Part shown: one piece after another, positions 1 to 64,000 of the stretch
How positions within the stretch are numbered: the first letter of the stretch is position 1
Layout of the letters: the number at the start of each line of letters is the position of its first letter
Sequence record: MT446413.1
Source of the DNA: Escherichia virus TH42
DNA: 64,000 nt
Direction: 5' to 3' (one strand)
Program-made: the position numbers and the translations under genes
Notes under the pieces: model-generated
The model's database searches: none
What the model was told of the DNA's origin: nothing
What the model saw: only the letters and a program-made list of their open reading frames with translations

Positions 1-672
1 ATCTCTGTTATCGTCAATACCAAATACATTCTGAACCCATACGTTTTCAGAAAATTCATCAGTTGAACAGACCAGTGGCAAGAATGCGATTGCACTCATA
101 TCGCCAGTAAAATAGGTCGCTGCTGATTCATCATCAGTGTCTACATCATTTGAATAAGACCAACGACCAAAGAAGTTACGACTCAAACCGGCTAAACGTA
201 AAGCTAAGCTGATTCGTTGTCGCTTGAGTAACTCTTCCTTGTCTTGAACGCCTTCCTGAAGGAACTCCATTCCCATAAAATCTCCATCCAGATAACTCCG
301 GAGGGTCATTAATCCAGTAAACACCTTGTCTGCTGGGTGGTCTCGAAGGTTCACGGCAACTGAGTTCACCGAAGTGACAGAGAACATGTTTTTATAGCAA
401 GACATTGAGTTAAAAATGTCTGTTGCTTCAACTAAAGCTCTTTCGATATCTTTAGCTGGTACGCCATAAAAATTGTGAGGCCAGAAGTTAATAACTCCAA
501 TTTCTGAAGTTCTATCACGAAGGCTTGAGAGATTGATACTGTCGCCATTAATGTCTGTAACAGAATACATATGCTGACAGTTGAAAGTACCAAAACAAGC
601 TCGCCCTCTGAACACTGACTCACCAAAGTCCCCTGATGGTGTTACCGGAGCAGTCGATGCGGAGATTGACAT
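1..672 (-). CDS. hypothetical protein, 3' end truncated by window edge
   Basis: Hand translation of minus strand: ATG at 672-670 (MSISASTAPV...), frame open for 224 codons to position 1; absent from track because no stop lies inside the window. Confidence 0.5.
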   Translation of the reverse strand, partial: MSISASTAPVTPSGDFGESVFRGRACFGTFNCQHMYSVTDINGDSINLSSLRDRTSEIGVINFWPHNFYGVPAKDIERALVEATDIFNSMSCYKNMFSVTSVNSVAVNLRDHPADKVFTGLMTLRSYLDGDFMGMEFLQEGVQDKEELLKRQRISLALRLAGLSRNFFGRWSYSNDVDTDDESAATYFTGDMSAIAFLPLVCSTDEFSENVWVQNVFGIDDNRD

Positions 673-680
673 ATTCGCCT

Positions 681-1898
681 CTATTTATTGAAGAATAATT
701 TTTCCAAAATGTTTTCCCACTCTTCTGAGGGACGTACTGTATAATTACTACCTGTCAGTCCATTGGACATACTACTGATAATGTTATACATGTTGTAGCT
801 TCGAGCTGAAGCTGTTTCATTGTTCCAGTTATAACCGAACACAATTTTAGCAAAAGATGTTTCAGATTCAGCCACCTCTCGGATAAATTCAACCAAGAGT
901 GACTTTTCTGTGATGATTGGTCGGGTATCTTCCGACAGATGGCAATATTGAGGCAAAAGGATTGGCAAGAACATCGAATTGTTCACTCGACAATCACGAA
1001 CACCTTCACTGCGATAGATCAGACTGGAGAAGTCTTCATCACGCAGGTGGCCTTCACCTTCAGTGTATTCACACTGTCGCCATTTGGTCTGGCGAGGCTC
1101 AACCATTGTACTACCAACACCCACTGTATACAGAGATGCTTGGAAGATACAGGAATCGTAATCATTCCCTGTTAAAGCAACACGTTCGTTACCGAACACA
1201 TCCACTGAAGAGTTGATCAGTCGGCTGAATGCAAGAGAGGCTAAAGGAGACCAGCCCTTCTTATACATCTTGTTCAACATTTCATACACAGCAGATTTTT
1301 CATCATCTGTATAGAATGTGCGATTCAACATCAGATAGAACAGAGCACGATCAGCGGGACAGCCATCAGTACAAACACCCATGAACCCTACTTCATGCCA
1401 TACCAGACATGAGTCAAGGTCTTTATCCATGAATGCTGCAAAGGTTTCCATAACAACACGATCAGTGATATCAGGACGGTTGTTTTCTTCTGCCCATGTT
1501 TCCACATGAGAAGGAGGACGAGGGTCTTCATTTTCTAACCCTTCACGGAAATACTGAGTAGCGATATATTCAGTATCACCATAACATCTTACACCGTGAG
1601 CTGGAAGATGTGTTCCGGAGTTCCAGATATACTTGATTTCAGACATAGGCAACATATTCTCAAGAACGTTCTCTTCAGCAGTGCCTTGACGAACCATCAT
1701 ATTTCCACTCCACACCTTGATGCGGATATTCCAGCCGAAATTACTATCGTATGTATTATAGTAATCAGGATCACCATCTTCATCTTCGTCATAATCACCA
1801 CCCTGATAGTAACCTGCTTTCAGGAAACCATAACAAGGGGGCCAGACGGTTACAACGTCTTCTGATTCTTTCCAGCTTTGAAGTGTTACAGGGAACAT
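681..1898 (-). CDS. hypothetical protein (405 aa)
   Basis: Long track ORF on the dominant strand of this block, tightly packed with neighbours; no motif recognised. Confidence 0.6.
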   Translation of the reverse strand: MFPVTLQSWKESEDVVTVWPPCYGFLKAGYYQGGDYDEDEDGDPDYYNTYDSNFGWNIRIKVWSGNMMVRQGTAEENVLENMLPMSEIKYIWNSGTHLPAHGVRCYGDTEYIATQYFREGLENEDPRPPSHVETWAEENNRPDITDRVVMETFAAFMDKDLDSCLVWHEVGFMGVCTDGCPADRALFYLMLNRTFYTDDEKSAVYEMLNKMYKKGWSPLASLAFSRLINSSVDVFGNERVALTGNDYDSCIFQASLYTVGVGSTMVEPRQTKWRQCEYTEGEGHLRDEDFSSLIYRSEGVRDCRVNNSMFLPILLPQYCHLSEDTRPIITEKSLLVEFIREVAESETSFAKIVFGYNWNNETASARSYNMYNIISSMSNGLTGSNYTVRPSEEWENILEKLFFNK

Positions 1899-1909
1899 CT
1901 TTTACCTCT

Positions 1910-2272
1910 TTACTCTGCTACCAAAAGGCTCAGAGATTTACGAATGTAGGCAATGCTACGGAAGTTTCGATAGTTCTCTTGGAAGCGCATCTTTTCAAAT
2001 TCTGCTTCCTGAAGTTCTACCTCTGCTGCATTGTATCCTGCCACAGCCAAACTCACCACATCCTGAGGTAAGGTATTACGACGACGAATAAGATATTTAT
2101 TCGCCTTTAGTTTGCTTTGTGCACGAGCCATTTTGGCCTTTGCCGCCTTAATGCCATGAGCAATCCAGAGCAGTTGCTGCTCCAAATCATTCTCGTCCAT
2201 GCCACCCAAATCATTTGCTACTTTATGCAGCGTAGACAGGTTCACATGGCCTTTGATGGGGCGTAGGTTCAT
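1910..2272 (-). CDS. hypothetical protein (120 aa)
   Basis: Track ORF; its ATG overlaps the stop of the upstream small ORF (ATGA-type coupling). Confidence 0.5.
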   Translation of the reverse strand: MNLRPIKGHVNLSTLHKVANDLGGMDENDLEQQLLWIAHGIKAAKAKMARAQSKLKANKYLIRRRNTLPQDVVSLAVAGYNAAEVELQEAEFEKMRFQENYRNFRSIAYIRKSLSLLVAE

Positions 2273-2436
2273 AACTTCTCCTGTTTATCACATTGATTGG
2301 TCAGCCAGTTGTAAGCCCCTCTGTTGTTCTTGCTTAACTCACAAGATGCAAAAGAATAGGTTCTGACAAACCCCACGGTGGCTAAGCAAATAAAGATTGC
2401 TGCCAATAAGAACTTAACTTTCAACTTATTATCCAT
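2269..2436 (-). CDS. small putative membrane protein (55 aa)
   Basis: Hand-translated ORF below track size cut-off: MDNKLKVKFLLAAIFICLATVGFVRTYSF...; hydrophobic N-terminal segment; stop overlaps next start. Confidence 0.4.
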   Translation of the reverse strand: MDNKLKVKFLLAAIFICLATVGFVRTYSFASCELSKNNRGAYNWLTNQCDKQEKL

Positions 2437-2639
2437 ACAACCTCTTCTTTGAACTTAAAAAAGGACTCTCCTAAGAGAGCCAAGCTTTAAGGCCAATTAA
2501 ATAGATATCACCCAATATCTGTGGATAACCTGCTCTTAAAATATTCTATCCGACGGATGTTCGAGGACTATTCCTCTCCCTAGCATCGGCCCCATACGGG
2601 TAAGATTAAATTAAGTTTAGGTTAGTTGAGCCAGAATAG

Positions 2640-2673
2640 CTCACATAGCCCTCTGATACTCACAAGGGCTATA
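2640..2673. repeat. conserved hairpin element, copy 1 (second copy at 8363-8396)
   Basis: CTCACATAGCCCTCTGATACTCACAAGGGCTATA; 8-bp inverted repeat ATAGCCCT/AGGGCTAT; lies directly 3' of the stop of gene 2678..2926. Confidence 0.6.
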
Positions 2674-2677
2674 GATG

Positions 2678-2926
2678 TTACTCTGTGGCTCCGTCAAAGC
2701 GAAGGATTGCTGTTGGAACAGGGATTACAACCATATCAAAATCTAAGCGGAAGAGGTGTCCTGTGCTCAGTTGAACTGCTGTTACAGGCTTAGCAATTCC
2801 TGAGACTTCTGCGGAAGGGATTCTGATAAAGAATTCTCCCGGATACTCAGGTGAATGAAACACTTCTCCCGCTGTCATATTTACCAACTTAATGTCGGGT
2901 ACGGGTTGTTTATTTTCAATTTGCAT
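2678..2926 (-). CDS. hypothetical protein, member of a small paralogous family (82 aa)
   Basis: Track ORF; N-terminal pattern (L..(L/M)..GEVF) shared with 4317..4571, 8404..8628 and 8629..8859. Confidence 0.5.
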   Translation of the reverse strand: MQIENKQPVPDIKLVNMTAGEVFHSPEYPGEFFIRIPSAEVSGIAKPVTAVQLSTGHLFRLDFDMVVIPVPTAILRFDGATE

Positions 2927-3159
2927 TACAGACCCTTCTTGGCACGATCTTTGGCAGTTTTGCCAGTGCGGATACGATGGGAAACATTAACCAGCTCACC
3001 ACCTTCGACGATAGTTACGCTTTTGTTTTTCGCAATATCAAACACAGACTTCTCTGTTCCGCCTAGACGAATCTGACGCGGTTCACTTTGGGTCTGAGTT
3101 GACTTGGACTGGAACTGGAACGGCTGACGGATGGCATCAATTGCGCTAACTTTAGACAT
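2926..3159 (-). CDS. hypothetical protein (77 aa)
   Basis: Track ORF on block strand; start/stop abut neighbours. Confidence 0.45.
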   Translation of the reverse strand: MSKVSAIDAIRQPFQFQSKSTQTQSEPRQIRLGGTEKSVFDIAKNKSVTIVEGGELVNVSHRIRTGKTAKDRAKKGL

Positions 3160-3187
3160 GTTTTTATTACCTTAAATTAAAGAGAGA

Positions 3188-3601
3188 TTAAACAACGAAT
3201 TGGAACGCTTCGTATCCAAACTTATAAGAGAAGTCATGCTTGAATTTCACTACACGACCACGGTCACGGAAAGATTTCAGACGAGTGATGAACCCAGCCA
3301 TCGGCTCAAGGTCAATAGGGCTACGAATCTTCATAGCTACAGAGTGCAGCTTGAAGCGCTTACCAGTGCTACAGGCCATCATCACATACTCCATACGAGT
3401 AGTCCAGATGTTGAGCACCATGCTTGTTTTCTCCGCTGACCAACCAGTCTTACGGGCGATTTCCTTATGGATGTTAAGCTCCAAAGGAAGAGGGAATTGC
3501 TTGTTGAATGAAGCCGGATAAAGTTTGACCAGAAGATCAATGTTTTCTTTATACGTGAGGTAGGCCAATTTTTTGCTTACGTTGGGGAATTTCCCAGCCA
3601 T
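3188..3601 (-). CDS. hypothetical protein (137 aa)
   Basis: Track ORF on block strand. Confidence 0.55.
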   Translation of the reverse strand: MAGKFPNVSKKLAYLTYKENIDLLVKLYPASFNKQFPLPLELNIHKEIARKTGWSAEKTSMVLNIWTTRMEYVMMACSTGKRFKLHSVAMKIRSPIDLEPMAGFITRLKSFRDRGRVVKFKHDFSYKFGYEAFQFVV

Positions 3602-3799
3602 TTTTGAAGCTCCAAAACAGCGCCGAAAAGAGAGGCGTCATAGTAGCTAAAGGGAGGAGAGAAGAGGGCTTATTTACTTGCCTTTTTCTGTCCGTTAATG
3701 TACCAGATAACTGAGCCATCAGGCTGTCGCTGACCAAAGCCTTTCAGGTTAACCATTTCTTCTTCAGAGTAGGCACGTTTTCTCACTGATTTTCTCCTG

Positions 3800-4057
3800 T
3801 CAATAGAAGGTGTGTGTAGAGTCGTCGTTCATAGATAACCAAACGAAGAAGACAATCACACAGAAAGCAATAATACCGAGAATTGCAAGGATTATAGTGT
3901 TAGCTAATGTGATATCTAACACGCTTTGCAGATACATAAAGAACTGTACGACACCACATATCATTAGCACGACACCAACAACAATGAGGAGCCAATATGT
4001 GCAGAGAAGGGCTGCATCCAATAGTGACACATATTTTGGATGATCTTTACGTTTCAC
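3800..4057 (-). CDS. putative membrane protein (85 aa)
   Basis: Track ORF with two long hydrophobic segments (LLCTYWLLIVVGVVLMICGVV; ILAILGIIAFCVIVFFVWL). Confidence 0.5.
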   Translation of the reverse strand: MKRKDHPKYVSLLDAALLCTYWLLIVVGVVLMICGVVQFFMYLQSVLDITLANTIILAILGIIAFCVIVFFVWLSMNDDSTHTFY

Positions 4058-4313
4058 TAACCTTCTCCACTAAATCCAGAGTTGCTGATTCAAATACAAC
4101 ACCAACTGGCATATTAGGTGCCATATTACGAACGTACCCACTCTGCATAGACACGGCTCGAGAGTATTCAGAACCGTTAGAGCTTTTGTTTACTTTCATG
4201 TAAAGGGTTTGTTCTTTATCTTCTTTAAGGGTAAAGAAAGAACCGGGAAGAAGTCCCTGAACGGTTACAGGGATATCTGCAACACGAGTCTTATTGATAG
4301 TAAGGACTGTCAT
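4047..4313 (-). CDS. hypothetical protein (88 aa)
   Basis: Track ORF on block strand, short overlap with neighbours. Confidence 0.5.
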   Translation of the reverse strand: MTVLTINKTRVADIPVTVQGLLPGSFFTLKEDKEQTLYMKVNKSSNGSEYSRAVSMQSGYVRNMAPNMPVGVVFESATLDLVEKVSET

Positions 4314-4316
4314 TAT

Positions 4317-4571
4317 TTATTCCTTAATAATTGCTTCAGCTTTAATAGGAATAACAGCAACATCTTTACGAGGCGCTGTCGCTCGGCCTGTGTTAAGACA
4401 GGCTACAAGTCTATGCTCGTCCGCACCCTTAATGCACAAGCGAGTGGAGAACTCTGTAGAGAGTAAGATGTATAAATCACCATCTTCACTGTTAGGGTAC
4501 ATGAAGCAATCCCCAAGTCGCAAAGCACTGAGGGGTATTGAATTTTTACCTGCTGGCATGTTAACTTTCAT
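4317..4571 (-). CDS. hypothetical protein, small paralogous family (84 aa)
   Basis: Track ORF; LSALRLGDCF motif resembles the 8404/8629 paralogs. Confidence 0.5.
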   Translation of the reverse strand: MKVNMPAGKNSIPLSALRLGDCFMYPNSEDGDLYILLSTEFSTRLCIKGADEHRLVACLNTGRATAPRKDVAVIPIKAEAIIKE

Positions 4572-4848
4572 TTAACCACCTTTAGTTATGGACCAATTTA
4601 TGAGAGAACTCTCGGAAGAATGCTTTCATAAATAGGGGGGAGGGGACGAATCCTCCCATATCCTATTAATTAATGTTGCATGTAAGACCTAACAATCCGA
4701 TGCTGTAGTGGATAGCGTAAAACGCTTACCGGCATTAAACCCAGCCCATGAGGGGCTTATGTGATTAAAATGCTCAACATTGAGCGGTTAGTTGATAGGA
4801 GATCTGAAGTCCTATCTCAAAGGACTCTCGTAAGAATCCTTCACGATA

Positions 4849-5115
4849 TTACTTAGTAATAAAGACTGTCACCTTATCCATTACCCAGCCTATCAACATA
4901 AGTAAAGGTAAGAAGAGGATAAAGATCAGCATAAAAGGCCAGAAGAATATCACCGTCCAAATAGAGTATTCATCAGGCTTACCACTCCATGAGGAATGGA
5001 AGAAGTTGTAGAGTGTATTGGTTTTAAAGCACCATTTAACTACAATGGCTGCCAACCACCAACCAATAACATAAATCAGGAGGACATACGCTGCTGTAAC
5101 CATTGACCGTTCCAT
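4849..5115 (-). CDS. putative membrane protein (88 aa)
   Basis: Track ORF with three hydrophobic segments. Confidence 0.5.
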   Translation of the reverse strand: MERSMVTAAYVLLIYVIGWWLAAIVVKWCFKTNTLYNFFHSSWSGKPDEYSIWTVIFFWPFMLIFILFLPLLMLIGWVMDKVTVFITK

Positions 5116-5330
5116 TGATAGTTGCGAGTTACCACGTTTCCGTGGATAAGGAAGTGCTGGCGGCGAAGGATATCTTTAACGTTGTAGTAGGCAGCGTTAC
5201 CGAGATGGCCTTCTTTGATAAGCCAGCGCAGATTACGAATATCAACCAACAACATGCTTACTTGTTGCTTGCATGAAGTCTGAGCCGCTGTTTCAATCAG
5301 AGATTTCGTATCAGAATAATGACCAGACAT
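5076..5330 (-). CDS. hypothetical protein (84 aa)
   Basis: Track ORF on block strand; 40-nt overlap with downstream gene. Confidence 0.4.
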   Translation of the reverse strand: MSGHYSDTKSLIETAAQTSCKQQVSMLLVDIRNLRWLIKEGHLGNAAYYNVKDILRRQHFLIHGNVVTRNYQWNGQWLQQRMSS

Positions 5331-5331
5331 A

Positions 5332-5631
5332 TCACCACTCCTTACCTGTTGTTGTCACAGAACCACCACACCACAATGCCGTATCAATCACAACCTTGTC
5401 TGGTGTAGACTTCTCTTCGTTGATAGACGGGTTGGCATTAGAACAGGTTGCCCCGTTGTAGCGCATATCAATCTCACCACTAGGAACCTTGTTCCCTGAA
5501 TGCCAGCGAGATACGCACACACCTTCTACCGATAATGCACACCATCCATCAGGACGATGCTGTACACAGCCTGTAAGAGCTACACAGGCGATAAAGATAC
5601 AGGTTAAGGTAATTACACCACCCCAGCTCAT
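5332..5631 (-). CDS. putative lipoprotein, Cys-rich (99 aa)
   Basis: N-terminal signal-like sequence with lipobox-like LTGC, followed by a Cys-rich domain. Confidence 0.45.
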
Positions 5632-5786
5632 GATCCCTCCTGAAGCGCCTTACGGCGGCTATCTCGCCAAGCCATCCATAGGTAGGTTTTAAGTTCTTCT
5701 CTTTCTTCTTCGCTGAACAAAGGAGAAGTAAAGATATCATCGAACCACTCATTAAACTCAGGGGTCATAAACCCTCCTATTTGATT

Positions 5787-5813
5787 TGGTGGACTATCTG
5801 GAATCGAACCAGA
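5787..5813 (-). tRNA. tRNA-like 3' fragment (T-arm, acceptor-like strand, CCA)
   Basis: Minus-sense TCTGG-TTCGATT-CCAGA then TAGTCC-A-CCA; no 5' acceptor partner found by hand within 120 nt. Confidence 0.3.
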
Positions 5814-5911
5814 AGCTCACTAAGAAAGCAATTCCCACTGTTATAAAAGCACTTGCCTCAACAGGGATACACTAACTCTGGTGCCGTACCCATACTAGCC
5901 CTTGTTTAAAA

Positions 5912-5940
5912 TTGGTCGGGACGGAAGGATTCGAACCCTC
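5912..5940 (-). tRNA. tRNA-like 3' fragment (T-arm, 7-nt acceptor strand, A, CCA)
   Basis: Minus-sense GAGGG-TTCGAAT-CCTTC then CGTCCCG-A-CCA; only about 25 nt separate it from the preceding element, so it cannot be a full tRNA. Confidence 0.3.
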
Positions 5941-5964
5941 TTACGTTGATTTAAAAGCTCTTAG

Positions 5965-6043
<79 letters not shown>

Positions 6044-6066
6044 ATTAAGAGCTTTCAATATTTTGT

Positions 6067-6318
6067 TTAACTGAAAATACGCAAGGCCACATCATGACCG
6101 ATATGACCGGGAACTTTGTGCTGCTCTATTTTCAAACAGAGTTTACAAACACGAGACACACGAGACTCTTTCGCTTCGACTGGAGTGTCTTTAGCGTGAG
6201 TGATGTGTAGGTTTTCAGTGATCACCCACTCGTGTTTACATCCAGAATCTTCGGGCTTTTTCTTACGAAAGAACATAATACCCCTTAGATCAGATCTGTT
6301 TTCTTGTGCAGACCACAC
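6067..6318 (-). CDS. small zinc-ribbon-like protein, paralog 1 (83 aa)
   Basis: Track ORF; CKHEW...CKLC pattern shared with the 6285..6449 and 6459..6644 ORFs. Confidence 0.45.
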   Translation of the reverse strand: MWSAQENRSDLRGIMFFRKKKPEDSGCKHEWVITENLHITHAKDTPVEAKESRVSRVCKLCLKIEQHKVPGHIGHDVALRIFS

Positions 6319-6449
6319 ACTTTACAGCGAGAGTAGATACGCAACCCTTGTCGCTCTCTGTCAGTAAGTTTATTTGTGATCGTCAGTTCATAAGTATGAA
6401 GATCTTCCCACTCATGGAAATGAAAGAAACGTTTGAACCATTTAATCAT
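6285..6449 (-). CDS. small zinc-ribbon-like protein, paralog 2 (54 aa)
   Basis: Hand-translated: MIKWFKRFFHFHEWEDLHTYELTITNKLTDRERQGLRIYSRCKVCGLHKKTDLI; below track cut-off. Confidence 0.4.
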   Translation of the reverse strand: MIKWFKRFFHFHEWEDLHTYELTITNKLTDRERQGLRIYSRCKVCGLHKKTDLI

Positions 6450-6458
6450 AATGATTCC

Positions 6459-6644
6459 TTAGATTACATCACGATGACTAACATCACCACACACCTTACA
6501 CTGAATAACGTAACGTGTGCCCTTGTCATTGTTCCCATCTGAATCTGTATAGACCAGAGGACGGGTGTTAATAATCTTCCAATCATGACAATGGAAGACA
6601 CGCTTTAGCCATTTAATCATACTAAGCACACGCCGGTAATTCAA
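6459..6644 (-). CDS. small zinc-ribbon-like protein, paralog 3 (61 aa)
   Basis: Track ORF; MIKWLKRVFHCHDW...CKVCG matches paralog 2. Confidence 0.45.
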   Translation of the reverse strand: MNYRRVLSMIKWLKRVFHCHDWKIINTRPLVYTDSDGNNDKGTRYVIQCKVCGDVSHRDVI

Positions 6645-6912
6645 TTAACTGAGGAGTACGACAAGGGCCATCCTCATACACACCTACTAGTGTTGGCATG
6701 TAAGGCCCAGCGCACTGGTATTCATCGAACAGTTCGTTATAGGTAGGCTTCCACTTCCAAGCCCACACATAGCCCATTCGATCAATGGCAATGTAACGAG
6801 TGTTCAGAGGAACCTGCATCATCACATCACCAACTGCTATTACTTTCGTAATAACTGCTGCTCGGAAGTTTGTCTTCATAGTCTCACCGCTTAACCATAA
6901 ATTGATACTCAC
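6622..6912 (-). CDS. hypothetical protein (96 aa)
   Basis: Track ORF on block strand. Confidence 0.5.
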   Translation of the reverse strand: MSINLWLSGETMKTNFRAAVITKVIAVGDVMMQVPLNTRYIAIDRMGYVWAWKWKPTYNELFDEYQCAGPYMPTLVGVYEDGPCRTPQLIELPACA

Positions 6913-7075
6913 GGATCGAGTCTACGTACTCCAACACCGCAGACTCTAACGTTTCCCACACCGAAGCCGCCCCCTCGCCTACGAGAACCTCCCATAACTC
7001 CGGTGATATCTGCGTTAGTTTTATCGTCGGTTTACCCGCAGCCTTACTCACCCCTAAAATAATTTCTTCCTGCAT
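6884..7075 (-). CDS. hypothetical protein (63 aa)
   Basis: Track ORF on block strand. Confidence 0.4.
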   Translation of the reverse strand: MQEEIILGVSKAAGKPTIKLTQISPELWEVLVGEGAASVWETLESAVLEYVDSIREYQFMVKR

Positions 7076-7101
7076 AGTCTCACCTCTATTATATTCACCA
7101 G

Positions 7102-7410
7102 TTAATCCGACAATGCCGCCATCATTTTATTCATTTTAGCCACACCTTTACGGATAAGTGGCATGAACTCATCGGCCAGTTCAGTGGATAAAAGTTTAAG
7201 ACCACCTGATTTAATTCCATTCACTGCCTTCTCAACCTCATCCGACAGCAATGTCATTGTTAACAATGGGGATTTTATTACCACAGTAAAGCCCGGTTCG
7301 TACCGTGAGTGACTGTAGGTGAACTCTAAGTGAGTGACACCGGGCATCTTAGACATTTGAGCACGGATATCTACATTAGGGTTACAGTGGGTTGAAGATG
7401 AAATTGTCAT
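7102..7410 (-). CDS. hypothetical protein (102 aa)
   Basis: Track ORF on block strand. Confidence 0.5.
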   Translation of the reverse strand: MTISSSTHCNPNVDIRAQMSKMPGVTHLEFTYSHSRYEPGFTVVIKSPLLTMTLLSDEVEKAVNGIKSGGLKLLSTELADEFMPLIRKGVAKMNKMMAALSD

Positions 7411-7658
7411 GGCTTTTTAATCTCAATCTGGACGTTGACAACAAATACAGTATGGTTTGCACTGTACACCGAAGTGCCTATGATTGGTTTGTCATCACTG
7501 AGGATTTCAACAGCGTGCTCAAGGTTAATCTTCAGATGAAGTCGACCTGATTCCATGAAGAAGTCACCAGCACGAATCTCACCAAACTTGGATGGCACAC
7601 CGATAGAGGGTATCAGTATGTCAGTACGACCTTTACGGTCAAATAAACGATTGAACAT
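7407..7658 (-). CDS. hypothetical protein (83 aa)
   Basis: Track ORF; 4-nt overlap with downstream gene. Confidence 0.5.
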   Translation of the reverse strand: MFNRLFDRKGRTDILIPSIGVPSKFGEIRAGDFFMESGRLHLKINLEHAVEILSDDKPIIGTSVYSANHTVFVVNVQIEIKKP

Positions 7659-7667
7659 ATCAACCCC

Positions 7668-7877
7668 TTATGTGATATCAACCTCAAACCAACAGGTAAG
7701 AGCTTTTTCATTGTTGCGCTTTGGTTCAAAGGATTTAGTAACTGATAACACCCGTCGCTGTTGTCCATCAAACCAGATAGTTTCATTTCTTTCAGGAAGT
7801 AGGTTGTGTGCAGCACAAACGATTTCACCTAGCACAACCTGTCTGCCATCTTGTTTACGAACTAAATGAATGTTCAT
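7668..7877 (-). CDS. hypothetical protein (69 aa)
   Basis: Track ORF on block strand. Confidence 0.45.
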   Translation of the reverse strand: MNIHLVRKQDGRQVVLGEIVCAAHNLLPERNETIWFDGQQRRVLSVTKSFEPKRNNEKALTCWFEVDIT

Positions 7878-7920
7878 ATCAACCTCTCTTATTAGTTTAA
7901 GTAAGAGTTATCCCTTAATT

Positions 7921-7952
7921 AAAACAACAAAGGCCACCCCGAAGGGCAGCCT
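7921..7952 (-). terminator. rho-independent terminator-like hairpin
   Basis: Minus-sense GGCUGCCC-UUCG-GGGUGGCC (two G-U pairs) followed by U-rich tract; near-identical hairpin on plus strand at 26184-26213. Confidence 0.45.
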
Positions 7953-7963
7953 CTTATTAATTA

Positions 7964-8101
7964 TCCACCGTAAAACCAATCACCTTGACGTTTACGGATG
8001 TTAGTTGTCAGACGAAGCATGGCAGACTCAATCTTCAGAGCACCATTTGCTACTGCATCCATACGTTCAGGACGGTTCATACGCTTGGTTGACTTCTTCA
8101 T
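7964..8101 (-). CDS. small basic hypothetical protein (46 aa)
   Basis: Hand-translated MKKSTKRMNRPERMDAVANGALKIESAMLRLTTNIRKRQGDWFYGG; followed by terminator hairpin. Confidence 0.3.
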
Positions 8102-8362
8102 AACGTTCTCTCTTTGTTAGTGGAGGCAGGATTGCCAGTTAATATAAAGGGAAGCCCTACACGTTAAGGCTTCCGCTTGTACAAACTGTCGAGAACTCTC
8201 TACCCCTAGATTGTTCTCTATCCCAAACCGATACATACCCCTACATATCGGAATGCCATTCGAAAATTAACAGGTTTTAGTCTATCACCGGATGTTTGAG
8301 ACAAGTCTCGCCCTAGCGGTGAGCCATATGGCACTGAGATTATGGTTAATTGAGGAACACCC

Positions 8363-8396
8363 TCACATAGCCCTCTGATAATCACAAGAGCTATAA
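8363..8396. repeat. conserved hairpin element, copy 2 (first copy at 2640-2673)
   Basis: CTCACATAGCCCTCTGATAATCACAAGAGCTATA, 31/34 identical to copy 1; directly 3' of stop of gene 8404..8628. Confidence 0.6.
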
Positions 8397-8403
8397 GTCG
8401 ATG

Positions 8404-8628
8404 TTACTTGTTGGTCAGTCTAACATTAGGTACACGATATACCTCTGTTGGTTTACGATCAGAGGAACGTTTACCAGTGTAGAGGTTAACAAAATAGGTT
8501 TTGTGTTCCCCATAACACGAAGTACACATGTAGTATTGGGTTTCAGCAGTATTAAACTGGAAGACTTCACCCGGCTCTAAATCACCGAGAGTTACAACCG
8601 CTGGTGTATTGTCGATATCAATCTTCAT
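8404..8628 (-). CDS. hypothetical protein, small paralogous family (74 aa)
   Basis: MKIDIDN...LGDLEPGEVFQF; tandem with paralog 8629..8859. Confidence 0.55.
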   Translation of the reverse strand: MKIDIDNTPAVVTLGDLEPGEVFQFNTAETQYYMCTSCYGEHKTYFVNLYTGKRSSDRKPTEVYRVPNVRLTNK

Positions 8629-8859
8629 TTAACCACCAATATTCGTTACTTGTACATTAGGTACAGAGATAACTTCATGATCTTCAGGTATCTGGAACAA
8701 AGTCCCCTGACCAAGACCAACGACACGGTGCATACCCTGCACATAGGTGTCTGTCTTTAGGTAGAGGTGTTCAGTGTTATTTTGTAATCGGAATACGTCA
8801 CCCGGACGTAACTCACTAAGCTTTTTAGTAACAACTTCAGAGGAGAGATTGATTTTCAT
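8629..8859 (-). CDS. hypothetical protein, small paralogous family (76 aa)
   Basis: MKINLSS...LSELRPGDVFRL; tandem duplicate of 8404..8628. Confidence 0.55.
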   Translation of the reverse strand: MKINLSSEVVTKKLSELRPGDVFRLQNNTEHLYLKTDTYVQGMHRVVGLGQGTLFQIPEDHEVISVPNVQVTNIGG

Positions 8860-9035
8860 TTGATTAACACCAAATCAGTACGACGTTCGAAGGAAGGAGA
8901 GGATTCACCATTCCACTGAACAAGATAACAGAGAACACCATCAATCGTTGTTCTCCGACGAATAACACCTGTTTGAGTACCGCCAACAAGGCGAACAGTG
9001 TGACCAGTGGTAAACTTAACCTTTGAGCGCATCCT
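8856..9035 (-). CDS. hypothetical protein (about 60 aa; start moved to internal Met)
   Basis: Track ORF 8856..9218 overlaps 9016..9321 in another frame; only the C-terminal part from MRSKVKF looks protein-like. Confidence 0.35.
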   Translation of the reverse strand, partial: RMRSKVKFTTGHTVRLVGGTQTGVIRRRTTIDGVLCYLVQWNGESSPSFERRTDLVLIK

Positions 9036-9321
9036 CTGTTTCCTCATTCTGGCGTTTAATTTCTTCAGTGAGTTGCTTATTGAGATCTTGAATACGCTTA
9101 ATCTCCCAACCCAAAGAAGCCAAACGATCATTACGTGCTTCAATTTGCTCCTGCATCTTAACCAATTTGGAACGAACATCAGCATTAAAGACTTCCTCTT
9201 GCTTAAGAAGGAACTCATAACGACGCTTCCAGCTTGCTGACTTATTACTTAAAGCAATAAATCCCAGAGTAGAAATCGTTACAGTGAGTACGAGAAGGAA
9301 CTTATAAACCTCTAAAGACAT
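9016..9321 (-). CDS. membrane-anchored coiled-coil protein (101 aa)
   Basis: N-terminal hydrophobic segment FLLVLTVTISTLGFIAL followed by charged helical sequence. Confidence 0.5.
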   Translation of the reverse strand: MSLEVYKFLLVLTVTISTLGFIALSNKSASWKRRYEFLLKQEEVFNADVRSKLVKMQEQIEARNDRLASLGWEIKRIQDLNKQLTEEIKRQNEETEDALKG

Positions 9322-9384
9322 ATCTTTATCCTCTTAAAGTAAGATATTATAAGAAATATTATTTAGAATTTATTATTTCTAAAC

Positions 9385-9909
9385 TTAATTTCTATCAATA
9401 ATTTTCAGAGGTCTATATACAGTCATTACCTCTGGTTCCGAATCACTACCACTTTTTGCAGAGAAAATCATAAGTAGGTGATTTATAAGGGAATTTAGTT
9501 TGTCAATCTTGGCACCTATGAACCAGTCACGGGCACTATTATTGAACACTAAATCACCACAATACATTGGATTGGTATACCACTTTGGCACCCCTTCGCT
9601 CTTACTCTGAAAGTATGTACCGCTATACAAAGGCACATAGCTTTTCTTCAGTGCACGTCTTGCAAGCTGCTCGCTCTCCCTGATTGACTTCTTTGTCAGA
9701 GGATTATCATCACGAATTAGCTTTACATAACGTTTAAAAGGCTTCTCCTTCTTTAATAAGACGGGTATCCACTCGAACTGGTTTCGTTGTTTTATAACCT
9801 GCTCGGCAGTCAGTTTTCGTTGTGACATTCTGTTTATTACGGTATCCGCTACTAATGCTTTGCAAGCGGTTGGCTGATTCCCTGCCTCATAATAAATAGT
9901 CAATGTCAA
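9385..9909 (-). CDS. cell wall hydrolase, SleB/Hydrolase_2-like
   Basis: N-terminal IYYEAGNQPTACKALVADTVINRM...QFEW resembles the SleB-family signature (..YAEAGNE....K.AVA.VI.NR....QF); recalled consensus, not searched. Confidence 0.5.
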   Translation of the reverse strand: MTLTIYYEAGNQPTACKALVADTVINRMSQRKLTAEQVIKQRNQFEWIPVLLKKEKPFKRYVKLIRDDNPLTKKSIRESEQLARRALKKSYVPLYSGTYFQSKSEGVPKWYTNPMYCGDLVFNNSARDWFIGAKIDKLNSLINHLLMIFSAKSGSDSEPEVMTVYRPLKIIDRN

Positions 9910-9961
9910 AAGTAGCTGGGCTGTCGTTATCAGAACTTACTACCCCCTTGTTTTACGGGCA

Positions 9962-9988
9962 TAAAAAAGCCCCATCCGAAGACGGGGC
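9962..9988 (-). terminator. terminator-like hairpin (1 of 3 in tandem)
   Basis: GCCCC...GGGGC stem preceded on plus strand by A6 (U-tract after hairpin in minus sense). Confidence 0.4.
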
Positions 9989-10041
9989 GACCTGAAAAGT
10001 GAACATGACCTCACTCGTTTAAGAACCCTCTCAAAGACTCT

Positions 10042-10066
10042 TAAAAAAGCGGCCTCATTAGAGGCC
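10042..10066 (-). terminator. terminator-like hairpin (2 of 3)
   Basis: GGCCTC-ATTA-GAGGCC with A6 on plus strand. Confidence 0.4.
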
Positions 10067-10146
10067 CGGTCAAATGACCATCCAATAGGGATTGAACCAT
10101 GCCAATGATTCACAAAGGGCTTTCCCTTTAGGCATCACTAGCTACG

Positions 10147-10168
10147 CAAAAAGCCGCACAAAGGCGGC
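10147..10168 (-). terminator. terminator-like hairpin (3 of 3)
   Basis: GCCGC-ACAAAG-GCGGC with A5 on plus strand. Confidence 0.35.
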
Positions 10169-10228
10169 AGGCACAAAGACGCCCTAGAAGAGCGTCATAG
10201 TAGTTGACTACAGGTGTAGAGAAGAGGC

Positions 10229-10672
10229 TTACTTTACTCTCGCTTCCTTGATAGGGTCTATGTATTTTTCGACTCCCCATTTATGCTGACTATCAGCGTA
10301 GAAAACATCCGGTGCACATTGGCTGGTAGTAGGGAAAGCTTTCGGTGGCTTAGTGCTACCTTTATTCTTCTGCTTACCCTTAGTGCGGCCGTTACAATAG
10401 ATTTCTAAACGTTTCTCTTCTTCTGTTTTCGCTGCACCGTTGGTTAACAAGGAACGTTTATGATCAGCAAGAAGAAGTGCATCAGCACGGTGAACACGAC
10501 GCCCTAACACCTTTGCTACGGTAGACGGTTTATGTTCTTGAGCGGCTTGTTTGATAGCTCTACGTTTAAGGCTACGTTTGCTAACGTGGTTAGTAGCGAC
10601 TGGCTTATCTTTTTCCAGTTCACTCATCGAGAACACACGCCCGCCTTTCATGCTGATTTTAGATTTAGCCAT
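10229..10672 (-). CDS. hypothetical basic protein (147 aa)
   Basis: Track ORF, Lys/Arg-rich. Confidence 0.5.
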   Translation of the reverse strand: MAKSKISMKGGRVFSMSELEKDKPVATNHVSKRSLKRRAIKQAAQEHKPSTVAKVLGRRVHRADALLLADHKRSLLTNGAAKTEEEKRLEIYCNGRTKGKQKNKGSTKPPKAFPTTSQCAPDVFYADSQHKWGVEKYIDPIKEARVK

Positions 10673-10742
10673 TGCTTTATTCCTTTCGCTGATAAATTAT
10701 ATCGTGCAAGCCTTACCACATAGCAAGGCTTAACCAAATAAC

Positions 10743-10952
10743 TTAATCAATCAAACTAAACGACTTCCAGCTACGCGTAATTGCTACCCGTTCGCCATCA
10801 AAGAGAACACTTACAGAGATTAGCTTACCGCGACAACTGGATACCGTGGTAATACGTCCGGTTAGTGCCTTACCTTTATTCAGATAGTGATAGCGGACAC
10901 GACGCCCTAGTAGTCGAGTAGCTTTCTTCTCTAATGTGCTTAAGCTGGTCAT
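10743..10952 (-). CDS. hypothetical protein (69 aa)
   Basis: Track ORF on block strand. Confidence 0.45.
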   Translation of the reverse strand: MTSLSTLEKKATRLLGRRVRYHYLNKGKALTGRITTVSSCRGKLISVSVLFDGERVAITRSWKSFSLID

Positions 10953-11173
10953 TAAACAACCTCTTTATATTGGAGTGATCTTACACGACGATACATTACA
11001 GAAGATGCATTAATCGCCGCTTGTTTTCTTTCGTGCTCATGCTGGTTTTTGTGTATCTTATCCATCTCGGCATCATTACGACGACGCTGTAAGATTCTGC
11101 TACACTTGCGATGGTTATTGTTAGCACGTGCTTTCTTACAGATAGGGCACAAGTGAGATTGAGTTAAGATCAT
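10952..11173 (-). CDS. small zinc-finger-like protein (73 aa)
   Basis: CPIC...H..C pattern near N-terminus; basic. Confidence 0.45.
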   Translation of the reverse strand: MILTQSHLCPICKKARANNNHRKCSRILQRRRNDAEMDKIHKNQHEHERKQAAINASSVMYRRVRSLQYKEVV

Positions 11174-11394
11174 TTTCGCAGTCCTAACTTACGAAGGAAT
11201 CGGCCTAGCTTAGTTTCCTGCGTGATAGTGTAAGTAACAGAGTTTTCAATTAATGCTTGTTCTTGAATCGGTGACGGATACCATTCACCGGTAAGGATGC
11301 ATTTACACTCGATTCCATACTTATCGGTTTTACGATAGGTCATGTTGTTTAAGATATTACGATACATCTTAACTTCTGTTTTCAATTTTGGCAT
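11170..11394 (-). CDS. hypothetical protein (74 aa)
   Basis: Track ORF; 4-nt overlap with downstream gene. Confidence 0.45.
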   Translation of the reverse strand: MPKLKTEVKMYRNILNNMTYRKTDKYGIECKCILTGEWYPSPIQEQALIENSVTYTITQETKLGRFLRKLGLRK

Positions 11395-11449
11395 GGTGTT
11401 TATCTCTTTTTAGTTTCTTTGATTAGTACACTGAATCAATGCACTAGTA

Positions 11450-11482
11450 AAAGAAAAGGCGCTACCCTTTCGAATAGCGCCT
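11450..11482 (-). terminator. rho-independent terminator
   Basis: Perfect 8-bp stem AGGCGCTA/TAGCGCCT with A-tract on plus strand; directly downstream of gene 11503..12405. Confidence 0.6.
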
Positions 11483-11502
11483 TATATGTTCTTTATTGTA
11501 GG

Positions 11503-12405
11503 TTATGCAGCTTGTTGGCGTGCTGCCATGATCTCGGCAGCTTTACGCAATACTTCTTCCTCGTCTGCCGCCGCTTTCTCGTTCGCTTTGACAGTAGAAG
11601 CTGTAGAGATACGACCGCGAAGGTTAGACAATTTTTCAGTCATTTCGTTGATCGCTTTTTCCATTTCATCAGCGTATGAGTCCAGCGATTCAAGCTCTTT
11701 AACTGAGGCATTGATCAGATAGTCATCGCTGATAGATACAGTTGATGCGGTTACTTTCTTAAGGAGTGAATCAAAAGTTTTCTTAACTTTGCCTACTTCT
11801 TCACTCAATGCGATAGTGTTATCAGAAGATGCACCGTTGCGCTCGTCTGCCAACAAGGCCGCTTCAATACGGATGGCAGCTAAACGATCAGTTAGAGCGT
11901 AAATATCCTGATTAAAGTTTTCGTTAACCTTCTGGTTAATCTGATTTGCTACCGGAACGTTGTCGTTGCAGCCTTTATAGAAAGCTGGATTATCGACCTG
12001 TACATCTTCACCTTTAGCAAAGCGTTCGAAGGAGTTAGACCAGCGGGCACGGTTTTGCTCCATTTTGGTTTTAACCTGTTCCGGTTTAGCATCTTCTTTC
12101 GCTTTCGCTTCACCTTCCAGATTAATCCATTTCTTTTTACCGTTCGCCCCGTCGCTGTTGTACTTGATAGGAGTGAGGAAAGAGATTGCAACCGCAATCA
12201 CATCTAAATCACGGTAACGCTCAGTCAGTAAGAAATCTACCGCCCCCTGCAATACATCCAGCTTCTTACCGTTAGCACGGAAGTGCTGCAAATGACCTAA
12301 CAGGAAGTTAGAAACATCTTGCTTAATCGCTGCGTTGTTGCTACGGATATTGTTAGCCAGTGCGTTAAAGCCAGATTCGTTAACCAGATTGAAAGATTTA
12401 GCCAT
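11503..12405 (-). CDS. hypothetical protein (300 aa)
   Basis: Long track ORF with own terminator; first gene downstream of the ORF-poor region. Confidence 0.6.
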   Translation of the reverse strand: MAKSFNLVNESGFNALANNIRSNNAAIKQDVSNFLLGHLQHFRANGKKLDVLQGAVDFLLTERYRDLDVIAVAISFLTPIKYNSDGANGKKKWINLEGEAKAKEDAKPEQVKTKMEQNRARWSNSFERFAKGEDVQVDNPAFYKGCNDNVPVANQINQKVNENFNQDIYALTDRLAAIRIEAALLADERNGASSDNTIALSEEVGKVKKTFDSLLKKVTASTVSISDDYLINASVKELESLDSYADEMEKAINEMTEKLSNLRGRISTASTVKANEKAAADEEEVLRKAAEIMAARQQAA

Positions 12406-13224
12406 GATAATTTACCTTTTAATTAAAACGCTCTATGCGCCGCTCTCTATGAGCTATTCAAGTCACAATGACTTAACACTAATCACTAACTATTAGTAAC
12501 CAGTGGTAAATCAGGCGGACTTATCAGGAGTTAACCTTGCCGCCTAACTTTCCATGATGTTTCATCCGGTGGATTCTATTAATCGCTATAAACGAAGCCG
12601 ATTTGCCAGCGATGATTAATCATCATAATAAGGCAGTGTGCCCATCTCTAATTAGCTAACGTTCTAGCCGATGGTAATGCTGTTTACTTTACGTTCGCTC
12701 CGCGATACCCTTTTATATTAACTCTCTAAGCCGACTTATCACCTACTACGGGAAAGTATATGGCAAAGAGTCACTAACCGCCTGATAGATTGGCGTTTGA
12801 TTATCTCTCTCGCGATTTACTACAGTGCATTGTTATGTACTCACATCTTATTGACGTGTTTCAAACAACTTGCTTAGTAAACACTCACACTTAAACCTTA
12901 TTATTAAATAGCAATTTGCTACTCTTTAACCTTCACACCGTCGCTCGCTATTGAGCGTTAATTCGTCGGGATTGACTACCCTGATTAACGTCTATTACCG
13001 TAGCACTTTACTAGCACCGCCGCCGCTACCCTTTAACCGTAGGTGATTAGCTTAAGCCTTGCATGTACTCGATAACTTCGTTTATCAGTGGCATCGTTTC
13101 CAGTAAGGGAATGTAAAGCGGTTTTCTCTGATATTTTAGAGCGCCTTACATCGTTTTATCTGGCATAACTTGCAATGGTTATTATTGCTCGTTATGTTCA
13201 ACCGATATAGGAAGAAGTTTAAAT

Positions 13225-14393
13225 TGTTAAAGAGCGGTAAATCTATCGAAGTGCTTTCTCACTTCCCGCCACCGTTCGCCGTGGTTTCGCGTTTCACTAG
13301 TTGCCTAGTGAGTGCTCATTATGAATCATCCCGTTTAGCGTGTCAACCACTTTTTTTAAATCTTTTTCTCGTCTATTCTTTCGAATGACCAGTTAATCAC
13401 ACATTGGATTAACAAGATTGTAAGCGGTTGCGCTTAACTTTCTGATTCATATTTTTAAAGAGCGGTGCGGTTTTCATGACTCCGCAAACATTTTCATTTT
13501 GAAGTCTACTTATGCACTAACGGGGCGACTACACCCGACCTACACGCTGCACTATGTGCCACCTTTCCCGCGCTACGTCACTTAGGGGAACTGTTTAGCA
13601 AGTTGCCTTGCTTAGTGAACATTCTAACAGAGTGTTTCACCTTGTCAACTCTTTTTATCATCTTCTTTTATTCTATTCCCTTATCTCGCGTGAATCTTTG
13701 CGAAAGGGCAAGATGATAATTTGTTAAAGAGCGTTAAATCTGTCGCCGTCTTCCTCGGCTTCGTGCCTTGAGTGTTCCCACTCCTTCCAGTTTAAGCCTT
13801 TTTACATGATGCTAATCATCTATCTGGAAGTGTTCTGTACTGCTGAGATCACATCTTATCATAGTGATTCGACGTGTCAACAACTATTTTTCGATTAATG
13901 CATCTTGATAAACTAGCGACCATTGAGGCCGCTAACCTACCTTAGTTCATACGTTTAAAGGTTAAATCTTTATCCGTACTTACCAGCGATAACACCGCGA
14001 TAGATTTGCCATTGTCGGCATCAGCTATCATTTCTTTCGCTTGCTGTAACGTGCTACCGACTATTCTCATAATCATGTTAGTAACGTTAATGCTAGTGCA
14101 AGTGATTTGCGTGTCTTTGCTTGAGAAGGTGTAAATGTTCATGGATAAATCCTCATTATGGCATGGTTGGGAGTTTATCAAGATACACTAATCGAATTTT
14201 TAAAGAGCTAGTAAACAAAGTTTGCCTTGAGAGAATCTAGTACACTGTTAAACGCTGATTTCTTTGAAGTATCGACCTTATAGGCCGCCAAATCCACGCA
14301 TGAAAGAGGAATCGACTAGGATAATCAACTAAGTGCCTTATAGTAATGACGCTTGTTAGCACCACTCCTAAGCAAACCTTGTTTTTAAAGAGC
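13225..14393 (+). repeat. array of six same-orientation TTTAAAGAGC-type motifs in an ORF-poor region
   Basis: Copies at 13225-13248, 13454-13465, 13721-13745, 13954-13976, 14197-14208, 14384-14393; two are near-identical 24-25-mers (TTGTTAAAGAGCGGTAAATCTATCG vs TTGTTAAAGAGCGTTAAATCTGTCG). Confidence 0.6.
13942..14181 (-). CDS. hypothetical protein (79 aa), uncertain
   Basis: Only minus-strand track ORF inside the ORF-poor region. Confidence 0.3.
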   Translation of the reverse strand: MINSQPCHNEDLSMNIYTFSSKDTQITCTSINVTNMIMRIVGSTLQQAKEMIADADNGKSIAVLSLVSTDKDLTFKRMN

Positions 14394-14642
14394 AAGGCTA
14401 AAAGTCTAGCCTATCAGGCTTGTTACCGACTGCATAACTAAACCTGAGATTCAAATATAAATCTATCAAGCAAAGAAAGCAATACCTTTTTCTAAAATAA
14501 TTTCACTTTCTTTTAGGTATAGATGAGCACGCGCACGAATAACATCAGGGGAGGAAGAAAACAAGCCTTATAATCGAAAATAAGGCATACAGGAGGCGTT
14601 CTAACGAGCTAAACAGGGGCAAGATGTGCAATCACCTTAGAA

Positions 14643-14670
14643 ATGAAAAAAGCGCCTCAAAAGGGCGCTT
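14643..14670 (-). terminator. rho-independent terminator
   Basis: AGCGCC-loop-GGCGCT with A-tract on plus strand, just downstream of gene 14690..15031. Confidence 0.55.
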
Positions 14671-14689
14671 AGGAAGTCTTACGGGTTGG

Positions 14690-15031
14690 TTACGGATTGG
14701 TGCAAGTGCCGTTACCGGATGATATTTCGTTCATCGACTCATCGAACAACGTCATACTAGACCGCATCATGTGATCAATAGTAATTTGTTTGCCTGTAGC
14801 TTCGTTAACAAGCATCGCATATTTGCTATCAACAACCTTGTTGTCGTAGTCATTCAGGTCAATCAATACTACCTTGCTGGACTTCTTGCCAGTGTCGTAA
14901 TTTTCCATAAGGTAGGTACATTGCAGGCCATCGAGATTAGCCTCATTGAATACGGCAGCATAAGACACGGAAGAAACAGCGAACAAGGCAGCACATACAG
15001 CTAATTTAATTTTCATAATCCAATCCTCCAA
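14690..15031 (-). CDS. putative secreted protein (113 aa)
   Basis: N-terminal signal-peptide-like MKIKLAVCAALFAVSSVSYAA. Confidence 0.5.
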   Translation of the reverse strand: MEDWIMKIKLAVCAALFAVSSVSYAAVFNEANLDGLQCTYLMENYDTGKKSSKVVLIDLNDYDNKVVDSKYAMLVNEATGKQITIDHMMRSSMTLFDESMNEISSGNGTCTNP

Positions 15032-15143
15032 TACGATTGGGGCAATCCTTAAAAAGAACGTGCAACATAAGAAATCATGTCATAGGTAAATAACATGATA
15101 CAGAAAGCAATCAGGCAATGCAAAAAGTATTTATGAATCACCA

Positions 15144-15392
15144 TTAACGATCCTCGACGGTTAACAGTTCTTCCAGTGATAGACCGGATTTAACCAGCAA
15201 ATCACGATATTCGTTAGCATCCATCGGATCAAGGCCGGACAACCGGGCAATAGTCATGCGTGCATGTGCTGAAGACAAGGAAGCCAAAGCACGGATAGGA
15301 ATCAGTACAAGCCCATATTTACCGCTGATAACCAAATCACCATGCTGGATGCACATATGGGAGTTTATTACGGTTGCAAATGATTCGTTCAC
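15144..15392 (-). CDS. hypothetical protein (82 aa)
   Basis: Track ORF on block strand. Confidence 0.45.
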   Translation of the reverse strand: MNESFATVINSHMCIQHGDLVISGKYGLVLIPIRALASLSSAHARMTIARLSGLDPMDANEYRDLLVKSGLSLEELLTVEDR

Positions 15393-16285
15393 TGGATAGC
15401 CTCACAATTAGCAAAGTTAATAAAGGTTGTATAAACTGCTACACCGTCATTGTAAGCAGTGGTAGCGAGTACAGTTTCACTAACATCACCATAGCTAACG
15501 AGATTAGTCACGAACTGTAATTTCTCTTTCTCAACCTTCTGATATAGAGAGTATGTAACCATGTCATGATCACTATCAGCACGCTTTAAATTAATAACCG
15601 ACTGAATGCCTGATTTCTCACTTAACGGGGTAAGAGTGACACGCACATCTTTTACGGTTACAGAGTTAAAATGCACCTTCCAGAATGAATCATTACCATC
15701 ACTGCCAACGTCACGGCAAGCCATATCAGGAGCATTCTTAAACGTGCTAACAAAGGATTGAAGACCTGTAGAAAGAGAGTCTTTTGCCTGCACATTGGTA
15801 GCGATAGCACTAACACTGATAGCTGCAACCAGCGCATAACTTGCAAGGTTGACAGACTTCATAATCTTACTTGCAATAGAAGGCTTACTATCTTTCTTCT
15901 TCTTGTTCTGAACAGCTTCAACCATAGCAGACAAGCGGGATAATACTGCGTTAACATCGCGGCAAGATTCAGGCCAATCATTCTGAGTCCAACTATCTAA
16001 ATTAGCCTGAATGTAACAGTTGATAGCATCTTGCATATCTGTAAAACCATTCTCTTTCATTGACTGCTCATCTTCACACTGTAAGGCGTTCGCAGCGGAA
16101 TCTATGATAAGACAAGCCAGAATGACAGAGTTTTTAAAGCTGGTGCGAGCTTGCTGGTTATCCATCCATTGAGAAGGCACACCAACGGAAAGACCTAACA
16201 GAGAAAGTACATCATTTGCCTGATTCAAGTATTTAATTGCTAACTTTGACATTTCATTAATCCTTTCGGTTGATGTGAACTGCAA
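15389..16285 (-). CDS. hypothetical protein (298 aa)
   Basis: Track ORF; first gene of the minus block next to the divergent region. Confidence 0.55.
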   Translation of the reverse strand: MQFTSTERINEMSKLAIKYLNQANDVLSLLGLSVGVPSQWMDNQQARTSFKNSVILACLIIDSAANALQCEDEQSMKENGFTDMQDAINCYIQANLDSWTQNDWPESCRDVNAVLSRLSAMVEAVQNKKKKDSKPSIASKIMKSVNLASYALVAAISVSAIATNVQAKDSLSTGLQSFVSTFKNAPDMACRDVGSDGNDSFWKVHFNSVTVKDVRVTLTPLSEKSGIQSVINLKRADSDHDMVTYSLYQKVEKEKLQFVTNLVSYGDVSETVLATTAYNDGVAVYTTFINFANCEAIQ

Positions 16286-16443
16286 ACTACAGTCGCAACT
16301 ATATATTAAAGGAAAAACATGTCAACCACTTATTTTCAAACTATTTCATAACTCATTGAATCTAAAAGGAATTTAATTTACTAAACTTTCTTACTCAGAG
16401 GTACAGCTTACTAACAGAATGTTACTTTATAACGCTTATAGAA

Positions 16444-17038
16444 CGGGTAGCAGATCAACGGTAACGACAGATGGGTAGAACGTGCCGCATAGGTTAGCCA
16501 ATGGGTAAGAAGCCTAACGAGGAAGGGGAAACGGGTAGGATATAATGTAAGTTAGTTACAGGTAACAGGTCAGACCATGCGGGAGTTAATTACCAGTCAA
16601 ATAATTTACTCAAACAACAAAAGAAAAAGACCAACAGCACGCTGAAAAAGAAAAAGATTAAAAGAAAGGATTAACATAATCACTTAAGTAAACAATAACC
16701 AGTCTAAACATACATACATCAATAATCCACTCATAAATAATCACATAAGTTATTACATTCAAACTATGGGGAGTGTGTGGGTTGATATAATTGCATGGTG
16801 TTACCATGTGGGTATCATTAATGTTCTTACTATTAATACCGGTTAGTTATAGTCTTCTATTAGTATGCCTGTACAGTACATCAGAGTCTAGCCTTTCATC
16901 CCTTCTCAACATGAGTAAGAGAAATACGGGTAGGAAATCACTGGTTAGATATACATGGGTAGATTCGCATTACTAGATAATGCTCATGGGTAAATAATGC
17001 ATGTCTAATATCAATGGGTAGGGTATTTATGGGTAGGT
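16444..17038 (+). repeat. iteron-like array of (A/C)(T/C)GGGTA(G/A) motifs in the divergent intergenic region
   Basis: Copies at about 16444, 16471, 16501, 16531, 16926, 16956, 16985, 17013, 17029; more ATGGGT(G/T) copies at 17408-17520; no ORF of 60 aa or more across 16290-17230 on the block strands. Confidence 0.55.
16542..16549 (+). promoter_or_regulatory. ATAATGTA motif (candidate phage promoter element)
   Basis: One of seven (T/A)(G/A)TAATGTA occurrences lying in intergenic or gene-end DNA and oriented with downstream genes. Confidence 0.2.
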
Positions 17039-17233
17039 GTGCCACTGAACGCAGATAGGGCAAGGCTTAGAGCTTAAAGGCTGATTGATTTCCTAAAGGC
17101 GATTGCATTCCCTATAACCCTTTTTTAAATGAGGACTCCCCCTTTTACCAAAACACGCTCGGAGGGGCTAGGTCCACTCGGTCAAATCAGAATTTTAAAC
17201 CCTTATATATAACTATATGCCCCAACGTTAGTT

Positions 17234-17425
17234 GTGGATTTAAGAGTGAGGAACAACTTTATGTGGAAATTGAAGATGATTATCAGGCAGATTAAATGTA
17301 ATCACGAGTACTACCCAATCCGGATATCGAGAGGTGATGAACGGTTACATGCTTATTACAAGAGTACATGGAGGTGTGCAGATTGTGGTAAGGTTAAGAA
17401 TAGTAAATGGGTGGATAGGCCTTAA
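17234..17425 (+). CDS. small zinc-ribbon-like protein (63 aa)
   Basis: C..H....C..C pattern; first plus-strand ORF after the divergent region. Confidence 0.4.
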   Translation: MDLRVRNNFMWKLKMIIRQIKCNHEYYPIRISRGDERLHAYYKSTWRCADCGKVKNSKWVDRP

Positions 17426-17547
17426 CATGACATGGCCTTTATGAAGTCCCCTTTACATCAGCGTACATGGGTTCATACATGGGTGGGCCTTTAGATGAGT
17501 AAGCCTTTATGGGTTGATCACTCTCGTTTATCAGAGGAGATATAAAA

Positions 17548-17796
17548 ATGATTCTAGACTTTTTATCAGAGCTGCTTCCTTACTTCCGCACTGAAAGATG
17601 TGCATTTGTATTTGATGAAGGGGAGGAGGTATTGAGTTGTTTGGGTAGATTAGTAGACCTAGATGACGATGAAGATTTTGATGCTACGATGGATATTAGT
17701 TCATTGGGCTGGTTGTACATGAGATGCTTTGTAACCTACAAGGCTGAGACGTTTAAAGACTATCGTTATAACACGGAAGGAGAGAATGATGAATAA
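17548..17796 (+). CDS. hypothetical acidic protein (82 aa)
   Basis: Track ORF with GGAG-type RBS upstream. Confidence 0.45.
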   Translation: MILDFLSELLPYFRTERCAFVFDEGEEVLSCLGRLVDLDDDEDFDATMDISSLGWLYMRCFVTYKAETFKDYRYNTEGENDE

Positions 17797-18442
17797 TATG
17801 ACAGGAACTAATACACTGAATGCAATCTACGAGAACATGGGATGTAAAGGCGAGGTTGTTTACAATGGTAATCTCCGTCCCTTATCAGAGGACACTCTCT
17901 ATCTGAATCGTGTTCATGAAACCACTGGAGGTAAATCCCGAGTTGAGATGGTAAAACAATTGGCTCATGGTTCTGTGTATGGTCATGCTCCTTCAACCCG
18001 TGAACTATGGGAAAGTTTGATTCCTCGTACAGAAGCTAAAGATGTGAAAGATTATTTTACTGTAGCAAAAGAAGTTAAACGCAAGTGTCCATCCAATTTA
18101 GAAGTTGTTCCGTATGTATCTGACAAACATGCACACCTACCGGATTATGCCCGTGAGATGATTGAGATGATAGAAGAAGCTGAGTATGAAGCTCTGAATA
18201 ATTATTTAAATTCGAAAGATCAGTGGTCACGTAATGTAGTAATTGATGAAGAAGGTAATGAAGTAGTTACGTGGGTACATGCTAGTGAACAAGCTCTGGA
18301 CCCCGAGCTTGAAGAATACAAAAAATTTTTGGCGTCCTCTTCTTTTGATGTAGAGAATGACAAATCTGTTCCAGTGACTTGGGAAGGTGAAACTGTAGCT
18401 CTCCAGACTTTGTTCAACCTACACGTAGGTAATGTAGATTAA
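17786..18442 (+). CDS. hypothetical protein (218 aa)
   Basis: Track ORF on block strand. Confidence 0.55.
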   Translation: MMNNMTGTNTLNAIYENMGCKGEVVYNGNLRPLSEDTLYLNRVHETTGGKSRVEMVKQLAHGSVYGHAPSTRELWESLIPRTEAKDVKDYFTVAKEVKRKCPSNLEVVPYVSDKHAHLPDYAREMIEMIEEAEYEALNNYLNSKDQWSRNVVIDEEGNEVVTWVHASEQALDPELEEYKKFLASSSFDVENDKSVPVTWEGETVALQTLFNLHVGNVD

Positions 18443-18507
18443 TAAAAGGTGTTGCCTCCTCTAGTGGGAGGCTTTTTGTTATAACGATAATGTAGAAGGA
18501 GTATAAG

Positions 18508-18975
18508 ATGTTTGGAGAAAAAGGAGAACTCACGCCTGCACAGGTAGCTGAGGTTACAGGAAGATTACCCGGTGTAACTGATGAATTGGAAAACCGTGGT
18601 ATGGAGCCAAGCACAGGGAAGTTCCAAAAGGGAAATAAGTTCGGACGACCCAAAGGTAGTAGAGGTAAGTTGACACAGCTCATGTTGGACCGAGTTGCTT
18701 CAAGTCATCTGTCCCCTGATGAAGTGTTGATTCAAATTTATGAAGATCCAAATATTCCACCTGATCTTAGATTCAAGGCTGCAAGTAAAGTTGCAGATCT
18801 GGTATATCCGAAGGCAGCTTCTGTTGAGATTAAGATTGAGGAAGAGAATGTAATTAATGAAGATTCATTGAACGCACAAATCAAGGACTTCTTGGCTGGA
18901 GCATTAGGTGCAGATGTGCTACCTCCAGAGGACTCTGAGGACGCTGAAAAGGAGGAGGAAGCGGACGAGAGTTAA
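18508..18975 (+). CDS. putative terminase small subunit (155 aa)
   Basis: Position directly upstream of large terminase, size, acidic C-terminus; call rests on synteny only. Confidence 0.4.
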   Translation: MFGEKGELTPAQVAEVTGRLPGVTDELENRGMEPSTGKFQKGNKFGRPKGSRGKLTQLMLDRVASSHLSPDEVLIQIYEDPNIPPDLRFKAASKVADLVYPKAASVEIKIEEENVINEDSLNAQIKDFLAGALGADVLPPEDSEDAEKEEEADES

Positions 18976-19041
18976 TAGGAATAAAGGGGAGGGTTCTTTT
19001 CGCGAGGGATCTCTCCCTTTTCTATTTTAATTGGAGGAAAC

Positions 19042-20583
19042 ATGTCATTAGATAAAGAAATATATGAAGCACTAACTGGAGACAAACTATCGGTAGAGGA
19101 GAAGAAGGCTCTGCTTGAAATGCTGAAGGATAGAGATCAATGGAGAAAGTATAATAGGATTCTTTCTTTTAAAGCATACCAGTTTCAGAAAGACTTTTAT
19201 GCAGCGGGACTGAAGCATCGCTTTAGATTCCTGTGTGCAGCTAACCGTGTTGGTAAATCTTACAGCGAGGCATACGAGTTTGCTTGTCATGTCACAGGTC
19301 GCTACCCAACTTGGTGGACAGGATATAGATTTAATCGACCCATATTGGCTTGGGCAGTAGGGATTACAGGGGACTCTACAAGAAAGGTATTGCAAAAGGA
19401 ATTGTTTGGAACACCTATCGGAAAGGATACAAACTTATTAGGGACGGGTGTTATTCCTCGTGATGCTATCGTCATTGACACGATAGAACGAGATGGAAAC
19501 AAATTACAGATCGTACAAATCAAGCACCAAAATGCTAGAGGCGAATTTGATGGGCTGAGTACGTTAGAGTTTCGTTCTACCCAACAAGGTGAACACACAT
19601 TAATGGGTGCTACAGTGGATTACATTTGGCTGGATGAAGAAGATCCTTATGAAAGTATGGCAATCTTCTCTCAGTGCGTAACACGTACACTTACTACTAA
19701 AGGTTTAGTTACGATTACAGCTACACCAGAGAACGGATTAACAGAGCTGGTGGACAAGTTTATGAAAGGTGAAGGGGACGAGAACACAGGTTCTCTATAT
19801 TTCCAAAATGCTTCTTGGTGGGATGCTCATGTGGACCTAGGTGGTCACATCTCTGACCAAGATATAAAGGATATGACAGAAGGTATTCCGGCATGGCAGC
19901 TAGAGATGCGCTCTAAAGGTATGCCTCTGTTGGGTTCAGGTTTGATTTATGATGTATCTGATGATTCAATTAAGTGTGACCCGTTTGAAATTCCTGATAC
20001 GTGGAAACGTGTTTGTGCCATTGATATTGGTATTGATCACCCGACGGCAGCTGTATGGTCAGCTTATGATGCTAACACCGATACAATCTACATTTATGAC
20101 TGCTATAAAGAAAGTGGCTTTACTCCAGTGTATCATGCACCAGCTATTAATGGTCGTGGTCAGTGGATTCCAGTCATTCTTCCTCACGATGCTGATAACA
20201 TTGAGAAGGGAAGTGGTGCTTCTGTAGCACAATTCTATAAAAATGCAGGAGTAAACGTACAAAATGATACCTTCCATAACAAGATCGGAATGGATGGTAA
20301 GAAGAACTTCTTTGTGGAGCCAGGAATTACTGATATTCGTGAGCGTATGATGTCAGGTCGATTCAAAGTCTTTAATACTACCGCATGTGCTAAGCTCTTT
20401 GAAGAGAAAGCACGTTACCATCGAAAAGTTGGTAAGATTATTAAAGAACATGATGACCTTATGGACGCAATGCGATATTCAGCTTGTTCTGTTACACACA
20501 GAGGTCGGTCTAAGCATGACGCTAGCTATGGTAGCTCGTCGCTTTATCAAGAAAATATTAACAGATGGAATCAAAGCTACTAA
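19042..20583 (+). CDS. terL: terminase large subunit
   Basis: 513 aa; Walker-A-like CAANRVGKS near N-terminus, acidic nuclease-domain residues in C-terminal half; followed by portal-sized gene. Confidence 0.85.
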   Translation: MSLDKEIYEALTGDKLSVEEKKALLEMLKDRDQWRKYNRILSFKAYQFQKDFYAAGLKHRFRFLCAANRVGKSYSEAYEFACHVTGRYPTWWTGYRFNRPILAWAVGITGDSTRKVLQKELFGTPIGKDTNLLGTGVIPRDAIVIDTIERDGNKLQIVQIKHQNARGEFDGLSTLEFRSTQQGEHTLMGATVDYIWLDEEDPYESMAIFSQCVTRTLTTKGLVTITATPENGLTELVDKFMKGEGDENTGSLYFQNASWWDAHVDLGGHISDQDIKDMTEGIPAWQLEMRSKGMPLLGSGLIYDVSDDSIKCDPFEIPDTWKRVCAIDIGIDHPTAAVWSAYDANTDTIYIYDCYKESGFTPVYHAPAINGRGQWIPVILPHDADNIEKGSGASVAQFYKNAGVNVQNDTFHNKIGMDGKKNFFVEPGITDIRERMMSGRFKVFNTTACAKLFEEKARYHRKVGKIIKEHDDLMDAMRYSACSVTHRGRSKHDASYGSSSLYQENINRWNQSY

Positions 20584-20650
20584 ATATAGTGGGGAGGCTA
20601 GTCCTCCCTTTAGTAGTTTACTCCAAGCTATCAACCGAGGGAGAGATTAG

Positions 20651-22894
20651 ATGGCTAAGAAGAAATTTAGTGAAGATATTTTGGATGAATTACGCGTTGA
20701 CCTTCAACGTCGATTCAATTATGCACAAGGTTATGTAGACCTCGCTGTAAAAGGTTATTCTCGTGAAGCATGGGAATACTTCTACGGAAACTTACCAGCT
20801 CCAGTAACTGCTGGAAGCTCTAGTTGGGTAGATCGTACAGTATGGGAGTCTGTTAACGGAACTCTCCAAGATATCATTAACGTATTCTGTTCAGGCGATG
20901 AAGCGGTGACGTTTGTTGCGGACAACCAAGCAGATTCGGATGCAGCTGATGTAGCAACTAAGCTGGTAAACCAAATCTTGCTTCGTGATAATCCGGGATA
21001 TAACATCATTTCCTCAGCGGCTCAGGAATGTCTGGTTACACGTAACTCTTTTATCAAATACTATTGGGATGAACAAACCTCCACTCAAACAGAAGAGGCT
21101 GAGGGCGTACCTCCAGAAGCTTTGGCTGCATACGTACAAGGTATGGAAGCAGGCGGACTTCAAGATTTAGAAATCTTTACCACTGAAAACGATGATGGAA
21201 CAGTGGATGTTAAAGTAACTTACAAACAAACAGTAAAACGTGTTAAAGTAGAATATGTTCCTTCAGAGCAAATCTTTGTTGATGAACATGCTACCTCTTT
21301 TGCAGATGCTCAGTATTTCTGTCATCGCACACGTAAATCTAAAGATGATTTATTAGCAATGGGCTTCCCTAAAGACGAGATCGAAGCGTTTAACGACTGG
21401 ACTGATACAATGGACACCACTCAGTCTACAGTTGCTTGGTCACGTACTGACTGGAGACAGGACATTGATGCAGACATTGGTGTGGACACTGAAGATGTGG
21501 CTTGCATGGTTTGGGTTTATGAGCATTACATCCGTACAGGTGTATTGGATAATAACAAAGAATCTAAACTCTATCAAGTAATCCAAGCAGGTGAGCATAT
21601 TCTCTCTTGTGAAGAAGTAACTAGCATTCCGTTTGTTACTTTCTGTCCTTACCCTATTCCGGGTTCCTTCTATGGTCAATCCGTGTATGACATTACTAAA
21701 GATATTCAAGACCTACGTACAGCACTTGTCCGTGGTTACATTGATAACGTTAACAACGCAAACTATGGTCGATATAAAGCCATTGTAGGAGCCTATGACC
21801 GTCGTTCTTTACTAGACAACCGTCCGGGTGGTGTAGTTGAAATGGAGCGTCAGGATGCGATTGATCTCTTCCCTTACCACAACCTACCTCAAGGTATTGA
21901 TGGTCTGTTAGGAATGTCTGAAGAGTTGAAAGAAACTCGTACAGGTGTTACTAAACTTGGTATGGGTATTAACCCTGATGTATTTAAGAATGATAACGCA
22001 TATGCAACCGTAGGTTTAATGATGAATGCTGCACAGAACCGTCTCCGTATGGTCTGTCGTAACATTGCTCATAATGGTATGGTTGAATTAATGCGTGGTA
22101 TTTACAACCTTGTCAGAGAAAATGGTGAAGTTCCTTTACAGGTTCAAACCCCTCGTGGCATGGTTGAAGTAAATCCTAAACAATTACCAGCTCGTCATAA
22201 TTTACAAGTTGTTGTAGCTATCTCTCCTACTGAGAAATCAGAACGTGCACAGAAACTGATTAGCCTGAAGCAATTGATTGCTGCTGATGCTCAGCTTGCA
22301 CCTCTCTTTACTCTGGAGCAAGATCGTTATATGACTGCACAGATCTTTGAGTTGATGGGTATTAAAGACACTCATAAATATCTTATGCCTCTTGAACAGT
22401 ATCAACCTCCTCAGCCTTCTCCGATGGAAATCCTCCAGCTCGAGATGACTAAAGCTCAGGTTGAGAACGTACAGGCTTCTTCTCAGAAGATGATTGCTGA
22501 TGCATTCGACCAGCGTGAACGTACTACGTTTGAACAGCAGAAAGCTGCGGACGAGTTCAGCTTACGTCAAGAAGAATTGCAATTCAAGCAAGAGAATGCT
22601 GCTGATCAGATGACTCTTGAAAATCGTAAGGAAGATAACTCAGCTACTCTTGAACAAGCTAAGCATAAGCTTTCTCTCCTTCAGCAACAGGTTCGTCAAT
22701 ATGAATCTATACTGAAAGAACTTCAGATGACTATGAATCATCAGGTTGATCTTGAGAAGGTAGACCAGCAAGCTAAAATTCAAGATAAGACTTTGGAACT
22801 CCAAAAGAAAGAAGCAAATGAAACTAAGAAAGAACAACAAAGTTCTCTCAAAGATTCTAGGATTCCTAATAGAAAGCTTGGTAGTAGAAAATAA
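20651..22894 (+). CDS. portal protein (putative)
   Basis: 747 aa between terminase and scaffold/capsid genes; C-terminal coiled-coil. Confidence 0.65.
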   Translation: MAKKKFSEDILDELRVDLQRRFNYAQGYVDLAVKGYSREAWEYFYGNLPAPVTAGSSSWVDRTVWESVNGTLQDIINVFCSGDEAVTFVADNQADSDAADVATKLVNQILLRDNPGYNIISSAAQECLVTRNSFIKYYWDEQTSTQTEEAEGVPPEALAAYVQGMEAGGLQDLEIFTTENDDGTVDVKVTYKQTVKRVKVEYVPSEQIFVDEHATSFADAQYFCHRTRKSKDDLLAMGFPKDEIEAFNDWTDTMDTTQSTVAWSRTDWRQDIDADIGVDTEDVACMVWVYEHYIRTGVLDNNKESKLYQVIQAGEHILSCEEVTSIPFVTFCPYPIPGSFYGQSVYDITKDIQDLRTALVRGYIDNVNNANYGRYKAIVGAYDRRSLLDNRPGGVVEMERQDAIDLFPYHNLPQGIDGLLGMSEELKETRTGVTKLGMGINPDVFKNDNAYATVGLMMNAAQNRLRMVCRNIAHNGMVELMRGIYNLVRENGEVPLQVQTPRGMVEVNPKQLPARHNLQVVVAISPTEKSERAQKLISLKQLIAADAQLAPLFTLEQDRYMTAQIFELMGIKDTHKYLMPLEQYQPPQPSPMEILQLEMTKAQVENVQASSQKMIADAFDQRERTTFEQQKAADEFSLRQEELQFKQENAADQMTLENRKEDNSATLEQAKHKLSLLQQQVRQYESILKELQMTMNHQVDLEKVDQQAKIQDKTLELQKKEANETKKEQQSSLKDSRIPNRKLGSRK

Positions 22895-22903
22895 GGACAC
22901 TAA

Positions 22904-23140
22904 ATGAATACTAGACAACAATTCAATAAAGAGCATGCCGCCGCTTTGGCGGCTCTCAATCATAACGGCATTCTTGACGCAGCATTAGAGGCATTAAAAG
23001 AAACCCTCATGAAAGACATAGTTTTAACTGATGTGCATGAGTCAAAGAAACGCGAAGAGTGTTATCAAAAGTATAAAATGGTTGGTAGCTTAAAAGAGGT
23101 CATAAAAGCTGCTATCAATAGTGCAGGAGATAATTCCTAA
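22904..23140 (+). CDS. hypothetical protein (78 aa)
   Basis: Track ORF between portal and scaffold genes. Confidence 0.4.
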   Translation: MNTRQQFNKEHAAALAALNHNGILDAALEALKETLMKDIVLTDVHESKKREECYQKYKMVGSLKEVIKAAINSAGDNS

Positions 23141-24219
23141 TGGCAAATGAATTTTTAGACCCAAACGATTTTAAATCATTCCTCCAACTTGATGACTTGA
23201 AAGGATCTTTTAAAGAAGACCTAAGTCGATTAGAATCTGAACAAGAACCAGAAGTGGACATTGACAGTGAGTTTCCAGAAGATACTGGAGATAACTTTGA
23301 CTTTGATTCCGACCTTCTCGGTAAGGGTGATGAACTCACGTTCGAAGATGAAGAAGGATGGGATGATTCAGAAGAGGAAGGAGAAGACGATGAAGGTGAT
23401 TCAGACGACGACTCTGATGAAGTTGTTGAAGATGAAGAACCAAGTGATGTAGATCACGATGATTCTACTGACAGTGAATACGAAGAAGGTGACGCTTTCG
23501 ACGTAGATTATGAAACTGTTATCACCCTTCCTGATGGTCGTGAGATGACTATTGAAGAGTTATCAAATGGCTATGTTACTGGCTCCGATATGACTGAACG
23601 GGAAGCTGTTCTTCAGCGTCATGTTGAAGCTTTTGAAGAGCGTGTAGGTGGTTTAGCGGATGTATTAGAATTAGCGTCCTTAGAAGCAGACCGAGTAATT
23701 GAAGATTATAACGGTTTTGATTGGGACAAGCTAGCAGTTGAAGATCCACAAGCCTATGTTGAAAACAAACGCTTTTTAGAGAAGTACACTGCTCGTCGTC
23801 AGCAGCTTGAACAAGCGCAAGTTAAGATCAAGCAAGATGCAGCAGCAAAAGAACAGCAAGCCTTCCAAGCTAAATGTACCGAATGTGTTAATGTATTGAA
23901 ACGTGAAATTCCTAATTGGGATGACAGTGTTTATCAGAATCTGATGCAATATGCAATTGATCTCGGTGCTACAGAAGAAGAAGTCTTGAAAGAGAATCGT
24001 CCGTCTATTTTCCTAGCTTTGCACAAAGCATACCAATTCGATAAAGGTAAGCAACAAGTAATGGCTAAGATTAAACGTCCGGGTTCTCCACGTAAGGTTG
24101 TGAAGTCCGACTCTTCTAAGTCTCGTACTTCCAATACGCCAGACAACGCTAAGGTTGCCAAGGCATTTTCAGAGGGTCGAATTCGTCACGAAGATGCATT
24201 TAAGTATCTCGTAGATTAA
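23140..24219 (+). CDS. scaffolding protein (putative)
   Basis: 359 aa, long D/E-rich acidic tract plus helical C-terminus, directly upstream of capsid gene. Confidence 0.6.
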   Translation: MANEFLDPNDFKSFLQLDDLKGSFKEDLSRLESEQEPEVDIDSEFPEDTGDNFDFDSDLLGKGDELTFEDEEGWDDSEEEGEDDEGDSDDDSDEVVEDEEPSDVDHDDSTDSEYEEGDAFDVDYETVITLPDGREMTIEELSNGYVTGSDMTEREAVLQRHVEAFEERVGGLADVLELASLEADRVIEDYNGFDWDKLAVEDPQAYVENKRFLEKYTARRQQLEQAQVKIKQDAAAKEQQAFQAKCTECVNVLKREIPNWDDSVYQNLMQYAIDLGATEEEVLKENRPSIFLALHKAYQFDKGKQQVMAKIKRPGSPRKVVKSDSSKSRTSNTPDNAKVAKAFSEGRIRHEDAFKYLVD

Positions 24220-24259
24220 TCGACAAATTATTTTTAAATAGTATAGGAGCTAACATAAC

Positions 24260-25318
24260 ATGGCAAATCCAACTTTATTTGTATCTTACGACCAGAACGG
24301 TAAAAAACTTTCTTTTGCTAACTGGATTTCTGTCCTCTCTCCGCAAGATACTCCGTTTGTGTCTATGACTGGTAAAGAGTCTATCAACCAGACTATTTTC
24401 AGCTGGCAGACCGATGCACTGGCAAGTGTTGATGCTAACAACGCACACGTTGAAGGCTCTCGCGCTGATGACGGTGAAATGCAACCGACTGTTATCAAAT
24501 CTAACGTAACTCAGATCCTGCGTAAAGTAGTTCGTGTTTCTGATACTGCTAACACCACCGCTAACTACGGTCGTGGTCGTGAACTGATGTATCAGCTGGA
24601 GAAGAAAGGTAAAGAGATTAAACGTGACCTCGAGAAAATCTTGCTGTCCGGTCAGGCTCGTACCGACGTTCTGGCTGACCAGTATCTGACTAACTCAGCA
24701 GCTGATCCTGCTCTGGCTGGTCTGAATGACACTCATGCAGCTCGTAAGACTGGTGCTTTCCAGTTCCTGTGTGCCCATGGTGGTCTGTCTGGTAGCGTTG
24801 TTGATAAGACTAAGAACGGTCCTGCTGACCCGGATACCGGTGCAGTAACTGTTAAAGTTGCACAGAACGCATCTAACCCTACCACTAACGTAGGTTTTGA
24901 TGAAGCAGATATCTTTGATATGACCCTTCAGCTGTATACCGCAGGTTCTGAAGCTGATATCATCATGATTAACCCTGCTCACGCTAGCGTTTTCGCTAAG
25001 CTGCAGGAAAACTCTGTTGGTTCTCGTCAGCGTATCTTTGAGAACACTAAACAATTCATCTACGAAGTTAATAGCATCACCGACCCGCTGGGTCAGAGTT
25101 ATAAAATCATCGTTAACCGTTGGATGCCTACTGATGCAGTTTACTTCTTCCGTAGCTCTGATTGGACGCAGATGGTTCTTCGTGCACCGAAGCGTACTGA
25201 ACTGGCTAAAGACGGTTCTTACGAGAAGTGGATGATCGAGATGGAAGTTGGTCTGCGTCACCGCAACCCGTATGCTTCCGGTGTTCTGTTCACTGCTGCG
25301 GGAAAGGTAGCGGCGTAA
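24260..25318 (+). CDS. major capsid protein
   Basis: 352 aa, strong RBS, head-module position, frameshift signal at 3' end. Confidence 0.75.
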   Translation: MANPTLFVSYDQNGKKLSFANWISVLSPQDTPFVSMTGKESINQTIFSWQTDALASVDANNAHVEGSRADDGEMQPTVIKSNVTQILRKVVRVSDTANTTANYGRGRELMYQLEKKGKEIKRDLEKILLSGQARTDVLADQYLTNSAADPALAGLNDTHAARKTGAFQFLCAHGGLSGSVVDKTKNGPADPDTGAVTVKVAQNASNPTTNVGFDEADIFDMTLQLYTAGSEADIIMINPAHASVFAKLQENSVGSRQRIFENTKQFIYEVNSITDPLGQSYKIIVNRWMPTDAVYFFRSSDWTQMVLRAPKRTELAKDGSYEKWMIEMEVGLRHRNPYASGVLFTAAGKVAA

Positions 25319-25339
25319 CAGTTGACAGCGTAACTGTTA
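25300..25339 (+). promoter_or_regulatory. programmed -1 ribosomal frameshift signal
   Basis: Slippery heptamer G_GGA_AAG (X_XXY_YYZ in capsid frame) at 25300-25306, 10 nt before capsid stop; 7-bp hairpin AACAGTT/AACTGTT at 25318-25339. Confidence 0.55.
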
Positions 25340-26121
25340 GCCCTGCGTCAGTGGCAAGTCTACTGACCGGGGCTACCCAACAGTTTACAGCTCAAGCAGA
25401 ACTAAGCGACGGCTCCACATCAACTACTGGCTTTGATTGGTCAGTATCCGGTGGTGGGGCTATTTCTGCTTCTGGACTGTTCACTGCTCCGGGTTCGCCT
25501 CAAACCGCTGATATCACAGTGACTGCTACGCTTAAAGGTGTATCAAGTACTGCCGTTATTTCGGAAATTAAAGCTCCAATCCCTGACCCAGCTTCCATTG
25601 CTGTAACTGGGGGTGGTCTAACTGGTGATACTCTCACCATAACTGTTCCAGATGCTACCAGCCTGACTGCTTCTGTATCTCCTGCTGGTGCACCTCAAGG
25701 TGTTACTTGGGAAATTGCAGATCCGACTAAGGCTACGGTAACAACTGCTGGTCGTGTAACTGCTGTTGCAGCAGGTAGCACTACCCTTACAGTTAAATCT
25801 TCTACTAAACCTTCTGTCACTAAAGTGATTAATGTTGTTGTCAACCCCCAGCCTCCAACTATCGCGGCTAAAGCTGCTATTACTGGAAAATCTGGTGGAG
25901 ACAGTGTCGCTTTTACAGACATGTTTACTGTTCAACGCTCAGCTGCTAGTGACTATAATTTTGTAGTAACTCCATCTGCTGCTGGTACAGTGAATGCTGC
26001 TGGTCAGCTCACTTTAGCTGGTACGGCTAGCGGTAACGTAACTGTTAAAGCTACTCATAAAACTCAGACCTCAGTAACTGCAACTTCTACTATCACTGTT
26101 GTGGAATCAGGGTTACCCTGA
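25300..26121 (+). CDS. Ig-like domain C-terminal extension of capsid protein (-1 frameshift product)
   Basis: -1 frame is open from the slippery site to 26121; Thr/Ser/Val/Ala-rich beta-strand-like sequence typical of Ig-like decoration domains; the Met at 25228 lies inside the capsid gene and is unlikely to be an independent start. Confidence 0.55.
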   Translation, partial: GKGSGVTVDSVTVSPASVASLLTGATQQFTAQAELSDGSTSTTGFDWSVSGGGAISASGLFTAPGSPQTADITVTATLKGVSSTAVISEIKAPIPDPASIAVTGGGLTGDTLTITVPDATSLTASVSPAGAPQGVTWEIADPTKATVTTAGRVTAVAAGSTTLTVKSSTKPSVTKVINVVVNPQPPTIAAKAAITGKSGGDSVAFTDMFTVQRSAASDYNFVVTPSAAGTVNAAGQLTLAGTASGNVTVKATHKTQTSVTATSTITVVESGLP

Positions 26122-26183
26122 GAACTGACCTAGGTTCTACAGTGTTCAAAACTTACACCATTAAATCTGGTGCTTAAAACTAA

Positions 26184-26213
26184 GGCTGCCTTCGGGTGGC
26201 CTTTTCTCATTTT
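26184..26213 (+). terminator. rho-independent terminator after capsid/Ig gene
   Basis: GGCUGCC-UUCG-GGUGGCC followed by UUUUCUCAUUUU. Confidence 0.6.
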
Positions 26214-26234
26214 AAGACCCTTATAAGGAGATAT

Positions 26235-26242
26235 GTAATGTA
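26235..26242 (+). promoter_or_regulatory. GTAATGTA motif (candidate promoter element)
   Basis: 43 nt upstream of ATG of 26278..27024, between terminator and RBS. Confidence 0.25.
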
Positions 26243-26277
26243 TTCTCTTTGTCTATACATAACTAGGAGGACACACT

Positions 26278-27024
26278 ATGGCAATGCCTGAAGTTCAGTA
26301 TCCTATCAATACCTATGGCTGGCTTAAAAAGGCTGTGTCACTCTGGGCCGATAGGGATGATGGTGAATTTGTAGATCAAATTCCAAACTTTATTAACTTT
26401 GCAGAGAAAGAAATCTATCGTAACTTACGAATCCCTCCTCTGGAAAAAGAAGTATATTTAGATATCAAGGATGGTATTGCTTTTATCCCTCCTGACTTTT
26501 TAGAAGCACAGTGGATTATGAGAGCTTCAAATGGAATGATGTTCAGAGTAACCTCTCCTGAAGAACTTGACTGGTTGAAGAGAAATAACTCAGTCAACCC
26601 ATCCAATTGGAATCAAGGGGAAGTTGTTTTTGCTCGTTTAGGTAGTCGGTTTATGTTCTACCCTCTAATTGATGCAGATACTCCTGTTTATCCTGATGAT
26701 GGAGCACCTGAAATCCCTGCTGAGAATGCTGTAGTTTTAAGTTATTATGCAGACCCACCGGAGTTCCACTCTGATGAAGATACCAGTGCTATTCTAACTA
26801 TTGCTCCTGAGCTGCTTCTATATTTTACTCTGCGTCATGCTTCTTTATTCGTTCAAGATGATAATGGAGTTCAAAAGTGGTCAGCACTTGGTAAAGCAAT
26901 CCTTGACGAGATTGTGGAGCAGAGTAAGAAAGCAGAATACTCAGGTTCCCCTCTAGTAATCCCTAATACTATTAGCCGTCTTAATAGCTCACGAGAAGTG
27001 TACGGCATTCGTAGATACAGATAA
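26278..27024 (+). CDS. virion structural protein (248 aa)
   Basis: Position between capsid and tail-fibre genes; strong RBS. Confidence 0.5.
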   Translation: MAMPEVQYPINTYGWLKKAVSLWADRDDGEFVDQIPNFINFAEKEIYRNLRIPPLEKEVYLDIKDGIAFIPPDFLEAQWIMRASNGMMFRVTSPEELDWLKRNNSVNPSNWNQGEVVFARLGSRFMFYPLIDADTPVYPDDGAPEIPAENAVVLSYYADPPEFHSDEDTSAILTIAPELLLYFTLRHASLFVQDDNGVQKWSALGKAILDEIVEQSKKAEYSGSPLVIPNTISRLNSSREVYGIRRYR

Positions 27025-27033
27025 GGAGAACAT

Positions 27034-29667
27034 ATGATCGTTTATAACAACCAAGAACCTACTACAGTAAATAATGTAGGCCAATTTGGTGCAACAGAAG
27101 GCTCTATCGGAGCCTATAAACAAGCAGCTGAGTATGCTGCTGATTCTAAATATTGGGCACTTTTAGCTGAGTCTAAGTTTGGTACAGTTGATGATCTTAT
27201 TGCTGAAGTAGAGAAACTTTATAAGCAAGGTATTCTATTACAGCAAGATATTGAAGATCTGAAACAGGACTTTAAAGATCAAGATGCTCGACTGATGCAA
27301 CTGATTGCACAGACTAACGCAGCTGTTGCTAATGCTAACAACTCTATTGCTTTGATTAACCAAAAACTGATTGAAGTCGATCAGCAACTTGATATCCTGT
27401 TGGCTATGAAAGTTACAGTGACCACTCTTCCTCCGGGTTCTGAAGCTACTGGTTCTTTCAATAACCAAACTGGTGAAATCAAGCTAGGTATTCCTGAAGG
27501 TGAGCCGGGTCGTGATGGTTCTGTAACCGACTTAAACACTGCCCCAACGGGGGTTCCAGAAGCAGGGGATATTGGTTTTTATGTTGACCCTGATGACAAC
27601 AAAGTGTATAAAACCAGCCTCAGTAATATCGCTAACTTAATCCCTTCTGTTCGTTCTATCAAAGTTAATGATGGTCCAGAACAAACTGGAGATGTAGCCC
27701 TTACTCTTGATAAGAACGTTGTTGGCCTAGGTAACGTTCTGAACGTTGCTCAATATAGTCGTCAAGAGATTAATGACAAATTCGATAAACCTATTAAAAT
27801 ATATCAAACTAAAGCTGATGCTGATGCAAATGCTCAATATCGTCAAACAGGCGAATCTGTTATGGTTTGGGAAAACACTCAATATGTTTTCTACACCGTT
27901 TCAGCTAATAAAACACTAATTCCAGCTAAAACCGAAGGTCGTATTATTACAGTTAACTCACGATCTCCTGACTCATCTGGCAACATTGATATTACTATTC
28001 CTACAGGGAACCCTTCTTTGTATCTCGGTGAGATGGTTATGTTCCCATATGACCCAGCTAAGAATATCTCTTACCCCGGTGTACTACCTGCTGATGGTCG
28101 CTTGGTTTCTAAGGAAAGTGCTTTAGATTTAGGTCCATCTTTGGTCAGTGGCCAATTACCAGTAGTTAGTGAAACTGAATGGCAGTCCGGTGCTAAGCAG
28201 TATTTCTCTTGGGGTAAACTGGCTGATGGTTTTACTGATGCAGACTCTAGCAACTTCATCAGCATCCGACTTCCAGATTGGACTGGTGGGGAAGCTATTC
28301 GTGCTCCAGACGCTGACAAAGATTCTCAATATGACGGGTCTGTTCAATCTCAGAAACCTTATGTGGTTACTGTTAACAATCAAGCTCCTGATGAAGCTAC
28401 AGGTAATGTTACTATTTCTAGAACTACTCTAGGAGCTGCTTCTTCTGGTGCAAACTCAGACATAACCTCTATTACAGGACTTACGACTGCTCTCTCTGTT
28501 TCTCAGGGTGGTACAGGTGGTAAGACAGCAACCGAAGCCCGTGGAAATTTAGGGTTGGATAAGATTGATCAACAGGAATCTGAAACTAAGATTTTATCCC
28601 CTGACAAAAGTACTTACATGTTTGTAGATAATGCCGGCTGGGGTTGTTATAATAACACAACAGGAACAGTTGCACTTACTGTAGAACGTGGAGGCACTGG
28701 AGCTACTGATGCTGCTATCGCTAGAACAAATTTAGGCCTTGGCTCAATTTCTACCTTAAGCAACGTCCCTGTTGCTAGTGGTGGTACAGGTGCAACTAAT
28801 GCAGCTGGAGCAAGAACTAATCTTGGATTAGGGAACATCTCTACACTAAATAACGTCCCTGTTGCTAGTGGTGGTACAGGTGCAACTAATGCAGCTGGAG
28901 CAAGAACTAATCTTGGATTAGGCAACTCAGCCACAATGAACACTGGAACAAATAGTGATAACGTTCTTAAGGTAGGTGATTTTGGTATTGGGAGACCTGA
29001 TGGTGCTTTAGTTTTTGATACAACGTCCCAAGACGCCCTTCTTGCATCACTTGGCAACTACGGTCTTAGTGTCTTTAGAAATAACCAACAAATTCCAGCT
29101 CCTTGGGACATATGGAATTATTCCTCAAACCTTTTCTTTAAGGCAGGTGATACGTACAGTATGATAAGTATCCCATTTGAGAGTGCTGGCAAGATAAAAG
29201 TTTTTGGTGGTGCTGAGGGGCAGGGATGGAAAACTTCGAGGACGGTATACGATACCGTAAATACAACTGTTGACGTCAATGGTTTTATTAAAGCAGCGTC
29301 ACCAATAGTAAAAGTGTTTCATGATGGAAGTTTTGAAACAAATGAACAATCAGATGGAGTTAGTGTTAAAAGAATTTCAGCTGGAGTGTATTTAGTTTCA
29401 GGATGCCTAGGTCTCAATTCAGATGCAGGGTGGGGTGGGGTTAATGGTGGTTTTGAGATACCGTGTGATATTAACAAACAAGCGAAAGTATGGCTTGATT
29501 ACGAAGTGAAAGAAGATGGTTCTATTCTGGTAAAAACTTACCACAGAACACATCCTACTTCTCCCGTCTTTGCTCGTAATGAGATTGAAGGATATTCTGA
29601 TGGGGACCCTATTGACATACCGAAAGATACTTTCATCTCTGTTCGTATTGAAATGCCATCTAAGTAA
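27034..29667 (+). CDS. tail fibre/tail protein with internal tandem repeat (877 aa)
   Basis: Repeated peptide VPVASGGTGATNAAGARTNLGLG encoded by a 90-bp tandem duplication; own terminator. Confidence 0.6.
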   Translation: MIVYNNQEPTTVNNVGQFGATEGSIGAYKQAAEYAADSKYWALLAESKFGTVDDLIAEVEKLYKQGILLQQDIEDLKQDFKDQDARLMQLIAQTNAAVANANNSIALINQKLIEVDQQLDILLAMKVTVTTLPPGSEATGSFNNQTGEIKLGIPEGEPGRDGSVTDLNTAPTGVPEAGDIGFYVDPDDNKVYKTSLSNIANLIPSVRSIKVNDGPEQTGDVALTLDKNVVGLGNVLNVAQYSRQEINDKFDKPIKIYQTKADADANAQYRQTGESVMVWENTQYVFYTVSANKTLIPAKTEGRIITVNSRSPDSSGNIDITIPTGNPSLYLGEMVMFPYDPAKNISYPGVLPADGRLVSKESALDLGPSLVSGQLPVVSETEWQSGAKQYFSWGKLADGFTDADSSNFISIRLPDWTGGEAIRAPDADKDSQYDGSVQSQKPYVVTVNNQAPDEATGNVTISRTTLGAASSGANSDITSITGLTTALSVSQGGTGGKTATEARGNLGLDKIDQQESETKILSPDKSTYMFVDNAGWGCYNNTTGTVALTVERGGTGATDAAIARTNLGLGSISTLSNVPVASGGTGATNAAGARTNLGLGNISTLNNVPVASGGTGATNAAGARTNLGLGNSATMNTGTNSDNVLKVGDFGIGRPDGALVFDTTSQDALLASLGNYGLSVFRNNQQIPAPWDIWNYSSNLFFKAGDTYSMISIPFESAGKIKVFGGAEGQGWKTSRTVYDTVNTTVDVNGFIKAASPIVKVFHDGSFETNEQSDGVSVKRISAGVYLVSGCLGLNSDAGWGGVNGGFEIPCDINKQAKVWLDYEVKEDGSILVKTYHRTHPTSPVFARNEIEGYSDGDPIDIPKDTFISVRIEMPSK
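28741..28920 (+). repeat. 2 x 90-bp tandem direct repeat inside tail-fibre gene
   Basis: 69-nt core AACGTCCCTGTTGCTAGTGGTGGTACAGGTGCAACTAATGCAGCTGGAGCAAGAACTAATCTTGGATTA identical at 28762-28830 and 28852-28920. Confidence 0.85.
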
Positions 29668-29677
29668 AACTAAGAAT

Positions 29678-29700
29678 GCCCTCTCTTCAGAGGGCTTTAT
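29678..29700 (+). terminator. rho-independent terminator
   Basis: GCCCTCT-CTTC-AGAGGGC followed by TTTAT. Confidence 0.6.
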
Positions 29701-29712
29701 GGAGGATTATAA

Positions 29713-31890
29713 ATGTCTAGAGAGTTAATGCCCAAGTCTGGGATAATGATGCCTCATGTTGTAGTATCACGAGATGCTGCTGTTGTCGGTGTATCTACTG
29801 TTGATGGTGCCGCTGGCGCTATCGACCTAACTAATAAATATTTACAGAAGACTGCAGCTGAAAACACCTATATGACAAAAACTGAAGGTGCTACTAAGGT
29901 TTATGTTTCAGACTCTATTGCCCCTATTATGGAAGGTGCTCTGTTTAAATCTGATCCTTTTGTAGCTAATGATGTACCATTCCGTGCTGCTGGGGCTAAT
30001 GGTGTAGAGTCTGTCGATATGATTAAAGTTACACCAGAGAACACTATCAAAATCGGTAGCTACGCTTCTTCTGTTCAGGGTGTAGAAGTTCACACTGCTG
30101 GTCGTCTTCAGGTTGTGGATTTGAATGACGGTGGTGTAGAAACTAAATATCCTGTCTACTCAAAACGGTATCGTCCTGAGATTGATGAACTTCCTTTTGC
30201 AGCGATCGGTTCATATGTCAAGGATTCTAAAGGACGCACTATTGGTGTAACTCGTACTGGTATCAACTCTGATATAACTCAGATGACTCAGAAAGTAACC
30301 TTCACACAACCAGTAACTGTTGCAGATGCTGTAGGAGATTATGATGCAGTTACCTACCGTCAACTTAAGAATCAGGGTGGTGGTTCTGGTGGTCCTACCA
30401 TGAGTGGTATCTCCAACTTTGGTATTGGTGATTTCCATCTTCGTGATAGTCGTGCTTTCATTCCTGCATTCGAAGTTGTATCCGATGGTCAGCTACTGAA
30501 TCGTGCTGATTACCCTGATCTTTGGGCTTATGCCCAGCTGTTAACTCCTATCACAGATGCTGCTTGGTTGGCTGATGCACAGCAACGAGGTAAATATTCA
30601 ACTGGTGATGGTTCTACTACCTTCCGTGTTCCTGATAGGAATGGTGTTCAGAGTGGCTCTCTGAAAGAACTCTTTGCTCGTGGTGATGGTGGTAATAGTA
30701 GTAATAATGGAATGGCTTATGATGCGGCACTTCCTAACATCGTAGGTTACACTGCCCACACTCTTTTAACTGCTGCGAGTAATCAAGGACAGGTTGCTAC
30801 CGATGGAGCTTTTACCTCTACAACCTCAACCTCAGGTGTTTGGCCTTTGTCTGGCGGCGGCGGTCTTTATACCAACATTCAGCTTAACGCTAACAACAGT
30901 GATGCTACTTATGGTCGCTACGGAATCACAGCGAATGCTATCCCTCGTAACTTCATTGGTGTTTGGACTATCCGTGCTCATGGTGGGTTTGTAGCAGCTA
31001 ATACTTCTTGGGCTGTTATTAACAGTGATACCTCTCGACCTTCAGCTGGTTCAAAAGCGACTGGTGGTTCTATCTTATCTCAGTATAAAATAGGCTCTGA
31101 TGTAGAAGCTGAGACTTACTTGAAAACTGATGCTTATATCAACGGAACTTACTACGGAGTTATTGGTGTTATTAACAAAACCAAAGGAGTGACTTCTGAG
31201 CTAACCTTTGGTGATGATGGCATCCTAAACTCTAACAAATACAGAGCAAGGCAAGTCTCGGGTTTGAGTTGGAATAATACAGGAGTTGAGAAGGGTACTT
31301 ATGCAATTGAAGATGTTAACATAGGAACTAACTATAACTTCAACAGTATAATCAGTGCTGCACAATCTTCTAATTCTGGTTACAGAACTTCTACTCATAT
31401 CGGTCAAATTCATAATGACGGTGGCTCTTTTGCTCAATCCTGCTGGCATGTATCAGGAGATGAAACTAACCAATATGGTGTTCGTCTTGCCATCCAACCT
31501 AACTATGAAGATATTTATTACTACTTCTGGGCACCAGATGTTTCTCGAACCTACACTCTTCAGAAGAATGCTGTCTCTGATGAACGTCTTAAGCGTGACA
31601 TTTACGATCTTGATGCGTCTAGGCCTATTGAAATTTTGAAAGGTTTGACTTTCCGTTCCTTTGTCTATAAGGATGATGAAAAGCAGAGAACTCGTCGTGG
31701 TGTTATTGCACAGGAGGCAGAGAAGGTAGAACCTCTGTATGTTAAGACGATTAACTTCTATGACCCTGATGGTAGCAAGAAAGATCAGAAACAGCTGGAT
31801 ACAACTCCTATGCTTCTTGATACAATGGCGGTAGTTCAAGACCTCCTAAAACGTGTTGAAGAGTTAGAAGCTAAACTGGCTGCTAAGTAA
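29713..31890 (+). CDS. tail fibre/tailspike with C-terminal intramolecular chaperone domain
   Basis: 725 aa; C-terminal SDERLKRDIYDL...GLTFRSF...RRGVIAQE resembles the self-cleaving chaperone domain of endosialidase-type fibres (recalled, not searched). Confidence 0.6.
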   Translation: MSRELMPKSGIMMPHVVVSRDAAVVGVSTVDGAAGAIDLTNKYLQKTAAENTYMTKTEGATKVYVSDSIAPIMEGALFKSDPFVANDVPFRAAGANGVESVDMIKVTPENTIKIGSYASSVQGVEVHTAGRLQVVDLNDGGVETKYPVYSKRYRPEIDELPFAAIGSYVKDSKGRTIGVTRTGINSDITQMTQKVTFTQPVTVADAVGDYDAVTYRQLKNQGGGSGGPTMSGISNFGIGDFHLRDSRAFIPAFEVVSDGQLLNRADYPDLWAYAQLLTPITDAAWLADAQQRGKYSTGDGSTTFRVPDRNGVQSGSLKELFARGDGGNSSNNGMAYDAALPNIVGYTAHTLLTAASNQGQVATDGAFTSTTSTSGVWPLSGGGGLYTNIQLNANNSDATYGRYGITANAIPRNFIGVWTIRAHGGFVAANTSWAVINSDTSRPSAGSKATGGSILSQYKIGSDVEAETYLKTDAYINGTYYGVIGVINKTKGVTSELTFGDDGILNSNKYRARQVSGLSWNNTGVEKGTYAIEDVNIGTNYNFNSIISAAQSSNSGYRTSTHIGQIHNDGGSFAQSCWHVSGDETNQYGVRLAIQPNYEDIYYYFWAPDVSRTYTLQKNAVSDERLKRDIYDLDASRPIEILKGLTFRSFVYKDDEKQRTRRGVIAQEAEKVEPLYVKTINFYDPDGSKKDQKQLDTTPMLLDTMAVVQDLLKRVEELEAKLAAK

Positions 31891-31896
31891 AGGACT

Positions 31897-31914
31897 GCCC
31901 CTTCGGGGGCTTTT
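31897..31914 (+). terminator. rho-independent terminator
   Basis: GCCCC-TTCG-GGGGC followed by TTTT. Confidence 0.7.
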
Positions 31915-31983
31915 AGAAGTTAAATTAGTGAATAGGTAATGAAACTAATATATCTAAAAGGATAAACACATAGGAGAAAGAAG

Positions 31984-32202
31984 ATGAAATTAATGAAACA
32001 AATCACATATGGACTGGCTTGCTTAGGTACCGGTTTTGTAGTATCTACAGCAATCCCTGTTAGTGCTGTCAGCTCCCATTCAGTTATTGAAGCTCCAGTA
32101 GAAAAACTTAGCGCTGAATGTAAGCAAAGAACTATCCAGAATAATCTCGTAGTTATTTGTCCAGATGCCCAATCTTCAGCGTTGAGAAAAGTTCTACCTT
32201 GA
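31984..32202 (+). CDS. small membrane protein, holin candidate (72 aa)
   Basis: Strong RBS, one hydrophobic segment, immediately upstream of lysozyme gene. Confidence 0.35.
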   Translation: MKLMKQITYGLACLGTGFVVSTAIPVSAVSSHSVIEAPVEKLSAECKQRTIQNNLVVICPDAQSSALRKVLP

Positions 32203-32230
32203 TACAATAATAAAAATAGAGGAGGTCAAG

Positions 32231-32722
32231 ATGGACGCTATCGCATTGCCACCTGTACAGCATAATTTAAGTCCTGAGGGTTTGGAGTTCATTATGAAGC
32301 ATGAAGGTATGAGAACCCGTGCTTATCAAGACTCCGCTGGCATATGGACTATATGTGTCGGAGCAACGCGCGATATGAATGGGTATCCAGTCAGAAAAGG
32401 ATTAACGTATTCTATAGAGGATTGTTTGATATTACTAGATCGTGACACTCAAGACTCTGTTCGTGCTACTCAGAAAAATATAAGGGTTCCTTTGTTTACT
32501 AATGAGTTTGATGCTTTAACCTCTTTCAACTTTAATGTTGGTGGTACAGCTCTCGCTACTTCTAAACTAAGGAAAGTGATCAACGGAGATGTTAGAGGTG
32601 ATGTTTACTCTGAGTTTTTGCGTTGGGATAAAATAACAGTCAGAGGTGTAAAACAACAGAGTCCGGGACTTCACAACCGAAGGGTTGCAGAAGCAGACCT
32701 ATACACCACAGGTAAATACTAA
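32231..32722 (+). CDS. lysozyme (GH24, T4-lysozyme-like)
   Basis: HEGMRTRAYQDSAGIWTICVGAT matches the E...D...T catalytic-region pattern of lambda R / T4 e-type lysozymes. Confidence 0.8.
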   Translation: MDAIALPPVQHNLSPEGLEFIMKHEGMRTRAYQDSAGIWTICVGATRDMNGYPVRKGLTYSIEDCLILLDRDTQDSVRATQKNIRVPLFTNEFDALTSFNFNVGGTALATSKLRKVINGDVRGDVYSEFLRWDKITVRGVKQQSPGLHNRRVAEADLYTTGKY

Positions 32723-32734
32723 TGGAGGTGCCTT

Positions 32735-33538
32735 TTGGCTATTGAAACTACAGCGGTAGTAACTACCGATTTAAACCCCCTGTACCCTCGTGACAGGGAT
32801 TATATTTATGAAGGGGCGGCTCAACTCCGCCTTATCAAACAAGTCTTGATTAACACATTCCCTAACATCACTGAACCAGTGAACCTTTCTTCTGAATCCT
32901 TTAAGGCTTTGTCAGAGAAAATCACTTTTACTGGTGATGCTATGGATGTTGGTAATCTGATGATTAAAAACCTGACTCCGGGCACTGGTGATAAAGATGC
33001 TGTAACCAAAGGTCAGATGGAAGCTTTCATGTTGAATTGGATGCAGAATAAACTATATCGTATTGGTGCTTACTACATCACTGAAGAAGATATTAACCCC
33101 GGTGATTCTAGCTCTCTCGGCTTTGGCTCTTGGGCTAAAGTTACTGGTGTTGTTATGGGTACTGGTGTTGTCAACCCCGATGGGTCTGTTCCTAACGCCC
33201 AACGTGTTGAGTTCCAAGCAGGCGGTACAGGTGGTCGTGTGTTTAATACAGTTCGTACTGAGAATATGCCTCTAACTACAATCAATGGTTCTAGTTTCCA
33301 AGTTAGCTCCTACTCTCACGCACACAACATTACGATGGGCCGAGGGGATGCTAGTGGTCATAACAGCAGCCCTAACTGGTATAGTCCGGGTGGTGGTTAT
33401 ACTCAAGTAACTGACACAAACACTCACTCACACTCAATCTCAGGTTCTGTTAGTTTTGGTTATGATGACATTTCTCGTCAACCTATCAACACATTACCGC
33501 CATTCCGAGCAGCACATATTTGGAGACGTATTAGCTAA
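32735..33538 (+). CDS. putative tail protein (267 aa)
   Basis: TTG start 6 nt after GGAGG; located in tail module. Confidence 0.45.
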   Translation: MAIETTAVVTTDLNPLYPRDRDYIYEGAAQLRLIKQVLINTFPNITEPVNLSSESFKALSEKITFTGDAMDVGNLMIKNLTPGTGDKDAVTKGQMEAFMLNWMQNKLYRIGAYYITEEDINPGDSSSLGFGSWAKVTGVVMGTGVVNPDGSVPNAQRVEFQAGGTGGRVFNTVRTENMPLTTINGSSFQVSSYSHAHNITMGRGDASGHNSSPNWYSPGGGYTQVTDTNTHSHSISGSVSFGYDDISRQPINTLPPFRAAHIWRRIS

Positions 33539-33547
33539 GGAGGTAGC

Positions 33548-36500
33548 ATGGCTCTCTATCCAATTAAATCACTAGGCGCAGTTGGGGTTATCGCTGACCA
33601 AGCACCTACTGACTTAGCACCAAATGCTTTCACTAACGCTATTAATGCTCGGTTTGTTGAGCAGAGGGTCTTTAAGACGGGGGGCAATGCCCCTCTTTCT
33701 TATGTAGACGAAGATAAAGATCTGACTCCTCTCTCATTCCTTTCAATGCCTTTCGACTATTATAGCGCAGGTAATAGCTTTCTTGTGGTAGGTACAGATA
33801 AGAAACTGTATAAACTTACCGACGAGAGTTTAACTGATATCAGCCGTAAGGTTGCTACAGCGACAAAGAAAGCATCAGCGACAATTAAGATTTATCCAGT
33901 AGTCTCAAATATTGTTCCTAAAGAGACTTCTGTATCTATGAATTTTAACCAGACCAAGATTCTCGAAGTTGAAGTCACCCCTACAGATGCTCAAAATGCT
34001 AATCTAGTTTGGGAAGTAAGCAACTCTTCTTACGGCAGTATTGAAGTTGACCCTACTGACTCCAAGAAGGCTACCCTAACTTCTAAGTCTGTTGAAGGTA
34101 ATTTAGTTGTGACAGTGAGCACATCTGATGAATCTATCTCAGCTCAGATTGCAGTTAATATCATTGATGGTGATTCAGGTATCTATTTGAGCCAAGACAC
34201 TTTGACTATGCGTAAAGGTGGTACATCAACCCTTACAGCAATTACAGGCAAACCGTCTGTAACTTGGTCTTCCTCTAACCCATCGTTAGTTTCTGTTTCT
34301 CCTAATGCTAATACAAAGACAGTTGTTCTTACAGCTCTTGGAGAAGGACAGGTAACTATAACTGCTGATAATGAGACAAAGACTGCATCTTGTATAGTAA
34401 CAGCAATACCTCAAATTGATAGCATCACATTAAGTCAGACAGATATTCAAATGAGCCGTGGTACTCAGTACATCCTAACTGCAACAGTTAGTCCAGCTAA
34501 CGCACCCAACCAAACAATCACTTGGACTTCTTCTAATACCAACATTGCTACAGTAAGTGGTACAGGTACAGAAGCTACAATAACTGGATTGCTTGCAGGG
34601 TATACAGAGATTACAGCAGTTACAGCGGAAGGAGGTCGTTCAGCAGTTTGTACTGTACGTGTTGATTTATCTTCTCGTCTGGCAAGTAGGGCTATGTCAG
34701 CAATGACTATCACTACAGAAGCTCCTGTAGAAGAACCAATGGTTGGCTCAGAAGAGGTAACATACTTCGACACTGATAACATTGGTATTGATACGACAGG
34801 AATGGCAGAAGGGAATAACTTCTACGACTACTCTAACGTCATGGACTTGGAAGGTTTTGGTAGAGCAGCAATGCTTGCTAATGATCCACCTTTGACTGGA
34901 GTTACTCTTGATGTTATTGATGCCTCTCTTGATGTAGGTGAAGAGATTGTTATCACAGCTACAGCATCTCCTACTGGAAGCTATACTTACAAGTGGACAG
35001 TTGATAAGAGTGGTTATGTTTCTACTACTTCTACAACTGACTCAACTTTGAAACTTACTGCTATTCGTAAGGGTGAGGTTAAAGTGACTTGTACTGTAAG
35101 CCAGATGGTTCAGAAAGACTATGATGCGTTTGAAGATTATCCTTGGTATCATGCGATCATCTCTAACTGTGCAGTAGCAACTACTCACTACGAAACTCCT
35201 CAGGTTAAGGAATTCGATTCTGAATACTTCACTGATCTTCCGGGATGGGGTGAGCAGACGGTTGTTGATGCAGATGGTAATCCTTCTGTTAAGAAGTATA
35301 ACTGGAAATGTGAACGAGTGAGAGCTTTTAACAATAGACTGTTTGCTCTGAATATGAGAGAGTCTAATGCCTCTGGTGTTACTACTCACTACCCTCTTCG
35401 TTTGCGTTGGTCTAACTTTGCAGAGGAAAACAAAGCCCCTCAGCTTTGGGATGATTATGCATATGACCGAGCAGTGAGTTCTGACCTAGCAGCTAACATC
35501 GTAGGACAGACAGAAGCTCTTGAGAATGGTTATGCAGGATATATTGATTTGGCTGACTCTAATGGTAGTTTGTTAGATGTTCTTCCTCTGAAAGATTATC
35601 TGTTCGTTTACACTGAGTTTGAAACTTATATCGGCTCTCCTACCAACAACACCTATCAGCCTTTGATGTTTAAAAAGCTGTTTAACGATTCAGGAATACT
35701 TGCTCCTGAGTGTGTGGTGGAAGTTGAAGGTGGTCACTTTGTGGTAACTCAGAACGACGTCATTCTACACAATGGTGCTTCTAAGAAATCTATTGCTTCT
35801 AACCGAGTGAAGAACATGCTCATTAATGAGATTTGTCTGGTGAACCCAATTGCTACACGAGTTCATCTTCATCAGGATAAGAAAGAAGTATGGGTTCTTT
35901 ATGTAGGTCCGGGTGAGCCTAAGGAAAGTTTTGCCTGTACTAAAGCAGCAGTATGGAATTATGAGTTCGACACTTGGTCTTTCCGTACGATTCCTTATTC
36001 TTATTGTATCGGTCTTGTTGATCCTCCGGTTCTGGAACGCGGTCCTATCTGGGCTGATTTCCAAGAGATCACTTGGGATGACCCTTCGATTGACAAACTG
36101 GTGTGGAGAAAAGATGCAACTAACTTCCGTCAGCGAGTTACAATCATAGGTTCTTTCTTGAAAGGATTCTACCAAGTTGATATAGGAGCTTTGGATTATA
36201 TCTATGACAGAACAAACGATGTGGTTATAGAGAAGCCTCTGGAAATGAGACTAGAGAGAACGGGGATTGATTTTGATAACGTCACTAATGAATGGAATCA
36301 GAAACACATTAACCGATTTAGACCTCAAGTAACAGGAACGGGGACTTATACTTTTGAAGCAGGTGGTAGTCAATTCTCTAATGAGTATGGACACAACCAC
36401 TCTACTAAAGAGTTTAGGGTTGGTGTGGATCGTCACGTAGCAGTCAGACTGAACCATCCATACCTATTCTATAATGTTATAGATAATGATGTTAACAGTA

Positions 36501-36553
36501 ATGCGTCTATGAATGGTTTAACCATAGAGTTTGCTGTTGGCGGTCGAAGATAA
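33548..36553 (+). CDS. large tail/structural protein with Ig-like repeats (1001 aa)
   Basis: Several Thr/Ser/Val-rich beta-strand repeats in N-terminal third; own terminator. Confidence 0.6.
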   Translation: MALYPIKSLGAVGVIADQAPTDLAPNAFTNAINARFVEQRVFKTGGNAPLSYVDEDKDLTPLSFLSMPFDYYSAGNSFLVVGTDKKLYKLTDESLTDISRKVATATKKASATIKIYPVVSNIVPKETSVSMNFNQTKILEVEVTPTDAQNANLVWEVSNSSYGSIEVDPTDSKKATLTSKSVEGNLVVTVSTSDESISAQIAVNIIDGDSGIYLSQDTLTMRKGGTSTLTAITGKPSVTWSSSNPSLVSVSPNANTKTVVLTALGEGQVTITADNETKTASCIVTAIPQIDSITLSQTDIQMSRGTQYILTATVSPANAPNQTITWTSSNTNIATVSGTGTEATITGLLAGYTEITAVTAEGGRSAVCTVRVDLSSRLASRAMSAMTITTEAPVEEPMVGSEEVTYFDTDNIGIDTTGMAEGNNFYDYSNVMDLEGFGRAAMLANDPPLTGVTLDVIDASLDVGEEIVITATASPTGSYTYKWTVDKSGYVSTTSTTDSTLKLTAIRKGEVKVTCTVSQMVQKDYDAFEDYPWYHAIISNCAVATTHYETPQVKEFDSEYFTDLPGWGEQTVVDADGNPSVKKYNWKCERVRAFNNRLFALNMRESNASGVTTHYPLRLRWSNFAEENKAPQLWDDYAYDRAVSSDLAANIVGQTEALENGYAGYIDLADSNGSLLDVLPLKDYLFVYTEFETYIGSPTNNTYQPLMFKKLFNDSGILAPECVVEVEGGHFVVTQNDVILHNGASKKSIASNRVKNMLINEICLVNPIATRVHLHQDKKEVWVLYVGPGEPKESFACTKAAVWNYEFDTWSFRTIPYSYCIGLVDPPVLERGPIWADFQEITWDDPSIDKLVWRKDATNFRQRVTIIGSFLKGFYQVDIGALDYIYDRTNDVVIEKPLEMRLERTGIDFDNVTNEWNQKHINRFRPQVTGTGTYTFEAGGSQFSNEYGHNHSTKEFRVGVDRHVAVRLNHPYLFYNVIDNDVNSNASMNGLTIEFAVGGRR

Positions 36554-36559
36554 CAACTA

Positions 36560-36580
36560 GGGAGCTTCGGCTCCCTTTTA
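36560..36580 (+). terminator. rho-independent terminator
   Basis: GGGAGC-TTCG-GCTCCC followed by TTTTATTGTTT. Confidence 0.7.
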
Positions 36581-36590
36581 TTGTTTATAA

Positions 36591-37613
36591 TTGGAGGTAC
36601 TTATGGGTGCTGGAGGTTTTCGTAAGAATACTGGAAGAAACAACACCACACTTCCCTACAACGTTGGGTTTTTAAACAATGTAGAGGATACGGATAAATA
36701 TAACGTTGCAGTTTATGATGAATTGCAGAAAGTCAGTACAGCAACTAACCAGATGTTCCAAGCAATCGACGAGATTCATGAAGAAATAGATGTTCGTATT
36801 AAAGCTCTTAATGCAATGAACCTACAGTTTGATGAACTTGAGAACCGAATTACTACAGAGATTGAAACAGCTATTGCTGATATTCAAACACAGATGGGTA
36901 ATCTTTCTACTGAAGACATTTGGGATAGAAGCACTAACCCTCCGACTAAACTGGATGGTACAGTTGCAGGTTTCAAAACTTCTATTGAAGGTAATGATTT
37001 AAAGATTCAGACAGTACAAGGTATTGTGAATGAACAAGGACAAGAGATTGCTTTAGTTCAGACAGAACTTACTGCTCAAGGTACTCAGATTGCTGAAGTG
37101 GATGGTAAGGTTACTACTGTACAGAATTCTCTTTCTCAATACATGAGACTAGATAGTTACGAAGCTACATGGGGTGTCAACTCTTCTATTAATGGTCAGT
37201 ACGCTGGTGTTAAACTAACTAACAACGGCACGAACAGCCAATTCCAAGTAACGGCTAATAAATTTATTGTTGGTGATGGCAACTCTGGTAATACTCCTTT
37301 TGTTTTTGAAGGTGGTAGAGCTAGAATGGAATTCGCTGATATCAAGAATGTCAACATTACAACTGCTCAGATTGCTAATGCTCGAATCCAATTTGCTCAG
37401 ATTGATAACGTATGGATTCAAGATGGACAGATTGCTAACCTTACTGCTAACAAGATTACTGCTGGCTCTATGAGTGGTTCAAACTGGAGACTTACTGTTG
37501 GCGGGGATTTTGTGATGGGTGGTACAGGCGGTTCTCAGTTGTGGATGAACGGTAATAGAATAGATTTTTATGATGGGAGTGGAACTCTTCGTATAAGAAT
37601 AGGGAGTTGGTAA
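36591..37613 (+). CDS. putative tail fibre-like protein (340 aa)
   Basis: Short repeats (QIANARIQFAQIDNVWIQDGQIANL) typical of fibre shafts. Confidence 0.5.
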   Translation: MEVLMGAGGFRKNTGRNNTTLPYNVGFLNNVEDTDKYNVAVYDELQKVSTATNQMFQAIDEIHEEIDVRIKALNAMNLQFDELENRITTEIETAIADIQTQMGNLSTEDIWDRSTNPPTKLDGTVAGFKTSIEGNDLKIQTVQGIVNEQGQEIALVQTELTAQGTQIAEVDGKVTTVQNSLSQYMRLDSYEATWGVNSSINGQYAGVKLTNNGTNSQFQVTANKFIVGDGNSGNTPFVFEGGRARMEFADIKNVNITTAQIANARIQFAQIDNVWIQDGQIANLTANKITAGSMSGSNWRLTVGGDFVMGGTGGSQLWMNGNRIDFYDGSGTLRIRIGSW

Positions 37614-37614
37614 T

Positions 37615-38649
37615 ATGGCATATGGAATATGGACAAGCCCTGTTGGTCCGGGTCCGGCGGCACCTGCTGATATTTACATCGATAGTGGTAGCACGTTTCC
37701 TCAACTCAAGAATAGAGTTAGCGGTAACTTTGCATTTAGTGGAAACATTTGTGACCTCCCTATAAACGGGTGGGATGGAAGTGGTCAAATAGTTATTGTC
37801 CCAACAGGCTCTGTGGTATGGGAAAGATACATACCGCCTAATGTGACCTCGGACGTATACTGGATAGACAACATCTCAGTTATTAATAACTCTACTTTTC
37901 GAGTTACTATGGATTATAATGTTAATGGGTGGGTATTTGATATGGCTTTTAATGTGTATCAGATATGGCCTAGAGCTAATAGAAACTACGGAATTACTTT
38001 TTCTAACACAGCTGATTACTTCTCTATTTCTGACTCTGGCACTGTTGGTCAGTGTATCTGGGCTTGGGAAGGTGACATAAACGGCTCTCTTCAGATACCA
38101 GATATTGGAGGTTTTGATATGAGCCGGGCAACTGTTTATGCAAACTGGAGTCACGGAGGGGCGGGGTTGTTGTATAACCCATCTAACAGGGTTGTTTATG
38201 TGTACCAAAACAGGTCTCACGATAACAGTAACACAAACCAAACAGGATCTATTGGTGGTGTTAGGATTGCTGTTTTCTGCGATGGTTCTGGGGTACCAAC
38301 CCACAACGGTGGCCTAAACATCTTTTCCCCAAATGGGTCTCAGTGCGTATTCTCTACCTATAGAACCCCTTTTAGTGTTGAAGGGTTTATGCCTATGAGT
38401 GGAGGTAATACATCTCTGGCCTATCCAATGATACCACTGTCTTATGGGGCTGGGGCTATACGAGGAAGTGCTAGTGGTTGGTACTTTCAACACACAAGAT
38501 CTCATATGATGAATGGATCTTCTTTTGGGACAGGGTATGGAAGAATGATATACTCTTGGTCAAATCAGTATGATCTCGGTGGTGGGGGTGCTCTAGGATT
38601 AAGTATTCCGGTATTAGACGCCAAGAAGATTTTTAGAAGCATACAATAA
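37615..38649 (+). CDS. virion structural protein (344 aa)
   Basis: Start overlaps preceding stop; module position. Confidence 0.5.
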   Translation: MAYGIWTSPVGPGPAAPADIYIDSGSTFPQLKNRVSGNFAFSGNICDLPINGWDGSGQIVIVPTGSVVWERYIPPNVTSDVYWIDNISVINNSTFRVTMDYNVNGWVFDMAFNVYQIWPRANRNYGITFSNTADYFSISDSGTVGQCIWAWEGDINGSLQIPDIGGFDMSRATVYANWSHGGAGLLYNPSNRVVYVYQNRSHDNSNTNQTGSIGGVRIAVFCDGSGVPTHNGGLNIFSPNGSQCVFSTYRTPFSVEGFMPMSGGNTSLAYPMIPLSYGAGAIRGSASGWYFQHTRSHMMNGSSFGTGYGRMIYSWSNQYDLGGGGALGLSIPVLDAKKIFRSIQ

Positions 38650-38658
38650 GGAGAGGAT

Positions 38659-39453
38659 ATGGATAGGATTTTAGGAGTTTCAGAACTAGATCCACTGGTT
38701 CAACAAGCTGCTAAGAAGTATGGTATTCCTGCTGCTCTTGTTCATGCGGTCATTCAGAGGGAGTCTAGTGGTAAGCCCTCTGCCGCTTCAGGAACAGGGC
38801 CAGTAGGATTGATGCAGATTAGTAAAGGTTTGGCTAAAGATTATGGTTACAAATTAGAAGATCGTCTAGACCCAGCTAAGAATATCGACATGGGTGCTAG
38901 ATATATCAGGGACAACCTAAAAGCGTTTAATGGTGATGTAAGAAAGGCAATGGTAGGTTATTCAGAAGGGACTGGTGGAGCAAAACAAATGTTCGCTGGT
39001 AAGAGAGGGTTTACACCTCAAGCTCTCGATTCTATGAATAATAAAAACTTCCTCCCTTTCTATACAGCCAATGATGCTGCTGGTCAGGTAGCTAATCCGG
39101 TTGGGGCTTTACAGTCAGCACAGCCAGTGAACCAGTTCTCTCCTGAATTGGTTACTAAAGAAGGTGCTGCTAATTCCCCTACTCAAGCTGAGATTGCTGC
39201 TGCTAAGACAGGTGCTCTAGGTGGTTCTCCTGCTGAGTTCTATTCCGATGCTGTAGCAGAGACTGGGGAAGATCAGAAACCACAACAGAACTTCGGTAAT
39301 GCTGCACTAGCTGCTGCTGCGATGTTAGCAGGGAAGGCTCCTAAGTCTCAAACAGTTCAGAGAGCACATGCACCAACTCAAGCAGGTTCTCAATACAGCC
39401 CACAGACACAAGCCGTTCTTAGACGTTTGGCAAGTGTTGGTGTTATTAAATAA
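38659..39453 (+). CDS. lytic transglycosylase domain protein (putative internal virion protein)
   Basis: QRESSGKPSAASGTGPVGLMQI matches the SLT catalytic motif (E-S....A.S..GA.GLMQ). Confidence 0.7.
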   Translation: MDRILGVSELDPLVQQAAKKYGIPAALVHAVIQRESSGKPSAASGTGPVGLMQISKGLAKDYGYKLEDRLDPAKNIDMGARYIRDNLKAFNGDVRKAMVGYSEGTGGAKQMFAGKRGFTPQALDSMNNKNFLPFYTANDAAGQVANPVGALQSAQPVNQFSPELVTKEGAANSPTQAEIAAAKTGALGGSPAEFYSDAVAETGEDQKPQQNFGNAALAAAAMLAGKAPKSQTVQRAHAPTQAGSQYSPQTQAVLRRLASVGVIK

Positions 39454-39465
39454 TAAGGAGGACGT

Positions 39466-40515
39466 ATGTCTTTATTCGGGTCTGCTTCTAAGACTAAAAC
39501 TACAGTGGCTCCATCCTCTCAGGTTGATGCTCTGTTAAAACAGATTGTGGCTAATGCTCAGAATATGAACAGCAATGATGCTGGATTTATTTCTCAGCAA
39601 CTAGCTGGCCTTAACCCTAACCAACAAGCTGCTCTATCTAACTTAGCTAACTCTTCCACCTTGAATCAACTGAGTAATATGTACACTCCTCGGACACAAC
39701 AAGGTCTGGATCAGATGAACACTTTGGCTCAGAGATATCAAGACTTGGCTAATAGTTCAATCAGTGCTAGTGATGTTAACAAGTTCAGTTCTGGTCTAAA
39801 CAATTCTGCACTGGCTCAGGCAACAGGAAAGGCTGCATCTAACGTATCTCTTGGTAATGGTTCTGATTCAGGATCTCTTCGTAGGGCTGCTGCTCAGGGT
39901 GCTGCTTTGAATTCTGCTAATACCAACCTGTCTCGTACTATCTCTGGTAAGAACTTAGGTGTTGACGCTTTAAGATCTAACAGTTCCTTCCAGCAAGGCC
40001 TTCTGAACGCACAAACAGGGTTGGCTGGACAAAACCTTAACCTCGGCTCTCAAGGCACTCAGGCAGCTCAACAGGCTATCCAGAATCAACTTACTGCTGG
40101 TAACTTACAACAGCAGCAAGATCAGACTCAAGCTGACCTTAATTGGCAGAATGCTATTGGTAGTCAACAGTACGGATGGAATCAACTCAACAACCAATTA
40201 AATGTATTAAACTCAGTAAGCCCTATGGCTGGTTATACAATTACTAATAAAGGAGCCTCTCCTAACACATCCCAGCAAATTCTTGGTGCTGGAGTGACTG
40301 GTCTAGGTATTGCTGGTAGATTGGGTGCTTTCACTCCTAGTCAACAAACTCAGAATGCTTGGAACTCTTATAATGCTTCGGGTGGTCAATCTGGTATGGC
40401 TGGTCCTATGATCGGTGGGTCTAACCTATCCAATCAGAGTAATCAGAATAACTGGTTGTCTACAGCTGGGAGTAATATTTTGGGTGGTGTTCTAGGTGCC
40501 TTCGGGGCAAACTAA
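39466..40515 (+). CDS. Q/N/S/G-rich low-complexity virion protein (349 aa)
   Basis: Strong RBS; extreme low complexity; module position. Confidence 0.5.
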   Translation: MSLFGSASKTKTTVAPSSQVDALLKQIVANAQNMNSNDAGFISQQLAGLNPNQQAALSNLANSSTLNQLSNMYTPRTQQGLDQMNTLAQRYQDLANSSISASDVNKFSSGLNNSALAQATGKAASNVSLGNGSDSGSLRRAAAQGAALNSANTNLSRTISGKNLGVDALRSNSSFQQGLLNAQTGLAGQNLNLGSQGTQAAQQAIQNQLTAGNLQQQQDQTQADLNWQNAIGSQQYGWNQLNNQLNVLNSVSPMAGYTITNKGASPNTSQQILGAGVTGLGIAGRLGAFTPSQQTQNAWNSYNASGGQSGMAGPMIGGSNLSNQSNQNNWLSTAGSNILGGVLGAFGAN

Positions 40516-40526
40516 GGAGGTAAATA

Positions 40527-41498
40527 ATGGCAGGTTTATTCGGTGGAGGGGGTAGCTCTTCTACTTCCAAAATGACAAGACCTGAATATATTCAATCCTA
40601 TATTGACCAACTGGTTAATCAGGTGAATAACACAAGTTCAGGCGATTATGTTTATAGAGATAATGTAGGTTTCAATCAGAACCAAACTGAGGCTCTGAAT
40701 AACCTTTCTCAATCAGGAGCACTTGGTGCTCTGTCTTCTCAATATATGGATGCTGCTCAATCTGGTCTGGGATATCTCGACCAAGCCAATTCAGGCTATA
40801 ACAACCTATCTAACTCTGGTCAAATTACTGGTGAACAGATTGGTGCCTTGGCTGGTCAGCTCTATGACGATGAAGCTGTTCAGGCTGCTATTACAGCTAA
40901 CAATGAACAGACACAACAGGATTTGGCTCGTAATGCTCTACCTCAGTTGGCTCAGCAATATGCTGGACAGCAAGGTTCAGGTGCTAGAATGGCTAAATCT
41001 TTTGCTCAAGGTGATGCTCTTAATCAGATGCAGAACACAGCAACCAATATTACCAACAGTGCTTATGATTCAGCTCTTAATCAAGCTCAAAGCATTCTGT
41101 CAGGTAATAGACAATCTCAAGCTTCTGCTCTAAGTGGACTCTCTGGAATTGGTAGTTCTTTATCTAATTTAGGAACCCAAGCAGGTCAACTATCCCAGCA
41201 GCAGATGCAGAATCAGTGGGCAGCAGGTTTGCAGCAACAGCAACAGCAACAAGCTGGTCTGGATAATGCTTATACAAACGCTCAGAATGCAGCCAATTGG
41301 GGCTGGCAAGACATTAACAACCAACTCGGTGCAGCTGGTGTTCTCAACGGTGCTTTAGGTACTACAACTACTAATAAGGTTTCAGGTGGTGGGAGTGGTT
41401 TCTTAGGTGGTGCTATGAGTGGCGCAGCAGCAGGCTCTTCCTTCGGACCTTGGGGTGCATTAGCAGGTGGGGTTATCGGTGGGTTGGCTAGTTCTTAA
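40527..41498 (+). CDS. Q/N/S/G-rich low-complexity virion protein (323 aa)
   Basis: Strong RBS; compositionally similar to preceding gene; Gly-rich C-terminus. Confidence 0.5.
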   Translation: MAGLFGGGGSSSTSKMTRPEYIQSYIDQLVNQVNNTSSGDYVYRDNVGFNQNQTEALNNLSQSGALGALSSQYMDAAQSGLGYLDQANSGYNNLSNSGQITGEQIGALAGQLYDDEAVQAAITANNEQTQQDLARNALPQLAQQYAGQQGSGARMAKSFAQGDALNQMQNTATNITNSAYDSALNQAQSILSGNRQSQASALSGLSGIGSSLSNLGTQAGQLSQQQMQNQWAAGLQQQQQQQAGLDNAYTNAQNAANWGWQDINNQLGAAGVLNGALGTTTTNKVSGGGSGFLGGAMSGAAAGSSFGPWGALAGGVIGGLASS

Positions 41499-41512
41499 TT
41501 AGGAGATTAATT

Positions 41513-43144
41513 ATGCAACAAACATCTTACGCGTATCTTCGTAGTCAAGACCCGCGAAATCAGATTTATGGTGATCGTCAGAGAGGGGTTACGGCCTCTC
41601 CTTACATGTCCAGACCTGCTGGTCCAGCAGCTGACTTATCTATGTATCAGCGTCCAGCTCTTCCTGCTGTCTTAGGAGCTACAGTTGAACAAGCACAGGC
41701 TGACCAAGAAGCTATGATGAATCCGGGATTCAAGCAACGTCTTTATGAACAGCAGGGTATTTCCACTCCTACTAGTTTGGCTGGTATTGATGCTGGCATT
41801 AATCCGGGTGATGAAGGCTCTATGATGCCTGCTGATGTAGCTCCTGCTTCTAGCCCTCTTCCGGTTACAGCTCCTGCTAAACCAATTGAAGAGTCGGATA
41901 AAGAGTTTGCCCCTGAACAAGTACAACAGGCACAAGGTGTCATGAATACTATCGCTTCTGGTGTTCCTCAGGGTGAAGGTATGAGTGGTGCTACTCGTGC
42001 TGCTGACCAAGAACGTGTGAATCAGGATATTCTTAAAGTTGCACAATCTAAGAACCCGGCAGATGCGTGGAAGACTATGCAGAAACAGCCTTTCTATCAA
42101 AACTCTAGTTTCTATACAGGATTGATGGGTGTGGGTCTTTCTATTATGTCTGGTAAATCTCCGATTGAAGCATTCCAGATTGGCTCTGGTATGGCATCTC
42201 AGGATGAAGCTAAACAACAATTAGAACTGAACCGTGATAACCTGATCGAACAAGGTTACTCTCAGGATTCTGTAGCTGCTGCTGTAGCTGCTGGTGACCC
42301 TTCTCTTCTGAAGATGCGTCAGATTAGTCCTCAAGAGAAGATGGCTCTAGCCGCTCAAGATGAAGCTCGTGCTAATCAAGAGTGGGATAGACGTCAACAG
42401 ATTCAAGAGAATTCGATGCGGGAACGTGCTGCTGAAACCCGTCGTGCTGCTGAACAACGTGCTGATGCTCAGTTTGAGAAGCAGAAAGAGTTGATTGGTT
42501 ATCGTGATCAAGTTAAGGCAGACCGTGCAGAACAAGCTGCTCAAAGTTTTAACTTTAACCCGAAAGAAGTTCGTCTTGCTCAGAACACTGCTGAAGGTAC
42601 GGTTGCTAAGCAATGGGCAGAGAAGGCAGGACTGTTTAACCAGTCTCATAAAGACTTGGATTTGGCAGACAAAGCAGTTAAGGATGGTGATTATCAGACT
42701 GCTCGTTCTGCGTACATGCAGGCTATCATGAACTCCGCGAGAGCTGAGATTGGTGCTAACCGTTCTCTGCAAGCTGATGACTTGTCACACTTCGCAGAAG
42801 ACCCATCCATTCTTGTTAAGGTAGGTAACACTTGGTCTCTTAAAGCTGGTTATCGTCCATCCGATGCCGCTCTTTCCTATGCCCGTAAGCAAGCAACTGT
42901 TGGTGCTTCTTCTGCTGAGAAAGGTGTTAAGGATTCTAAGAAAGCAACTATTGAAGCTTATGTTGGTTCTGGTATGGACAAGAAACGTGCAACTGCTCTT
43001 GTTAACCGAGCTATTCCTTCTGCTGGTTTCTATGACCCTCTCGGTGTATTCGAAGCAGAGTCTGAAGCAGCTGTTGGTGGTTCAGCAACCAATCCTAAAC
43101 TTAATGGTGCTTTGTCTTCTAACACTGATTGGATGACTCAGTAA
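41513..43144 (+). CDS. virion protein (543 aa)
   Basis: Track ORF with RBS, module position. Confidence 0.5.
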   Translation: MQQTSYAYLRSQDPRNQIYGDRQRGVTASPYMSRPAGPAADLSMYQRPALPAVLGATVEQAQADQEAMMNPGFKQRLYEQQGISTPTSLAGIDAGINPGDEGSMMPADVAPASSPLPVTAPAKPIEESDKEFAPEQVQQAQGVMNTIASGVPQGEGMSGATRAADQERVNQDILKVAQSKNPADAWKTMQKQPFYQNSSFYTGLMGVGLSIMSGKSPIEAFQIGSGMASQDEAKQQLELNRDNLIEQGYSQDSVAAAVAAGDPSLLKMRQISPQEKMALAAQDEARANQEWDRRQQIQENSMRERAAETRRAAEQRADAQFEKQKELIGYRDQVKADRAEQAAQSFNFNPKEVRLAQNTAEGTVAKQWAEKAGLFNQSHKDLDLADKAVKDGDYQTARSAYMQAIMNSARAEIGANRSLQADDLSHFAEDPSILVKVGNTWSLKAGYRPSDAALSYARKQATVGASSAEKGVKDSKKATIEAYVGSGMDKKRATALVNRAIPSAGFYDPLGVFEAESEAAVGGSATNPKLNGALSSNTDWMTQ

Positions 43145-43164
43145 GACCTAAGTCCTATCTCTTA

Positions 43165-43172
43165 TAATGTAT
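43165..43172 (+). promoter_or_regulatory. ATAATGTA motif (candidate promoter element)
   Basis: 45 nt upstream of ATG of the 1472-aa gene. Confidence 0.25.
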
Positions 43173-43209
43173 ATAGGAGGTAGGACATTTTTATTTATAA
43201 GGAGAAATT

Positions 43210-46200
43210 ATGGCTAACTTAAAACCGTGGGAAGAAGCTTCTAAAAGCCCTGCGTATTTGAATGCCTCCCCTGAGCAACAGTCTCAGATGCGAGAACAGT
43301 ATAAAGCAGCGGGTGGAACGATTCCTGAGGCTGCTCCAGCTCCTAAACAAGAAGAGCAACCGGGGTTGGTTGGTGATTTTGCCCAAGGTGTGTCCAACGC
43401 TATTCAATCAGGTGGTGCAAACATTGCAGCTAGTGCTGCTAGAGGTATTGGTGGATTAGTTGAGATTGGAGAAAATCTAGCTGGTACACAGACAAGTTAT
43501 GGTAAGCGTATTCAAGACAACTCTAAAAACTTACTAGAAGAACGTCTTTCTCAAATCGAAGATGGTGTAGGTAAATCTGTAGGTCAGTATGCTGGCGTTG
43601 CCGCTGATATCGGTCTTACGGTCGCTAACCCAGCTGTAGCTGCTGCTGTTATTGCAGCTCGTGAAACAGGTAGGGCTTATGCGGACCAAACTCCAGAAGA
43701 GGGTGAAGAGAAGTCTGTTCTTGATGCTGGTCTAGTTGGTGGTGCTAACTTTGCAGCTCAGAAGATTCTTCCGGGGATGACAGGAACTGCTTCTACTACT
43801 CTAGGTCGTGTTGGTCAGAGTGTAGCATCTAACGCAGTGGCTGGTGCTAAAGGTGGTGCTCTTGTAGGTGCTGCTGAAGCACAGAACAAATATGGTGATG
43901 ACACTACTCTTGCTAACATTATTGAAGGTGCTGTAGAAGAAGGTGCGATGGGTGCTGCTTACGGTGGGGCTATCGGTGGGGTTCATGGATTGATAAGTCG
44001 TCCTAGTCCTCAAGTCTTTGACCGTACTCCAGAACACGTTAAGACTGACATTGCCGCTGAAGATGAAGCTATTCGCTCAGCTAAAAATGCAGACGAACTA
44101 AGAGAGGCTTACTCTAAAGCTGATAACGCTAACACAGCTTCCGCTCTTAACCTCCTCGATGAGAACGGTTTCCGTGTTACTGATGCTGTGGCTATGGACT
44201 CCCCTGCTGCTCAGCGTATCCTTAATACTGATCAAAGTCGTGCTGAGAAGGCTGCTACTATTCTGGAAGATCGTTCTAATGTTCCGGGTTTAAATCCTCT
44301 TGCTGCTCCTAATAAAAAGCAAGGTAAAGCTAACGCAGACAACGAACATAACCAGAAACAAGCTGTGGCAATGAAAGATGCAATGGCTGATTATACAAAA
44401 GACAACACTAAATCTCTGTCTGATGTTCTGGATAATCTTGATCGTGAATTAACAGCTGCTCGTGCCAGTGGTGATTTTACTGGTAGTGCTATGGACATTA
44501 AGAATCGTACCCAAGCAGATCGTGATTTCATTGATGCTTATAAAACTTTCTATAACGAAGCTAATCGATTCAAAGCTCGTGATGGTGAAGACTTTAATAA
44601 CTTCATAGAGAAAGCTACAGAGCTTCAGAAACTGGCTGATAATGTATCTCCAGAAATGAAAACTGCTATTGGTGGTTTGAAGAAACTTAAAGGAATGCCT
44701 GAAGGTTTCAACCCAATCCAAGATGCTTTCACTCTGAATAATACAGCTAAGTTAATGAGTAATCAAGACCGTGGTTGGACTTCTCTGACTGCTGATGGTT
44801 TTAAAGAAGCTGCTCCTCCAGTTCTGATTAAGAATCCTCTTGGTGCTGCTAAGCATGTTCTTAACCGTTTCCGTTCTGACCGTGCTCGCTCTCAACGCGA
44901 AAGCCAGCAGGCTGCTAACAGTGAAGCTATTCGTTCTCTTGCTCGTAGTGATATGGAAGTAACTCGTGCTCGTGCTCAGGCTGATGAAGCCCGTGCTGCG
45001 ATGGAGAAAGAACCTGAAGTTGATGACATTAAATTTAAGACTCAAAATGACACGGAAATCGAACCGGTTCGGGAGCCTTCTGCTACTACTGTGACGGAAG
45101 AAATTTCCTCTCCAGAAACCTCTCCTTTAACTGCTCGTGATTTGGTCGCACAGAGACGTGCTTTGAAGGAAGCTGAAGCTAGACGTCAAGAAGCCGAAGC
45201 TAATAAGGTTCAGGAAGAACCAACTCCAGAGCCAGTTCCACAAGAACCAGTTACTACCGCAAGGGATTTAGTTGCCCAGCGTCGTGCTGTTGCAGAAGCT
45301 CGTAAACGTCAAGAAGCAGAAGAGGCTAGCAAGGCTGCTGAGAGCGTTCCTGAGGAGCCTACCGTTCAAGCCGAGCCATTACCTACCCGTGCTCCTAAAG
45401 CTCCTGAGATTGAGCCTGAGCCTGTTAAACCAGCTACTGGAATAGAACGTCTAGCTGCTATGTCAAGTGCTGCCCGTCAAGCTACTAAAGATCGTGCAGA
45501 TCGCTTTGCTCGTTCCCTGTATACGGCAGGTGCTAAGGCTAAAGCCACAGCGGAGAATTTCCTTTCTTATAAAGGTGACCCGAAAGAGTTGATGCGTCGT
45601 ATCCGTCAGGAAGACCAAGCTAACAACGCTGAACGTCATGCTGAGATGGCTCGTAACCAGCTTGCTTCTCAACAGGGTATTGCTGCTGCTAAGTCACAAC
45701 GTGTTCGTTCTTCGTTTGCTGATTGGGTTAAGGAACGTGGTCTACCTTCTGATATTGCTACCAAGGCATTACGTGCTGAGGAGAAAGGTATTGGTGGGAA
45801 CGTGACTAGTCTGGATTCACTGAAGCGTAGGTCTGAACGTCTGTATCAGAAACAGCGCGATGATGAATTTAACAAGATGTATGAAGAAGCTCTTGCAGAG
45901 AATAAGAAGCTTGATAAAGCTGATGCTCCTAAACTGGTTGACCAGAAGAAAGAGTTACACAGCGAAATCAATTTACTTCTTGATGCAGAGCCATTACGTC
46001 CAGCTCAAAAAGATGCTATGCGTAAGTTGATGGAAGACTTTGTAGATGGGAAGTTTAAAGCTTCAGAGAAGGCTGGAAGGGAAGATGCTTTGGAAGTGGG
46101 ACAGATGAAGGATATATGGGATGGATTCATTAACACATATAACCGTGAAGTTAACATGTTCAACAAAGCTAATAAGAACTCTCAGTACGAAGCAGCAGCT

Positions 46201-47628
46201 AAACATTTGCAAGCACGTCAAGAACGTCTTGAGACGCTCCGTAACAGAGCTAAAGCTCGTAGTGATGCCAAGGCAGCAATAGAGACAGAAAGACAGTCTC
46301 TCGAGGCTATAGCGGCTCAGAAATCGGAGATGGAGAACCTGTTGAAAGATTTACCAGAGTCGGTACGTGAGTCTCAGGAAGGTCGTACACTGAAACAGTT
46401 AGCAGCTCACCACGATAAGAACTCTCCTGTACCACCGGAGCGTTTCCGTAGTATTATCGAACGTATCCACAACGCAGAAAGTGATTACATTGACCGTAAG
46501 CGTCGTCTCACTGAAGCGGAAGAAGATGCTCGAGAAGCTAAGTGGAATAAGATGTATGAACAGGCGGAAGAGATGAACCGTAAATACGACATTGATTCCC
46601 GTGTACAACGTGACAAGAAGCTCAAAGAAGCTCAGGAAGCAGAGAACGATCGCATGGCAATACAACGCCAACGTGATGACATTCATAAGCGCCTGATGCG
46701 TTCTATGGAGGATAAAGGGATTCCTAAAGAAGATGCAGAAATCTTTGCAGGTTCTTATATGGATAACCGTTACTCTCTTCTGGAGAAACCTATGACTCCT
46801 ACTGAGCACCAGAATGCTCGTTCTCGTATTGAATCGGATATTTCAAAGTTTGCTAAGGATTTTGAGAAGATGACACCAATCGAGAAAGATATTGCTAAGG
46901 CAACTGGTGATATGGATGGGAAGGTAGAGGTGGATGCAGACACTTCGAAAGCTATCGAAGATGCGAAGAAGGTAGATTCTGAGTTGAAGAAACTTCAGGA
47001 TGAGGAGTTGGAAATGGAGAAAGTTCGTTCGGCATTGCCAGAAGATGAAAGATCTCAAGCCTCCTCTGATATACTGGAAAGCATTAAGAAGCAGGAAGAT
47101 GACTTTGCTAACAAAGCAGAGAAAGCTTTTATCGAAGGTAAAGACTTGCAGGAACTGGCTAGTGTAGCAGAGGTTCTAGATAGAGTTCATGGTGCTGACA
47201 AGGCTGGTAACAACCGTCGCTTTGTACGTGCATTACAAACTGCTGCGGAGAACAAGAAACAGTATGGGGATAATCCAGTGGCTTGGTTTAGTGCTGATGA
47301 CTATTCTGCTATTGCTAAACTTGGGGCTGCTTCAGCGGGTGGTAACAAATCTAGAGCACTGGAGAAAATCTTTGGTTCTACTGCTGAACAAGCTAAAGGG
47401 AAACTTTTAGGGCGGGATGATGTAGCGAAGATTAGACGTGTGATTGAAGAGAATCCTGATGTTAAGATCCCTTCTTACAAGACAACTACTCGACAAGAGT
47501 ATTTACAGTTCTTGGAGAAGTATAATGACGAGGGAGAGTTGAAAGTCAAACGTGGTTCTCTGTCTGACAAGTTGGAGAGAAGTAAGCGTCAAGCTAAACT
47601 CCGTGTTAGAGTTCGAGCTAAGGAGTAA
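43210..47628 (+). CDS. very large helical virion protein (1472 aa)
   Basis: Longest ORF in window; Gly/Ala-rich N-terminus then E/K/R/A-rich helical sequence; internal peptide repeat TARDLVAQRRA(L/V) twice. Confidence 0.6.
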   Translation: MANLKPWEEASKSPAYLNASPEQQSQMREQYKAAGGTIPEAAPAPKQEEQPGLVGDFAQGVSNAIQSGGANIAASAARGIGGLVEIGENLAGTQTSYGKRIQDNSKNLLEERLSQIEDGVGKSVGQYAGVAADIGLTVANPAVAAAVIAARETGRAYADQTPEEGEEKSVLDAGLVGGANFAAQKILPGMTGTASTTLGRVGQSVASNAVAGAKGGALVGAAEAQNKYGDDTTLANIIEGAVEEGAMGAAYGGAIGGVHGLISRPSPQVFDRTPEHVKTDIAAEDEAIRSAKNADELREAYSKADNANTASALNLLDENGFRVTDAVAMDSPAAQRILNTDQSRAEKAATILEDRSNVPGLNPLAAPNKKQGKANADNEHNQKQAVAMKDAMADYTKDNTKSLSDVLDNLDRELTAARASGDFTGSAMDIKNRTQADRDFIDAYKTFYNEANRFKARDGEDFNNFIEKATELQKLADNVSPEMKTAIGGLKKLKGMPEGFNPIQDAFTLNNTAKLMSNQDRGWTSLTADGFKEAAPPVLIKNPLGAAKHVLNRFRSDRARSQRESQQAANSEAIRSLARSDMEVTRARAQADEARAAMEKEPEVDDIKFKTQNDTEIEPVREPSATTVTEEISSPETSPLTARDLVAQRRALKEAEARRQEAEANKVQEEPTPEPVPQEPVTTARDLVAQRRAVAEARKRQEAEEASKAAESVPEEPTVQAEPLPTRAPKAPEIEPEPVKPATGIERLAAMSSAARQATKDRADRFARSLYTAGAKAKATAENFLSYKGDPKELMRRIRQEDQANNAERHAEMARNQLASQQGIAAAKSQRVRSSFADWVKERGLPSDIATKALRAEEKGIGGNVTSLDSLKRRSERLYQKQRDDEFNKMYEEALAENKKLDKADAPKLVDQKKELHSEINLLLDAEPLRPAQKDAMRKLMEDFVDGKFKASEKAGREDALEVGQMKDIWDGFINTYNREVNMFNKANKNSQYEAAAKHLQARQERLETLRNRAKARSDAKAAIETERQSLEAIAAQKSEMENLLKDLPESVRESQEGRTLKQLAAHHDKNSPVPPERFRSIIERIHNAESDYIDRKRRLTEAEEDAREAKWNKMYEQAEEMNRKYDIDSRVQRDKKLKEAQEAENDRMAIQRQRDDIHKRLMRSMEDKGIPKEDAEIFAGSYMDNRYSLLEKPMTPTEHQNARSRIESDISKFAKDFEKMTPIEKDIAKATGDMDGKVEVDADTSKAIEDAKKVDSELKKLQDEELEMEKVRSALPEDERSQASSDILESIKKQEDDFANKAEKAFIEGKDLQELASVAEVLDRVHGADKAGNNRRFVRALQTAAENKKQYGDNPVAWFSADDYSAIAKLGAASAGGNKSRALEKIFGSTAEQAKGKLLGRDDVAKIRRVIEENPDVKIPSYKTTTRQEYLQFLEKYNDEGELKVKRGSLSDKLERSKRQAKLRVRVRAKE

Positions 47629-47633
47629 ATGAG

Positions 47634-47672
47634 AAAAGCCCCCAACCTGAAAAGGAAGGGGGCTTCTTTATT
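47634..47672. terminator. bidirectional terminator between convergent blocks
   Basis: AGCCCCC...GGGGGCT stem flanked by A-tract upstream and T-tract downstream. Confidence 0.6.
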
Positions 47673-47786
47673 TCTAGATGTTAGAATCCATCGAATTCAT
47701 CATACATCCCAATTTTCTTCTTGATGAAGGAGGTCTGGACGTTCATCAAACACTCCCCCAATCTTCTTCTTCGATCATAAGACCTC

Positions 47787-48146
47787 CTAGATTAAATCAT
47801 AATACTTAATAATATCAGAGAGCTTAAACTCTCGAATGTCATTCTTGTCATTGTCCCAAGCGGTCATTATCCAACAAGGTTTGCCCCCATTATGATAACG
47901 GGAAGAAGCAACTGAGGTTCGTATAGGAACAACGGAGCGGTCTGCAATTTCACCTCTCCAATTACGATAGCTAAAGCGAAGAACTTGTTTCGTAGATACT
48001 TGATCATAGGTGTTTTCCTTGTTCATAGATTCAAAGACTTCTCTTTCTTCAGGAGTCTCTAGATTTTTTAAATTCTCGTCTTGCATCATTCTCTTCCTTA
48101 GTTTTAATCTTATGACAAGGCTCTTTACACAAGACTTGAAAGCCAT
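47787..48146 (-). CDS. hypothetical protein (start uncertain)
   Basis: Track ORF overlaps the 3' end of the HNH gene; likely starts at an internal Met (MMQDENL, about 48089). Confidence 0.4.
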   Translation of the reverse strand: MAFKSCVKSLVIRLKLRKRMMQDENLKNLETPEEREVFESMNKENTYDQVSTKQVLRFSYRNWRGEIADRSVVPIRTSVASSRYHNGGKPCWIMTAWDNDKNDIREFKLSDIIKYYDLI

Positions 48147-48453
48147 CTACTTCAACCAAAGCTCTCTCGATGATTTCATCCCAAGAAGCTTCATGGTCCA
48201 CTGGAACAATAGGGTTGATATGGTCAACAGCTACCTCTTTGAGAGGAGAGTCATTACCGCACATGGCACACTCATAGTGCATTGCCAGTTTACCAGTTTT
48301 GGGGTTGATCTTACGCTCTGTCTGAGCCTCTTTAAGAGAGTCAAACATAGGCTTCCACTTTCTAGTGAGAGAACGAATCCCTGACTTGATGAAGGAATTA
48401 TATCGTGCTTCAGTCCACTGACCAGAGCATCTAGTTTTCTCAGCTTTCGCCAT
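48049..48453 (-). CDS. HNH endonuclease
   Basis: YECAMCGNDSPLKEVAVDHINPIVP...LCKEPCHKIK = zinc-ribbon plus HNH motif; start moved to internal MAKAEK because the N-terminal 56 residues of the track ORF look non-coding. Confidence 0.6.
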   Translation of the reverse strand: MAKAEKTRCSGQWTEARYNSFIKSGIRSLTRKWKPMFDSLKEAQTERKINPKTGKLAMHYECAMCGNDSPLKEVAVDHINPIVPVDHEASWDEIIERALVEVDGFQVLCKEPCHKIKTKEENDARREFKKSRDS

Positions 48454-48631
48454 AACCCACATCCATGTCAGCATCTTCCCAAATACGTTTGTTAATACGA
48501 TGTGATTCTTTTTCAGCACGAGGGATACGTCCTGTACGACGATCAAATGCTTGGTGTTTAATCTTCTGGTCTTTACGAGACTCACGATTAGAGGAATTTT
48601 CATCATACGAACGATAGTCAAATTTACCCAT
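48440..48631 (-). CDS. hypothetical basic protein (63 aa), uncertain
   Basis: Track ORF between exonuclease and HNH genes. Confidence 0.3.
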   Translation of the reverse strand: MGKFDYRSYDENSSNRESRKDQKIKHQAFDRRTGRIPRAEKESHRINKRIWEDADMDVGYGES

Positions 48632-48641
48632 TATAATATCC

Positions 48642-49487
48642 TTATTCCCAAGATTTATCTAACCACGACCAATCAAAGAGGTCGCCTTCAGCTTGTCCAA
48701 CGAAGAGCAATCGAGCATTTTCTAACATCTTAGCTTCTGCTTCTTCCTCGAACCTCTTATAGTATTCCATTCGTATAATATGATAAAGAGTCCACTTATC
48801 GAATACCTTCTCAATAAGTTTGATAGCAGCTTTGCTACCAATACCCTTACGACGCATAACTAAGTTACCGCCCCACATCATTTCAACTTTCTCACCACAT
48901 CCGGGGATGTTATCTGTACTGTCTCCAATCAACATCTGATAGAAGAAGTTCTGCCATGCTACTTCCTCTGATACGTAATGAGGGGGTACTTCTTTCTGTC
49001 GTTCACCGCAAGCCCAGCGGTAATGCCATCCGGGAGTGATTAACAAATCCTTATCACGAGTACAGATGATTGTGTTCTTTTCTATACGCTGTCGTTCAGC
49101 GAGTGCATCATCTGCTTCTCTACCAAACACCTCAACGTACTGATAATGTTCTTTGATGTAATCACTAACGTTCTGCCAGTGATGTGGTCTTTCTCCCGGA
49201 GGTCGGTTAGCTTTGTAACCTTGTTGCTGAGCAATATCAAATCGGAAGTTACCACCTTCACTAAAATAGAAGACAGTTCTTTCACAACCAGCTCTTGAGA
49301 TGATTACATCAATCTTATGTTGGAGACGTTCAATCAAGAATCCATAATCAACTGGAACACGACCTGTGTCTAGGAAAGGATGCTCTTGTGTAAGAGCACC
49401 AACTTCATACCTAAGAACATCTGCATCCACAATTGCTACTTCAGGATAGATTACATCAGGCATAGAGATCTCTCCGTGTCTGTGCAA
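48642..49487 (-). CDS. 5'-3' exonuclease / flap endonuclease
   Basis: GREADDALAERQ, TRDKDL and GDSTDNIPG motifs typical of the Pol I 5'-exonuclease/FEN family. Confidence 0.75.
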   Translation of the reverse strand: MHRHGEISMPDVIYPEVAIVDADVLRYEVGALTQEHPFLDTGRVPVDYGFLIERLQHKIDVIISRAGCERTVFYFSEGGNFRFDIAQQQGYKANRPPGERPHHWQNVSDYIKEHYQYVEVFGREADDALAERQRIEKNTIICTRDKDLLITPGWHYRWACGERQKEVPPHYVSEEVAWQNFFYQMLIGDSTDNIPGCGEKVEMMWGGNLVMRRKGIGSKAAIKLIEKVFDKWTLYHIIRMEYYKRFEEEAEAKMLENARLLFVGQAEGDLFDWSWLDKSWE

Positions 49488-50052
49488 TACTGTATTCTAA
49501 ATACTCCACCGCCTCTTCTACAGAACAATCATTAAAGAGAAGGTAGGTTGAAAGGTTCGCGCCTTCAATATAGGAACGAGAGTCTCCTTCAAAAGTACAG
49601 CCATCACGATGAATCTGAATTACTCGAACATGGAAATGTTTTTCCAGTTCTTCAACTTCTGCTTTAAATCCACCATCAGAGAATACAATAACATCATTCT
49701 GTGTTGGGATGCGTTGTTGAATACTGCTAACAGCAAGCTTACCCATGCAGGTGTCACCAAACATTGGTTTCAGGTAGTTCTCACTAGTCGCAATCATTAA
49801 ATCTCGAACTGTCTTACCGCCCCATTCAGGACGGCTATATTCTTTCCACTCACGGTCGTTGTATAGCTCCATGAACTCATAAAGAGGAAGTCCTAATGCA
49901 GCAGCAGCCACTCGATACATAGGCTCCTTAAAAGCCTTTACATGCGGTCTAAACTCAGTGTTACCGACGGTCTTCTCTAACCAAGCATTAGCGATTGTAT
50001 CTTTACCACAACCCGGTGGTCCATTCAGAATTACTACTAACGGTTTACTCAT
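49456..50052 (-). CDS. P-loop kinase, putative (deoxy)nucleotide kinase
   Basis: Walker A GPPGCGKDT at residues 11-19; about 200 aa. Confidence 0.5.
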   Translation of the reverse strand: MSKPLVVILNGPPGCGKDTIANAWLEKTVGNTEFRPHVKAFKEPMYRVAAAALGLPLYEFMELYNDREWKEYSRPEWGGKTVRDLMIATSENYLKPMFGDTCMGKLAVSSIQQRIPTQNDVIVFSDGGFKAEVEELEKHFHVRVIQIHRDGCTFEGDSRSYIEGANLSTYLLFNDCSVEEAVEYLEYSIAQTRRDLYA

Positions 50053-50702
50053 TATTGAATCATCCCTTGAAGATCTTCTTTATCAAAGTGCTTCTCTACT
50101 ACAGCTTCATACAGATCACGATTCTCTGCATAACGGCGATAGAAGGTTCCGTGTGAAATTCCTAACTGCTGCTGAATATGATCATGAGGAATTCCAAGGA
50201 AGAGCATAGAGAACATGCTTGCCATTTTCTTGGTATCCATAATATCACTTAAGTCTTGGAAGAAGAAAAAGATTCTAGATTCCAAGAAGGGGTCTCCAGT
50301 AGAGTCATGCTTATCCATCGCAATCTCTAAAGGACTTTCCCATGAGTTCATCTCAGGAGGTCTAAACATATCAGCCTCTGGAATAGAGTAGATACGTCGA
50401 TCTCCAACTGTCTGACGGTTAGAACGAATAGACCAGATGATATTCTTAACACGATAAGTCATGTGTTCAATATCTTTTTCATCAGTGAGCAGAAGTTCTT
50501 CTTGCTTTGCAAACACAAAACGCCAAGCGTTCAGTAACACTTCCTGAGCAACATCCTCTGCTTCGTGATAATCTTTAATGTCATACATGAAATAGCGATG
50601 CACAACTTTCCAGTTCTCTCGATAGAATTCATCGAAGGTTGGATAATATTTAATAGGAATGCCATGAATACGATAGCGTGTGGGTGTTGTCTTCTTCTTC
50701 AT
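50052..50702 (-). CDS. ECF-like RNA polymerase sigma factor (putative)
   Basis: [13 protein letters not shown] resembles sigma region 2; C-terminal [23 protein letters not shown] resembles region 4 HTH. Confidence 0.5.
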
Positions 50703-50726
50703 AAGTCGTCCTTAACTTACTTTGTA

Positions 50727-50951
50727 TTAAACTACACAGAACAAATACATTGCTGTGTCAGGACAAGGGATGGCTGTCTGAATACCACTTACCTTAATCC
50801 ACATATCTTCTTCAGGGTCGTAATAGGCCCAATAGGATTGATCTCCATCTACAAAGAATTTAAAAGTTCGTCCCCAAACCTGATTATTATATTCCCATAC
50901 TGCATGAAGTTGAGTAACACCTTCTGGTATTGTAAGTTCCGCTCTGATCAT
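50727..50951 (-). CDS. hypothetical protein (74 aa)
   Basis: Track ORF; 4-nt overlap with upstream gene. Confidence 0.4.
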   Translation of the reverse strand: MIRAELTIPEGVTQLHAVWEYNNQVWGRTFKFFVDGDQSYWAYYDPEEDMWIKVSGIQTAIPCPDTAMYLFCVV

Positions 50952-51208
50952 TGTATTCCTCTCTCCTTGAGAGCTTTCAGTAAACCATTATGGTTAGCAG
51001 CACAGGTTGTGTAGTTGTCCTGATACCACTCTAATGTTGTTGCAAATGCCGCTCCCTGTGCACTCTGAAGCAAAGGGAGATCAACATCACACTCAGCTTT
51101 TAGGTTTGTTGGTAAGGGCATTAGCTGCCTGCTGTTGTCGCTCGTTGAACAAGCTGACATACTCATCGCTAGCGCACACATTGTAAAAAACTGGCTTAGT
51201 CTTCTCAT
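50948..51208 (-). CDS. outer-membrane spanin (Rz1-like lipoprotein), putative
   Basis: ATG at 51208; signal peptide with Cys at position 20 (MSAC), Pro-rich mature part; start lies inside the i-spanin gene in another frame. Confidence 0.45.
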   Translation of the reverse strand: MRRLSQFFTMCALAMSMSACSTSDNSRQLMPLPTNLKAECDVDLPLLQSAQGAAFATTLEWYQDNYTTCAANHNGLLKALKERGIQ

Positions 51209-51440
51209 AATGCATCTCTTTGTAAACAGTTTCCGTGTTCTTCTTCCAGTTAGTTAAACTGGTTAGAACTTTCTTAGCTACTTCATCAGCAGCCTTAGCT
51301 CTCTCAATCTCAATCTCTTGTTGTTTCTTCTCTTGGTCAAGAGTGTTACTATCATTTCGATATTGTTCAAACTTCATTCCGCCAAAGAATACAAGAGCTG
51401 TAAAGACTAAGAAGCCGATATTGTTTTGAAGCTTTTCCAT
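51093..51440 (-). CDS. inner-membrane spanin (Rz-like), putative
   Basis: Track ORF starts at a GTG (51464) inside the upstream terminator; the ATG at 51440 with GGAG RBS is the likely start; N-terminal TM segment then coiled-coil. Confidence 0.5.
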   Translation of the reverse strand: MEKLQNNIGFLVFTALVFFGGMKFEQYRNDSNTLDQEKKQQEIEIERAKAADEVAKKVLTSLTNWKKNTETVYKEMHYEKTKPVFYNVCASDEYVSLFNERQQQAANALTNKPKS

Positions 51441-51452
51441 TTTAACTCCAAC

Positions 51453-51476
51453 GAAAAAAGCCACCCGAAGGTGGCT
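51453..51476 (-). terminator. rho-independent terminator
   Basis: Perfect AGCCACC-CGAA-GGTGGCT hairpin with A6 on plus strand; between SSB-like gene and i-spanin. Confidence 0.7.
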
Positions 51477-51499
51477 AAGCTATTACAAGGAGAGATTCA

Positions 51500-52240
51500 T
51501 TAGAAAGGGCTGTCATCTTCTTCAAAGGTAGATTGAGGCTCTTCATTAATAGTAGGGATACTTGGAGTCGCGTCTTTCTGTTCAGTGTCAGAAGCGCGAG
51601 TAACTTCACGACCAGCCAGAGGGATGTTTTTAGCATCATTAGCTTGGGTCAGAAGGTTACGTTGGAATGGAAACATAGCTTGATAAGCAGCCAAGTTAGC
51701 GTCAGTTTCAGCATACGGTTCGAAGAAGATCAACTCACTACGAGGAGCACCTACAGCATCACGATACTTAGTTGGGATTGGAGTGATGCTCTTGATAGAG
51801 TTTTTCTTCTCACCAGCTTTGTTGGTGTAAGAGTTAACCAGAATGTTGACAGGCTGACCAAGCAGCATATCTTTGAACCAACCCAAATCACCTTTCAGTG
51901 CTTGAACACTTGGGTCGATCATTTTAATTAGGTTCAGAATACCAGAGTTCTTAGCTCGTGGGTTTACATCGAAGGATTTAAACTGACAAGCAGGACGTGG
52001 GTCCAATGCCTTACCATCATTATCTGTACCAGTTGCGTCAACACCAATCAGTTCAAATGCCAAGTCCATACGGAAAGCTGGGTTCTTAGGAGTAACTGCT
52101 TTGGTCTTAGGGTCAATCCAAGGGTCACGATTGTGAACACCTAAACCTACTACACGAACAATGCGTGCTTCGTACTCGCCATCAGGGATTACATCGTAGT
52201 TGGATTTACGGGATACAGACAGTTCAGGGATCATAGACAT
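51500..52240 (-). CDS. single-stranded DNA-binding protein (putative)
   Basis: 246 aa ending in acidic tail EEDDSPF, like the SSB C-terminal motif DDDIPF; call rests mainly on this tail. Confidence 0.45.
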   Translation of the reverse strand: MSMIPELSVSRKSNYDVIPDGEYEARIVRVVGLGVHNRDPWIDPKTKAVTPKNPAFRMDLAFELIGVDATGTDNDGKALDPRPACQFKSFDVNPRAKNSGILNLIKMIDPSVQALKGDLGWFKDMLLGQPVNILVNSYTNKAGEKKNSIKSITPIPTKYRDAVGAPRSELIFFEPYAETDANLAAYQAMFPFQRNLLTQANDAKNIPLAGREVTRASDTEQKDATPSIPTINEEPQSTFEEDDSPF

Positions 52241-52301
52241 ATTAATATTTCCTTATATAAATTTAAGATTGTTGCTCTCTTTGAGCGGTTGGTATACTAT
52301 A

Positions 52302-52309
52302 TACATTAC
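52302..52309 (-). promoter_or_regulatory. GTAATGTA motif (candidate promoter element)
   Basis: Minus-sense motif 62 nt upstream of the SSB-like gene ATG; same 10-mer ATACATTACA at 10991-11000. Confidence 0.25.
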
Positions 52310-52561
52310 ACCTATACAGATAAGGTTCTATTATACTATAACCTTTTTGGTAGTAGATAACAGTAAGTAGTAATGTATATATTGTATAGCTAGTAAAGCT
52401 ATTGCAGGCTTGTATATTGGGCAATCATCGTAACCCTTGCAAGTACCGAAGGGCAGGAGACACCTGCGAGATAAAAATAGAGAATTAAGGAAACCCTTGA
52501 TTTAGGTTGAGGACTCCTAGGACTTTGATTCTCTATTAAAATCAAAAGAAAACTAATTAAC

Positions 52562-53140
52562 TTACCATTCAATAAACTGATTTAGATTAGTATACTTAAC
52601 TTCTCTCTGAAATTGAAGATTAGATTCTCTCTGTTTAGCAAGAAGGTTAAGTTCTTCTTCCTTTCTTTTCTCAAACTCTTTTCTAATCTCTTGCAGAGAT
52701 ACAGCTCTATAATCAATTTGTTCCATAGAAGTACAAAAATATCTCCAATCTCTGATAGTAGAATTATGAGTATGAGCATAGATATTATATCTTCCTCTCA
52801 TTTCATCAGAGTGAATAGGAATATGAGTTACCCAAAACTCTTTGTATTTATAATCACCACTGATGTGTCTAAAGATTTTCATCATATCAGGGAGAAGTTC
52901 TAATCTGTCATGGTTTCCTAGGACAAGATGTTTCTCTCCTTTTACTTCAGCGATAATATCAAGTGCGTATTTCTCAAACACCCAATCACCTGTAAAGAAA
53001 GTTTTATCGCGTTTAGTAACATGGTCAAAAGCTGCTAGGATAGCTTTGTCGTGTTCTTCAATACTGCTAAACTTCTTTCTAAAATTACAGATGTTACGAT
53101 GGCCTAGGTGACCATCACCTGCAAAATAAACTTCAGCCAT
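52562..53140 (-). CDS. calcineurin-like metallophosphoesterase
   Basis: GDGHLGH, GDWV, LGNHD and AHTHN motifs in canonical order. Confidence 0.7.
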   Translation of the reverse strand: MAEVYFAGDGHLGHRNICNFRKKFSSIEEHDKAILAAFDHVTKRDKTFFTGDWVFEKYALDIIAEVKGEKHLVLGNHDRLELLPDMMKIFRHISGDYKYKEFWVTHIPIHSDEMRGRYNIYAHTHNSTIRDWRYFCTSMEQIDYRAVSLQEIRKEFEKRKEEELNLLAKQRESNLQFQREVKYTNLNQFIEW

Positions 53141-53300
53141 TCTCGTACGTGTCCTCGTAATATGAGTAGTTGAAGGATTCAGCTTTCGTTTCAGCCTCCT
53201 CCCTATCGTCTGTTTCCAGAATCACTCTCCAGCCAGAACCTTCAGGATATTCAGCCCCTTCGTCTAGCCAGACTTTAAACCTTTTAGATAGTACAACCAT
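53133..53300 (-). CDS. hypothetical acidic protein
   Basis: Track ORF 53133..53369 trimmed to internal Met to reduce overlap with 53284..53484. Confidence 0.35.
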   Translation of the reverse strand: MVVLSKRFKVWLDEGAEYPEGSGWRVILETDDREEAETKAESFNYSYYEDTYENG

Positions 53301-53484
53301 CGCAGATATAATCTTCGCTGAGAGACTCTTGTAAGAGTCGGGATTGTTCATCTGACACCAGCTTATCAACCTCTTCTTTCAGAGCCATAAGGTCAACAAA
53401 AGTTAGTAGCTCATTCCGGTCAGCAATCACTTGGTATTTGTAATCACTTTGGGATGCATTCTTTATGATATAGTTATTAGTCAT
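53284..53484 (-). CDS. hypothetical protein (66 aa)
   Basis: Track ORF on block strand. Confidence 0.4.
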   Translation of the reverse strand: MTNNYIIKNASQSDYKYQVIADRNELLTFVDLMALKEEVDKLVSDEQSRLLQESLSEDYICDGCTI

Positions 53485-53744
53485 TACAACAATTCTCTCT
53501 GTTTATTATTGATGACAGTCATCGCTGTGACTGGATTATTTGTTCCGAGATACTCTAGAACAGGTGGGCTACTAGCTGGTTTACCAGCCTCTACATAATT
53601 TTTAACCTTGCCACCTAGAACCGCTAAAGAAGCCTGAGCTTCGGCTTCATCAGTATGAACTCGGTCAACTGTCTTCTTTCCAATCGTGTAAGTGTGAACG
53701 TAAATCATTTTAATCCTTAATAACGAGTGTTGGTACGACTCCAA
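53484..53744 (-). CDS. hypothetical protein (86 aa)
   Basis: Track ORF on block strand. Confidence 0.45.
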   Translation of the reverse strand: MESYQHSLLRIKMIYVHTYTIGKKTVDRVHTDEAEAQASLAVLGGKVKNYVEAGKPASSPPVLEYLGTNNPVTAMTVINNKQRELL

Positions 53745-53902
53745 CCCTCAACGTAACAGCGACCACCTACAAACTTAGTAGGTGCATTAAACTCTTTTGA
53801 GATTCGAGTCTCGCAATCTTCTTTACTATAATCTCCAAGAGCATCCATCACCCAAAGAAATAGAGCAATGACAATAGACCAGATTAGGAACTTTTTCATC
53901 AT
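53717..53902 (-). CDS. small signal-anchored protein (61 aa)
   Basis: N-terminal hydrophobic segment FLIWSIVIALFLWVMDAL. Confidence 0.4.
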   Translation of the reverse strand: MMKKFLIWSIVIALFLWVMDALGDYSKEDCETRISKEFNAPTKFVGGRCYVEGWSRTNTRY

Positions 53903-54132
53903 TTACTTCCTAAAGGAGTTTTAGTGTCTATACCTAAAAATATTTCATATAAACCTGAACTCCTGCCTTTTTTAGAATATGCTTCTTTTTTGAGAGCTTT
54001 GTACCATTTGATTTCATCATCGTGGTGATATCTTCTCCTTTCAATAAGAGCTAGGGATAGAGGAAAGCCTTTTACTTCTTTTCTAACTCTCTCTATGTTT
54101 TTTATATAATTCTGCTTAACTTTTTTCTTCAT
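53899..54132 (-). CDS. hypothetical basic protein (77 aa)
   Basis: Track ORF; 4-nt overlaps on both sides. Confidence 0.45.
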   Translation of the reverse strand: MKKKVKQNYIKNIERVRKEVKGFPLSLALIERRRYHHDDEIKWYKALKKEAYSKKGRSSGLYEIFLGIDTKTPLGSK

Positions 54133-54521
54133 CGTATCACCAGAGGCTCTTCAGAGTACACAGGAGAAGCTATTTCTACTGGAGGTGCTGCTCTAAGATC
54201 GTTAAGTCTTACGCCCTTCAGCATCCCTTCTAGGTGGTCCATTTTAGGAATACCAACAGGGAAGTCATCAATCCAAACATCCACAAAGAAACCTAAGCTC
54301 TGAGTAACAGAATCCTTCTGAACACCATTGCAAAAGATAACCGGGATATCTAGACTAGCAGCATCTGCCAGTAGTTCTTCATTTGTATACCCATTAGGTT
54401 CAGCGAATCGGTAAGTCACGATACGAACATCATGACCACGGGACTTCATAAGTCCTACGATGTGTGTCCACATCTCTTTGTCCGCTGTAAAAGTGTCGTC
54501 ATAATCTAAGCCAATCTTCAT
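54129..54521 (-). CDS. HAD-like phosphatase (putative nucleotidase)
   Basis: N-terminal GLDYDDT matches the HAD DxDxT catalytic motif. Confidence 0.45.
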   Translation of the reverse strand: MKIGLDYDDTFTADKEMWTHIVGLMKSRGHDVRIVTYRFAEPNGYTNEELLADAASLDIPVIFCNGVQKDSVTQSLGFFVDVWIDDFPVGIPKMDHLEGMLKGVRLNDLRAAPPVEIASPVYSEEPLVIR

Positions 54522-54534
54522 ACCAGCTCCTTAG

Positions 54535-54560
54535 ACAAGAAAAGCCACCCGAAGGTAGCT
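54535..54560 (-). terminator. terminator-like hairpin
   Basis: AGCCACC-CGAA-GGTAGCT (one mismatch) with A-rich tract on plus strand. Confidence 0.45.
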
Positions 54561-54802
54561 TATTTATTTTGTGTTTCCAGCTCGATAATACGAACCTTCA
54601 ATCCATTGATTTCTGCATTAGCAGCTTCTAACTTAATCAAACTTTCTTCAGCGTTAGCTTCAATCTGGATAACAGCAGTAGTCAGTTCATACAAAGCTTG
54701 ACGTAAGGTATCCTTACCCATAGAGTGAATCTGTGCAAGGAGATGTTGTTTACCTTCGGTTGTTTCCAGAGTTTCTTTTAATTCTTTAGAGGTTAGAGTC
54801 AC
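54560..54802 (-). CDS. coiled-coil protein (80 aa)
   Basis: Track ORF, heptad-like charged sequence. Confidence 0.45.
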   Translation of the reverse strand: MTLTSKELKETLETTEGKQHLLAQIHSMGKDTLRQALYELTTAVIQIEANAEESLIKLEAANAEINGLKVRIIELETQNK

Positions 54803-54804
54803 TA

Positions 54805-54969
54805 TTAATTCCTTTCGTAGATTTTGAGAACTGTACCACCATCTGCTTCAATCTGAGCAACGACTTCATCGCGCTCTTCATCAGTATAAACCAGTTGGTT
54901 ATGAAATTTACCAGTGGAATCTTGGTAATAGATGTTCCACTTTGGGGCGGGTTTACGAATCAGGTCCAT
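54805..54969 (-). CDS. small hypothetical protein (54 aa)
   Basis: Hand-translated MDLIRKPAPKWNIYYQDSTGKFHNQLVYTDEERDEVVAQIEADGGTVLKIYERN; fills gap between track ORFs. Confidence 0.3.
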   Translation of the reverse strand: MDLIRKPAPKWNIYYQDSTGKFHNQLVYTDEERDEVVAQIEADGGTVLKIYERN

Positions 54970-55153
54970 CATTTAGCTTTCTCCTCTCGTTCTACCCATG
55001 TTTGAAATAATTCACCATAAGCTTTAGCGTCTTCAAAACGACCTTCATCCTGTGCGAGCTTTTGTTGCTTCAAGCACCATTCAGAACTTTTTACTTCTTC
55101 CACTTCCTTGTCTCCTTAAAAAGAACTAATCAATAAGACTAGTTCATTTTCAA

Positions 55154-57001
55154 TTAGTGCGTATGCTGCCAATTCAGTCCAATCTTACAATCTGATGCAA
55201 GAGGGCATTCCATCTTGAGGTATTCACCCGCTTTACGAACACATTCCTCAGTGAGAGTGCGAAGTTTGTTAACATCATCACGATGTACAGTGAACTGACC
55301 TTCATCATGCATGTCGATAACCTTCGCACAACGAACACCATCACGCTCAATCCATTTATTGAGGAATAGCATTGCATACTTCATAACAATCGCCCCAGCG
55401 CTCTGTAAGAGCGTATTTAAGGCTTTGTGTGTCATGACCTTTCCTGTACCGTCACGTCTCATTGTAATACGACGACCGTCAACACCGTAGATGTATCCAC
55501 TTTGTGCTTTCTCTGTCATACGTTCAATAAGGATTGCAATACAAGGGTTCTCTGCTAAGAATCTAGCTCTCATTATAGAACCTTCATCAGCCCCACCACC
55601 AACAATACTACCTAGCTTAGCATCACCAGCTCCGTAGTTGAATGCGTAGATAAACGTCTTAGCATTATCACGGGTAGGCAAGCCAGCAAGTTTCTGGTTA
55701 TGGGAGTGAATATCACCCTGTAAGAGAATATCTCTGTACAATACGGCAGATGCTAAACCGCGTTCAGCTTCTCGTTTCTTAGCTGGGTTATTCTCTTGTT
55801 CTGCCTCTGCCAACATCTCACGACACTCTTTAATAAGGTAGTGAGCCAGCATACGCAGTTCTAACCCTGAACCATCATAACCAAGAAATACTTCATGACC
55901 AGAAGGTATGTAATATTTCAGAGCACCTATCGGTTTGTCTTTCTTGCCCGGTTTTCCCACTTCGTAGATAGTGTTTGTACCTTTTCGTACGTAACACCCA
56001 TCAGGGATATGGTTGGTAATGATGATAGGATTGTGATTACTATCACTTGAGGTACAGTCAGACTGAAATAGACTGCGGCACTCGTGACCAAACAAACCGC
56101 GAGAAGGAATATTAACAACAATACGGTGTTTAAAACGAAATGTCGGAGTAGCGCAGCTATTAGCTTCGGCGGACAACTTACCATCTTCTCGTTCCTTGTC
56201 TATAAGACCATTAATCAAGCCAAGCCTGTGAGCCGCTACAACACGTCTCTTAAGCAAACCTCCCACACCCCCTAGCTCACCCCCAAGACCTTCTTCAAGC
56301 GTCTCCTCGAGGTTTGTAGGAGCTGTAGGCCACTTGTTTGACATGGCTAAAGCTTTCTTAATTTCATCAAAGGTTACAGGCTTCTTCCTGTTCGGATTCA
56401 AGCCTAAACCACTAACGTACGCTTTCATGTAATTGACAGTGTGATAACGGAAGTGTTTATCCAAGAACCGACGAATGTCAGCGTCAATCATCTCAGCTGT
56501 CTGTTTTTCTTTAGCGTTTCCCCGCATCCAAGCAGAATACCAAGCAGCATATGTGCCATACTTCTTCATCGCTTTACGGATTTCGTAAGTATTCCAAGGT
56601 TTCTTGGATGTGTTCCACTCTGGAGGAATAAAGCCTTCGTCCATCAAGGCTTCTTTGATACGTGCATCTTTCGATGGGTCGAAGTCTACATACTCAACGC
56701 AAGTAAACGCCCCACCGATATCTTCCCTTTTAAGACCAACTCTGTCACAATAGAGCTGAGGCCACTTCTGTAAAGAACCTGACTTCTTAAAAGGTTTCGA
56801 ATAAGTTGAACCATCCACCCGCATTTTGGGGAGGAGAGGAATCAGTTCTTTATCAATATTGACAATAATCTCTTTGAGAAGGTGAACAAACCACCGAGCG
56901 TTTCTTCTGTGGAAGTTGACGCCATGCTTCGCCTGCTTTGAGATTATATCAGCGACTGTCATCTCCGTTATGAAAGGTAACTTATCAGGGTTATCCATCA
57001 C
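55154..57001 (-). CDS. DNA polymerase, family A (polymerase domain)
   Basis: Motif A DGSGLELR, motif B RDNAKTFIYAFNYGAG, motif C HDEGQF; no 3'-5' exonuclease motifs seen in the N-terminal 330 aa. Confidence 0.85.
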   Translation of the reverse strand: MMDNPDKLPFITEMTVADIISKQAKHGVNFHRRNARWFVHLLKEIIVNIDKELIPLLPKMRVDGSTYSKPFKKSGSLQKWPQLYCDRVGLKREDIGGAFTCVEYVDFDPSKDARIKEALMDEGFIPPEWNTSKKPWNTYEIRKAMKKYGTYAAWYSAWMRGNAKEKQTAEMIDADIRRFLDKHFRYHTVNYMKAYVSGLGLNPNRKKPVTFDEIKKALAMSNKWPTAPTNLEETLEEGLGGELGGVGGLLKRRVVAAHRLGLINGLIDKEREDGKLSAEANSCATPTFRFKHRIVVNIPSRGLFGHECRSLFQSDCTSSDSNHNPIIITNHIPDGCYVRKGTNTIYEVGKPGKKDKPIGALKYYIPSGHEVFLGYDGSGLELRMLAHYLIKECREMLAEAEQENNPAKKREAERGLASAVLYRDILLQGDIHSHNQKLAGLPTRDNAKTFIYAFNYGAGDAKLGSIVGGGADEGSIMRARFLAENPCIAILIERMTEKAQSGYIYGVDGRRITMRRDGTGKVMTHKALNTLLQSAGAIVMKYAMLFLNKWIERDGVRCAKVIDMHDEGQFTVHRDDVNKLRTLTEECVRKAGEYLKMECPLASDCKIGLNWQHTH

Positions 57002-57014
57002 CCACTCCTTATAA

Positions 57015-57368
57015 TTATTGGTATATTAAATCAGTGAACGCTTGGTTATCCTCGACAATATCTAACTGTTCATAGGATTCCGTTAATTCATCCACATAAA
57101 AGACTGCTGGAATATCTTCTGCTCGCTGTCTACGAGTTTCTCTTCGTTCATTGCTGTTTCTCTGAACCTGTGCAAGTTTCATACCCCACACCTGCTCATA
57201 CAACTCAGGATACTTATCACTAACCACTACAAAGTTTCGAGCTGGTTGGTTTCGGTTAATCTTCGCTGTTAATTCAATAAACTGACGAAACTCTTGAATG
57301 GAGAGGTTGTCATGAATATTGTCCCATTTGAGAACGCAGTGACGTTCTAGGCGTTGAGGTACTGGCAT
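57015..57368 (-). CDS. hypothetical protein (117 aa)
   Basis: Track ORF just upstream of polymerase gene. Confidence 0.5.
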   Translation of the reverse strand: MPVPQRLERHCVLKWDNIHDNLSIQEFRQFIELTAKINRNQPARNFVVVSDKYPELYEQVWGMKLAQVQRNSNERRETRRQRAEDIPAVFYVDELTESYEQLDIVEDNQAFTDLIYQ

Positions 57369-57371
57369 AAC

Positions 57372-57641
57372 TTACTCCACTGTCGGGAAAGGTTTCAGAT
57401 TGTTCATAGCTGTACGAACATCAGCACAGATTTCAAGATCACGATAAGAAAGGAATTTACCATCCTTACCACGAATCATTACATTCGTCCGTGCTGTTTT
57501 ATTAGGTAATAGAGAAATCCCTCCAATAAGATGATTGGTAGGGTGTTGTCCTTGATTAACCTTGTAATCATGAGTCTGAGCGTCACCGTTAAAGAGATGA
57601 TCACGAATTTGGATTAAGCTAATCTTCATATTATGCACCAA
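57372..57641 (-). CDS. hypothetical protein, tandem paralog a (89 aa)
   Basis: NVMIRGKDGKFLSYRD...NNLKPFPTVE parallels the adjacent ORF. Confidence 0.5.
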   Translation of the reverse strand: MVHNMKISLIQIRDHLFNGDAQTHDYKVNQGQHPTNHLIGGISLLPNKTARTNVMIRGKDGKFLSYRDLEICADVRTAMNNLKPFPTVE

Positions 57642-57882
57642 AGTTAGGGAAAGGTTTCAGATTTTCAATAGACTTAGCAATACGCTTAGGAACAGCCTTA
57701 TCGCGGAAGGAGATGAACTTGCCATCAGGACCACGAAGAGCCACGTTAGTACGAGCTGTTGTTGGGTTAAATTGAATCATCTCAACAGAGCTTGTAACAT
57801 TGCTCACGGGGAAGGTGTAGCTTTCAGTTACATCCAGAAAAGGAAAGAAATCAGTTACAGTGATATAAGTTACTTTAGACAT
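57631..57882 (-). CDS. hypothetical protein, tandem paralog b (83 aa)
   Basis: NVALRGPDGKFISFRD...ENLKPFPNFGA. Confidence 0.5.
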   Translation of the reverse strand: MSKVTYITVTDFFPFLDVTESYTFPVSNVTSSVEMIQFNPTTARTNVALRGPDGKFISFRDKAVPKRIAKSIENLKPFPNFGA

Positions 57883-57904
57883 ATTTATTACCTTAGATTA
57901 TATA

Positions 57905-57940
57905 AAAGAAAAGGCCACCCGAAATGGGTAGCCTTATATT
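57905..57940 (-). terminator. terminator-like hairpin
   Basis: AAGGCCACCC-GAAAT-GGGTAGCCTT (one mismatch) with A-tract on plus strand. Confidence 0.4.
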
Positions 57941-58433
57941 AACTTGAGCTTAAAGCATGTCGGATAGCTGTGTGACTTACGCCAAACATCTTACCTAGTG
58001 CTCTTGTTCCATGAGTGGTAGAGCCTTTAACATATAAACTCTTGATCTTCTCCACATCCAATGTGTTGATTTTAGTCATTCCATTAGCATCCCTCTCTTT
58101 ACCAACATTAAGACCTGTTGAAAAAGCATGTTGCATATTTTCATGACCAGTGACCCACTCTAGGTTCTCTAACCTATTATCACTTTTGTTACCATTGATG
58201 TGGTTAATTTGTGGTTTATTTTCAGGGTTAGGTATGAGCACAGAAGCTATAAGTCTGTGAGCTTTCCATCTCCTCCCTTCAAAGTAAACTCTGATATACC
58301 CTTTTTCATCAACAGCCCCTGCCACTTTTCCCGGATGTGATTTATTCCATTTCTTACCTTTAGAGCTAGATTCGGTAAAAATCAATAAACCAGTATCCAG
58401 GTCGTATGACAAGTAGTCGGAAATCGGAATCAT
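57939..58433 (-). CDS. HNH endonuclease (putative homing endonuclease)
   Basis: NHINGNKSDNRLENLEWVTGHENMQHA is a canonical HNH motif. Confidence 0.6.
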   Translation of the reverse strand: MIPISDYLSYDLDTGLLIFTESSSKGKKWNKSHPGKVAGAVDEKGYIRVYFEGRRWKAHRLIASVLIPNPENKPQINHINGNKSDNRLENLEWVTGHENMQHAFSTGLNVGKERDANGMTKINTLDVEKIKSLYVKGSTTHGTRALGKMFGVSHTAIRHALSSS

Positions 58434-58753
58434 TGACTTAGAGCGCCTTTTCTCGATTTGACTCCTCCTGCTGATTTTCCAGCACGATCTCCACTTTTGC
58501 CGCCGTTCGAGCGATTTCCAGAGACTGATTCAACACGTAAGTTACTTGACGCATTAGAACCTCCCGACTTGATTGATCGTTTATGTCCAACATCTTTACC
58601 TCGGACAGCAGCTTTTCCATCGCGCTTTTCAACGATGCGACGTGCACGGTGGCGCTGAGCATCTCCGCTCTTGCTACCAACGCCGGTTTCACCCCTTGCG
58701 ATTGCAGTTCTTCGTTCTTGTGCATAATCACGTTTTGCCTTATCAGTCATCAT
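58430..58753 (-). CDS. hypothetical basic Gly/Arg/Lys-rich protein (frame ambiguous)
   Basis: Start-stop coupled to HNH gene, but 58438..58731 in another frame gives a more ordinary composition; which frame is coding cannot be decided by eye. Confidence 0.3.
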   Translation of the reverse strand: MMTDKAKRDYAQERRTAIARGETGVGSKSGDAQRHRARRIVEKRDGKAAVRGKDVGHKRSIKSGGSNASSNLRVESVSGNRSNGGKSGDRAGKSAGGVKSRKGALSQ

Positions 58754-58797
58754 AACTCCTTAATATATCAGTGTACACTAAGGAGTATACATTATGT

Positions 58798-59535
58798 TTA
58801 GGATTTTTCAGATTCCATTGCTTTAACAATAGCTTTACAGAAACCTGAACGAACAATATCATCTGACTCACCATCAACCAAAGCAGCAAACTCAAACAGG
58901 TTGTGCTTGTCAATGAAGTCAGTAGCCCATTCCAAACCACTCTCACCACGCATGTCATGCTGGTTAGTGTCACCCATACAGAACATCTGAGAGGTTTCAC
59001 CAAGACGAGTCATAATAGAATATGCTTCATCAGGAGTGGTGTTCTGAAACTCGTCAACAATCACAATAGCATCATTGAACGAACGACCACGGAGGTATTC
59101 CAGAGGTACGAACTCAATGTTACCATTACCAATTTGACACTCGTAGAAACCTTTACCGTAACGCTGAGTAATAACATCAACGATTGGCATCAGGTAAGGT
59201 TCGAACTTCTCACGCAATCCGCCGGGAAGTAATCCAAGCGAGTTGCCCATACCAACAGCAGGCCGGCTTAGGATAATCTTTTGAATCTTCCCACTTTTCA
59301 GAGCATCAATAACTGTTGTTGTGATAGCATAGGTCTTACCGCAACCAGCAGGAGCATCCGTAAAGACTACTTGTTTAGTCTTGATAGCATTGAGCAGTTC
59401 GGATTGAAACTGATTCTGAGGGACTACAGGCTTAGCAAGAACAACTTCTTGATACTCACGTTTACCTTTATTAGTCACCTGTTCACCACGACGAGCTGCT
59501 TTCCGTGCTTCTCTACGAGTTTCTCTGCGATTCAT
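58798..59535 (-). CDS. phoH: PhoH-like ATPase
   Basis: Walker A DAPAGCGKTYAITT and downstream DE/ND motifs in PhoH-like order. Confidence 0.8.
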   Translation of the reverse strand: MNRRETRREARKAARRGEQVTNKGKREYQEVVLAKPVVPQNQFQSELLNAIKTKQVVFTDAPAGCGKTYAITTTVIDALKSGKIQKIILSRPAVGMGNSLGLLPGGLREKFEPYLMPIVDVITQRYGKGFYECQIGNGNIEFVPLEYLRGRSFNDAIVIVDEFQNTTPDEAYSIMTRLGETSQMFCMGDTNQHDMRGESGLEWATDFIDKHNLFEFAALVDGESDDIVRSGFCKAIVKAMESEKS

Positions 59536-59713
59536 TTTCTACCTCCAAGTTCTTCATACGTGTAGCTACAGGATTTACACTCTGAACAATGAGTACCTAT
59601 AACCTTAACTTCGACAAATTTCTTATTCTTCCCTTTCGTCGGAGAGCCTTTAGCAAGCTCTCGTATTACTTTCGAGTCCAGATGGAGAAGAGTGGATTCA
59701 CATTTAAAACATT

Positions 59714-60034
59714 TCAGATAGATTTGTCCTTATGTAAACGATATACTTCAGTAGCCATACAAGCAATACGCTCGTCATGAGGGAGATGCATACCAGTAGA
59801 GCCATTCCACCCATTGAACTCTGAATCAAAGAATCCAATAGGCTCAGGATACATCTCTTGCAAAGTGGTTAAGTCATCAGCCACTTGTTGCCATTTATTA
59901 TCAGACCAGATTGGGTCATCCAACCAATAATACAAATAGGAGTGGATAAGCATCTGCGTTCTGTGTCGTTTAATCACTTCAGCAGGACTAATCTCGTTTC
60001 CGTTACCAGTCCTAAATGTATTATCATTAATCAT
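59714..60034 (-). CDS. hypothetical protein (106 aa)
   Basis: Track ORF on block strand. Confidence 0.5.
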   Translation of the reverse strand: MINDNTFRTGNGNEISPAEVIKRHRTQMLIHSYLYYWLDDPIWSDNKWQQVADDLTTLQEMYPEPIGFFDSEFNGWNGSTGMHLPHDERIACMATEVYRLHKDKSI

Positions 60035-60035
60035 T

Positions 60036-60248
60036 TTAAACCTTTTCGATTTTAATTAAATCAACATCAGCCCAAATACCAACAGGTATCAGCTTCTTCT
60101 TGGATTTAAGGGCAACATCATAGATGCTTTGCCAAGGCCAGATAAACACTTCAGAGATAATCTCATAAGGTTCAATCTTGGTGGGGTATGGATTCCTGTC
60201 TGAGATACGGAAAGTAAATCGATGTTTTCCTAATACTAAACCTTTCAT
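60036..60248 (-). CDS. hypothetical protein (70 aa)
   Basis: Track ORF, 1-nt spacing to neighbours. Confidence 0.45.
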   Translation of the reverse strand: MKGLVLGKHRFTFRISDRNPYPTKIEPYEIISEVFIWPWQSIYDVALKSKKKLIPVGIWADVDLIKIEKV

Positions 60249-60458
60249 TTACTTAACCTCAATAATCCCAAGTTTCCAAACATATCCGGGAGAAGAGTCC
60301 TGAACAGCTCCGTATTGAAGAACAACATCACAAGCATCACTACCCATACCATCTAGCATCAGCTGACCACGAGTAGGACGGTCTTTGTAATAAGTTGCTT
60401 TTACTTCTGTGTCGTGAGTCCATTCACTAAAGCATAGACTTAATTTGTAGATTCTCAT
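60249..60458 (-). CDS. hypothetical protein (69 aa)
   Basis: Track ORF; overlaps upstream gene by 4 nt. Confidence 0.45.
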   Translation of the reverse strand: MRIYKLSLCFSEWTHDTEVKATYYKDRPTRGQLMLDGMGSDACDVVLQYGAVQDSSPGYVWKLGIIEVK

Positions 60459-60934
60459 TCCAAAACCCTTTCTTCTAAATCATAAAAGATTTGATTTGTC
60501 CCATTATTCTCAACAAGCACTGTACCATTATCTAACAGAGTAGCAACTTGTGAATAAGGAATGTTCTTTAACATCAGAGCGTTGATGGTTGGCTTATTTT
60601 TGAAGTAAGCGACCGGTTCAACATAGAAGGAAATCCCACGACTCCCTTTGATTGGGGTACTCGAAGACAATACCCAAATTGTTTCTGGCTTGCCCACTTC
60701 TTTTTCAACACCAACCTCAACAAGTGAGTCAGCAGCAAAACCTACAGGTCGCTTAGAAGAGCCAAGCAACCGAACAAACCCCGGCAGTTTTGACATATTA
60801 GACCAACTACCAGTCTTTTCATTAAATACAGGTTTTACATCACCATATACCCAAACTTGATTATCCCAGTCACGGGCTATGTATTTGGCCCAATCAGGAA
60901 CATCATATTCTCTTCCTTCAAAAACAGCTTTCAT
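60455..60934 (-). CDS. hypothetical protein (159 aa)
   Basis: Track ORF on block strand. Confidence 0.5.
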   Translation of the reverse strand: MKAVFEGREYDVPDWAKYIARDWDNQVWVYGDVKPVFNEKTGSWSNMSKLPGFVRLLGSSKRPVGFAADSLVEVGVEKEVGKPETIWVLSSSTPIKGSRGISFYVEPVAYFKNKPTINALMLKNIPYSQVATLLDNGTVLVENNGTNQIFYDLEERVLE

Positions 60935-61129
60935 TTAGATAACCTTGTGCTTATAGATGCTAGGGTTGAAGTAGTGCAACCAGTTTATATACTGTTTCTG
61001 TTCGAGGTAGTGTCTGCAATCATGACAAAAAGCATGACCCAAACCCGTTTCCTCGTTCAGTTTGAAATTGATAAGAAGCTTATGCTTTTTGCATAAGCTA
61101 CATGCTTTAGTGATTTTCACGTAATGCAT
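60935..61129 (-). CDS. small zinc-ribbon-like protein (start moved to internal Met)
   Basis: Track ORF 60935..61243 overlaps thyX by 137 nt; MHYVKITKACSLCKK...CHDCRHY from Met at 61129 reduces overlap to 23 nt. Confidence 0.35.
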   Translation of the reverse strand: MHYVKITKACSLCKKHKLLINFKLNEETGLGHAFCHDCRHYLEQKQYINWLHYFNPSIYKHKVI

Positions 61130-61757
61130 CCCATGAGATTGGGAAAAGTTTACGAAGCTCTTCATCAATAGTTGATGCGAACAAACGCACCTCATACTGA
61201 GCATGGTCTGACAGACGTTGACGACACAACTCTGACCAACCAAATAAAGAACCTGTCCACACCCACTCAGTGATCATGCCCTGAGGCAATACGAACCGAG
61301 CTTGCTCTGGAGCGATAAACTTAATCAATTCATCATACGACTCAAGAGCTGTTTCATATGCTCGATTAATCAGAACTAGTGCAGAGTTTTGTGCTCCTGT
61401 GGTGAGGAGATTCCCCGCACCTGCATGGAGGTCCGAAGGTCTTTCAAAAATCTCTTTAGGGATGAAGAGTTCAACTGCTCCATCTTTATACCGCCGGGAC
61501 ATTTCGTTCCACGAGAATCCAACTTGATGCTTGCCCAACTGTCTCGCAATTGCGATTGGCGCTTTGCATCGGAAGCTAATTGTTGGATGACGGAATGGTG
61601 TGACATGCTTTTCTCTGGCAAGGAACTTGATAAGGCGTTCATCTCGTTCATTTAACTCTCCTTCACGAGTGACCCCAAAGGAAACTCGAGCTGCATTAAC
61701 AACAGATTTATCAGAACCCATTGCTTCGATTAGTGTTGCTTGTAATTGTTCATTCAT
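61107..61757 (-). CDS. thyX: FAD-dependent thymidylate synthase ThyX
   Basis: VVNAARVSF, HVTPFRH and RQLGKHQVGFSWNEMSRRY match the ThyX signature region, with KHQ where RHR is usual (recalled consensus). Confidence 0.65.
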   Translation of the reverse strand: MNEQLQATLIEAMGSDKSVVNAARVSFGVTREGELNERDERLIKFLAREKHVTPFRHPTISFRCKAPIAIARQLGKHQVGFSWNEMSRRYKDGAVELFIPKEIFERPSDLHAGAGNLLTTGAQNSALVLINRAYETALESYDELIKFIAPEQARFVLPQGMITEWVWTGSLFGWSELCRQRLSDHAQYEVRLFASTIDEELRKLFPISWDALRENH

Positions 61758-61771
61758 CCTTGAACTCTTCC

Positions 61772-61984
61772 TTAATAGTAAACTTTTGGTACTACCACAA
61801 AGAAACCAGTGGCTGTCATATATGCACGGTGGATTGAAATCTTCGAATCACGACCTATCTTCTTGAGAGCACGTTTGGTGCATCGTGCAGTTTTACGAGT
61901 AGCGCAAGTAAGAACCCTTGGGTACTCCATCTCTGGATATTTGGAAACAACAGCCCAGAAATACACATCTTTTCCTTGAGTCAT
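61772..61984 (-). CDS. hypothetical protein, tandem paralog (70 aa)
   Basis: FWAVV...RKTARCTKRALKKIG parallels 62000..62215. Confidence 0.45.
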   Translation of the reverse strand: MTQGKDVYFWAVVSKYPEMEYPRVLTCATRKTARCTKRALKKIGRDSKISIHRAYMTATGFFVVVPKVYY

Positions 61985-61999
61985 AACAGCACCCGTTCC

Positions 62000-62215
62000 T
62001 TAATAATGAATCTTTTTATAAATCATGTTGCTTCCACTTTCTGTTTCAATCCCTTTCTGAATTGTAATCTTAGAAGCGCCAGTGTTAGCAATTTTCAAAG
62101 CTCGCTTAAAGCGGCGAGCCTCTCTCCGTGTTGTGTATGAGGAGAAGCTAGGGATTGTGCTATCAAAATTAAACCACTTAACTACCCAAAAAGTAGTCCA
62201 AGGTTTCTTTTCCAT
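62000..62215 (-). CDS. hypothetical protein, tandem paralog (71 aa)
   Basis: FWVVK...RREARRFKRALKIAN parallels 61772..61984. Confidence 0.45.
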   Translation of the reverse strand: MEKKPWTTFWVVKWFNFDSTIPSFSSYTTRREARRFKRALKIANTGASKITIQKGIETESGSNMIYKKIHY

Positions 62216-62216
62216 A

Positions 62217-62492
62217 TTAAATACCTTTCAGAGCCGTGTCTAAAAATGCACGGAGATTAGATTCAGTTTGCATACCTGATAAACTATAATGAGCACCACT
62301 ATTCTTATCAGGGACGACAAAGGCTGGGATACTGCGAACACCATATTCAACGGCTCGCTCTCGACCATCACCTTCAGAGATATTTACTTCTTCAACTTCT
62401 ACACTGTAGTCAGCCACAACCTTCTTAAGCACAGGAGCCATAGCTGCACACGGAGCACATGAATTACTATAAAACTTAATTACTTTACTCAT
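62217..62492 (-). CDS. thioredoxin/glutaredoxin-like redoxin
   Basis: CAPC active-site dyad after first beta-strand (KVIKFYSNSCAPC); start set at ATG 62492 preceded by AAGGA RBS; track ORF extends further from a non-ATG start. Confidence 0.6.
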   Translation of the reverse strand: MSKVIKFYSNSCAPCAAMAPVLKKVVADYSVEVEEVNISEGDGRERAVEYGVRSIPAFVVPDKNSGAHYSLSGMQTESNLRAFLDTALKGI

Positions 62493-62493
62493 T

Positions 62494-62682
62494 CTATTCC
62501 TTGTTAATAAACAGGTTGATATGACGCTGGGTAGCAGGAACAACAATAAAAGATTTATACTGACCTTTTGCTAAGTCATGAGCAATCTTCTTTGTCTGAC
62601 CAAGACCCATCACACAGCCACTAACGATAATGGCATGTGCTTGTAATTCTTCAGGGAGGTTTAATTTCATTATGCAGTCCAC
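62494..62682 (-). CDS. hypothetical protein (62 aa)
   Basis: Track ORF abutting the redoxin gene. Confidence 0.4.
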   Translation of the reverse strand: MDCIMKLNLPEELQAHAIIVSGCVMGLGQTKKIAHDLAKGQYKSFIVVPATQRHINLFINKE

Positions 62683-62891
62683 AGGTGGAGAAGGAAAGGA
62701 ATAACAACAGAGAAAACTACCAGAGCAATGCTACCATGTTTAATAGGTTTGGCATCATTTGGATTTTCTTTAAGCATTTGCTTTTGAGCCAGATAAACAA
62801 TACCACCAACAAGAATTGCCCACACAGACCATACGATTGCTGAAAACATATTCACATCCTTATAAAGAAGTTCGCCCCACCTCTTAAACAA
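62670..62891 (-). CDS. small membrane protein, two TM segments (73 aa)
   Basis: Hydrophobic segments FSAIVWSVWAILVGGIVYL and IALVVFSVVIPFLLHLW. Confidence 0.45.
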   Translation of the reverse strand: MFKRWGELLYKDVNMFSAIVWSVWAILVGGIVYLAQKQMLKENPNDAKPIKHGSIALVVFSVVIPFLLHLWTA

Positions 62892-62912
62892 AGAGACAGG
62901 GCGGAGGTTTGA

Positions 62913-63479
62913 TTAGTAAGACACATCGCCACTAGAGTGGGACATGTTGCTCTTGACGAAGTAACAGAACTTGCCAAGACCTTCATTAATTTCTTGAAGC
63001 ATACTCTGGTCTACTGGATAAGTGCACAAGTCTGAATCAAACTCGTCCATCTTTTCAATGATACACATCAGAGTCATGCACATGTCGGAAAGCATACCGT
63101 CCATGTCGAGATCAGCACTACCTTCTCTGAACCAAGCACAACTAAGATAGCTACTAGCTGTTGCATCCACTTTGATACAGTGATAACGCATTCGCTCAGC
63201 TACTCGGTCTCCTGTTTCACGAGCATAGTCTTCTAATTCATCGAACATACCATGAACACCTTGGAAACCAGCTCCAGAGACGTTCCAGTGGTAATTCTTT
63301 GCTTTGATGTGTAGAAGCTCAAGGTTAGCCTGCACACCGCATAGGATGTGCTCTAGACTGTTACCGCTGATCAGTTTATTCATTCCCTCAAGACGAGAGA
63401 TAGAGGAGTCAGTTGTAGAGAATGGGTTACTAGAACCCACTCGTGTTAGTTCAGGTAAGTCGAAGACATTATTATGCAT
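62913..63479 (-). CDS. Dps/ferritin-like protein (putative)
   Basis: KNYHWNVSGAGFQGVHGMFDELEDYA resembles the Dps N-terminal helix signature (HWNV.G..F..LH...E..Y); recalled consensus. Confidence 0.45.
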   Translation of the reverse strand: MHNNVFDLPELTRVGSSNPFSTTDSSISRLEGMNKLISGNSLEHILCGVQANLELLHIKAKNYHWNVSGAGFQGVHGMFDELEDYARETGDRVAERMRYHCIKVDATASSYLSCAWFREGSADLDMDGMLSDMCMTLMCIIEKMDEFDSDLCTYPVDQSMLQEINEGLGKFCYFVKSNMSHSSGDVSY

Positions 63480-63819
63480 TAGGAGTCTCTCCTTCTAAAT
63501 TGGTTGAATTGGCTACGTTACGAGCAATGTTGTCCATGACCTGCTGGGTAATAACAATGCAATTCTGTGGGTCTACAGACTTAGAACGCCCCATTTCAGG
63601 GTCATAGACTTTGACTCGCTTGGCTGTTGAGCCAGTAACTTGCAACACTTTGAGAAGATAACCTTGATTTCCAATAGACCATGCAACAACATCACGATTC
63701 TTGATATAACGACCAAGCATATCACGATGATAGAACTGCTGCATAACTTTAGCTTTGCTAATCTCTTCAGATGGCGGGGCCACTTTACTCAAATCTAACA
63801 TAACTCTCTCCTGTTTCAT
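63472..63819 (-). CDS. hypothetical protein (115 aa)
   Basis: Track ORF; 8-nt overlap with downstream gene. Confidence 0.5.
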   Translation of the reverse strand: MKQERVMLDLSKVAPPSEEISKAKVMQQFYHRDMLGRYIKNRDVVAWSIGNQGYLLKVLQVTGSTAKRVKVYDPEMGRSKSVDPQNCIVITQQVMDNIARNVANSTNLEGETPNA

Positions 63820-63871
63820 ACAATATTCTTATACTGTATATACATTTGAGAGTTATCATATCTACTACCAA

Positions 63872-64000
63872 CTAGTAATAAACCTTGCTGGATATGAATC
63901 CAGCACTGTTCTGGATATTTTCAATCCAACGATGAATCTCCACCTTTTCAGCGATTCCTAAAGCTTTTGTAGCTTTTATAGTTTTCTTAGCAAGACGAGC
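63872..64000 (-). CDS. hypothetical protein, 5' end outside window
   Basis: Minus-strand frame open from window edge (ARLAKKTIKATKALGIAEKVEIHRWIENIQNSAGFISSKVYY) to stop at 63872-63874. Confidence 0.3.
   Translation of the reverse strand, partial: ARLAKKTIKATKALGIAEKVEIHRWIENIQNSAGFISSKVYY

Follow-up and report, generated by a model that had tools for sequence, protein, structure and literature searches.

The 34-nt hairpin that stands behind two small genes in the early region of this phage is the first helix, HP1, of a larger folded RNA module. The module, about 130 nt long, consists of HP1 and a three-way junction (P1, P2 and P3-P4) on the sense strand, and its P3-P4 arm contains an invariant internal loop, CUAGGG-N / N-AACAUC. 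It heads two fully non-coding regions, R1 (about 245 nt) and R2 (about 305 nt; Table 1), matches no Rfam family and is previously undescribed. The window, by which we mean the whole 64,000-nt stretch analysed, comes from a phiEco32-like coliphage, and positions 2640-8859 lie inside its leftward early operon, a long unit that holds R1 and R2 and is transcribed by the host RNA polymerase. [quoted passage not shown]

Table 1. Positions of the RNA module, its surroundings and the paralogous genes in the window
Feature	Position	Strand	Remarks
R1, non-coding structured region	2437..2681	(-)	upstream stop codon to next gene's start codon
R1 HP1	2636..2681	(-)	contains 34-nt element 2640-2673
R1 HP1 upper stem	2665-2672 / 2645-2652	(-)	
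R1 HP1 lower stem	2677-2681 / 2636-2640	(-)	GUAAC at 2677-2681, UAA stop inside
R1 three-way junction core	2526..2624	(-)	RNAalifold, pair counts
R1 P1	2602-2624 with 2526-2548	(-)	also checked by duplex folding
R1 P2	2591-2600	(-)	
R1 P3	2584-2589 / 2550-2555	(-)	
R1 internal loop	2577-2583 / 2556-2562	(-)	CUAGGG-A / G-AACAUC
R1 P4	2563-2576	(-)	
Perfect DnaA-box sequence TTATCCACA	2520..2528	(-)	overlaps 3' strand of P1
Canonical intrinsic terminator closing R1	2457..2481	(-)	7-bp stem, then C + U6
R2, non-coding structured region	8102..8407	(-)	stop of ORF 8404-8628 to ATG of 46-aa ORF
R2 HP1	8356..8405	(-)	contains 34-nt element 8362-8395
R2 HP1 lower stem	8400-8405 / 8356-8361	(-)	AACAUC (overlaps UAA stop) / GGUGUU
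R2 core	8265..8351	(-)	
R2 P1	8345-8351 / 8265-8271	(-)	weaker support
R2 P2	8323-8332	(-)	
R2 P3	8317-8322 / 8285-8290	(-)	
R2 internal loop	8310-8316 / 8291-8297	(-)	CUAGGG-C / A-AACAUC
R2 P4	8298-8309	(-)	
R2-specific 3' domain	8141..8251	(-)	
Two R2 hairpins with UAGGGGUA loops	8228-8251, 8191-8218	(-)	
R2 terminal stem, variable length, then CUUUAUAUU	8141-8174	(-)	terminator-like, weak U-tract
Terminator-like hairpins upstream of R2	11456-11483 (one); within 9969-10168 (three)		
46-aa basic ORF	7961-8101	(-)	phi32_112 homologue, downstream of R2
Strong intrinsic terminator	7929-7954	(-)	behind 46-aa basic ORF
Paralog, 82 aa	2678..2926	(-)	phrog_6570; cross-hits 7832, 7431, 12612, 16423; directly upstream of R1
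Paralog, 88 aa	4047..4313	(-)	phrog_12612; cross-hits 7431, 6570; absent from first-pass annotation
Paralog, 84 aa	4317..4571	(-)	phrog_7832; cross-hit 7431
Possible weak paralog, 83 aa	7407..7658	(-)	aligns with GDxF pattern
Paralog, 74 aa	8404..8628	(-)	phrog_9955, four cross-hits; directly upstream of R2
Paralog, 76 aa	8629..8859	(-)	family hub; protein chosen for modelling

The 34-nt hairpin belongs to a conserved RNA fold

The first-pass annotation had reported two nearly identical copies of the 34-nt element directly after stop codons. Both copies are present close behind a TAA stop (at 4 nt for copy 1 and 8 nt for copy 2), copy 1 where it had been placed and copy 2 at 8362-8395 instead of 8363-8396, and they agree at 32 of 34 positions, not 31. 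None of 100 dinucleotide-preserving shuffles produced a pair like them. The inverted repeat of copy 1 is ATAGCCCT/AGGGCTAT; its counterpart in copy 2 includes one G-U pair. The view that the remaining flanks have diverged had to be given up: invariant blocks (CTAGGGnGAG...CTCnAACATCCG) and covarying helices run on past the 34-nt element. Across the roughly 100 nt that follow the element, identity between the copies falls to about 37%.

HP1 is built of a lower stem (5-6 bp), an internal loop and an upper stem (8-9 bp). It lies directly behind the upstream gene, whose stop codon is engulfed by the base of the hairpin. The upper stem covaries (CCCU/AGGG, CUUC/GAGG, CUAC/GUGG), the lower stem of R2 HP1 shows a change between U-G and C-G from clade to clade, and the loop varies, with 12 nt in R1 here, a UUCG tetraloop in phiEco32 and a CCGA type also seen. 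The suspicion that the hairpin is under selection is borne out. HP1 is not an intrinsic terminator, because it is followed by GUGAG... and no U-tract; it was also absent from the terminator scan.

Unguided RNAalifold recovered HP1, P2, P3 and P4. Over the module, 99.8% of 557 cells were paired and 9/23 pairs showed compensatory changes, values attained by none of 500 shuffles, while shifted registers reached 47% or less. Full-length R1, compared among 13 sequences, had 98.7% of its cells paired and 11 compensatory pairs, three in P1b and in the terminator stem, and its structure was also given by the single-sequence MFE fold. For R2, RNAalifold predicted 83 pairs, 15 of them compensatory. The 46 G-U cells identify the gene-sense strand as the one that folds. 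The N/N position beside P4 was A-G in 13, C-A in 9 and A-A in 3 cases, with repeated switches, and never a Watson-Crick pair. This non-Watson-Crick covariation is a signature of RNA three-dimensional structure.

A covariance model of the module, run over the 64 kb, found exactly two copies, R1 with 138.7 bits and R2 (first 131 nt) with 123.5 bits. E-value searches of R1 and R2 against Rfam gave sub-threshold noise only, such as TarB (22 bits against 80) and STnc100 (21 bits against 47), both on the terminator end; the sole above-threshold match to Rfam 15 in the whole window was a tRNA at 5965-6043.

The module is more widely and more strongly conserved than its neighbours

About 100 related phages carry the module. 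R1 was found in 98 of them at 80-100% identity and R2 in 98 at 60-99%, and the lengths of indels are not multiples of three. Between clades, R1 is 85-88% identical, as against about 41% for the adjoining 405-aa protein. The module is also present in Salmonella 7-11-like phages, and diverged copies occur in the Citrovirus phages Klyazma and CVT22 and in contig L136. A hairpin with a U-rich tract follows every copy. In R1 this is the canonical terminator, which lies 45-70 nt downstream of the core and 10 nt ahead of the next gene's RBS, has a covarying stem and is annotated as a terminator in the SU7 and 7-11 records; the terminal stem of R2 has an insertion of about 55 nt in phiEco32-type phages.

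The genes on both sides of the element change from lineage to lineage. Directly ahead of the module we found the unrelated genes phi32_91, the SU10 membrane protein gp093, a phi32_93 homologue (Bas93) and a 49-aa ORF (L136), and in Bas93 the upstream paralogs are deleted with the element kept. Since unrelated genes abut it elsewhere, the module is not tied to the paralogs. R1 HP1 of the present clade is 94% identical to R2 HP1 and 68% to phiEco32 R1 HP1, whereas the remainder of R1 is 86% identical to phiEco32 R1. R1 here thus carries an R2-type HP1 and has a recombination junction inside the hairpin, and it is this junction that the striking 32/34 identity reflects.

The upstream genes include a genuine family of small proteins

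The four minus-strand ORFs beginning at 2678, 4317, 8404 and 8629 had been described correctly (Table 1). They share a pattern beyond composition, as had been proposed: PHROG profiles of different ORFs match one another, and ORFs 8404-8628 and 8629-8859 align pairwise with E = 2.5e-7. In the window the family, larger than had been proposed, has five solid members and one weak one, ORF 7407-7658, which had no PHROG cross-hit and reached only E = 0.18 with a partial leave-out HMM. There are about 9-10 members in phiEco32, and others in Salmonella 7-11-like phages. Modelling predicts an SH3-like/KOW fold, a small barrel of five or six strands that structurally resembles known members; compared with the SH3-like, KOW and Tudor small beta-barrels, the phage paralogs stand apart in having no Pfam match and sequence homologues confined to related phages.

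A possible role in termination or read-through

Our best guess, put forward tentatively and at less than even chance, is that the module works in cis and controls termination or read-through as the long early transcript is made. It would act on its own transcript or on the polymerase making that transcript, and would set the share of transcription that continues beyond the terminator or the terminator-like hairpin found 60-190 nt downstream. The mode would be that of a processive-antitermination or attenuation-control RNA, with the module working alone, in the manner of put, or with a host or phage factor on the invariant loop. HP1 may also be a recombination junction where the gene cassettes upstream, in many cases but not all the beta-barrel paralogs, are swapped. 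The lineage-variable neighbours and the hairpin and U-tract downstream were counted in favour of a role at the operon level, as was the result of consensus-only scans, which could miss real promoters, that found no sigma70-like or gp36-type promoter behind the R1 terminator. Counted against it were the weak, interrupted U-tract of the R2 terminal hairpin and its long inserted stem in phiEco32. No conserved anti-terminator pairing of the module with the terminators was found. R2 is preceded by four terminator-like hairpins and therefore cannot be the sole device.

The putL and putR sites of HK022 are two copies per genome of a multi-helix RNA in an early operon transcribed by the host RNA polymerase; each has a short ORF before it and intrinsic terminators after it, and the two are only moderately similar in sequence. 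The module shares these features, both RNAs falling in the range of about 70-130 nt, and in the nascent early transcript R1 precedes a canonical terminator without a promoter-like site behind it. However, the module combines a hairpin with a three-way junction where put has two adjacent stem-loops, and its copies in phiEco32-like phages are not promoter-proximal. With filters off, the covariance model gave a best match of 5.3 bits (E = 2.4) in the HK022 immunity region (positions 24000-33000). Put RNA suppresses termination in cis by way of the beta' zinc-binding domain of RNA polymerase, and the module may do likewise. That the module represents a new class of processive-antitermination RNA, either factor-free like HK022 put or dependent on a small phage or host protein bound to the loop, we consider possible but not probable.

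The order of ORF, RNA signal, terminator and next genes also resembles lambda cro-nutR-tR1, and R2, which has behind it a very basic small ORF and a strong terminator, in that order, resembles lambda pL-nutL-N-tL1; the basic 46-aa ORF does not adjoin the element in 7-11 or Citrovirus phages. The nut components themselves were rejected. For boxA, (C/U)GCUCUU(U)A, the linkers CUCAACUAACC (R1) and CCUCAAUUAACC or CCUCAUUAAC (R2) lack the G and U-run, the best candidates (CCUCAUUAAC and CUCAACUAAC) depart from the consensus, and the CUCAACUAACC segment of R1 is the 5' strand of P1. For boxB, the HP1 loops (UUCG, CCGA-type or 12 nt) are not conserved and offer no constant purine-rich pentaloop of the kind to which an arginine-rich N protein binds.

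Alternative explanations

The arrangement of HP1, core and terminator suits a processed stand-alone ncRNA equally well. R1, and perhaps R2, might be a stable trans-acting RNA of about 200 nt, freed at or after HP1 and ending at the terminator, whose invariant loop and G-rich UAGGG loops would serve to bind or sequester a protein of the host or the phage, such as a factor of defence or RNA metabolism. Its layout is gene-like (a 5' hairpin, a conserved core and a terminator hairpin with U6), it is independent of flanking genes, and UAGGG(G) recurs in the core, in two R2 hairpin loops and in Klyazma. The chaperone may be the phage's own ProQ/FinO-like protein: ORF 3188-3601, about 500 nt upstream in the present clade and also found in 7-11-like phages, matched PF04352 with 27.0 bits at a cut-off of 27 (E = 4.5e-6) and has homologues in other phages annotated as ProQ, RNA chaperone or sRNA-binding protein; a comparison with PDB sequences gave no match. 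However, the phiEco32/SU10 clade keeps both elements without a ProQ-like gene, no promoter is conserved in the variable coding sequence upstream, and R2 runs into the next ORF's RBS without a clean terminator. We regard a trans-acting RNA as possible but not probable.

Punctuation of the mRNA is unlikely. In this reading HP1 (about 15 bp) would be an RNase III or RNase E site as in T7 early mRNA; once cut, it would protect the 3' end of the upstream message as a hairpin, with the junction domain guarding the long untranslated spacer against Rho and nucleases. In nearly all copies HP1 comes right behind the stop codon and takes it in; the hairpin is irregular, in two parts, and AU-rich single strand follows it, its stem is kept while its loop drifts, and 245-305 nt of untranslated RNA lie within the operon. 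HP1 resembles the T7 RNase III intercistronic sites, irregular hairpins (about two helical turns of duplex) with an internal loop right after a stop in a polycistronic early transcript, and like them might furnish the upstream message with a stabilising 3' hairpin. Only HP1 fits this comparison: the three-way junction and the invariant loop have no counterpart at the T7 sites, and punctuation leaves unexplained the 13-14 invariant nucleotides with the non-Watson-Crick covariation of the P3-P4 arm, as well as the occurrence of the element in only two of many intercistronic gaps.

An element acting as DNA, either a replication origin or DnaA-dependent site with hairpins extruded from the sense strand or a recombination linker homogenised by gene conversion, is very unlikely. 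The only perfect TTATCCACA within 64 kb does sit in R1, where GGTTATCCACA is retained in every copy, as far as the Salmonella phages, and homology breakpoints do fall in HP1. Against this, the DnaA box is missing from R2 and the Citrovirus copies and is accounted for in part by P1 pairing (AGGUUA), the G-U pairs and non-Watson-Crick covariation indicate RNA, and the compensatory changes speak against simple homogenisation. T4 PeSL cassettes similarly place a conserved short hairpin sequence beside variable small early ORFs at homology breakpoints; unlike them, the module has no promoter, occurs in two copies only and is a large RNA under structural selection.

The original proposal of a gene with a 3' hairpin cassette stands as regards the paralog family but fails as regards a bond between hairpin and paralogs: co-duplication of the hairpin as the genes' terminator or processing signal is hardly credible, for although both window copies and the single copies in 7-11 and pSal-SNUABM-01 follow paralogs and the mosaic junction lies within HP1, the element abuts four unrelated ORFs in other phages, so that relatives largely refute the model, four of the six window paralogs (4047, 4317, 7407, 8629) lack it, and HP1 has no U-tract and is part of a larger conserved fold. 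A metabolite riboswitch was rejected on inspection, which showed no conserved alternative pairing with the terminator, and on the differences in downstream genes among lineages.

Implications

The pairing of paralog and hairpin probably stems from recombination at the hairpin. R1 and R2 are intergenic regions in which annotation pipelines sometimes place spurious small CDSs. The module spans three podophage groups (Gordonclarkvirinae, Grimontviridae and Zobellviridae Citrovirus) and is conserved more strongly than the neighbouring proteins. Phages of the phiEco32 and 7-11 types are models of sigma-factor takeover, and their early genes are expressed from very long transcripts, which run across several intrinsic terminators. 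For these the module offers a concrete, mutable antitermination candidate, an RNA of about 130 nt whose fold is well supported and whose internal loop is invariant. If it is instead a processed ncRNA or a decoy, it would still be a new phage RNA family. If it does form an antitermination class, it would be the means by which the host RNA polymerase reads through the intrinsic terminators of early operons of about 20-40 kb in phiEco32-, 7-11- and Citrovirus-type phages.

An RNA module shared by two regions of the early operon

The first-pass annotation had pointed to a 34-nt inverted-repeat element directly following two of four similar small minus-strand ORFs. Both copies of the element were found, the second one base away from the position first given (see the table of positions). 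They are identical at 32 of 34 positions, a comparable pair appearing in none of 100 shuffles, and form a hairpin of 8–9 bp (hereafter HP1) that begins 4 and 8 nt past the respective TAA stop codons. Alignment of the two surrounding non-coding regions, R1 and R2, revealed more shared blocks beyond the hairpin, and compensatory changes appeared once phiEco32, SU7 and Salmonella phage 7-11 were added.

Using an alignment of 25 distinct copies from 16 loci, RNAalifold without guidance returned four helices: HP1, a short P2 (CCC-guau-GGG, GCC-auau-GGC or GGC-auau-GCC), a 6-bp P3 (CCGAUG/CGUCGG, UCGGUG/CGCCGA or UCACCG/CGGUGA) and an inner P4 (GAGGA/UCCUC, GAGC/GCUC or GAGAC/GUCUC). Pairing was seen in 99.8% of 557 cells, with double changes at 9 of the 23 pairs, a level unreached by any shuffle; when the 3′ partners were moved by 1–3 columns as a control, pairing fell to 35–47%. 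The fold is that of the gene-sense strand, because on the opposite strand each of the 46 G-U cells would turn into an A-C mismatch. The loop joining P3 and P4, CUAGGG-N / N-AACAUC, is invariant. Its two N positions change together, being A-G in 13 copies, C-A in 9 and A-A in 3 and never a Watson-Crick pair, and switch repeatedly within each clade; on general principles of RNA structure, we interpret this as a non-canonical pairing that stacks against P4. The covariance model derived from this alignment located two copies, and no more, in the 64-kb window, with scores of 138.7 and 123.5 bits. Rfam 15 gave no match to the element at gathering thresholds or at permissive E-values.

R1 and R2 have their first ~130 nt in common. 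In R1, the lower stem of HP1 takes in the stop codon; a long P1 (UAACCU...UCUUAA / UUAAGA...AGGUUA) forms the closing helix of a three-way junction whose other arms are P2 and P3-P4, and the single-sequence MFE fold shows this junction too. The junction is followed by a clade-specific hairpin, a canonical terminator (7-bp stem, then C and U6) and, 10 nt on, a ribosome-binding site. Among 13 R1 sequences, 98.7% of cells pair, with 11 compensatory pairs, some of them in P1b and the terminator. R2 continues with two hairpins (loops UAGGGGUA), a terminal stem of variable length that carries a ~55-nt insertion in phiEco32, CUUUAUAUU and a 4-bp hairpin ahead of the ribosome-binding site of a 46-aa ORF. 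RNAalifold predicted 83 pairs in R2, 15 of them compensatory, with lower support for P1 than in R1. Coding or stop-codon read-through in R2 is ruled out by 2-nt indels between relatives. The GenBank record of phage Paul has a 31-aa CDS within R1; in view of the RNA structure and of how the region is conserved, this gene call is probably spurious.

Positions of the features described, in the window unless another sequence is named
Feature	Position	Strand	Remarks
R1	2437–2681	−	structured region
34-nt element, R1 copy	2640–2673		
DnaA box	2520–2528	−	TTATCCACA, inside R1, overlapping 3′ strand of P1
R2	8102–8407	−	structured region
34-nt element, R2 copy	8362–8395		
ORF in R2	8218–8385		in frame with 8404–8628
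Paralog ORF	2678–2926	−	
Paralog ORF	4047–4313		
Paralog ORF	4317–4571	−	
Paralog ORF	8404–8628	−	
Paralog ORF	8629–8859	−	
Possible paralog ORF	7407–7658		
ProQ/FinO-like ORF	3188–3601	−	137 aa, ~500 nt upstream of R1
Three successive small ORFs	6067–6644	−	83, 54 and 61 aa
Direct repeat in these ORFs	6408–6450 / 6579–6621		43 nt, 81% identical
46-aa ORF	7961–8101	−	directly after R2
Intrinsic terminator	7929–7954	−	strong, after the 46-aa ORF
Intergenic region	4572–4848	−	277 nt, hairpin-dense
Stem in this region	4638–4657		GGGAGG...CCCUCCC
Hairpin in this region	4813–4836		similar to R1 terminator
tRNA region	5770–6066	−	tRNA-Arg annotated at the equivalent place in relatives
tRNA	5965–6043		Rfam, 36.4 bits; not called by ARAGORN
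Tandem hairpins	9969–10168	−	three, intrinsic-terminator-like, within 200 nt of one early-operon intergenic region
Cell-wall-hydrolase-like ORF	9385–9909		174 aa, downstream of the tandem hairpins
Terminator-like hairpin	11456–11483		strong
R1 copies, EcoN5 (L127)	7464–7598, 8982–9116		
31-aa CDS, phage Paul (L131)	7513–7608		
KGD(I/V)V proteins, contig L136	1978–4396		

Distribution of the module

The 6.6 kb around the finding matched 134 phage records at 80–95% identity, all of them phiEco32-like C3 podophages (Gordonclarkvirinae: Kuravirus, Suseptimavirus), the nearest being StefiGeyer_Bas88, HC-25922, IME267, SU7 and ECBP2. There are 104 phage records with R1 and 98 with R2. Between clades, R1 is 85–88% identical, as against just ~41% for the adjacent 405-aa protein; a search for related loci seeded with this protein returned only one near-identical contig. 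As counted by the covariance model, each phiEco32-type genome has two module copies and the 7-11-type phages have one each (18–24 kb examined per phage), whereas EcoN5 has three, because R1 was duplicated in tandem together with the small genes that flank it (~1.5 kb).

Apart from matches without flanking helices, due to chance or coding sequence, exact-pattern searches of IMG/VR, JGI metagenomes and 185,000 species genomes recovered only phiEco32-like or 7-11-like sequences and a single divergent contig (L136), with no copy in a host. A loose pattern, GCTAGGG-N(8-18)-AACATCCG, gave mostly chance hits among the IMG/VR matches listed; a tighter one worked, and in metagenomes ~50 of its 75 matches were still chance or coding, without P3 or HP2. 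L136 keeps the invariant loop and differs in HP1 (GUUAAGCG/CGCUUAAC) and P3 (AAUAGCG/CGCUAUU), and its proteins point to kinship with Citrobacter phage CVT22 (Zobellviridae, Citrovirus). [quoted passage not shown]

HP1 and the genes that adjoin it

The hairpin had been taken for a 3′ cassette of the paralogous genes. HP1 does adjoin a family member here and in 7-11-type phages, but elsewhere the abutting gene is unrelated: phi32_91 in phiEco32, a membrane protein in SU10, a phi32_93 homologue in Bas93 and a 49-aa ORF in L136. Moreover, the majority of the paralogs are without the element. HP1 of the window's R1 is 94% identical to that of R2 and 68% to that of phiEco32 R1, the remainder of R1 being 86% identical to phiEco32 R1, and in many relatives homology to the window's R1 starts midway through HP1 (query positions 25–28). 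An exchange that crossed over in HP1's conserved 3′ arm has thus given R1 an R2-type half-hairpin along with a different upstream gene. This exchange accounts for the near-identical hairpins amid diverged flanks and makes HP1, as a by-product, a cassette-exchange junction.

Small-protein families of the early region

All four small ORFs were found as first described, and their proposed kinship was borne out by PHROG profiles of individual ORFs that cross-match one another: phrog_6570, 7832, 7431, 12612, 16423 and 9955 connect the ORFs starting at 2678, 4047, 4317, 8404 and 8629. In pairwise comparison, 8404 matched 8629 at E = 2.5e-7; the remaining pairs reached just 0.01–0.1, each via 8629 as the hub. 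The ORF at 7407 may be a weak member, its GDxF pattern fitting, with a leave-out HMM E-value of 0.18 and no PHROG cross-match. The family HMM picks up proteins outside its training set at E-values of 1e-15 to 4e-4, including phi32_95, 96, 97, 98, 104, 109, 113, 114 and 115 of phiEco32, AEK82027 of phage 7-11 and gp118/119 of pSal-SNUABM-01, which makes this a large family found across the lineage. A Pfam search with the paralogs gave no match, and a search of 5.8 billion proteins gave 44 clusters, every one from related phages and none named. We regard the paralogs as an ordinary though large family of small early proteins with a predicted beta-barrel fold.

Other small proteins are also of note. 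The three successive ORFs at 6067–6644 share M-I-K-W-x-K-R-x-F-H-x-H-x-W ... C-K-V-C-G and make up a second small paralog family, zinc-ribbon-like in appearance. In an early region of the CVT22-like contig L136, several small proteins that carry KGD(I/V)V and all end in -(D/E)EENE constitute another expanded family. The ORF at 3188 matches Pfam ProQ/FinO (PF04352) at 27.0 bits, exactly the gathering score (E = 4.5e-6), and may encode a phage RNA chaperone. Its homologues, some annotated as RNA chaperones or sRNA-binding proteins, occur in this clade, 7-11-like Salmonella phages, and Erwinia and Aeromonas phages; none was found in the phiEco32/SU10 clade, and a PDB sequence search gave no match.

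Among non-coding features, the tRNA of the 5770–6066 region is flanked by tRNA-3′-half-like sequences (GGTTCGAATCC...CCA and GGTTCGATTCC...CCACCA), pointing to tRNA genes that have decayed. The covariance model of the module had no match in the 4572–4848 intergenic region.

A possible role in early transcription

[quoted passage not shown] Early transcription requires antitermination, by a mechanism still undefined (PMC8948821). R1, R2 and the paralogs sit within this leftward operon, on the minus strand of the window. Genes up- and downstream of the element vary by lineage, so that it is not a gene-specific leader or riboswitch; a classical riboswitch was rejected, there being neither a consistent downstream gene nor a conserved switching helix between module and terminator. 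A hairpin with a U-rich tract lies 60–190 nt after every module copy, in R1 as a canonical, covarying terminator. No gp36-type (TAATGTATA) or sigma70 promoter was found inside or behind R1 or R2, and, with no such site on the gene strand behind the R1 terminator, the downstream genes must depend on read-through. In relatives these include the amidoligase cluster (GATase / COOH-NH2-ligase / amidoligase), which is common to phiEco32-like, 7-11-type and Citrovirus phages.

Flanking-gene variation, terminators, the lack of a promoter and the need documented in the literature make a cis-acting RNA that sets read-through the best-supported explanation, one that we put forward tentatively. Against it stand four terminator-like hairpins upstream of R2, the poor terminator formed by R2's own terminal hairpin, and the lack of any likeness to HK022 put, boxA or boxB.

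A processed trans-acting ncRNA or protein decoy, for which the ProQ/FinO-like ORF offers some support, seems a rather doubtful alternative. A role as an RNase III/E punctuation and stability element with HP1 at its centre is unlikely. That the module works at the DNA level, as an origin or DnaA site, is highly improbable; the basis of this reading is the window's only perfect DnaA box, and GGTTATCCACA in R1 is kept as far as Salmonella 7-11-type phages. The gene-linked cassette, given the varied neighbours of HP1, is hardly credible.

The 46-aa ORF after R2 (phrog_13305, homologue of phi32_112) has a very basic N-terminus (MKKSTKRMNRPER...) and is conserved in ~100 phages. It was rejected as a general N-like partner: its weak 7-11 homologue is 12 kb away from the element of that phage and adjoins no R2-like RNA, and the ORFs that follow the Citrovirus elements are unrelated. 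Likenesses seen by eye, of HP2 to a type I-F CRISPR repeat, of P4 with its loop to rrn boxA and of the antisense strand of HP1 to T7-type promoters, were set aside: they are short, they are not conserved from copy to copy, and no tool supports them.

No paper describing the element was found in a search whose scope did not extend to the two primary phiEco32 papers (Pavlova 2012, Savalia 2008). The nearest functional analogues are HK022 put, to which no homology was found, lambda nut, T7 RNase III sites and T4 PeSL junctions; in testable membership features the element differs from each except in operon position. We file it as a cis-acting structured RNA of the phage early operon, of unproven mechanism. 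If it does act in cis on read-through, the module would resemble put when working on its own and nut when a factor is bound to the invariant loop.

Follow-up and report, generated by a model that had tools for sequence, protein, structure and literature searches.

In the early regions of phage genomes, few unexplained genes are as common as small zinc-ribbon ORFans. Described phage proteins of a comparable kind include P2 Ogr and P4 Delta (Pfam Ogr_Delta) and Mu Com (Pfam zf-Com). These are basic proteins of about 50-70 amino acids with a single metal site, which is formed by four Cys ligands. Another known arrangement is the N-terminal HHCC domain of retroviral integrases. It is a helical bundle in which two His residues, spaced H-x3-7-H, are followed by Cys-x-x-Cys, with about 25-30 residues between the pairs. 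Among solved structures, the N-terminal zinc ribbon of NrdR (PDB 9gex, 7p37, 9fxk) is a three-stranded antiparallel sheet with two metal half-sites.

A precedent for counter-defence by phage proteins of this size and kind is Enki. It is a predicted zinc-ribbon protein of 52 amino acids from Vibrio phage 1.080.O, and it inhibits AbiH and a type II retron (bioRxiv 10.1101/2024.06.14.598830).

The genes described here, ORF1 to ORF4, lie in the window, the whole stretch of 64,000 nucleotides that was analysed. Their products have the size, the single putative metal site and the basic character of Ogr, Delta and Com, but their ligands are H2C2 or C3H rather than four Cys. The ligand order and the spacing of the pairs are those of the integrase HHCC domain. 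Unlike that helical domain, the family has an H-x-H pair, an all-beta prediction and no Pfam match. The NrdR ribbon resembles the predicted fold in its sheet and its two half-sites; its second half-site is a C-x-x-C-G turn, as in ORF2 and ORF3, and the identity is 22-28% over 40-50 columns. Enki is alike in being a tiny phage protein of the zinc-ribbon type, but differs in the spacing between His and CxxC. Its score of -0.3 bits against the family HMM rules it out as a relative. The locus is best described as a well-behaved accessory array, and not as a new kind of system.

Judged by its sequence, the window comes from a Kuravirus (phiEco32-like) coliphage. The 3-kb stretch around the array is 96% identical to Escherichia phage vB_EcoP_HC-25922, and 90-95% identical to many other Kuravirus and Suseptimavirus podophages (Gordonclarkvirinae, phiEco32-like). 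The counterpart region in phiEco32 is a leftward-transcribed early gene cluster, read by host sigma-70 RNA polymerase (PMC8948821; PMC9965538). By synteny with that cluster, the array of ORF1 to ORF3 lies inside a minus-strand early-gene block. The block is headed by a near-consensus sigma-70 promoter immediately 5' of its first gene, and the array lies about 9.7 kb downstream. A first-pass annotation of the sequence had placed these genes in an early region, which the synteny and the promoter both support. A scan for promoters and terminators within the array gave nothing above chance. The features are as follows.

16325-16298, minus strand: near-consensus sigma-70 promoter, TTGACA-16 nt-TATAGT, 11/12 positions
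6622..6879, minus strand: upstream neighbour of ORF3, PHROG 1972, function unknown, TAG stop codon
6459..6620, minus strand: ORF3, 53 aa, MIKWLKRVFHCHDW...CKVCG..., H-x-H/C-x-x-C, PHROG 8294, "type B" allele
6285..6449, minus strand: ORF2, 54 aa, MIKWFKRFFHFHEW...CKVCG..., tandem paralogue of ORF3, PHROG 8294, "type A" allele
6067..6276, minus strand: ORF1, 69 aa, MFFRKKK..CKHEW...CKLCL..H.V.GHI..., C-x-H/C-x-x-C, PHROG 13426
17261..17425, plus strand: ORF4, 54 aa, MWKLKM..CNHEYY...CADCGK..., C-x-H/C-x-x-C, PHROG 7696

The region 6067-6644 had been said to hold three small ORFs, adjacent or overlapping. Three minus-strand ORFs are indeed present there. With start codons taken from annotated related genomes, they are adjacent and do not overlap. 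The packing is tight, with spacers of 8-9 nt. The Shine-Dalgarno sequence of ORF2 (AAGGA) overlaps the stop codon of ORF3, and that of ORF1 (AGGGG) overlaps the stop codon of ORF2. The ATG of ORF3 follows 1 nt past the TAG stop codon of the gene at 6622..6879, which suggests translational coupling. Compared with other Kuravirus orthologues (9-14 synonymous and 1-6 non-synonymous changes), ORF1 has a pN/pS of about 0.1. The value for ORF3 against NJ01 is 0.08, and for ORF2, from very few substitutions, it is 0.4-0.8. All three ORFs are annotated in relatives, as hypothetical proteins in dozens of genomes. Because of this packing and coupling, the low pN/pS of ORF1 and ORF3, and the annotation in relatives, the three ORFs are real genes, of which ORF1 and ORF3 are under purifying selection.

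Two of the three are closely related to each other. ORF2 and ORF3 are 41% identical over their full length of 54 aa (BLASTP, E 1e-13). Their DNA carries direct repeats in register, of 43 nt (81% identity), 15 nt (93%) and 14 nt (86%), at a spacing of 171-174 nt. The longest of these runs from the start codon to the FH.H.W motif:

6579..6621: 5' direct repeat, ORF3 copy, 81% identical to the ORF2 copy
6408..6450: 5' direct repeat, ORF2 copy

Full-length similarity together with in-register DNA repeats points to a true tandem duplication, so that ORF2 and ORF3 are, on sequence grounds, genuine tandem duplicates. The 5' direct repeat is a likely substrate for unequal recombination.

One consequence of such recombination is that related phages may differ in copy number. 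Nine related loci were annotated with the HMMs. In addition to types A and B, there is a type C, the allele like phiEco32 gp107, with 44-54% identity to A and to B alike. phiEco32 itself has gp107 as the one gene that corresponds to ORF2 and ORF3. The arrays are arranged as follows.

This window, HC-25922 and Bas87: B (ORF3), A (ORF2), ORF1
EK010: C, A, ORF1
ECBP2: B' (48 aa), A', ORF1
SU7: A, ORF1
NJ01: B, ORF1
XT32: C', ORF1
phiEco32: C alone
YF01: C', then an HNH endonuclease

The related phages therefore carry one, two or three array genes, of three allelic types. The flanks are about 76-99% identical where blastn aligns, and the gene in the first position may differ by about 50%. Relative to the window, SU7 looks as if 6451-6573 had been deleted, with the junction within the 43-49-nt 5' repeat of ORF3 and ORF2. 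Unequal homologous recombination between paralogues would be expected to leave such a footprint, and the SU7 variant looks like a product of such an exchange between the 5' ends. The intact family member of SU7 (L024 1201-1365) is unannotated and lies between SU7_101 and SU7_100.

In the phage collection, tblastn finds the ORF3 type in 34 records (at least 90% identity), the ORF2 type in 33 (at least 80%) and ORF1 in 47 (at least 90%). At least one member is found in about 90 of about 100 Gordonclarkvirinae (coliphage) records.

The border of the array is also rearranged. In the window, the tRNA-Arg locus at 5789-6043 is scrambled and consists of three pieces:

5965..6043, minus strand: tRNA-like element adjoining ORF1 downstream, anticodon loop CUUCUAA (Arg-UCU), Rfam 36 bits
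5913-5960, minus strand: 3' third of a YF01-type tRNA-Arg, including CCA
5789-5900, minus strand: about 112 nt long, with a T-arm, a stem resembling an acceptor stem and an ACCA end; no model matches it

The first of these forms the 3' border of the array; its D-arm is nearly absent and it contains a 20-nt insert. With ARAGORN, neither the window nor HC-25922 yields a tRNA, and 7/8 other relatives scanned yield one tRNA-Arg(UCU), the exception being XT32. At this one position, the tRNA-Arg(UCU) of Kuraviruses is of at least three sequence types that are unrelated to each other (Bas87/phiEco32, NJ01 and YF01), which implies repeated gene replacement and not drift alone. In YF01, an HNH endonuclease (L026 1388-1837) occupies the slot of ORF1, between the zinc-ribbon gene and the tRNA. 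Its position fits a homing or recombination hot spot.

The relationship of ORF1 to the duplicated pair is more distant. The first-pass annotation had read all three genes as paralogues that share MIKW[LF]KR.FH.H[DE]W and a CK(V/L)CG motif. This holds for ORF2 and ORF3. Among the three, the motif MIKW[LF]KR.FH.H[DE]W with CKVCG is common to those two only, and ORF1 has just C-K-H-E-W and C-K-L-C-L. By BLASTP, ORF1 does not match ORF2 and is 22% identical to ORF3 (E 0.001), a similarity below that between ORF2 and ORF3 and not that of a third tandem copy. ORF1 is instead a distant relative from a separate family. Its homologues occur in Certrevirus and in rV5-like myophages and other Vequintavirinae, at 42-49% identity, and this distribution of its own suggests a separate acquisition.

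ORF4 is the fourth Cys/His gene. With its true start at 17261, it is the first plus-strand ORF past a gap of about 950 nt, and so does head the plus block as had been proposed. The gap separates it from the promoter of the minus block, is largely without ORFs (three, of 41-61 aa) and probably holds the genome end. An ORF4 counterpart is annotated in phages Paul, Bas94 and LAMP. The phiEco32 homologue (L018 253-417) is unannotated, and the deposited phi32_1 CDS (296-496) is in another frame.

An alternative to common descent is that only ORF2 and ORF3 are related, and that ORF1 and ORF4 converged on a generic Cys/His metal site, so that the array would be a pair beside an unrelated protein. Besides the BLASTP results, the PHROG assignments agree with this. 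ORF3 (E 2.5e-24) and ORF2 (E 1.5e-17) match PHROG 8294 across positions 1-56 of its 56; ORF1 matches 13426 (E 3.6e-36, a full-length HMM match) and ORF4 matches 7696 (E 2.9e-12). All three PHROGs are annotated "unknown function". ORF1 also has its own C-terminal extension, along with its own range in the Vequintavirinae. When profiles are compared, with the ORF1 profile built from Vequintavirinae homologues, hhalign gives a probability of 69% (E 4.5e-5, 39 columns) for ORF1 against the main family and 79% (E 1.5e-5) for ORF4, and no higher. Between the ORF1 and ORF4 families there is no match.

Several observations argue against convergence. The window has 966 stop-to-stop ORFs of 30 aa or more, and all were scored with a family HMM from 130 members. 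The four genes rank at the top (ORF3 2e-27, ORF2 3.5e-21, ORF1 3e-4, ORF4 4.5e-3), followed by a fifth ORF at E 0.18. The ORF1 alignment takes in both half-sites, with equal spacing and the conserved aromatic residue after His. The C-x-H variant of ORF1 and ORF4 is also used by 17/130 family members, and the predicted order of secondary-structure elements is identical in ORF1 and ORF3. Convergence is judged rather unlikely. The link of ORF1 and ORF4 to ORF2 and ORF3 exists at the profile level only, where the resemblance appears to be more than chance, and the two are probably distant members of one superfamily rather than recent copies.

The plain pattern [CH]xH-(10-60)-CxxC occurs six times in the six frames of the window, four of these being ORF1 to ORF4. 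The sole other long ORF with [CH]xH...CxxC, at 61016-61183 on the minus strand, contains CSLCKKH...CHDCRH, lies near or within a 216-aa ORF at 61107-61757 and receives no score from the family HMM.

The extent of the main family was determined by a HMMER scan of 1.84 billion cluster representatives with a profile of ORF2 and ORF3, at a cut-off of E <=1e-3. It contains 132 clusters, nearly all of them stand-alone proteins of 47-70 aa. Ligand positions were counted in an alignment of 130 of these clusters. In ORF3 numbering, the conserved positions are:

Position 10: His 110/130, Cys 17/130 (H/C 127/130)
Position 12: His 128/130
Position 14: Trp 122/130
Position 41: Cys 129/130
Position 44: Cys 130/130
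Position 45: Gly 124/130

The signature of the family is thus [H/C]-x-H-x-W, about 26 residues, and then C-x-x-C-G. The four putative zinc ligands are each conserved in at least 97% of the 130 homologues and are present in ORF1 to ORF4; such conserved [H/C], H, C and C columns suggest a four-ligand metal site. The first half-site is H-x-H in 106/130 members and C-x-H in 17/130, the form used by ORF1 and ORF4. Since it is not the canonical C-x-x-C knuckle, the family would be a variant ribbon. The proteins are basic, with a net charge of +3 to +4; the family median is +3, and the values for ORF1 to ORF4 are +3 to +8.

Neither the four ORFs nor any of the 130 relatives has a Pfam match at the gathering score, including to Ogr_Delta and zf-Com. 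The four ORFs have no significant match in NCBIfam, and in PADLOC they give one chance-level match only (E 0.028). Neither profile matches the PDB sequences; weak, sub-threshold matches include several zinc ribbons of ribosomal proteins and translation factors. None of the libraries searched assigns a function to any family member. A word-indexed protein search with ORF3, ORF1 and ORF4 returned near-identical sequences only, and a locus search of IMG/VR returned three Kuravirus loci only.

The fold of these proteins can be predicted. An AlphaFold2 model of ORF3 made from six sequences (pLDDT 79.4) has a helix at 2-8 and strands at 14-25, 31-41 and 47-52. H10 and H12 come right before strand 1, and C41 and C44 are in the turn that links strands 2 and 3. 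The model is a three-stranded antiparallel sheet with a helix, in a zinc-ribbon topology. For ORF1, three sequences only were used, and the low-confidence model (pLDDT 60.6) has the same order of elements as ORF3, with an additional C-terminal strand and helix. In a Foldseek search of the PDB with the ORF3 model, the N-terminal zinc ribbon of NrdR came first, with a probability of 0.96-1.0 and E 0.2-0.5. No fold search gave a significant match to any solved structure. In BFVD, the ORF3 fold recurs in many small uncharacterised proteins of phages, including Bacillus, Synechococcus, Pseudomonas, Acinetobacter, Salmonella and crAss-like phages.

The case for a zinc ribbon, the fold named in the earlier reading, rests on the modelled topology and the conserved ligands, with NrdR as the best structural match, which is not significant. 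The predicted fold is consistent and the similarity reaches beyond the short motif, so this reading is not refuted.

Family members are also found outside the Kuraviruses. Six metagenomic contexts were sampled, and all are phage-like runs of small co-directional genes, with no recurring neighbour across the six. Members lie between a NusG-like gene and a terminase, between the parts of a DNA polymerase A that is split in two, close to an HNH endonuclease, or in arrays of ORFans. On the contig with the split polymerase (L031 2126-2296, a metagenomic phage), the member and a 129-aa ORF separate the family-A polymerase fragments. At the NusG-like locus (L007 2015-2649), the member overlaps the stop codon of the NusG-like gene (PF02357), just 5' of the terminase, in a phage with a P22-type portal. 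This overlap recalls the Spt4-Spt5 pairing of archaea and eukaryotes.

Duplication and fusion have occurred elsewhere in the family. An independent tandem pair is present on a 102-kb metagenomic phage contig (L027), and one protein of 182 aa (P0098) consists of three fused family copies. In the Pseudomonas Bruynoghevirus phages, intact members lie in the early region and are often unannotated. The copy in phage TL scores 41.8 bits; it is located at about 1480-1641 of that locus (L032), in a frame other than that of the annotated gp08. Residues 1-41 of LUZ24 gp12 correspond to the first two-thirds of a family member. The CxxCG turn is lost, and this remnant is fused in frame to the downstream protein, a homologue of TL gp09.

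The LUZ24 ORFan screen (PMC4635203) was considered as a functional handle, and its growth-inhibitory gp11 is not a family member. Since LUZ24 carries the truncated, gp12-fused remnant only, that toxicity screen is uninformative for the family.

When 185,579 species genomes of bacteria and archaea were scanned with the motif of one subgroup, a single chromosomal locus was found, in Methylobacterium, where the context is uninformative. Given this one locus and the six phage-like contexts, the family appears, on present sampling, to be largely a phage gene family.

Part of this was already known, as the genes are present in PHROGs and are recorded as hypothetical proteins in dozens of genomes. 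PHROGs keeps 8294, 13426 and 7696 as unrelated families, whereas here they are joined at the profile level into an [H/C]xH...CxxC superfamily. This joining is new, as are the size of the superfamily, its ligand signature and the recombination-driven variation of the array.

The model proposed for the locus is a small cassette array in a sigma-70-driven early operon of a Kuravirus, whose products are stand-alone proteins about 50-70 residues long. The predicted fold of each is built around a single zinc ion, held by the [H/C]-x-H just before strand 1 and by the C-x-x-C(G) turn that joins strands 2 and 3. This would give a three-stranded, zinc-ribbon-like sheet with a helix alongside, N-terminal in ORF2 and ORF3 and C-terminal in ORF1. 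The tandem duplication behind ORF2 and ORF3 would have copied a unit about 174 nt long, and the conserved 5' ends of the two genes may still recombine, giving one-copy and two-copy variants. ORF1 would belong to the same superfamily, as an older member that was acquired separately. This structural and evolutionary description of the array is very likely correct.

The functional part of the model is less secure. The proteins are too small to be enzymes, and more likely serve as binding modules, stabilised by zinc, for some host macromolecule in early infection. Their most likely target would be a variable host protein, which would imply counter-defence or takeover, a plausible role that the first-pass annotation had already raised. 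Differing allelic types and extra copies could then widen or change the range of targets. Zinc binding itself is putative, as are the role in binding and the kind of target. As a whole, the proposal of an early cassette array of zinc-stabilised, host-binding modules stands at about even chances. For the target, a variable host protein is the tentative first choice, at somewhat below even probability. It is favoured because of the allele swapping, the copy-number polymorphism, the recurrence of tandem and fused copies, and the rearrangement hot spot. Other outcomes are possible at a lower probability.

Another model is that these are small nucleic-acid-binding regulators of transcription or translation, like P2 Ogr/P4 Delta, Mu Com or the NrdR ribbon, which act on phage or host DNA, on RNA or on RNA polymerase. 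The net positive charge is what would be expected of such proteins, and the best analogue among solved structures, the NrdR ribbon, is a DNA-binding one. The weak profile matches to ribosomal and translation-factor zinc ribbons point the same way, as does the overlap of one distant member with the stop codon of a NusG-like gene in a phage. At least one copy is kept in most Gordonclarkvirinae records; given this retention and the basic charge, a nucleic-acid or regulatory role fits at least as well as counter-defence does. However, neither the four ORFs nor the 130 relatives match Ogr_Delta, zf-Com or any other zinc-finger regulator in Pfam. There is no conserved neighbour or target site, and the NusG adjacency occurs in one lineage only. 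Replacement of alleles and changes of copy number between near-identical phages would also be unusual for a core regulator. Binding to nucleic acid or to the transcription or translation machinery is a possible but less likely role.

A reading of the ORFs as filler, selfish or decaying, at a recombination hot spot beside a tRNA gene, with no function for the phage, is very improbable: the locus is highly rearranged, with variable gene content, the HNH endonuclease of YF01, three unrelated tRNA-Arg types, scrambled tRNA pieces in the window and the truncated, fused remnant of LUZ24 as a parallel, but ORF1 and ORF3 are under purifying selection, the ligands are near-perfectly conserved across 130 divergent homologues, and the reading frames are intact and the ribosome-binding sites preserved in all relatives examined.

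Under the preferred model of binding to a variable host protein, a bolder extension can be stated, although it is improbable. On this view, the [H/C]xHxW...CxxCG proteins would be modular zinc-ribbon inhibitors of phages and together make up a single large superfamily that has gone unrecognised. Each of types A, B and C, ORF1 and ORF4 would act against its own variant of a host target in defence or takeover. Phages would retune or broaden this specificity by tandem duplication, by domain fusion and by exchanging cassettes through recombination at the conserved 5' end. The BASEL study found the Gordonclarkvirinae to be broadly resistant to restriction-modification systems, without a known basis (PMC11990801). 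If the extension is true, such a superfamily could contribute to this resistance.

The cluster is now a defined, testable family, with a ligand signature, 132 sequence clusters and natural one-, two- and three-copy variants. Family members are present in the BASEL phages Bas86-Bas91, which infect an E. coli K-12 derivative with restored O16 O-antigen. If a target is found, small proteins encoded by Kuravirus, Bruynoghevirus, cyanophages and many metagenomic phages would gain an annotation.

Follow-up and report, generated by a model that had tools for sequence, protein, structure and literature searches.

Three wall-degrading enzymes in the TH42 window

The 64,000-nt stretch of Escherichia virus TH42 DNA analysed here (MT446413.1; the window) shares 95-98% DNA identity with Gordonclarkvirinae phages, and its sequence identifies the source genome as that of a phiEco32-like podovirus, an E. 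coli phage. An earlier note on this DNA had listed three peptidoglycan-degrading folds, namely a SleB-like hydrolase, a GH24 lysozyme and a lytic transglycosylase (the SLT protein), and this much holds: all three open reading frames are present at the positions given there, all score above the Pfam curated cut-offs, and the Pfam matches bear out each of the three fold assignments. The features discussed below are collected in Table 1.

Table 1 Features of the wall-degrading enzyme loci of TH42 (window coordinates)
Feature	Position	Strand	Evidence
Isolate-specific read-through tail of the SleB-like gene	9385..9525	-	Codon 137 TGG (9525-9523), 45 more codons, TAA 9387-9385
SleB/CwlJ-like (Hydrolase_2) conserved coding region, 136 codons	9526..9933	-	Ortholog of phi32_117 and SU10 CDS116
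Shine-Dalgarno-like GGGGG, 9 nt upstream of CTG 9933	9943..9947	-	Read from sequence
Three tandem intrinsic-terminator-like hairpins	9969..10168	-	10168-10153, 10066-10051, 9988-9969; terminator scan
147-aa early gene, function unassigned	10229..10672	-	phrog_11641; homolog of SU10 CDS117 and phi32_120
Predicted holin, 72 aa	31984..32202	+	phrog_11161 'holin', 133 bits, full length
GH24 (T4/P22-type) lysozyme	32231..32722	+	PF00959 Phage_lysozyme, 106.3 bits, full-length profile match
SLT protein, 264 aa	38659..39453	+	PF01464, 87.8 bits; phrog_12507, 531 bits
Four genes after the SLT gene	39466..47628	+	phrog_4287 twice, phrog_12130, phrog_14629

The lysis cassette and the ejection module

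The holin gene, which is annotated as such in Bas88, ECBP2, EK010 and SU7, ends 28 nt upstream of the GH24 gene, so that the lysozyme is directly holin-linked. The translated lysozyme contains the GH24 catalytic-triad motif E25-x8-D34-x5-T40 and has no N-terminal membrane anchor; among solved structures, its best matches are P22 lysozyme and two phage endolysins, 8APP and 7M5I (E 1e-25 to 1e-27). The holin and lysozyme have been described as a lysis pair in this group (PMC9965538, PMC4281155, PMC7881722), and two-component spanins have been reported in phiEco32 and ECBP2 (PMC6139136). The two genes thus likely form the lysis cassette, with GH24 as the canonical endolysin: a soluble enzyme encoded within the late structural module, which would reach the wall once the holin opens the inner membrane.

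The SLT protein combines an N-terminal family-1 lytic transglycosylase domain, carrying the catalytic E35-S36 motif and the GLMQ motif ('QRESSG', 'GLMQI'), with a low-complexity C-terminal half, and the domain matches the N-terminal domain of T7 gp16 (residues 10-135) with an E value of 1.8e-9. The next four genes encode a pair of paralogous 'DNA ejection' proteins (39466-40515; 40527-41498) and products of 543 and 1472 aa. The SLT homolog of phage SU10, gp20, was found in SU10 particles at 39.6% coverage, evidence that comes from SU10 and not from TH42, and mass spectrometry also detected SU10 gp21-gp24, all of them, in particles (PMC4281155). The SLT protein and the four following gene products are therefore likely to constitute an ejection or internal-protein module, and by analogy the SLT protein is likely an internal virion protein used at entry, which would be ejected together with its neighbours and would open the wall locally by cleavage while the DNA enters, as does the N-terminal domain of T7 gp16.

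Extent of the SleB-like gene

The earlier note had placed the SleB-like gene at 9385-9909. An open reading frame does exist there, on the minus strand, but neither of its ends is that of the conserved gene. At the 3' end, all 13 relatives checked stop at window positions 9525-9523, using TGA, TAA or TAG, where TH42 has TGG. Alignment with SU7 and Bas88 shows the 46-aa tail of the TH42 protein to be a read-through of intergenic DNA after a TGA>TGG change. In the tail region nearly every difference among close relatives is nonsynonymous, and in phiEco32 the frame is interrupted by stops; by this pattern, 9385..9525 is ancestrally intergenic. TH42 was the sole carrier of the long form among 40 members examined of the 48-member cluster at 90% identity, so that, by these sequences, the stop loss is confined to the TH42 isolate.

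The 5' end differs as well. Translation probably does not begin at the TTG at 9909, since the corresponding codon is an internal Leu codon in 136-aa relatives, which begin at a TTG 8 codons further upstream that is preceded by a strong Shine-Dalgarno sequence. At this ancestral start position TH42 and all Kuravirus-like relatives have CTG (9933-9931 in the window), and 9 nt upstream of it lies GGGGG or AGGAGG (the latter in phiEco32, TH43 and TH34). The gene probably starts at this CTG. Most database models begin instead at an internal ATG and give a 101-aa product that lacks the catalytic Glu; this is the length of 13 of the 15 cluster members listed. The segment that contains the catalytic Glu has accumulated 7 synonymous and no nonsynonymous changes, and this substitution pattern indicates that the DNA upstream of the internal ATG is translated. 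Since the 101-aa models drop the catalytic Glu, they hide the Hydrolase_2 domain from annotation pipelines.

Fold and conserved residues of the SleB-like protein

The Hydrolase_2 search suggested in the earlier note gave a PF07486 match that scored 30.9 bits, above the cut-off of 27, with an E value of 4.5e-7 and spanning profile positions 2-85 of 100, and the domain was found in all 135 homologs retrieved except two truncated forms. A single-sequence phmmer search of the PDB returned no match, and a family profile was needed: built from the protein and its relatives, it matched the SleB structures 4FET and 4F55 at E 1e-14. This hit and a separate match to the SleB catalytic-domain fold both back the Hydrolase_2 assignment. 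The conserved protein consists of the catalytic domain alone, 136 residues long, and lacks a signal peptide, a membrane anchor and a SAR segment. We considered whether its hydrophobic N-terminus, 'LITTAQLLLTLTIYY', might be a SAR or signal anchor and rejected this, as it extends over only ~13 residues, forms helix 1 in the structure model and aligns with the helix that precedes the SleB catalytic Glu.

E16 (GAG, 9888-9886) aligns with the first Glu of the SleB motif 'VYGESRGE' and is invariant in every alignment made. The SleB counterpart, E151 in B. anthracis and E157 in B. cereus, at the end of helix 1, is the family's catalytic Glu. The glutamate has been reported as essential (PMC12331253). 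In an 18-sequence family alignment Y14, E16, A17, G18, R35, Q52, A91, P116 and F130 are invariant and F53 and W118 at least 90% conserved, and the YxEAGNQ, NR and QF(S/E)W motifs are strictly kept around the catalytic Glu. Two positions, G24>C and H128>L, depart from the family throughout the Kuravirus-like clade, TH42 included, whereas SleB, GAP52, Privateer and 120 other members have Gly at 24 and His at 128, the latter within a C-terminal G-x-H-x-F hairpin. These clade-wide replacements could signify altered or lost catalysis; no catalytic role is known to us for the replaced His.

Genomic setting and expression

We place the SleB-like gene in the early-gene block from its position and the phiEco32 and SU10 literature. 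The three tandem terminator hairpins that the earlier note had described as following the gene are present, but the gene and the hairpins lie on the minus strand, so the hairpins precede the SleB-like gene and follow the 147-aa gene. They appear to end the preceding four-gene early operon, of which the 147-aa gene is the last member. The terminator scan returned 4 sites in 1.8 kb against 1.5 expected, and the 290-nt hairpin-rich spacer between the 147-aa and Hydrolase_2 genes has an RNA fold z-score of -3.95. Annotations of related genomes also mark terminators here (one in SU7, two each in 4E8 and WFI101126), and in the distant relative L008 tandem terminators likewise follow a 148-aa gene.

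Other readings of the spacer were set aside. It matches no RNA family (Rfam, E<=1) and no tRNA (ARAGORN), so that the T-loop look-alike 'GGTTCAATCCC' was rejected as a tRNA remnant, and the small ORFs annotated there in Bas88 are probably spurious, as a 1-nt indel between close relatives breaks the frame. The phiEco32 gp36 middle/late promoter consensus TAATGTATA does not occur upstream of the hydrolase, and its 21 occurrences in the whole window are at chance level (20.5 expected). A sigma-70 scan between the terminators and the SleB-like gene found no promoter.

Conservation of the enzyme set

An endolysin would be expected to combine late expression with holin linkage, or to bring its own export signal. 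The SleB-like gene has neither, as it lies ~22 kb from the holin gene on the opposite strand and in the early cluster. This location, which the earlier note had called unusual, is conserved: Gordonclarkvirinae, Grimontviridae and the metagenomic relatives of 136 aa all encode the gene at a distance from the holin. Separation from the lysis genes across two families is thus a trait of the lineage and not a peculiarity of the TH42 genome. Nor does the set of three enzymes stand out. Endolysins and virion-associated lytic transglycosylases are standard phage equipment, and the same three genes occur in essentially every Gordonclarkvirinae genome: the Hydrolase_2 gene is found at >=80% identity in ~98 phage records and the holin-GH24 region in 96. 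Related Salmonella phages have one endolysin beside the holin and a SleB-domain ORF distant from it (PMC11180984), and the combination of GH24 and Hydrolase_2 has been published for Phapecoctavirus (PMC10793346). The combination is thus already known, being conserved group-wide and annotated or published for relatives, and as originally stated the finding matters little, since its third member, the SleB-like gene, is already annotated in the group and its relatives.

The check also brings out a constraint on this third gene. Against phiEco32 its dN/dS is 0.06 at a dS of 1.1, and across the subfamily dN/dS is 0.06-0.14 at dS values up to 1.1. The substitution pattern identifies a gene under strong purifying selection that keeps its catalytic Glu and is not a relic, and the homologies show it to be old, vertically inherited and common to the sister family Grimontviridae. 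It is a soluble enzyme strongly constrained in two families with different main endolysins and encoded apart from the lysis cassette.

Role of the SleB-like protein

In our preferred reading, to which we assign a probability of about 0.6, the three peptidoglycan-cleaving enzymes have three separate jobs, with GH24 serving lysis, the SLT protein entry and the SleB-like protein an accessory function. On the features above, the SleB-like protein is probably an accessory muralytic enzyme that is expressed only weakly. It would cleave glycan strands and would reach the wall only after the holin fires, and we expect it to be made in small amounts because of the three tandem terminators upstream and the apparent non-AUG (CUG) start. 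At the same time, next to a fully competent set of holin, GH24 and spanins a second soluble muralytic enzyme would seem redundant, and tight conservation fits a distinct function at least as well.

Such a distinct function might be an early intracellular or regulatory role, comparable to the moonlighting of T7 gp3.5 lysozyme, or an action on, or binding to, cytoplasmic muropeptides or wall precursors, in which case the protein would not be a lysis enzyme at all. This would explain why two families with different main endolysins both keep the gene away from their lysis genes. Its conserved placement among early or host-takeover genes, distant from the holin in both families and in the metagenomic relatives, its retention under a dN/dS of 0.06-0.2 while the partner endolysin changes (GH24 or M15), the lack of an export signal and the clade-wide replacement of the family-invariant G24 and H128 all point this way. 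Against it, the conserved catalytic Glu and the YxEAGNQ, NR and QF(S/E)W motifs argue for retained glycan-strand catalysis, and signal-bearing Vequintavirinae homologs are toxic on expression and have been implicated in lysis (PMC7344957), so that we regard an early role as unlikely. A more specific form, which we likewise consider unlikely, is that of a conserved early-infection factor of C3-morphotype podoviruses (Gordonclarkvirinae and Grimontviridae), cytoplasmic or regulatory, whose output would be held very low by a tandem-terminator 'valve' and the CUG start.

The same two substitutions, which affect residues that SleB and every other family member examined retain, would also suit a fold that is kept but catalytically dead, acting as a peptidoglycan- or glycan-binding module that might, for example, modulate host lytic transglycosylases or wall recycling; given that the single known catalytic residue of the family, the Glu, is invariant, we find this quite improbable. 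Silencing or decay is very unlikely. The CTG in place of a start codon in all Kuravirus-like genomes, the three terminators and lack of a detected promoter upstream, the lost stop codon in TH42 and the absence of the protein from the SU10 particle proteome might together suggest a remnant of an ancestral endolysin that became redundant after the holin-GH24 cassette was acquired. Yet purifying selection is strong subfamily-wide and is seen near the catalytic Glu too (7 synonymous versus 0 nonsynonymous changes), all 13 relatives have kept both the reading frame and its length, the CTG still has a correctly spaced Shine-Dalgarno sequence upstream, and the stop loss is limited to one genome. A further reading, in which virions carry the protein as a second wall-degrading enzyme for entry, is conceivable for the family of GAP52, as the GAP52 structural module has no recognisable SLT. 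It is extremely unlikely in view of the early-region gene on the strand opposite to the structural genes, of Privateer, whose homolog is not mentioned among its ten virion proteins, and of SU10, where CDS116 is missing from particles that contained the SLT protein together with 16 other late proteins; the SU10 ortholog thus suggests a non-virion protein.

Comparison with known systems

The closest counterparts of the SleB-like protein are its orthologs phi32_117, SU10 CDS116, the 'cell wall hydrolase' of Paul and ShigP1 and phrog_12974 (86-99% amino-acid identity, equal length), which UniRef labels 'Cell wall hydrolase SleB domain-containing'. The phi32_117 orthologs share with TH42 the 147-aa gene upstream, the small phrog_12154 gene downstream and the CTG at the ancestral start; TH42 alone has TGG for the stop and the 46-aa tail. 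phiEco32 differs in two respects: it has a further ATG 8 codons inside the gene, and phi32_119 is inserted between the terminators and the hydrolase.

More distant homologs in GAP52, Privateer, 7-11-like and Aeromonas phages are annotated as endolysins. Those of the Grimontviridae C3 podoviruses (GAP52 gp091, Privateer gp098, 7-11, SE131; 32-34% identity) resemble the TH42 protein in being signal-less, bare catalytic domains of ~140 aa with an E-A-G-(N/G)-(Q/E) motif, encoded in a non-structural region far from other lysis genes. They differ in having a conventional start and RBS in a tightly packed operon without upstream terminators, in keeping G24 and H128, and in being partnered by an M15 peptidase, not by GH24 and SLT. 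Neither GH24 nor SLT had a match in the first 40 kb of GAP52. The M15 peptidase GAP52_046, together with the 'endolysin endopeptidase' of the Privateer paper, rules out Hydrolase_2 as the sole endolysin of these phages.

The spore-cortex lytic enzymes SleB and CwlJ of Bacillus (PDB 4FET, 4F55) have ~15% identity to the TH42 protein, which has neither an N-terminal PG-binding domain nor a signal peptide and carries Leu for H128; the setting differs too, as E. coli offers no muramic-lactam-containing substrate. Among Enterobacteria phages, the PF07486 proteins of Vequintavirinae, Certrevirus and Phapecoctavirus (CB7_83, CR3_087 and the second lysin of LNA4 and iGC_PHA_EC001) coexist with another lysin, as in TH42 (PMC7344957, PMC10793346, PMC12031403). 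They are 160-190 aa long with an N-terminal signal or anchor, as are present in most IMG/VR homologs, and the Certrevirus genes adjoin a holin candidate, whereas the TH42 protein is signal-less and its gene isolated, with no holin beside it.

Phage T7 offers a parallel for two of the three enzymes. As in gp16, the TH42 SLT domain belongs to a block of ejection proteins, although in T7 it heads a 1318-aa protein and in TH42 it resides in a separate protein of 264 aa. The T7 gp3.5 lysozyme, which binds T7 RNA polymerase, is an earlier example of a wall hydrolase encoded with the early or middle genes; its amidase fold is unrelated to SleB.

Three wall-degrading folds in a phiEco32-like phage

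The three peptidoglycan-degrading reading frames listed in the earlier note are all present, each above its Pfam curated threshold: the SleB-like frame matched the Hydrolase_2 profile at 30.9 bits (cut-off 27), the GH24 frame matched Phage_lysozyme at 106.3 bits and the lytic-transglycosylase (SLT) frame matched SLT at 87.8 bits. The occurrence of three such folds in one phage, which the note had pointed out, has already been reported and is unremarkable, and the interpretation in the note is supported in part. By-products of this check are corrected boundaries for the conserved SleB-like gene and a stop loss specific to this isolate.

Across the early region at 8800-10800, identity was 97.7% to StefiGeyer_Bas88, 97.4% to TH43, 96.3% to TH34, 89-94% to SU7, EK010 and ECBP2, dropping to about 80% for Kuravirus phages including 4E8, EP335 and KBNP1711, so that the window phage is placed by DNA identity as a phiEco32-like podovirus of C3 morphotype in the subfamily Gordonclarkvirinae. 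TH34 was 95.9% identical over the first 25 kb. Minus-strand genes occupy roughly 1-17 kb and 48-64 kb, and the plus-strand structural block at 17.8-47.6 kb. A tRNA-Arg is annotated in the region of Bas86, Bas87 and Bas88 that aligns to window 1-19041; ARAGORN returned no tRNA over the whole window, and the tRNA may sit in a segment absent from this genome.

Features of the window discussed in the text
Feature	Position	Strand	Basis
Terminator-like hairpins (three)	10168-10153, 10066-10051, 9988-9969	minus	terminator scan
147-aa gene	10672-10229		
Hairpin-rich spacer, 290 nt	9940-10228	minus	
SleB-like gene, conserved extent	9933-9526	minus	Hydrolase_2 (PF07486)
Start-equivalent CTG	9933-9931	minus	
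Glu16 codon	9888-9886	minus	
Internal ATG of public models	9827-9829	minus	
Codon 137 (TGG)	9525-9523	minus	
Two intergenic motifs	9404-9506	minus	common to window and phiEco32
Predicted holin, 72 aa	31984-32202		full-length match to holin family phrog_11161
GH24 lysozyme gene	32231-32722	plus	
SLT gene	38659-39453	plus	
'DNA ejection' paralogs	39466-40515, 40527-41498		phrog_4287

The SleB-like gene has different ends

The SleB-like gene had been placed at 9385-9909, and here the domain held up and neither the 3' end nor the 5' end did. Codon 137 is a stop in SU7, Bas88, TH43, TH34, ECBP2, 4E8, WFI101126, KBNP1711, phiEco32 and four metagenomic contigs, and the window is the sole genome among those compared in which it is not. 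The 46 extra residues of its reading frame come from intergenic DNA, where differences among close relatives are nearly all nonsynonymous and where phiEco32 has stops. In a 15-billion-protein collection the long form was found in one 77,284-bp contig only; its cluster has 48 members, and among the 15 listed, 13 are 101 aa long. The intergenic DNA after the gene holds two motifs common to the window and phiEco32, between diverged flanks: 'TTGACAAACTAAATTCC(C/T)TTATAAA', resembling a -35 box whose spacer is shorter than a standard sigma-70 promoter requires, and an inverted repeat around 'GGTAATG..TGTATATAGACC'. Both are probably regulatory, and the read-through tail of this isolate is translated across them.

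At the other end, most public models from Suseptimavirus and Kuravirus begin at an internal ATG ('MSQRKL...', 101 aa), which drops half of the domain and the catalytic Glu with it. Because the 27 codons 5' of this ATG differ from those of phiEco32 by seven synonymous and no nonsynonymous changes, the ATG form cannot, on this substitution evidence, be the whole product, and the real protein is longer. Relatives sharing 65-71% identity have 136 aa and start with TTG four bases past AGGAGGT; the equivalent codon is CTG in the window and every Kuravirus-like genome, with GGGGG or AGGAGG retained nine bases upstream. The eight codons from CTG to the TTG at 9909 keep their amino acids despite 2-3.5 synonymous changes. 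We infer that translation starts at this CUG (9933), the choice also made by the Bas88 annotators.

Glu16 lines up with the first Glu of the SleB 'YGESRGE' motif and corresponds by index to E151 of B. anthracis SleB, the catalytic glutamate. The glutamate is essential (PMC12331253). Y14, E16, A17, G18, R35, Q52, A91, P116 and F130 are invariant across diverse phage homologues, with conservation of at least 90% at F53 and W118. A caveat to function is that SleB, the Grimontviridae homologues and 120 other family members keep G24 and H128, positions at which the whole Kuravirus-like clade has Cys and Leu.

Tandem hairpins precede the gene

The SleB-like gene had been described as followed by three tandem terminator hairpins. 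Hairpins and gene are both on the minus strand, so the hairpins lie upstream of it, downstream of the 147-aa gene. The SU7 authors annotated one terminator within the corresponding spacer, as well as a promoter equivalent to window 11402-11434 and a terminator equivalent to 11440-11487, the latter also recovered by our own scan. From their position after the 147-aa gene and from these SU7 elements further upstream, the hairpins are predicted to mark the end of a short operon with four small genes. The homologous gene in phiEco32 is likewise followed by tandem terminators, as is a homologous 148-aa gene in a distant metagenomic relative.

The spacer RNA folds with a minimum free energy of -120.6 kcal/mol (z -3.95) into at least seven hairpins, of which three are terminator-like. 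It contains a tRNA T-loop-like 'GGTTCAATCCC', and Rfam and tRNA searches of the spacer gave zero matches. It could be a source of small RNA or a graded transcription 'valve'. No sigma-70-like or gp36-type promoter was found between the terminators and the gene. In phiEco32 (record L005, 590-1387), phi32_119 (annotated 'tail protein') and the tiny phi32_118 are inserted between terminators and hydrolase gene, whereas the window lineage has only the hairpin spacer at this site. A predicted terminator (L005 655-674) falls within the annotated phi32_119 CDS.

Probable lysis and entry enzymes

The GH24 gene begins 28 nt after the end of the predicted holin gene, and the pair has been described as holin and endolysin of this phage group (PMC9965538). 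The lysozyme has an E25-x8-D34-x5-T40 motif and an N-terminus that is not hydrophobic, and its closest solved relatives are phage endolysins. Unlike common holins with two or three TMDs, the annotated holin apparently has a single hydrophobic segment, rich in Gly/Ala/Ser/Thr (about residues 9-28), and after it a tail of 45 residues that includes two cysteines. Two-component spanins have been catalogued in phiEco32 and ECBP2 (PMC6139136).

The SLT protein carries E-S and GLMQ motifs, and T7 gp16 has a similar transglycosylase domain at its N-terminus (E 2e-9). Downstream of the SLT gene come two 'DNA ejection' paralogs and then two large proteins. Each paralog matches phrog_4287 across almost its entire length, which points to a tandem duplication; the product of the first is very high in Gln, Asn, Ser and Gly. 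In SU10 particles, all of gp20-gp24, homologues of the SLT protein and the next four, were detected; the SU10 GH24 (CDS15) and SleB-like (CDS116) proteins were not.

An older gene with a possible accessory role

The SleB-like gene corresponds to phi32_117 of phiEco32 and CDS116 of SU10, and it recurs in about 98 phage records at an identity of at least 80%, some orthologues already labelled 'cell wall hydrolase' (Paul, ShigP1) or 'SleB domain-containing' (UniRef). At 32-34% identity it matches a 140-aa Hydrolase_2 'endolysin' of GAP52, Privateer, SE131 and other Grimontviridae, likewise a bare domain whose gene lies at a distance from the structural genes. These phages are without the holin-GH24 pair (PMC4281155, PMC7881722), and the initial 40 kb of GAP52 gave no GH24 or SLT match. 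Their counterpart enzyme is an M15 peptidase, GAP52_046 in GAP52 and the 'endolysin endopeptidase' of Privateer (PMC7881722); no homologue of the GAP52 gene was found in the window. In GAP52 (record L094, 37320-37712) two genes are called 'putative endolysin': one is the Hydrolase_2 gene, and the other, for the M15 peptidase, lies in the middle-gene region. Since the SleB-like gene is shared with phages carrying an M15 peptidase rather than holin-GH24, it is, on this distribution, the older element, the main endolysin differing between the two families.

Its fold, selective constraint, conserved Glu and genomic context are established by the analysis; we infer its timing, activity and role as follows. 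In the most likely mechanism, lysis would be carried out by GH24 with its predicted holin and spanins, and the wall would be opened by the SLT protein during entry. The SleB-like protein, a putative soluble glycan-cleaving enzyme, would reach the wall only once the membrane is breached and would therefore act as an accessory endolysin, its low output probably arising from terminator read-through transcription and the CUG start. The main rival, a distinct early, non-lytic function, would account for the retention of the gene alongside two different main endolysins. Decay of the gene is contradicted by its substitution pattern, with dN/dS of 0.06 against phiEco32 over all 136 codons (dS 1.1). 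The value was likewise 0.06 for 4E8 and about 0.17-0.19 for the 136-aa relative L010, and dS was saturated for the distant metagenomic relative L008.

Comparable enzyme combinations have been published. An M15 peptidase is paired with a Hydrolase_2 protein in 7-11-like Salmonella phages, and in Salmonella phages described in a 2024 paper the M15 endolysin adjoins the holin and the SleB-domain 'endolysin' is distant (PMC11180984). GH24 occurs together with Hydrolase_2 in Phapecoctavirus (PMC10793346) and LNA4 (PMC12031403). In Vequintavirinae, SleB-like proteins that carry a signal prove toxic on expression and have been linked to lysis (PMC7344957). Most environmental phage homologues are 160-200 aa long with an N-terminal signal or anchor, whereas the C3-podovirus versions have neither.
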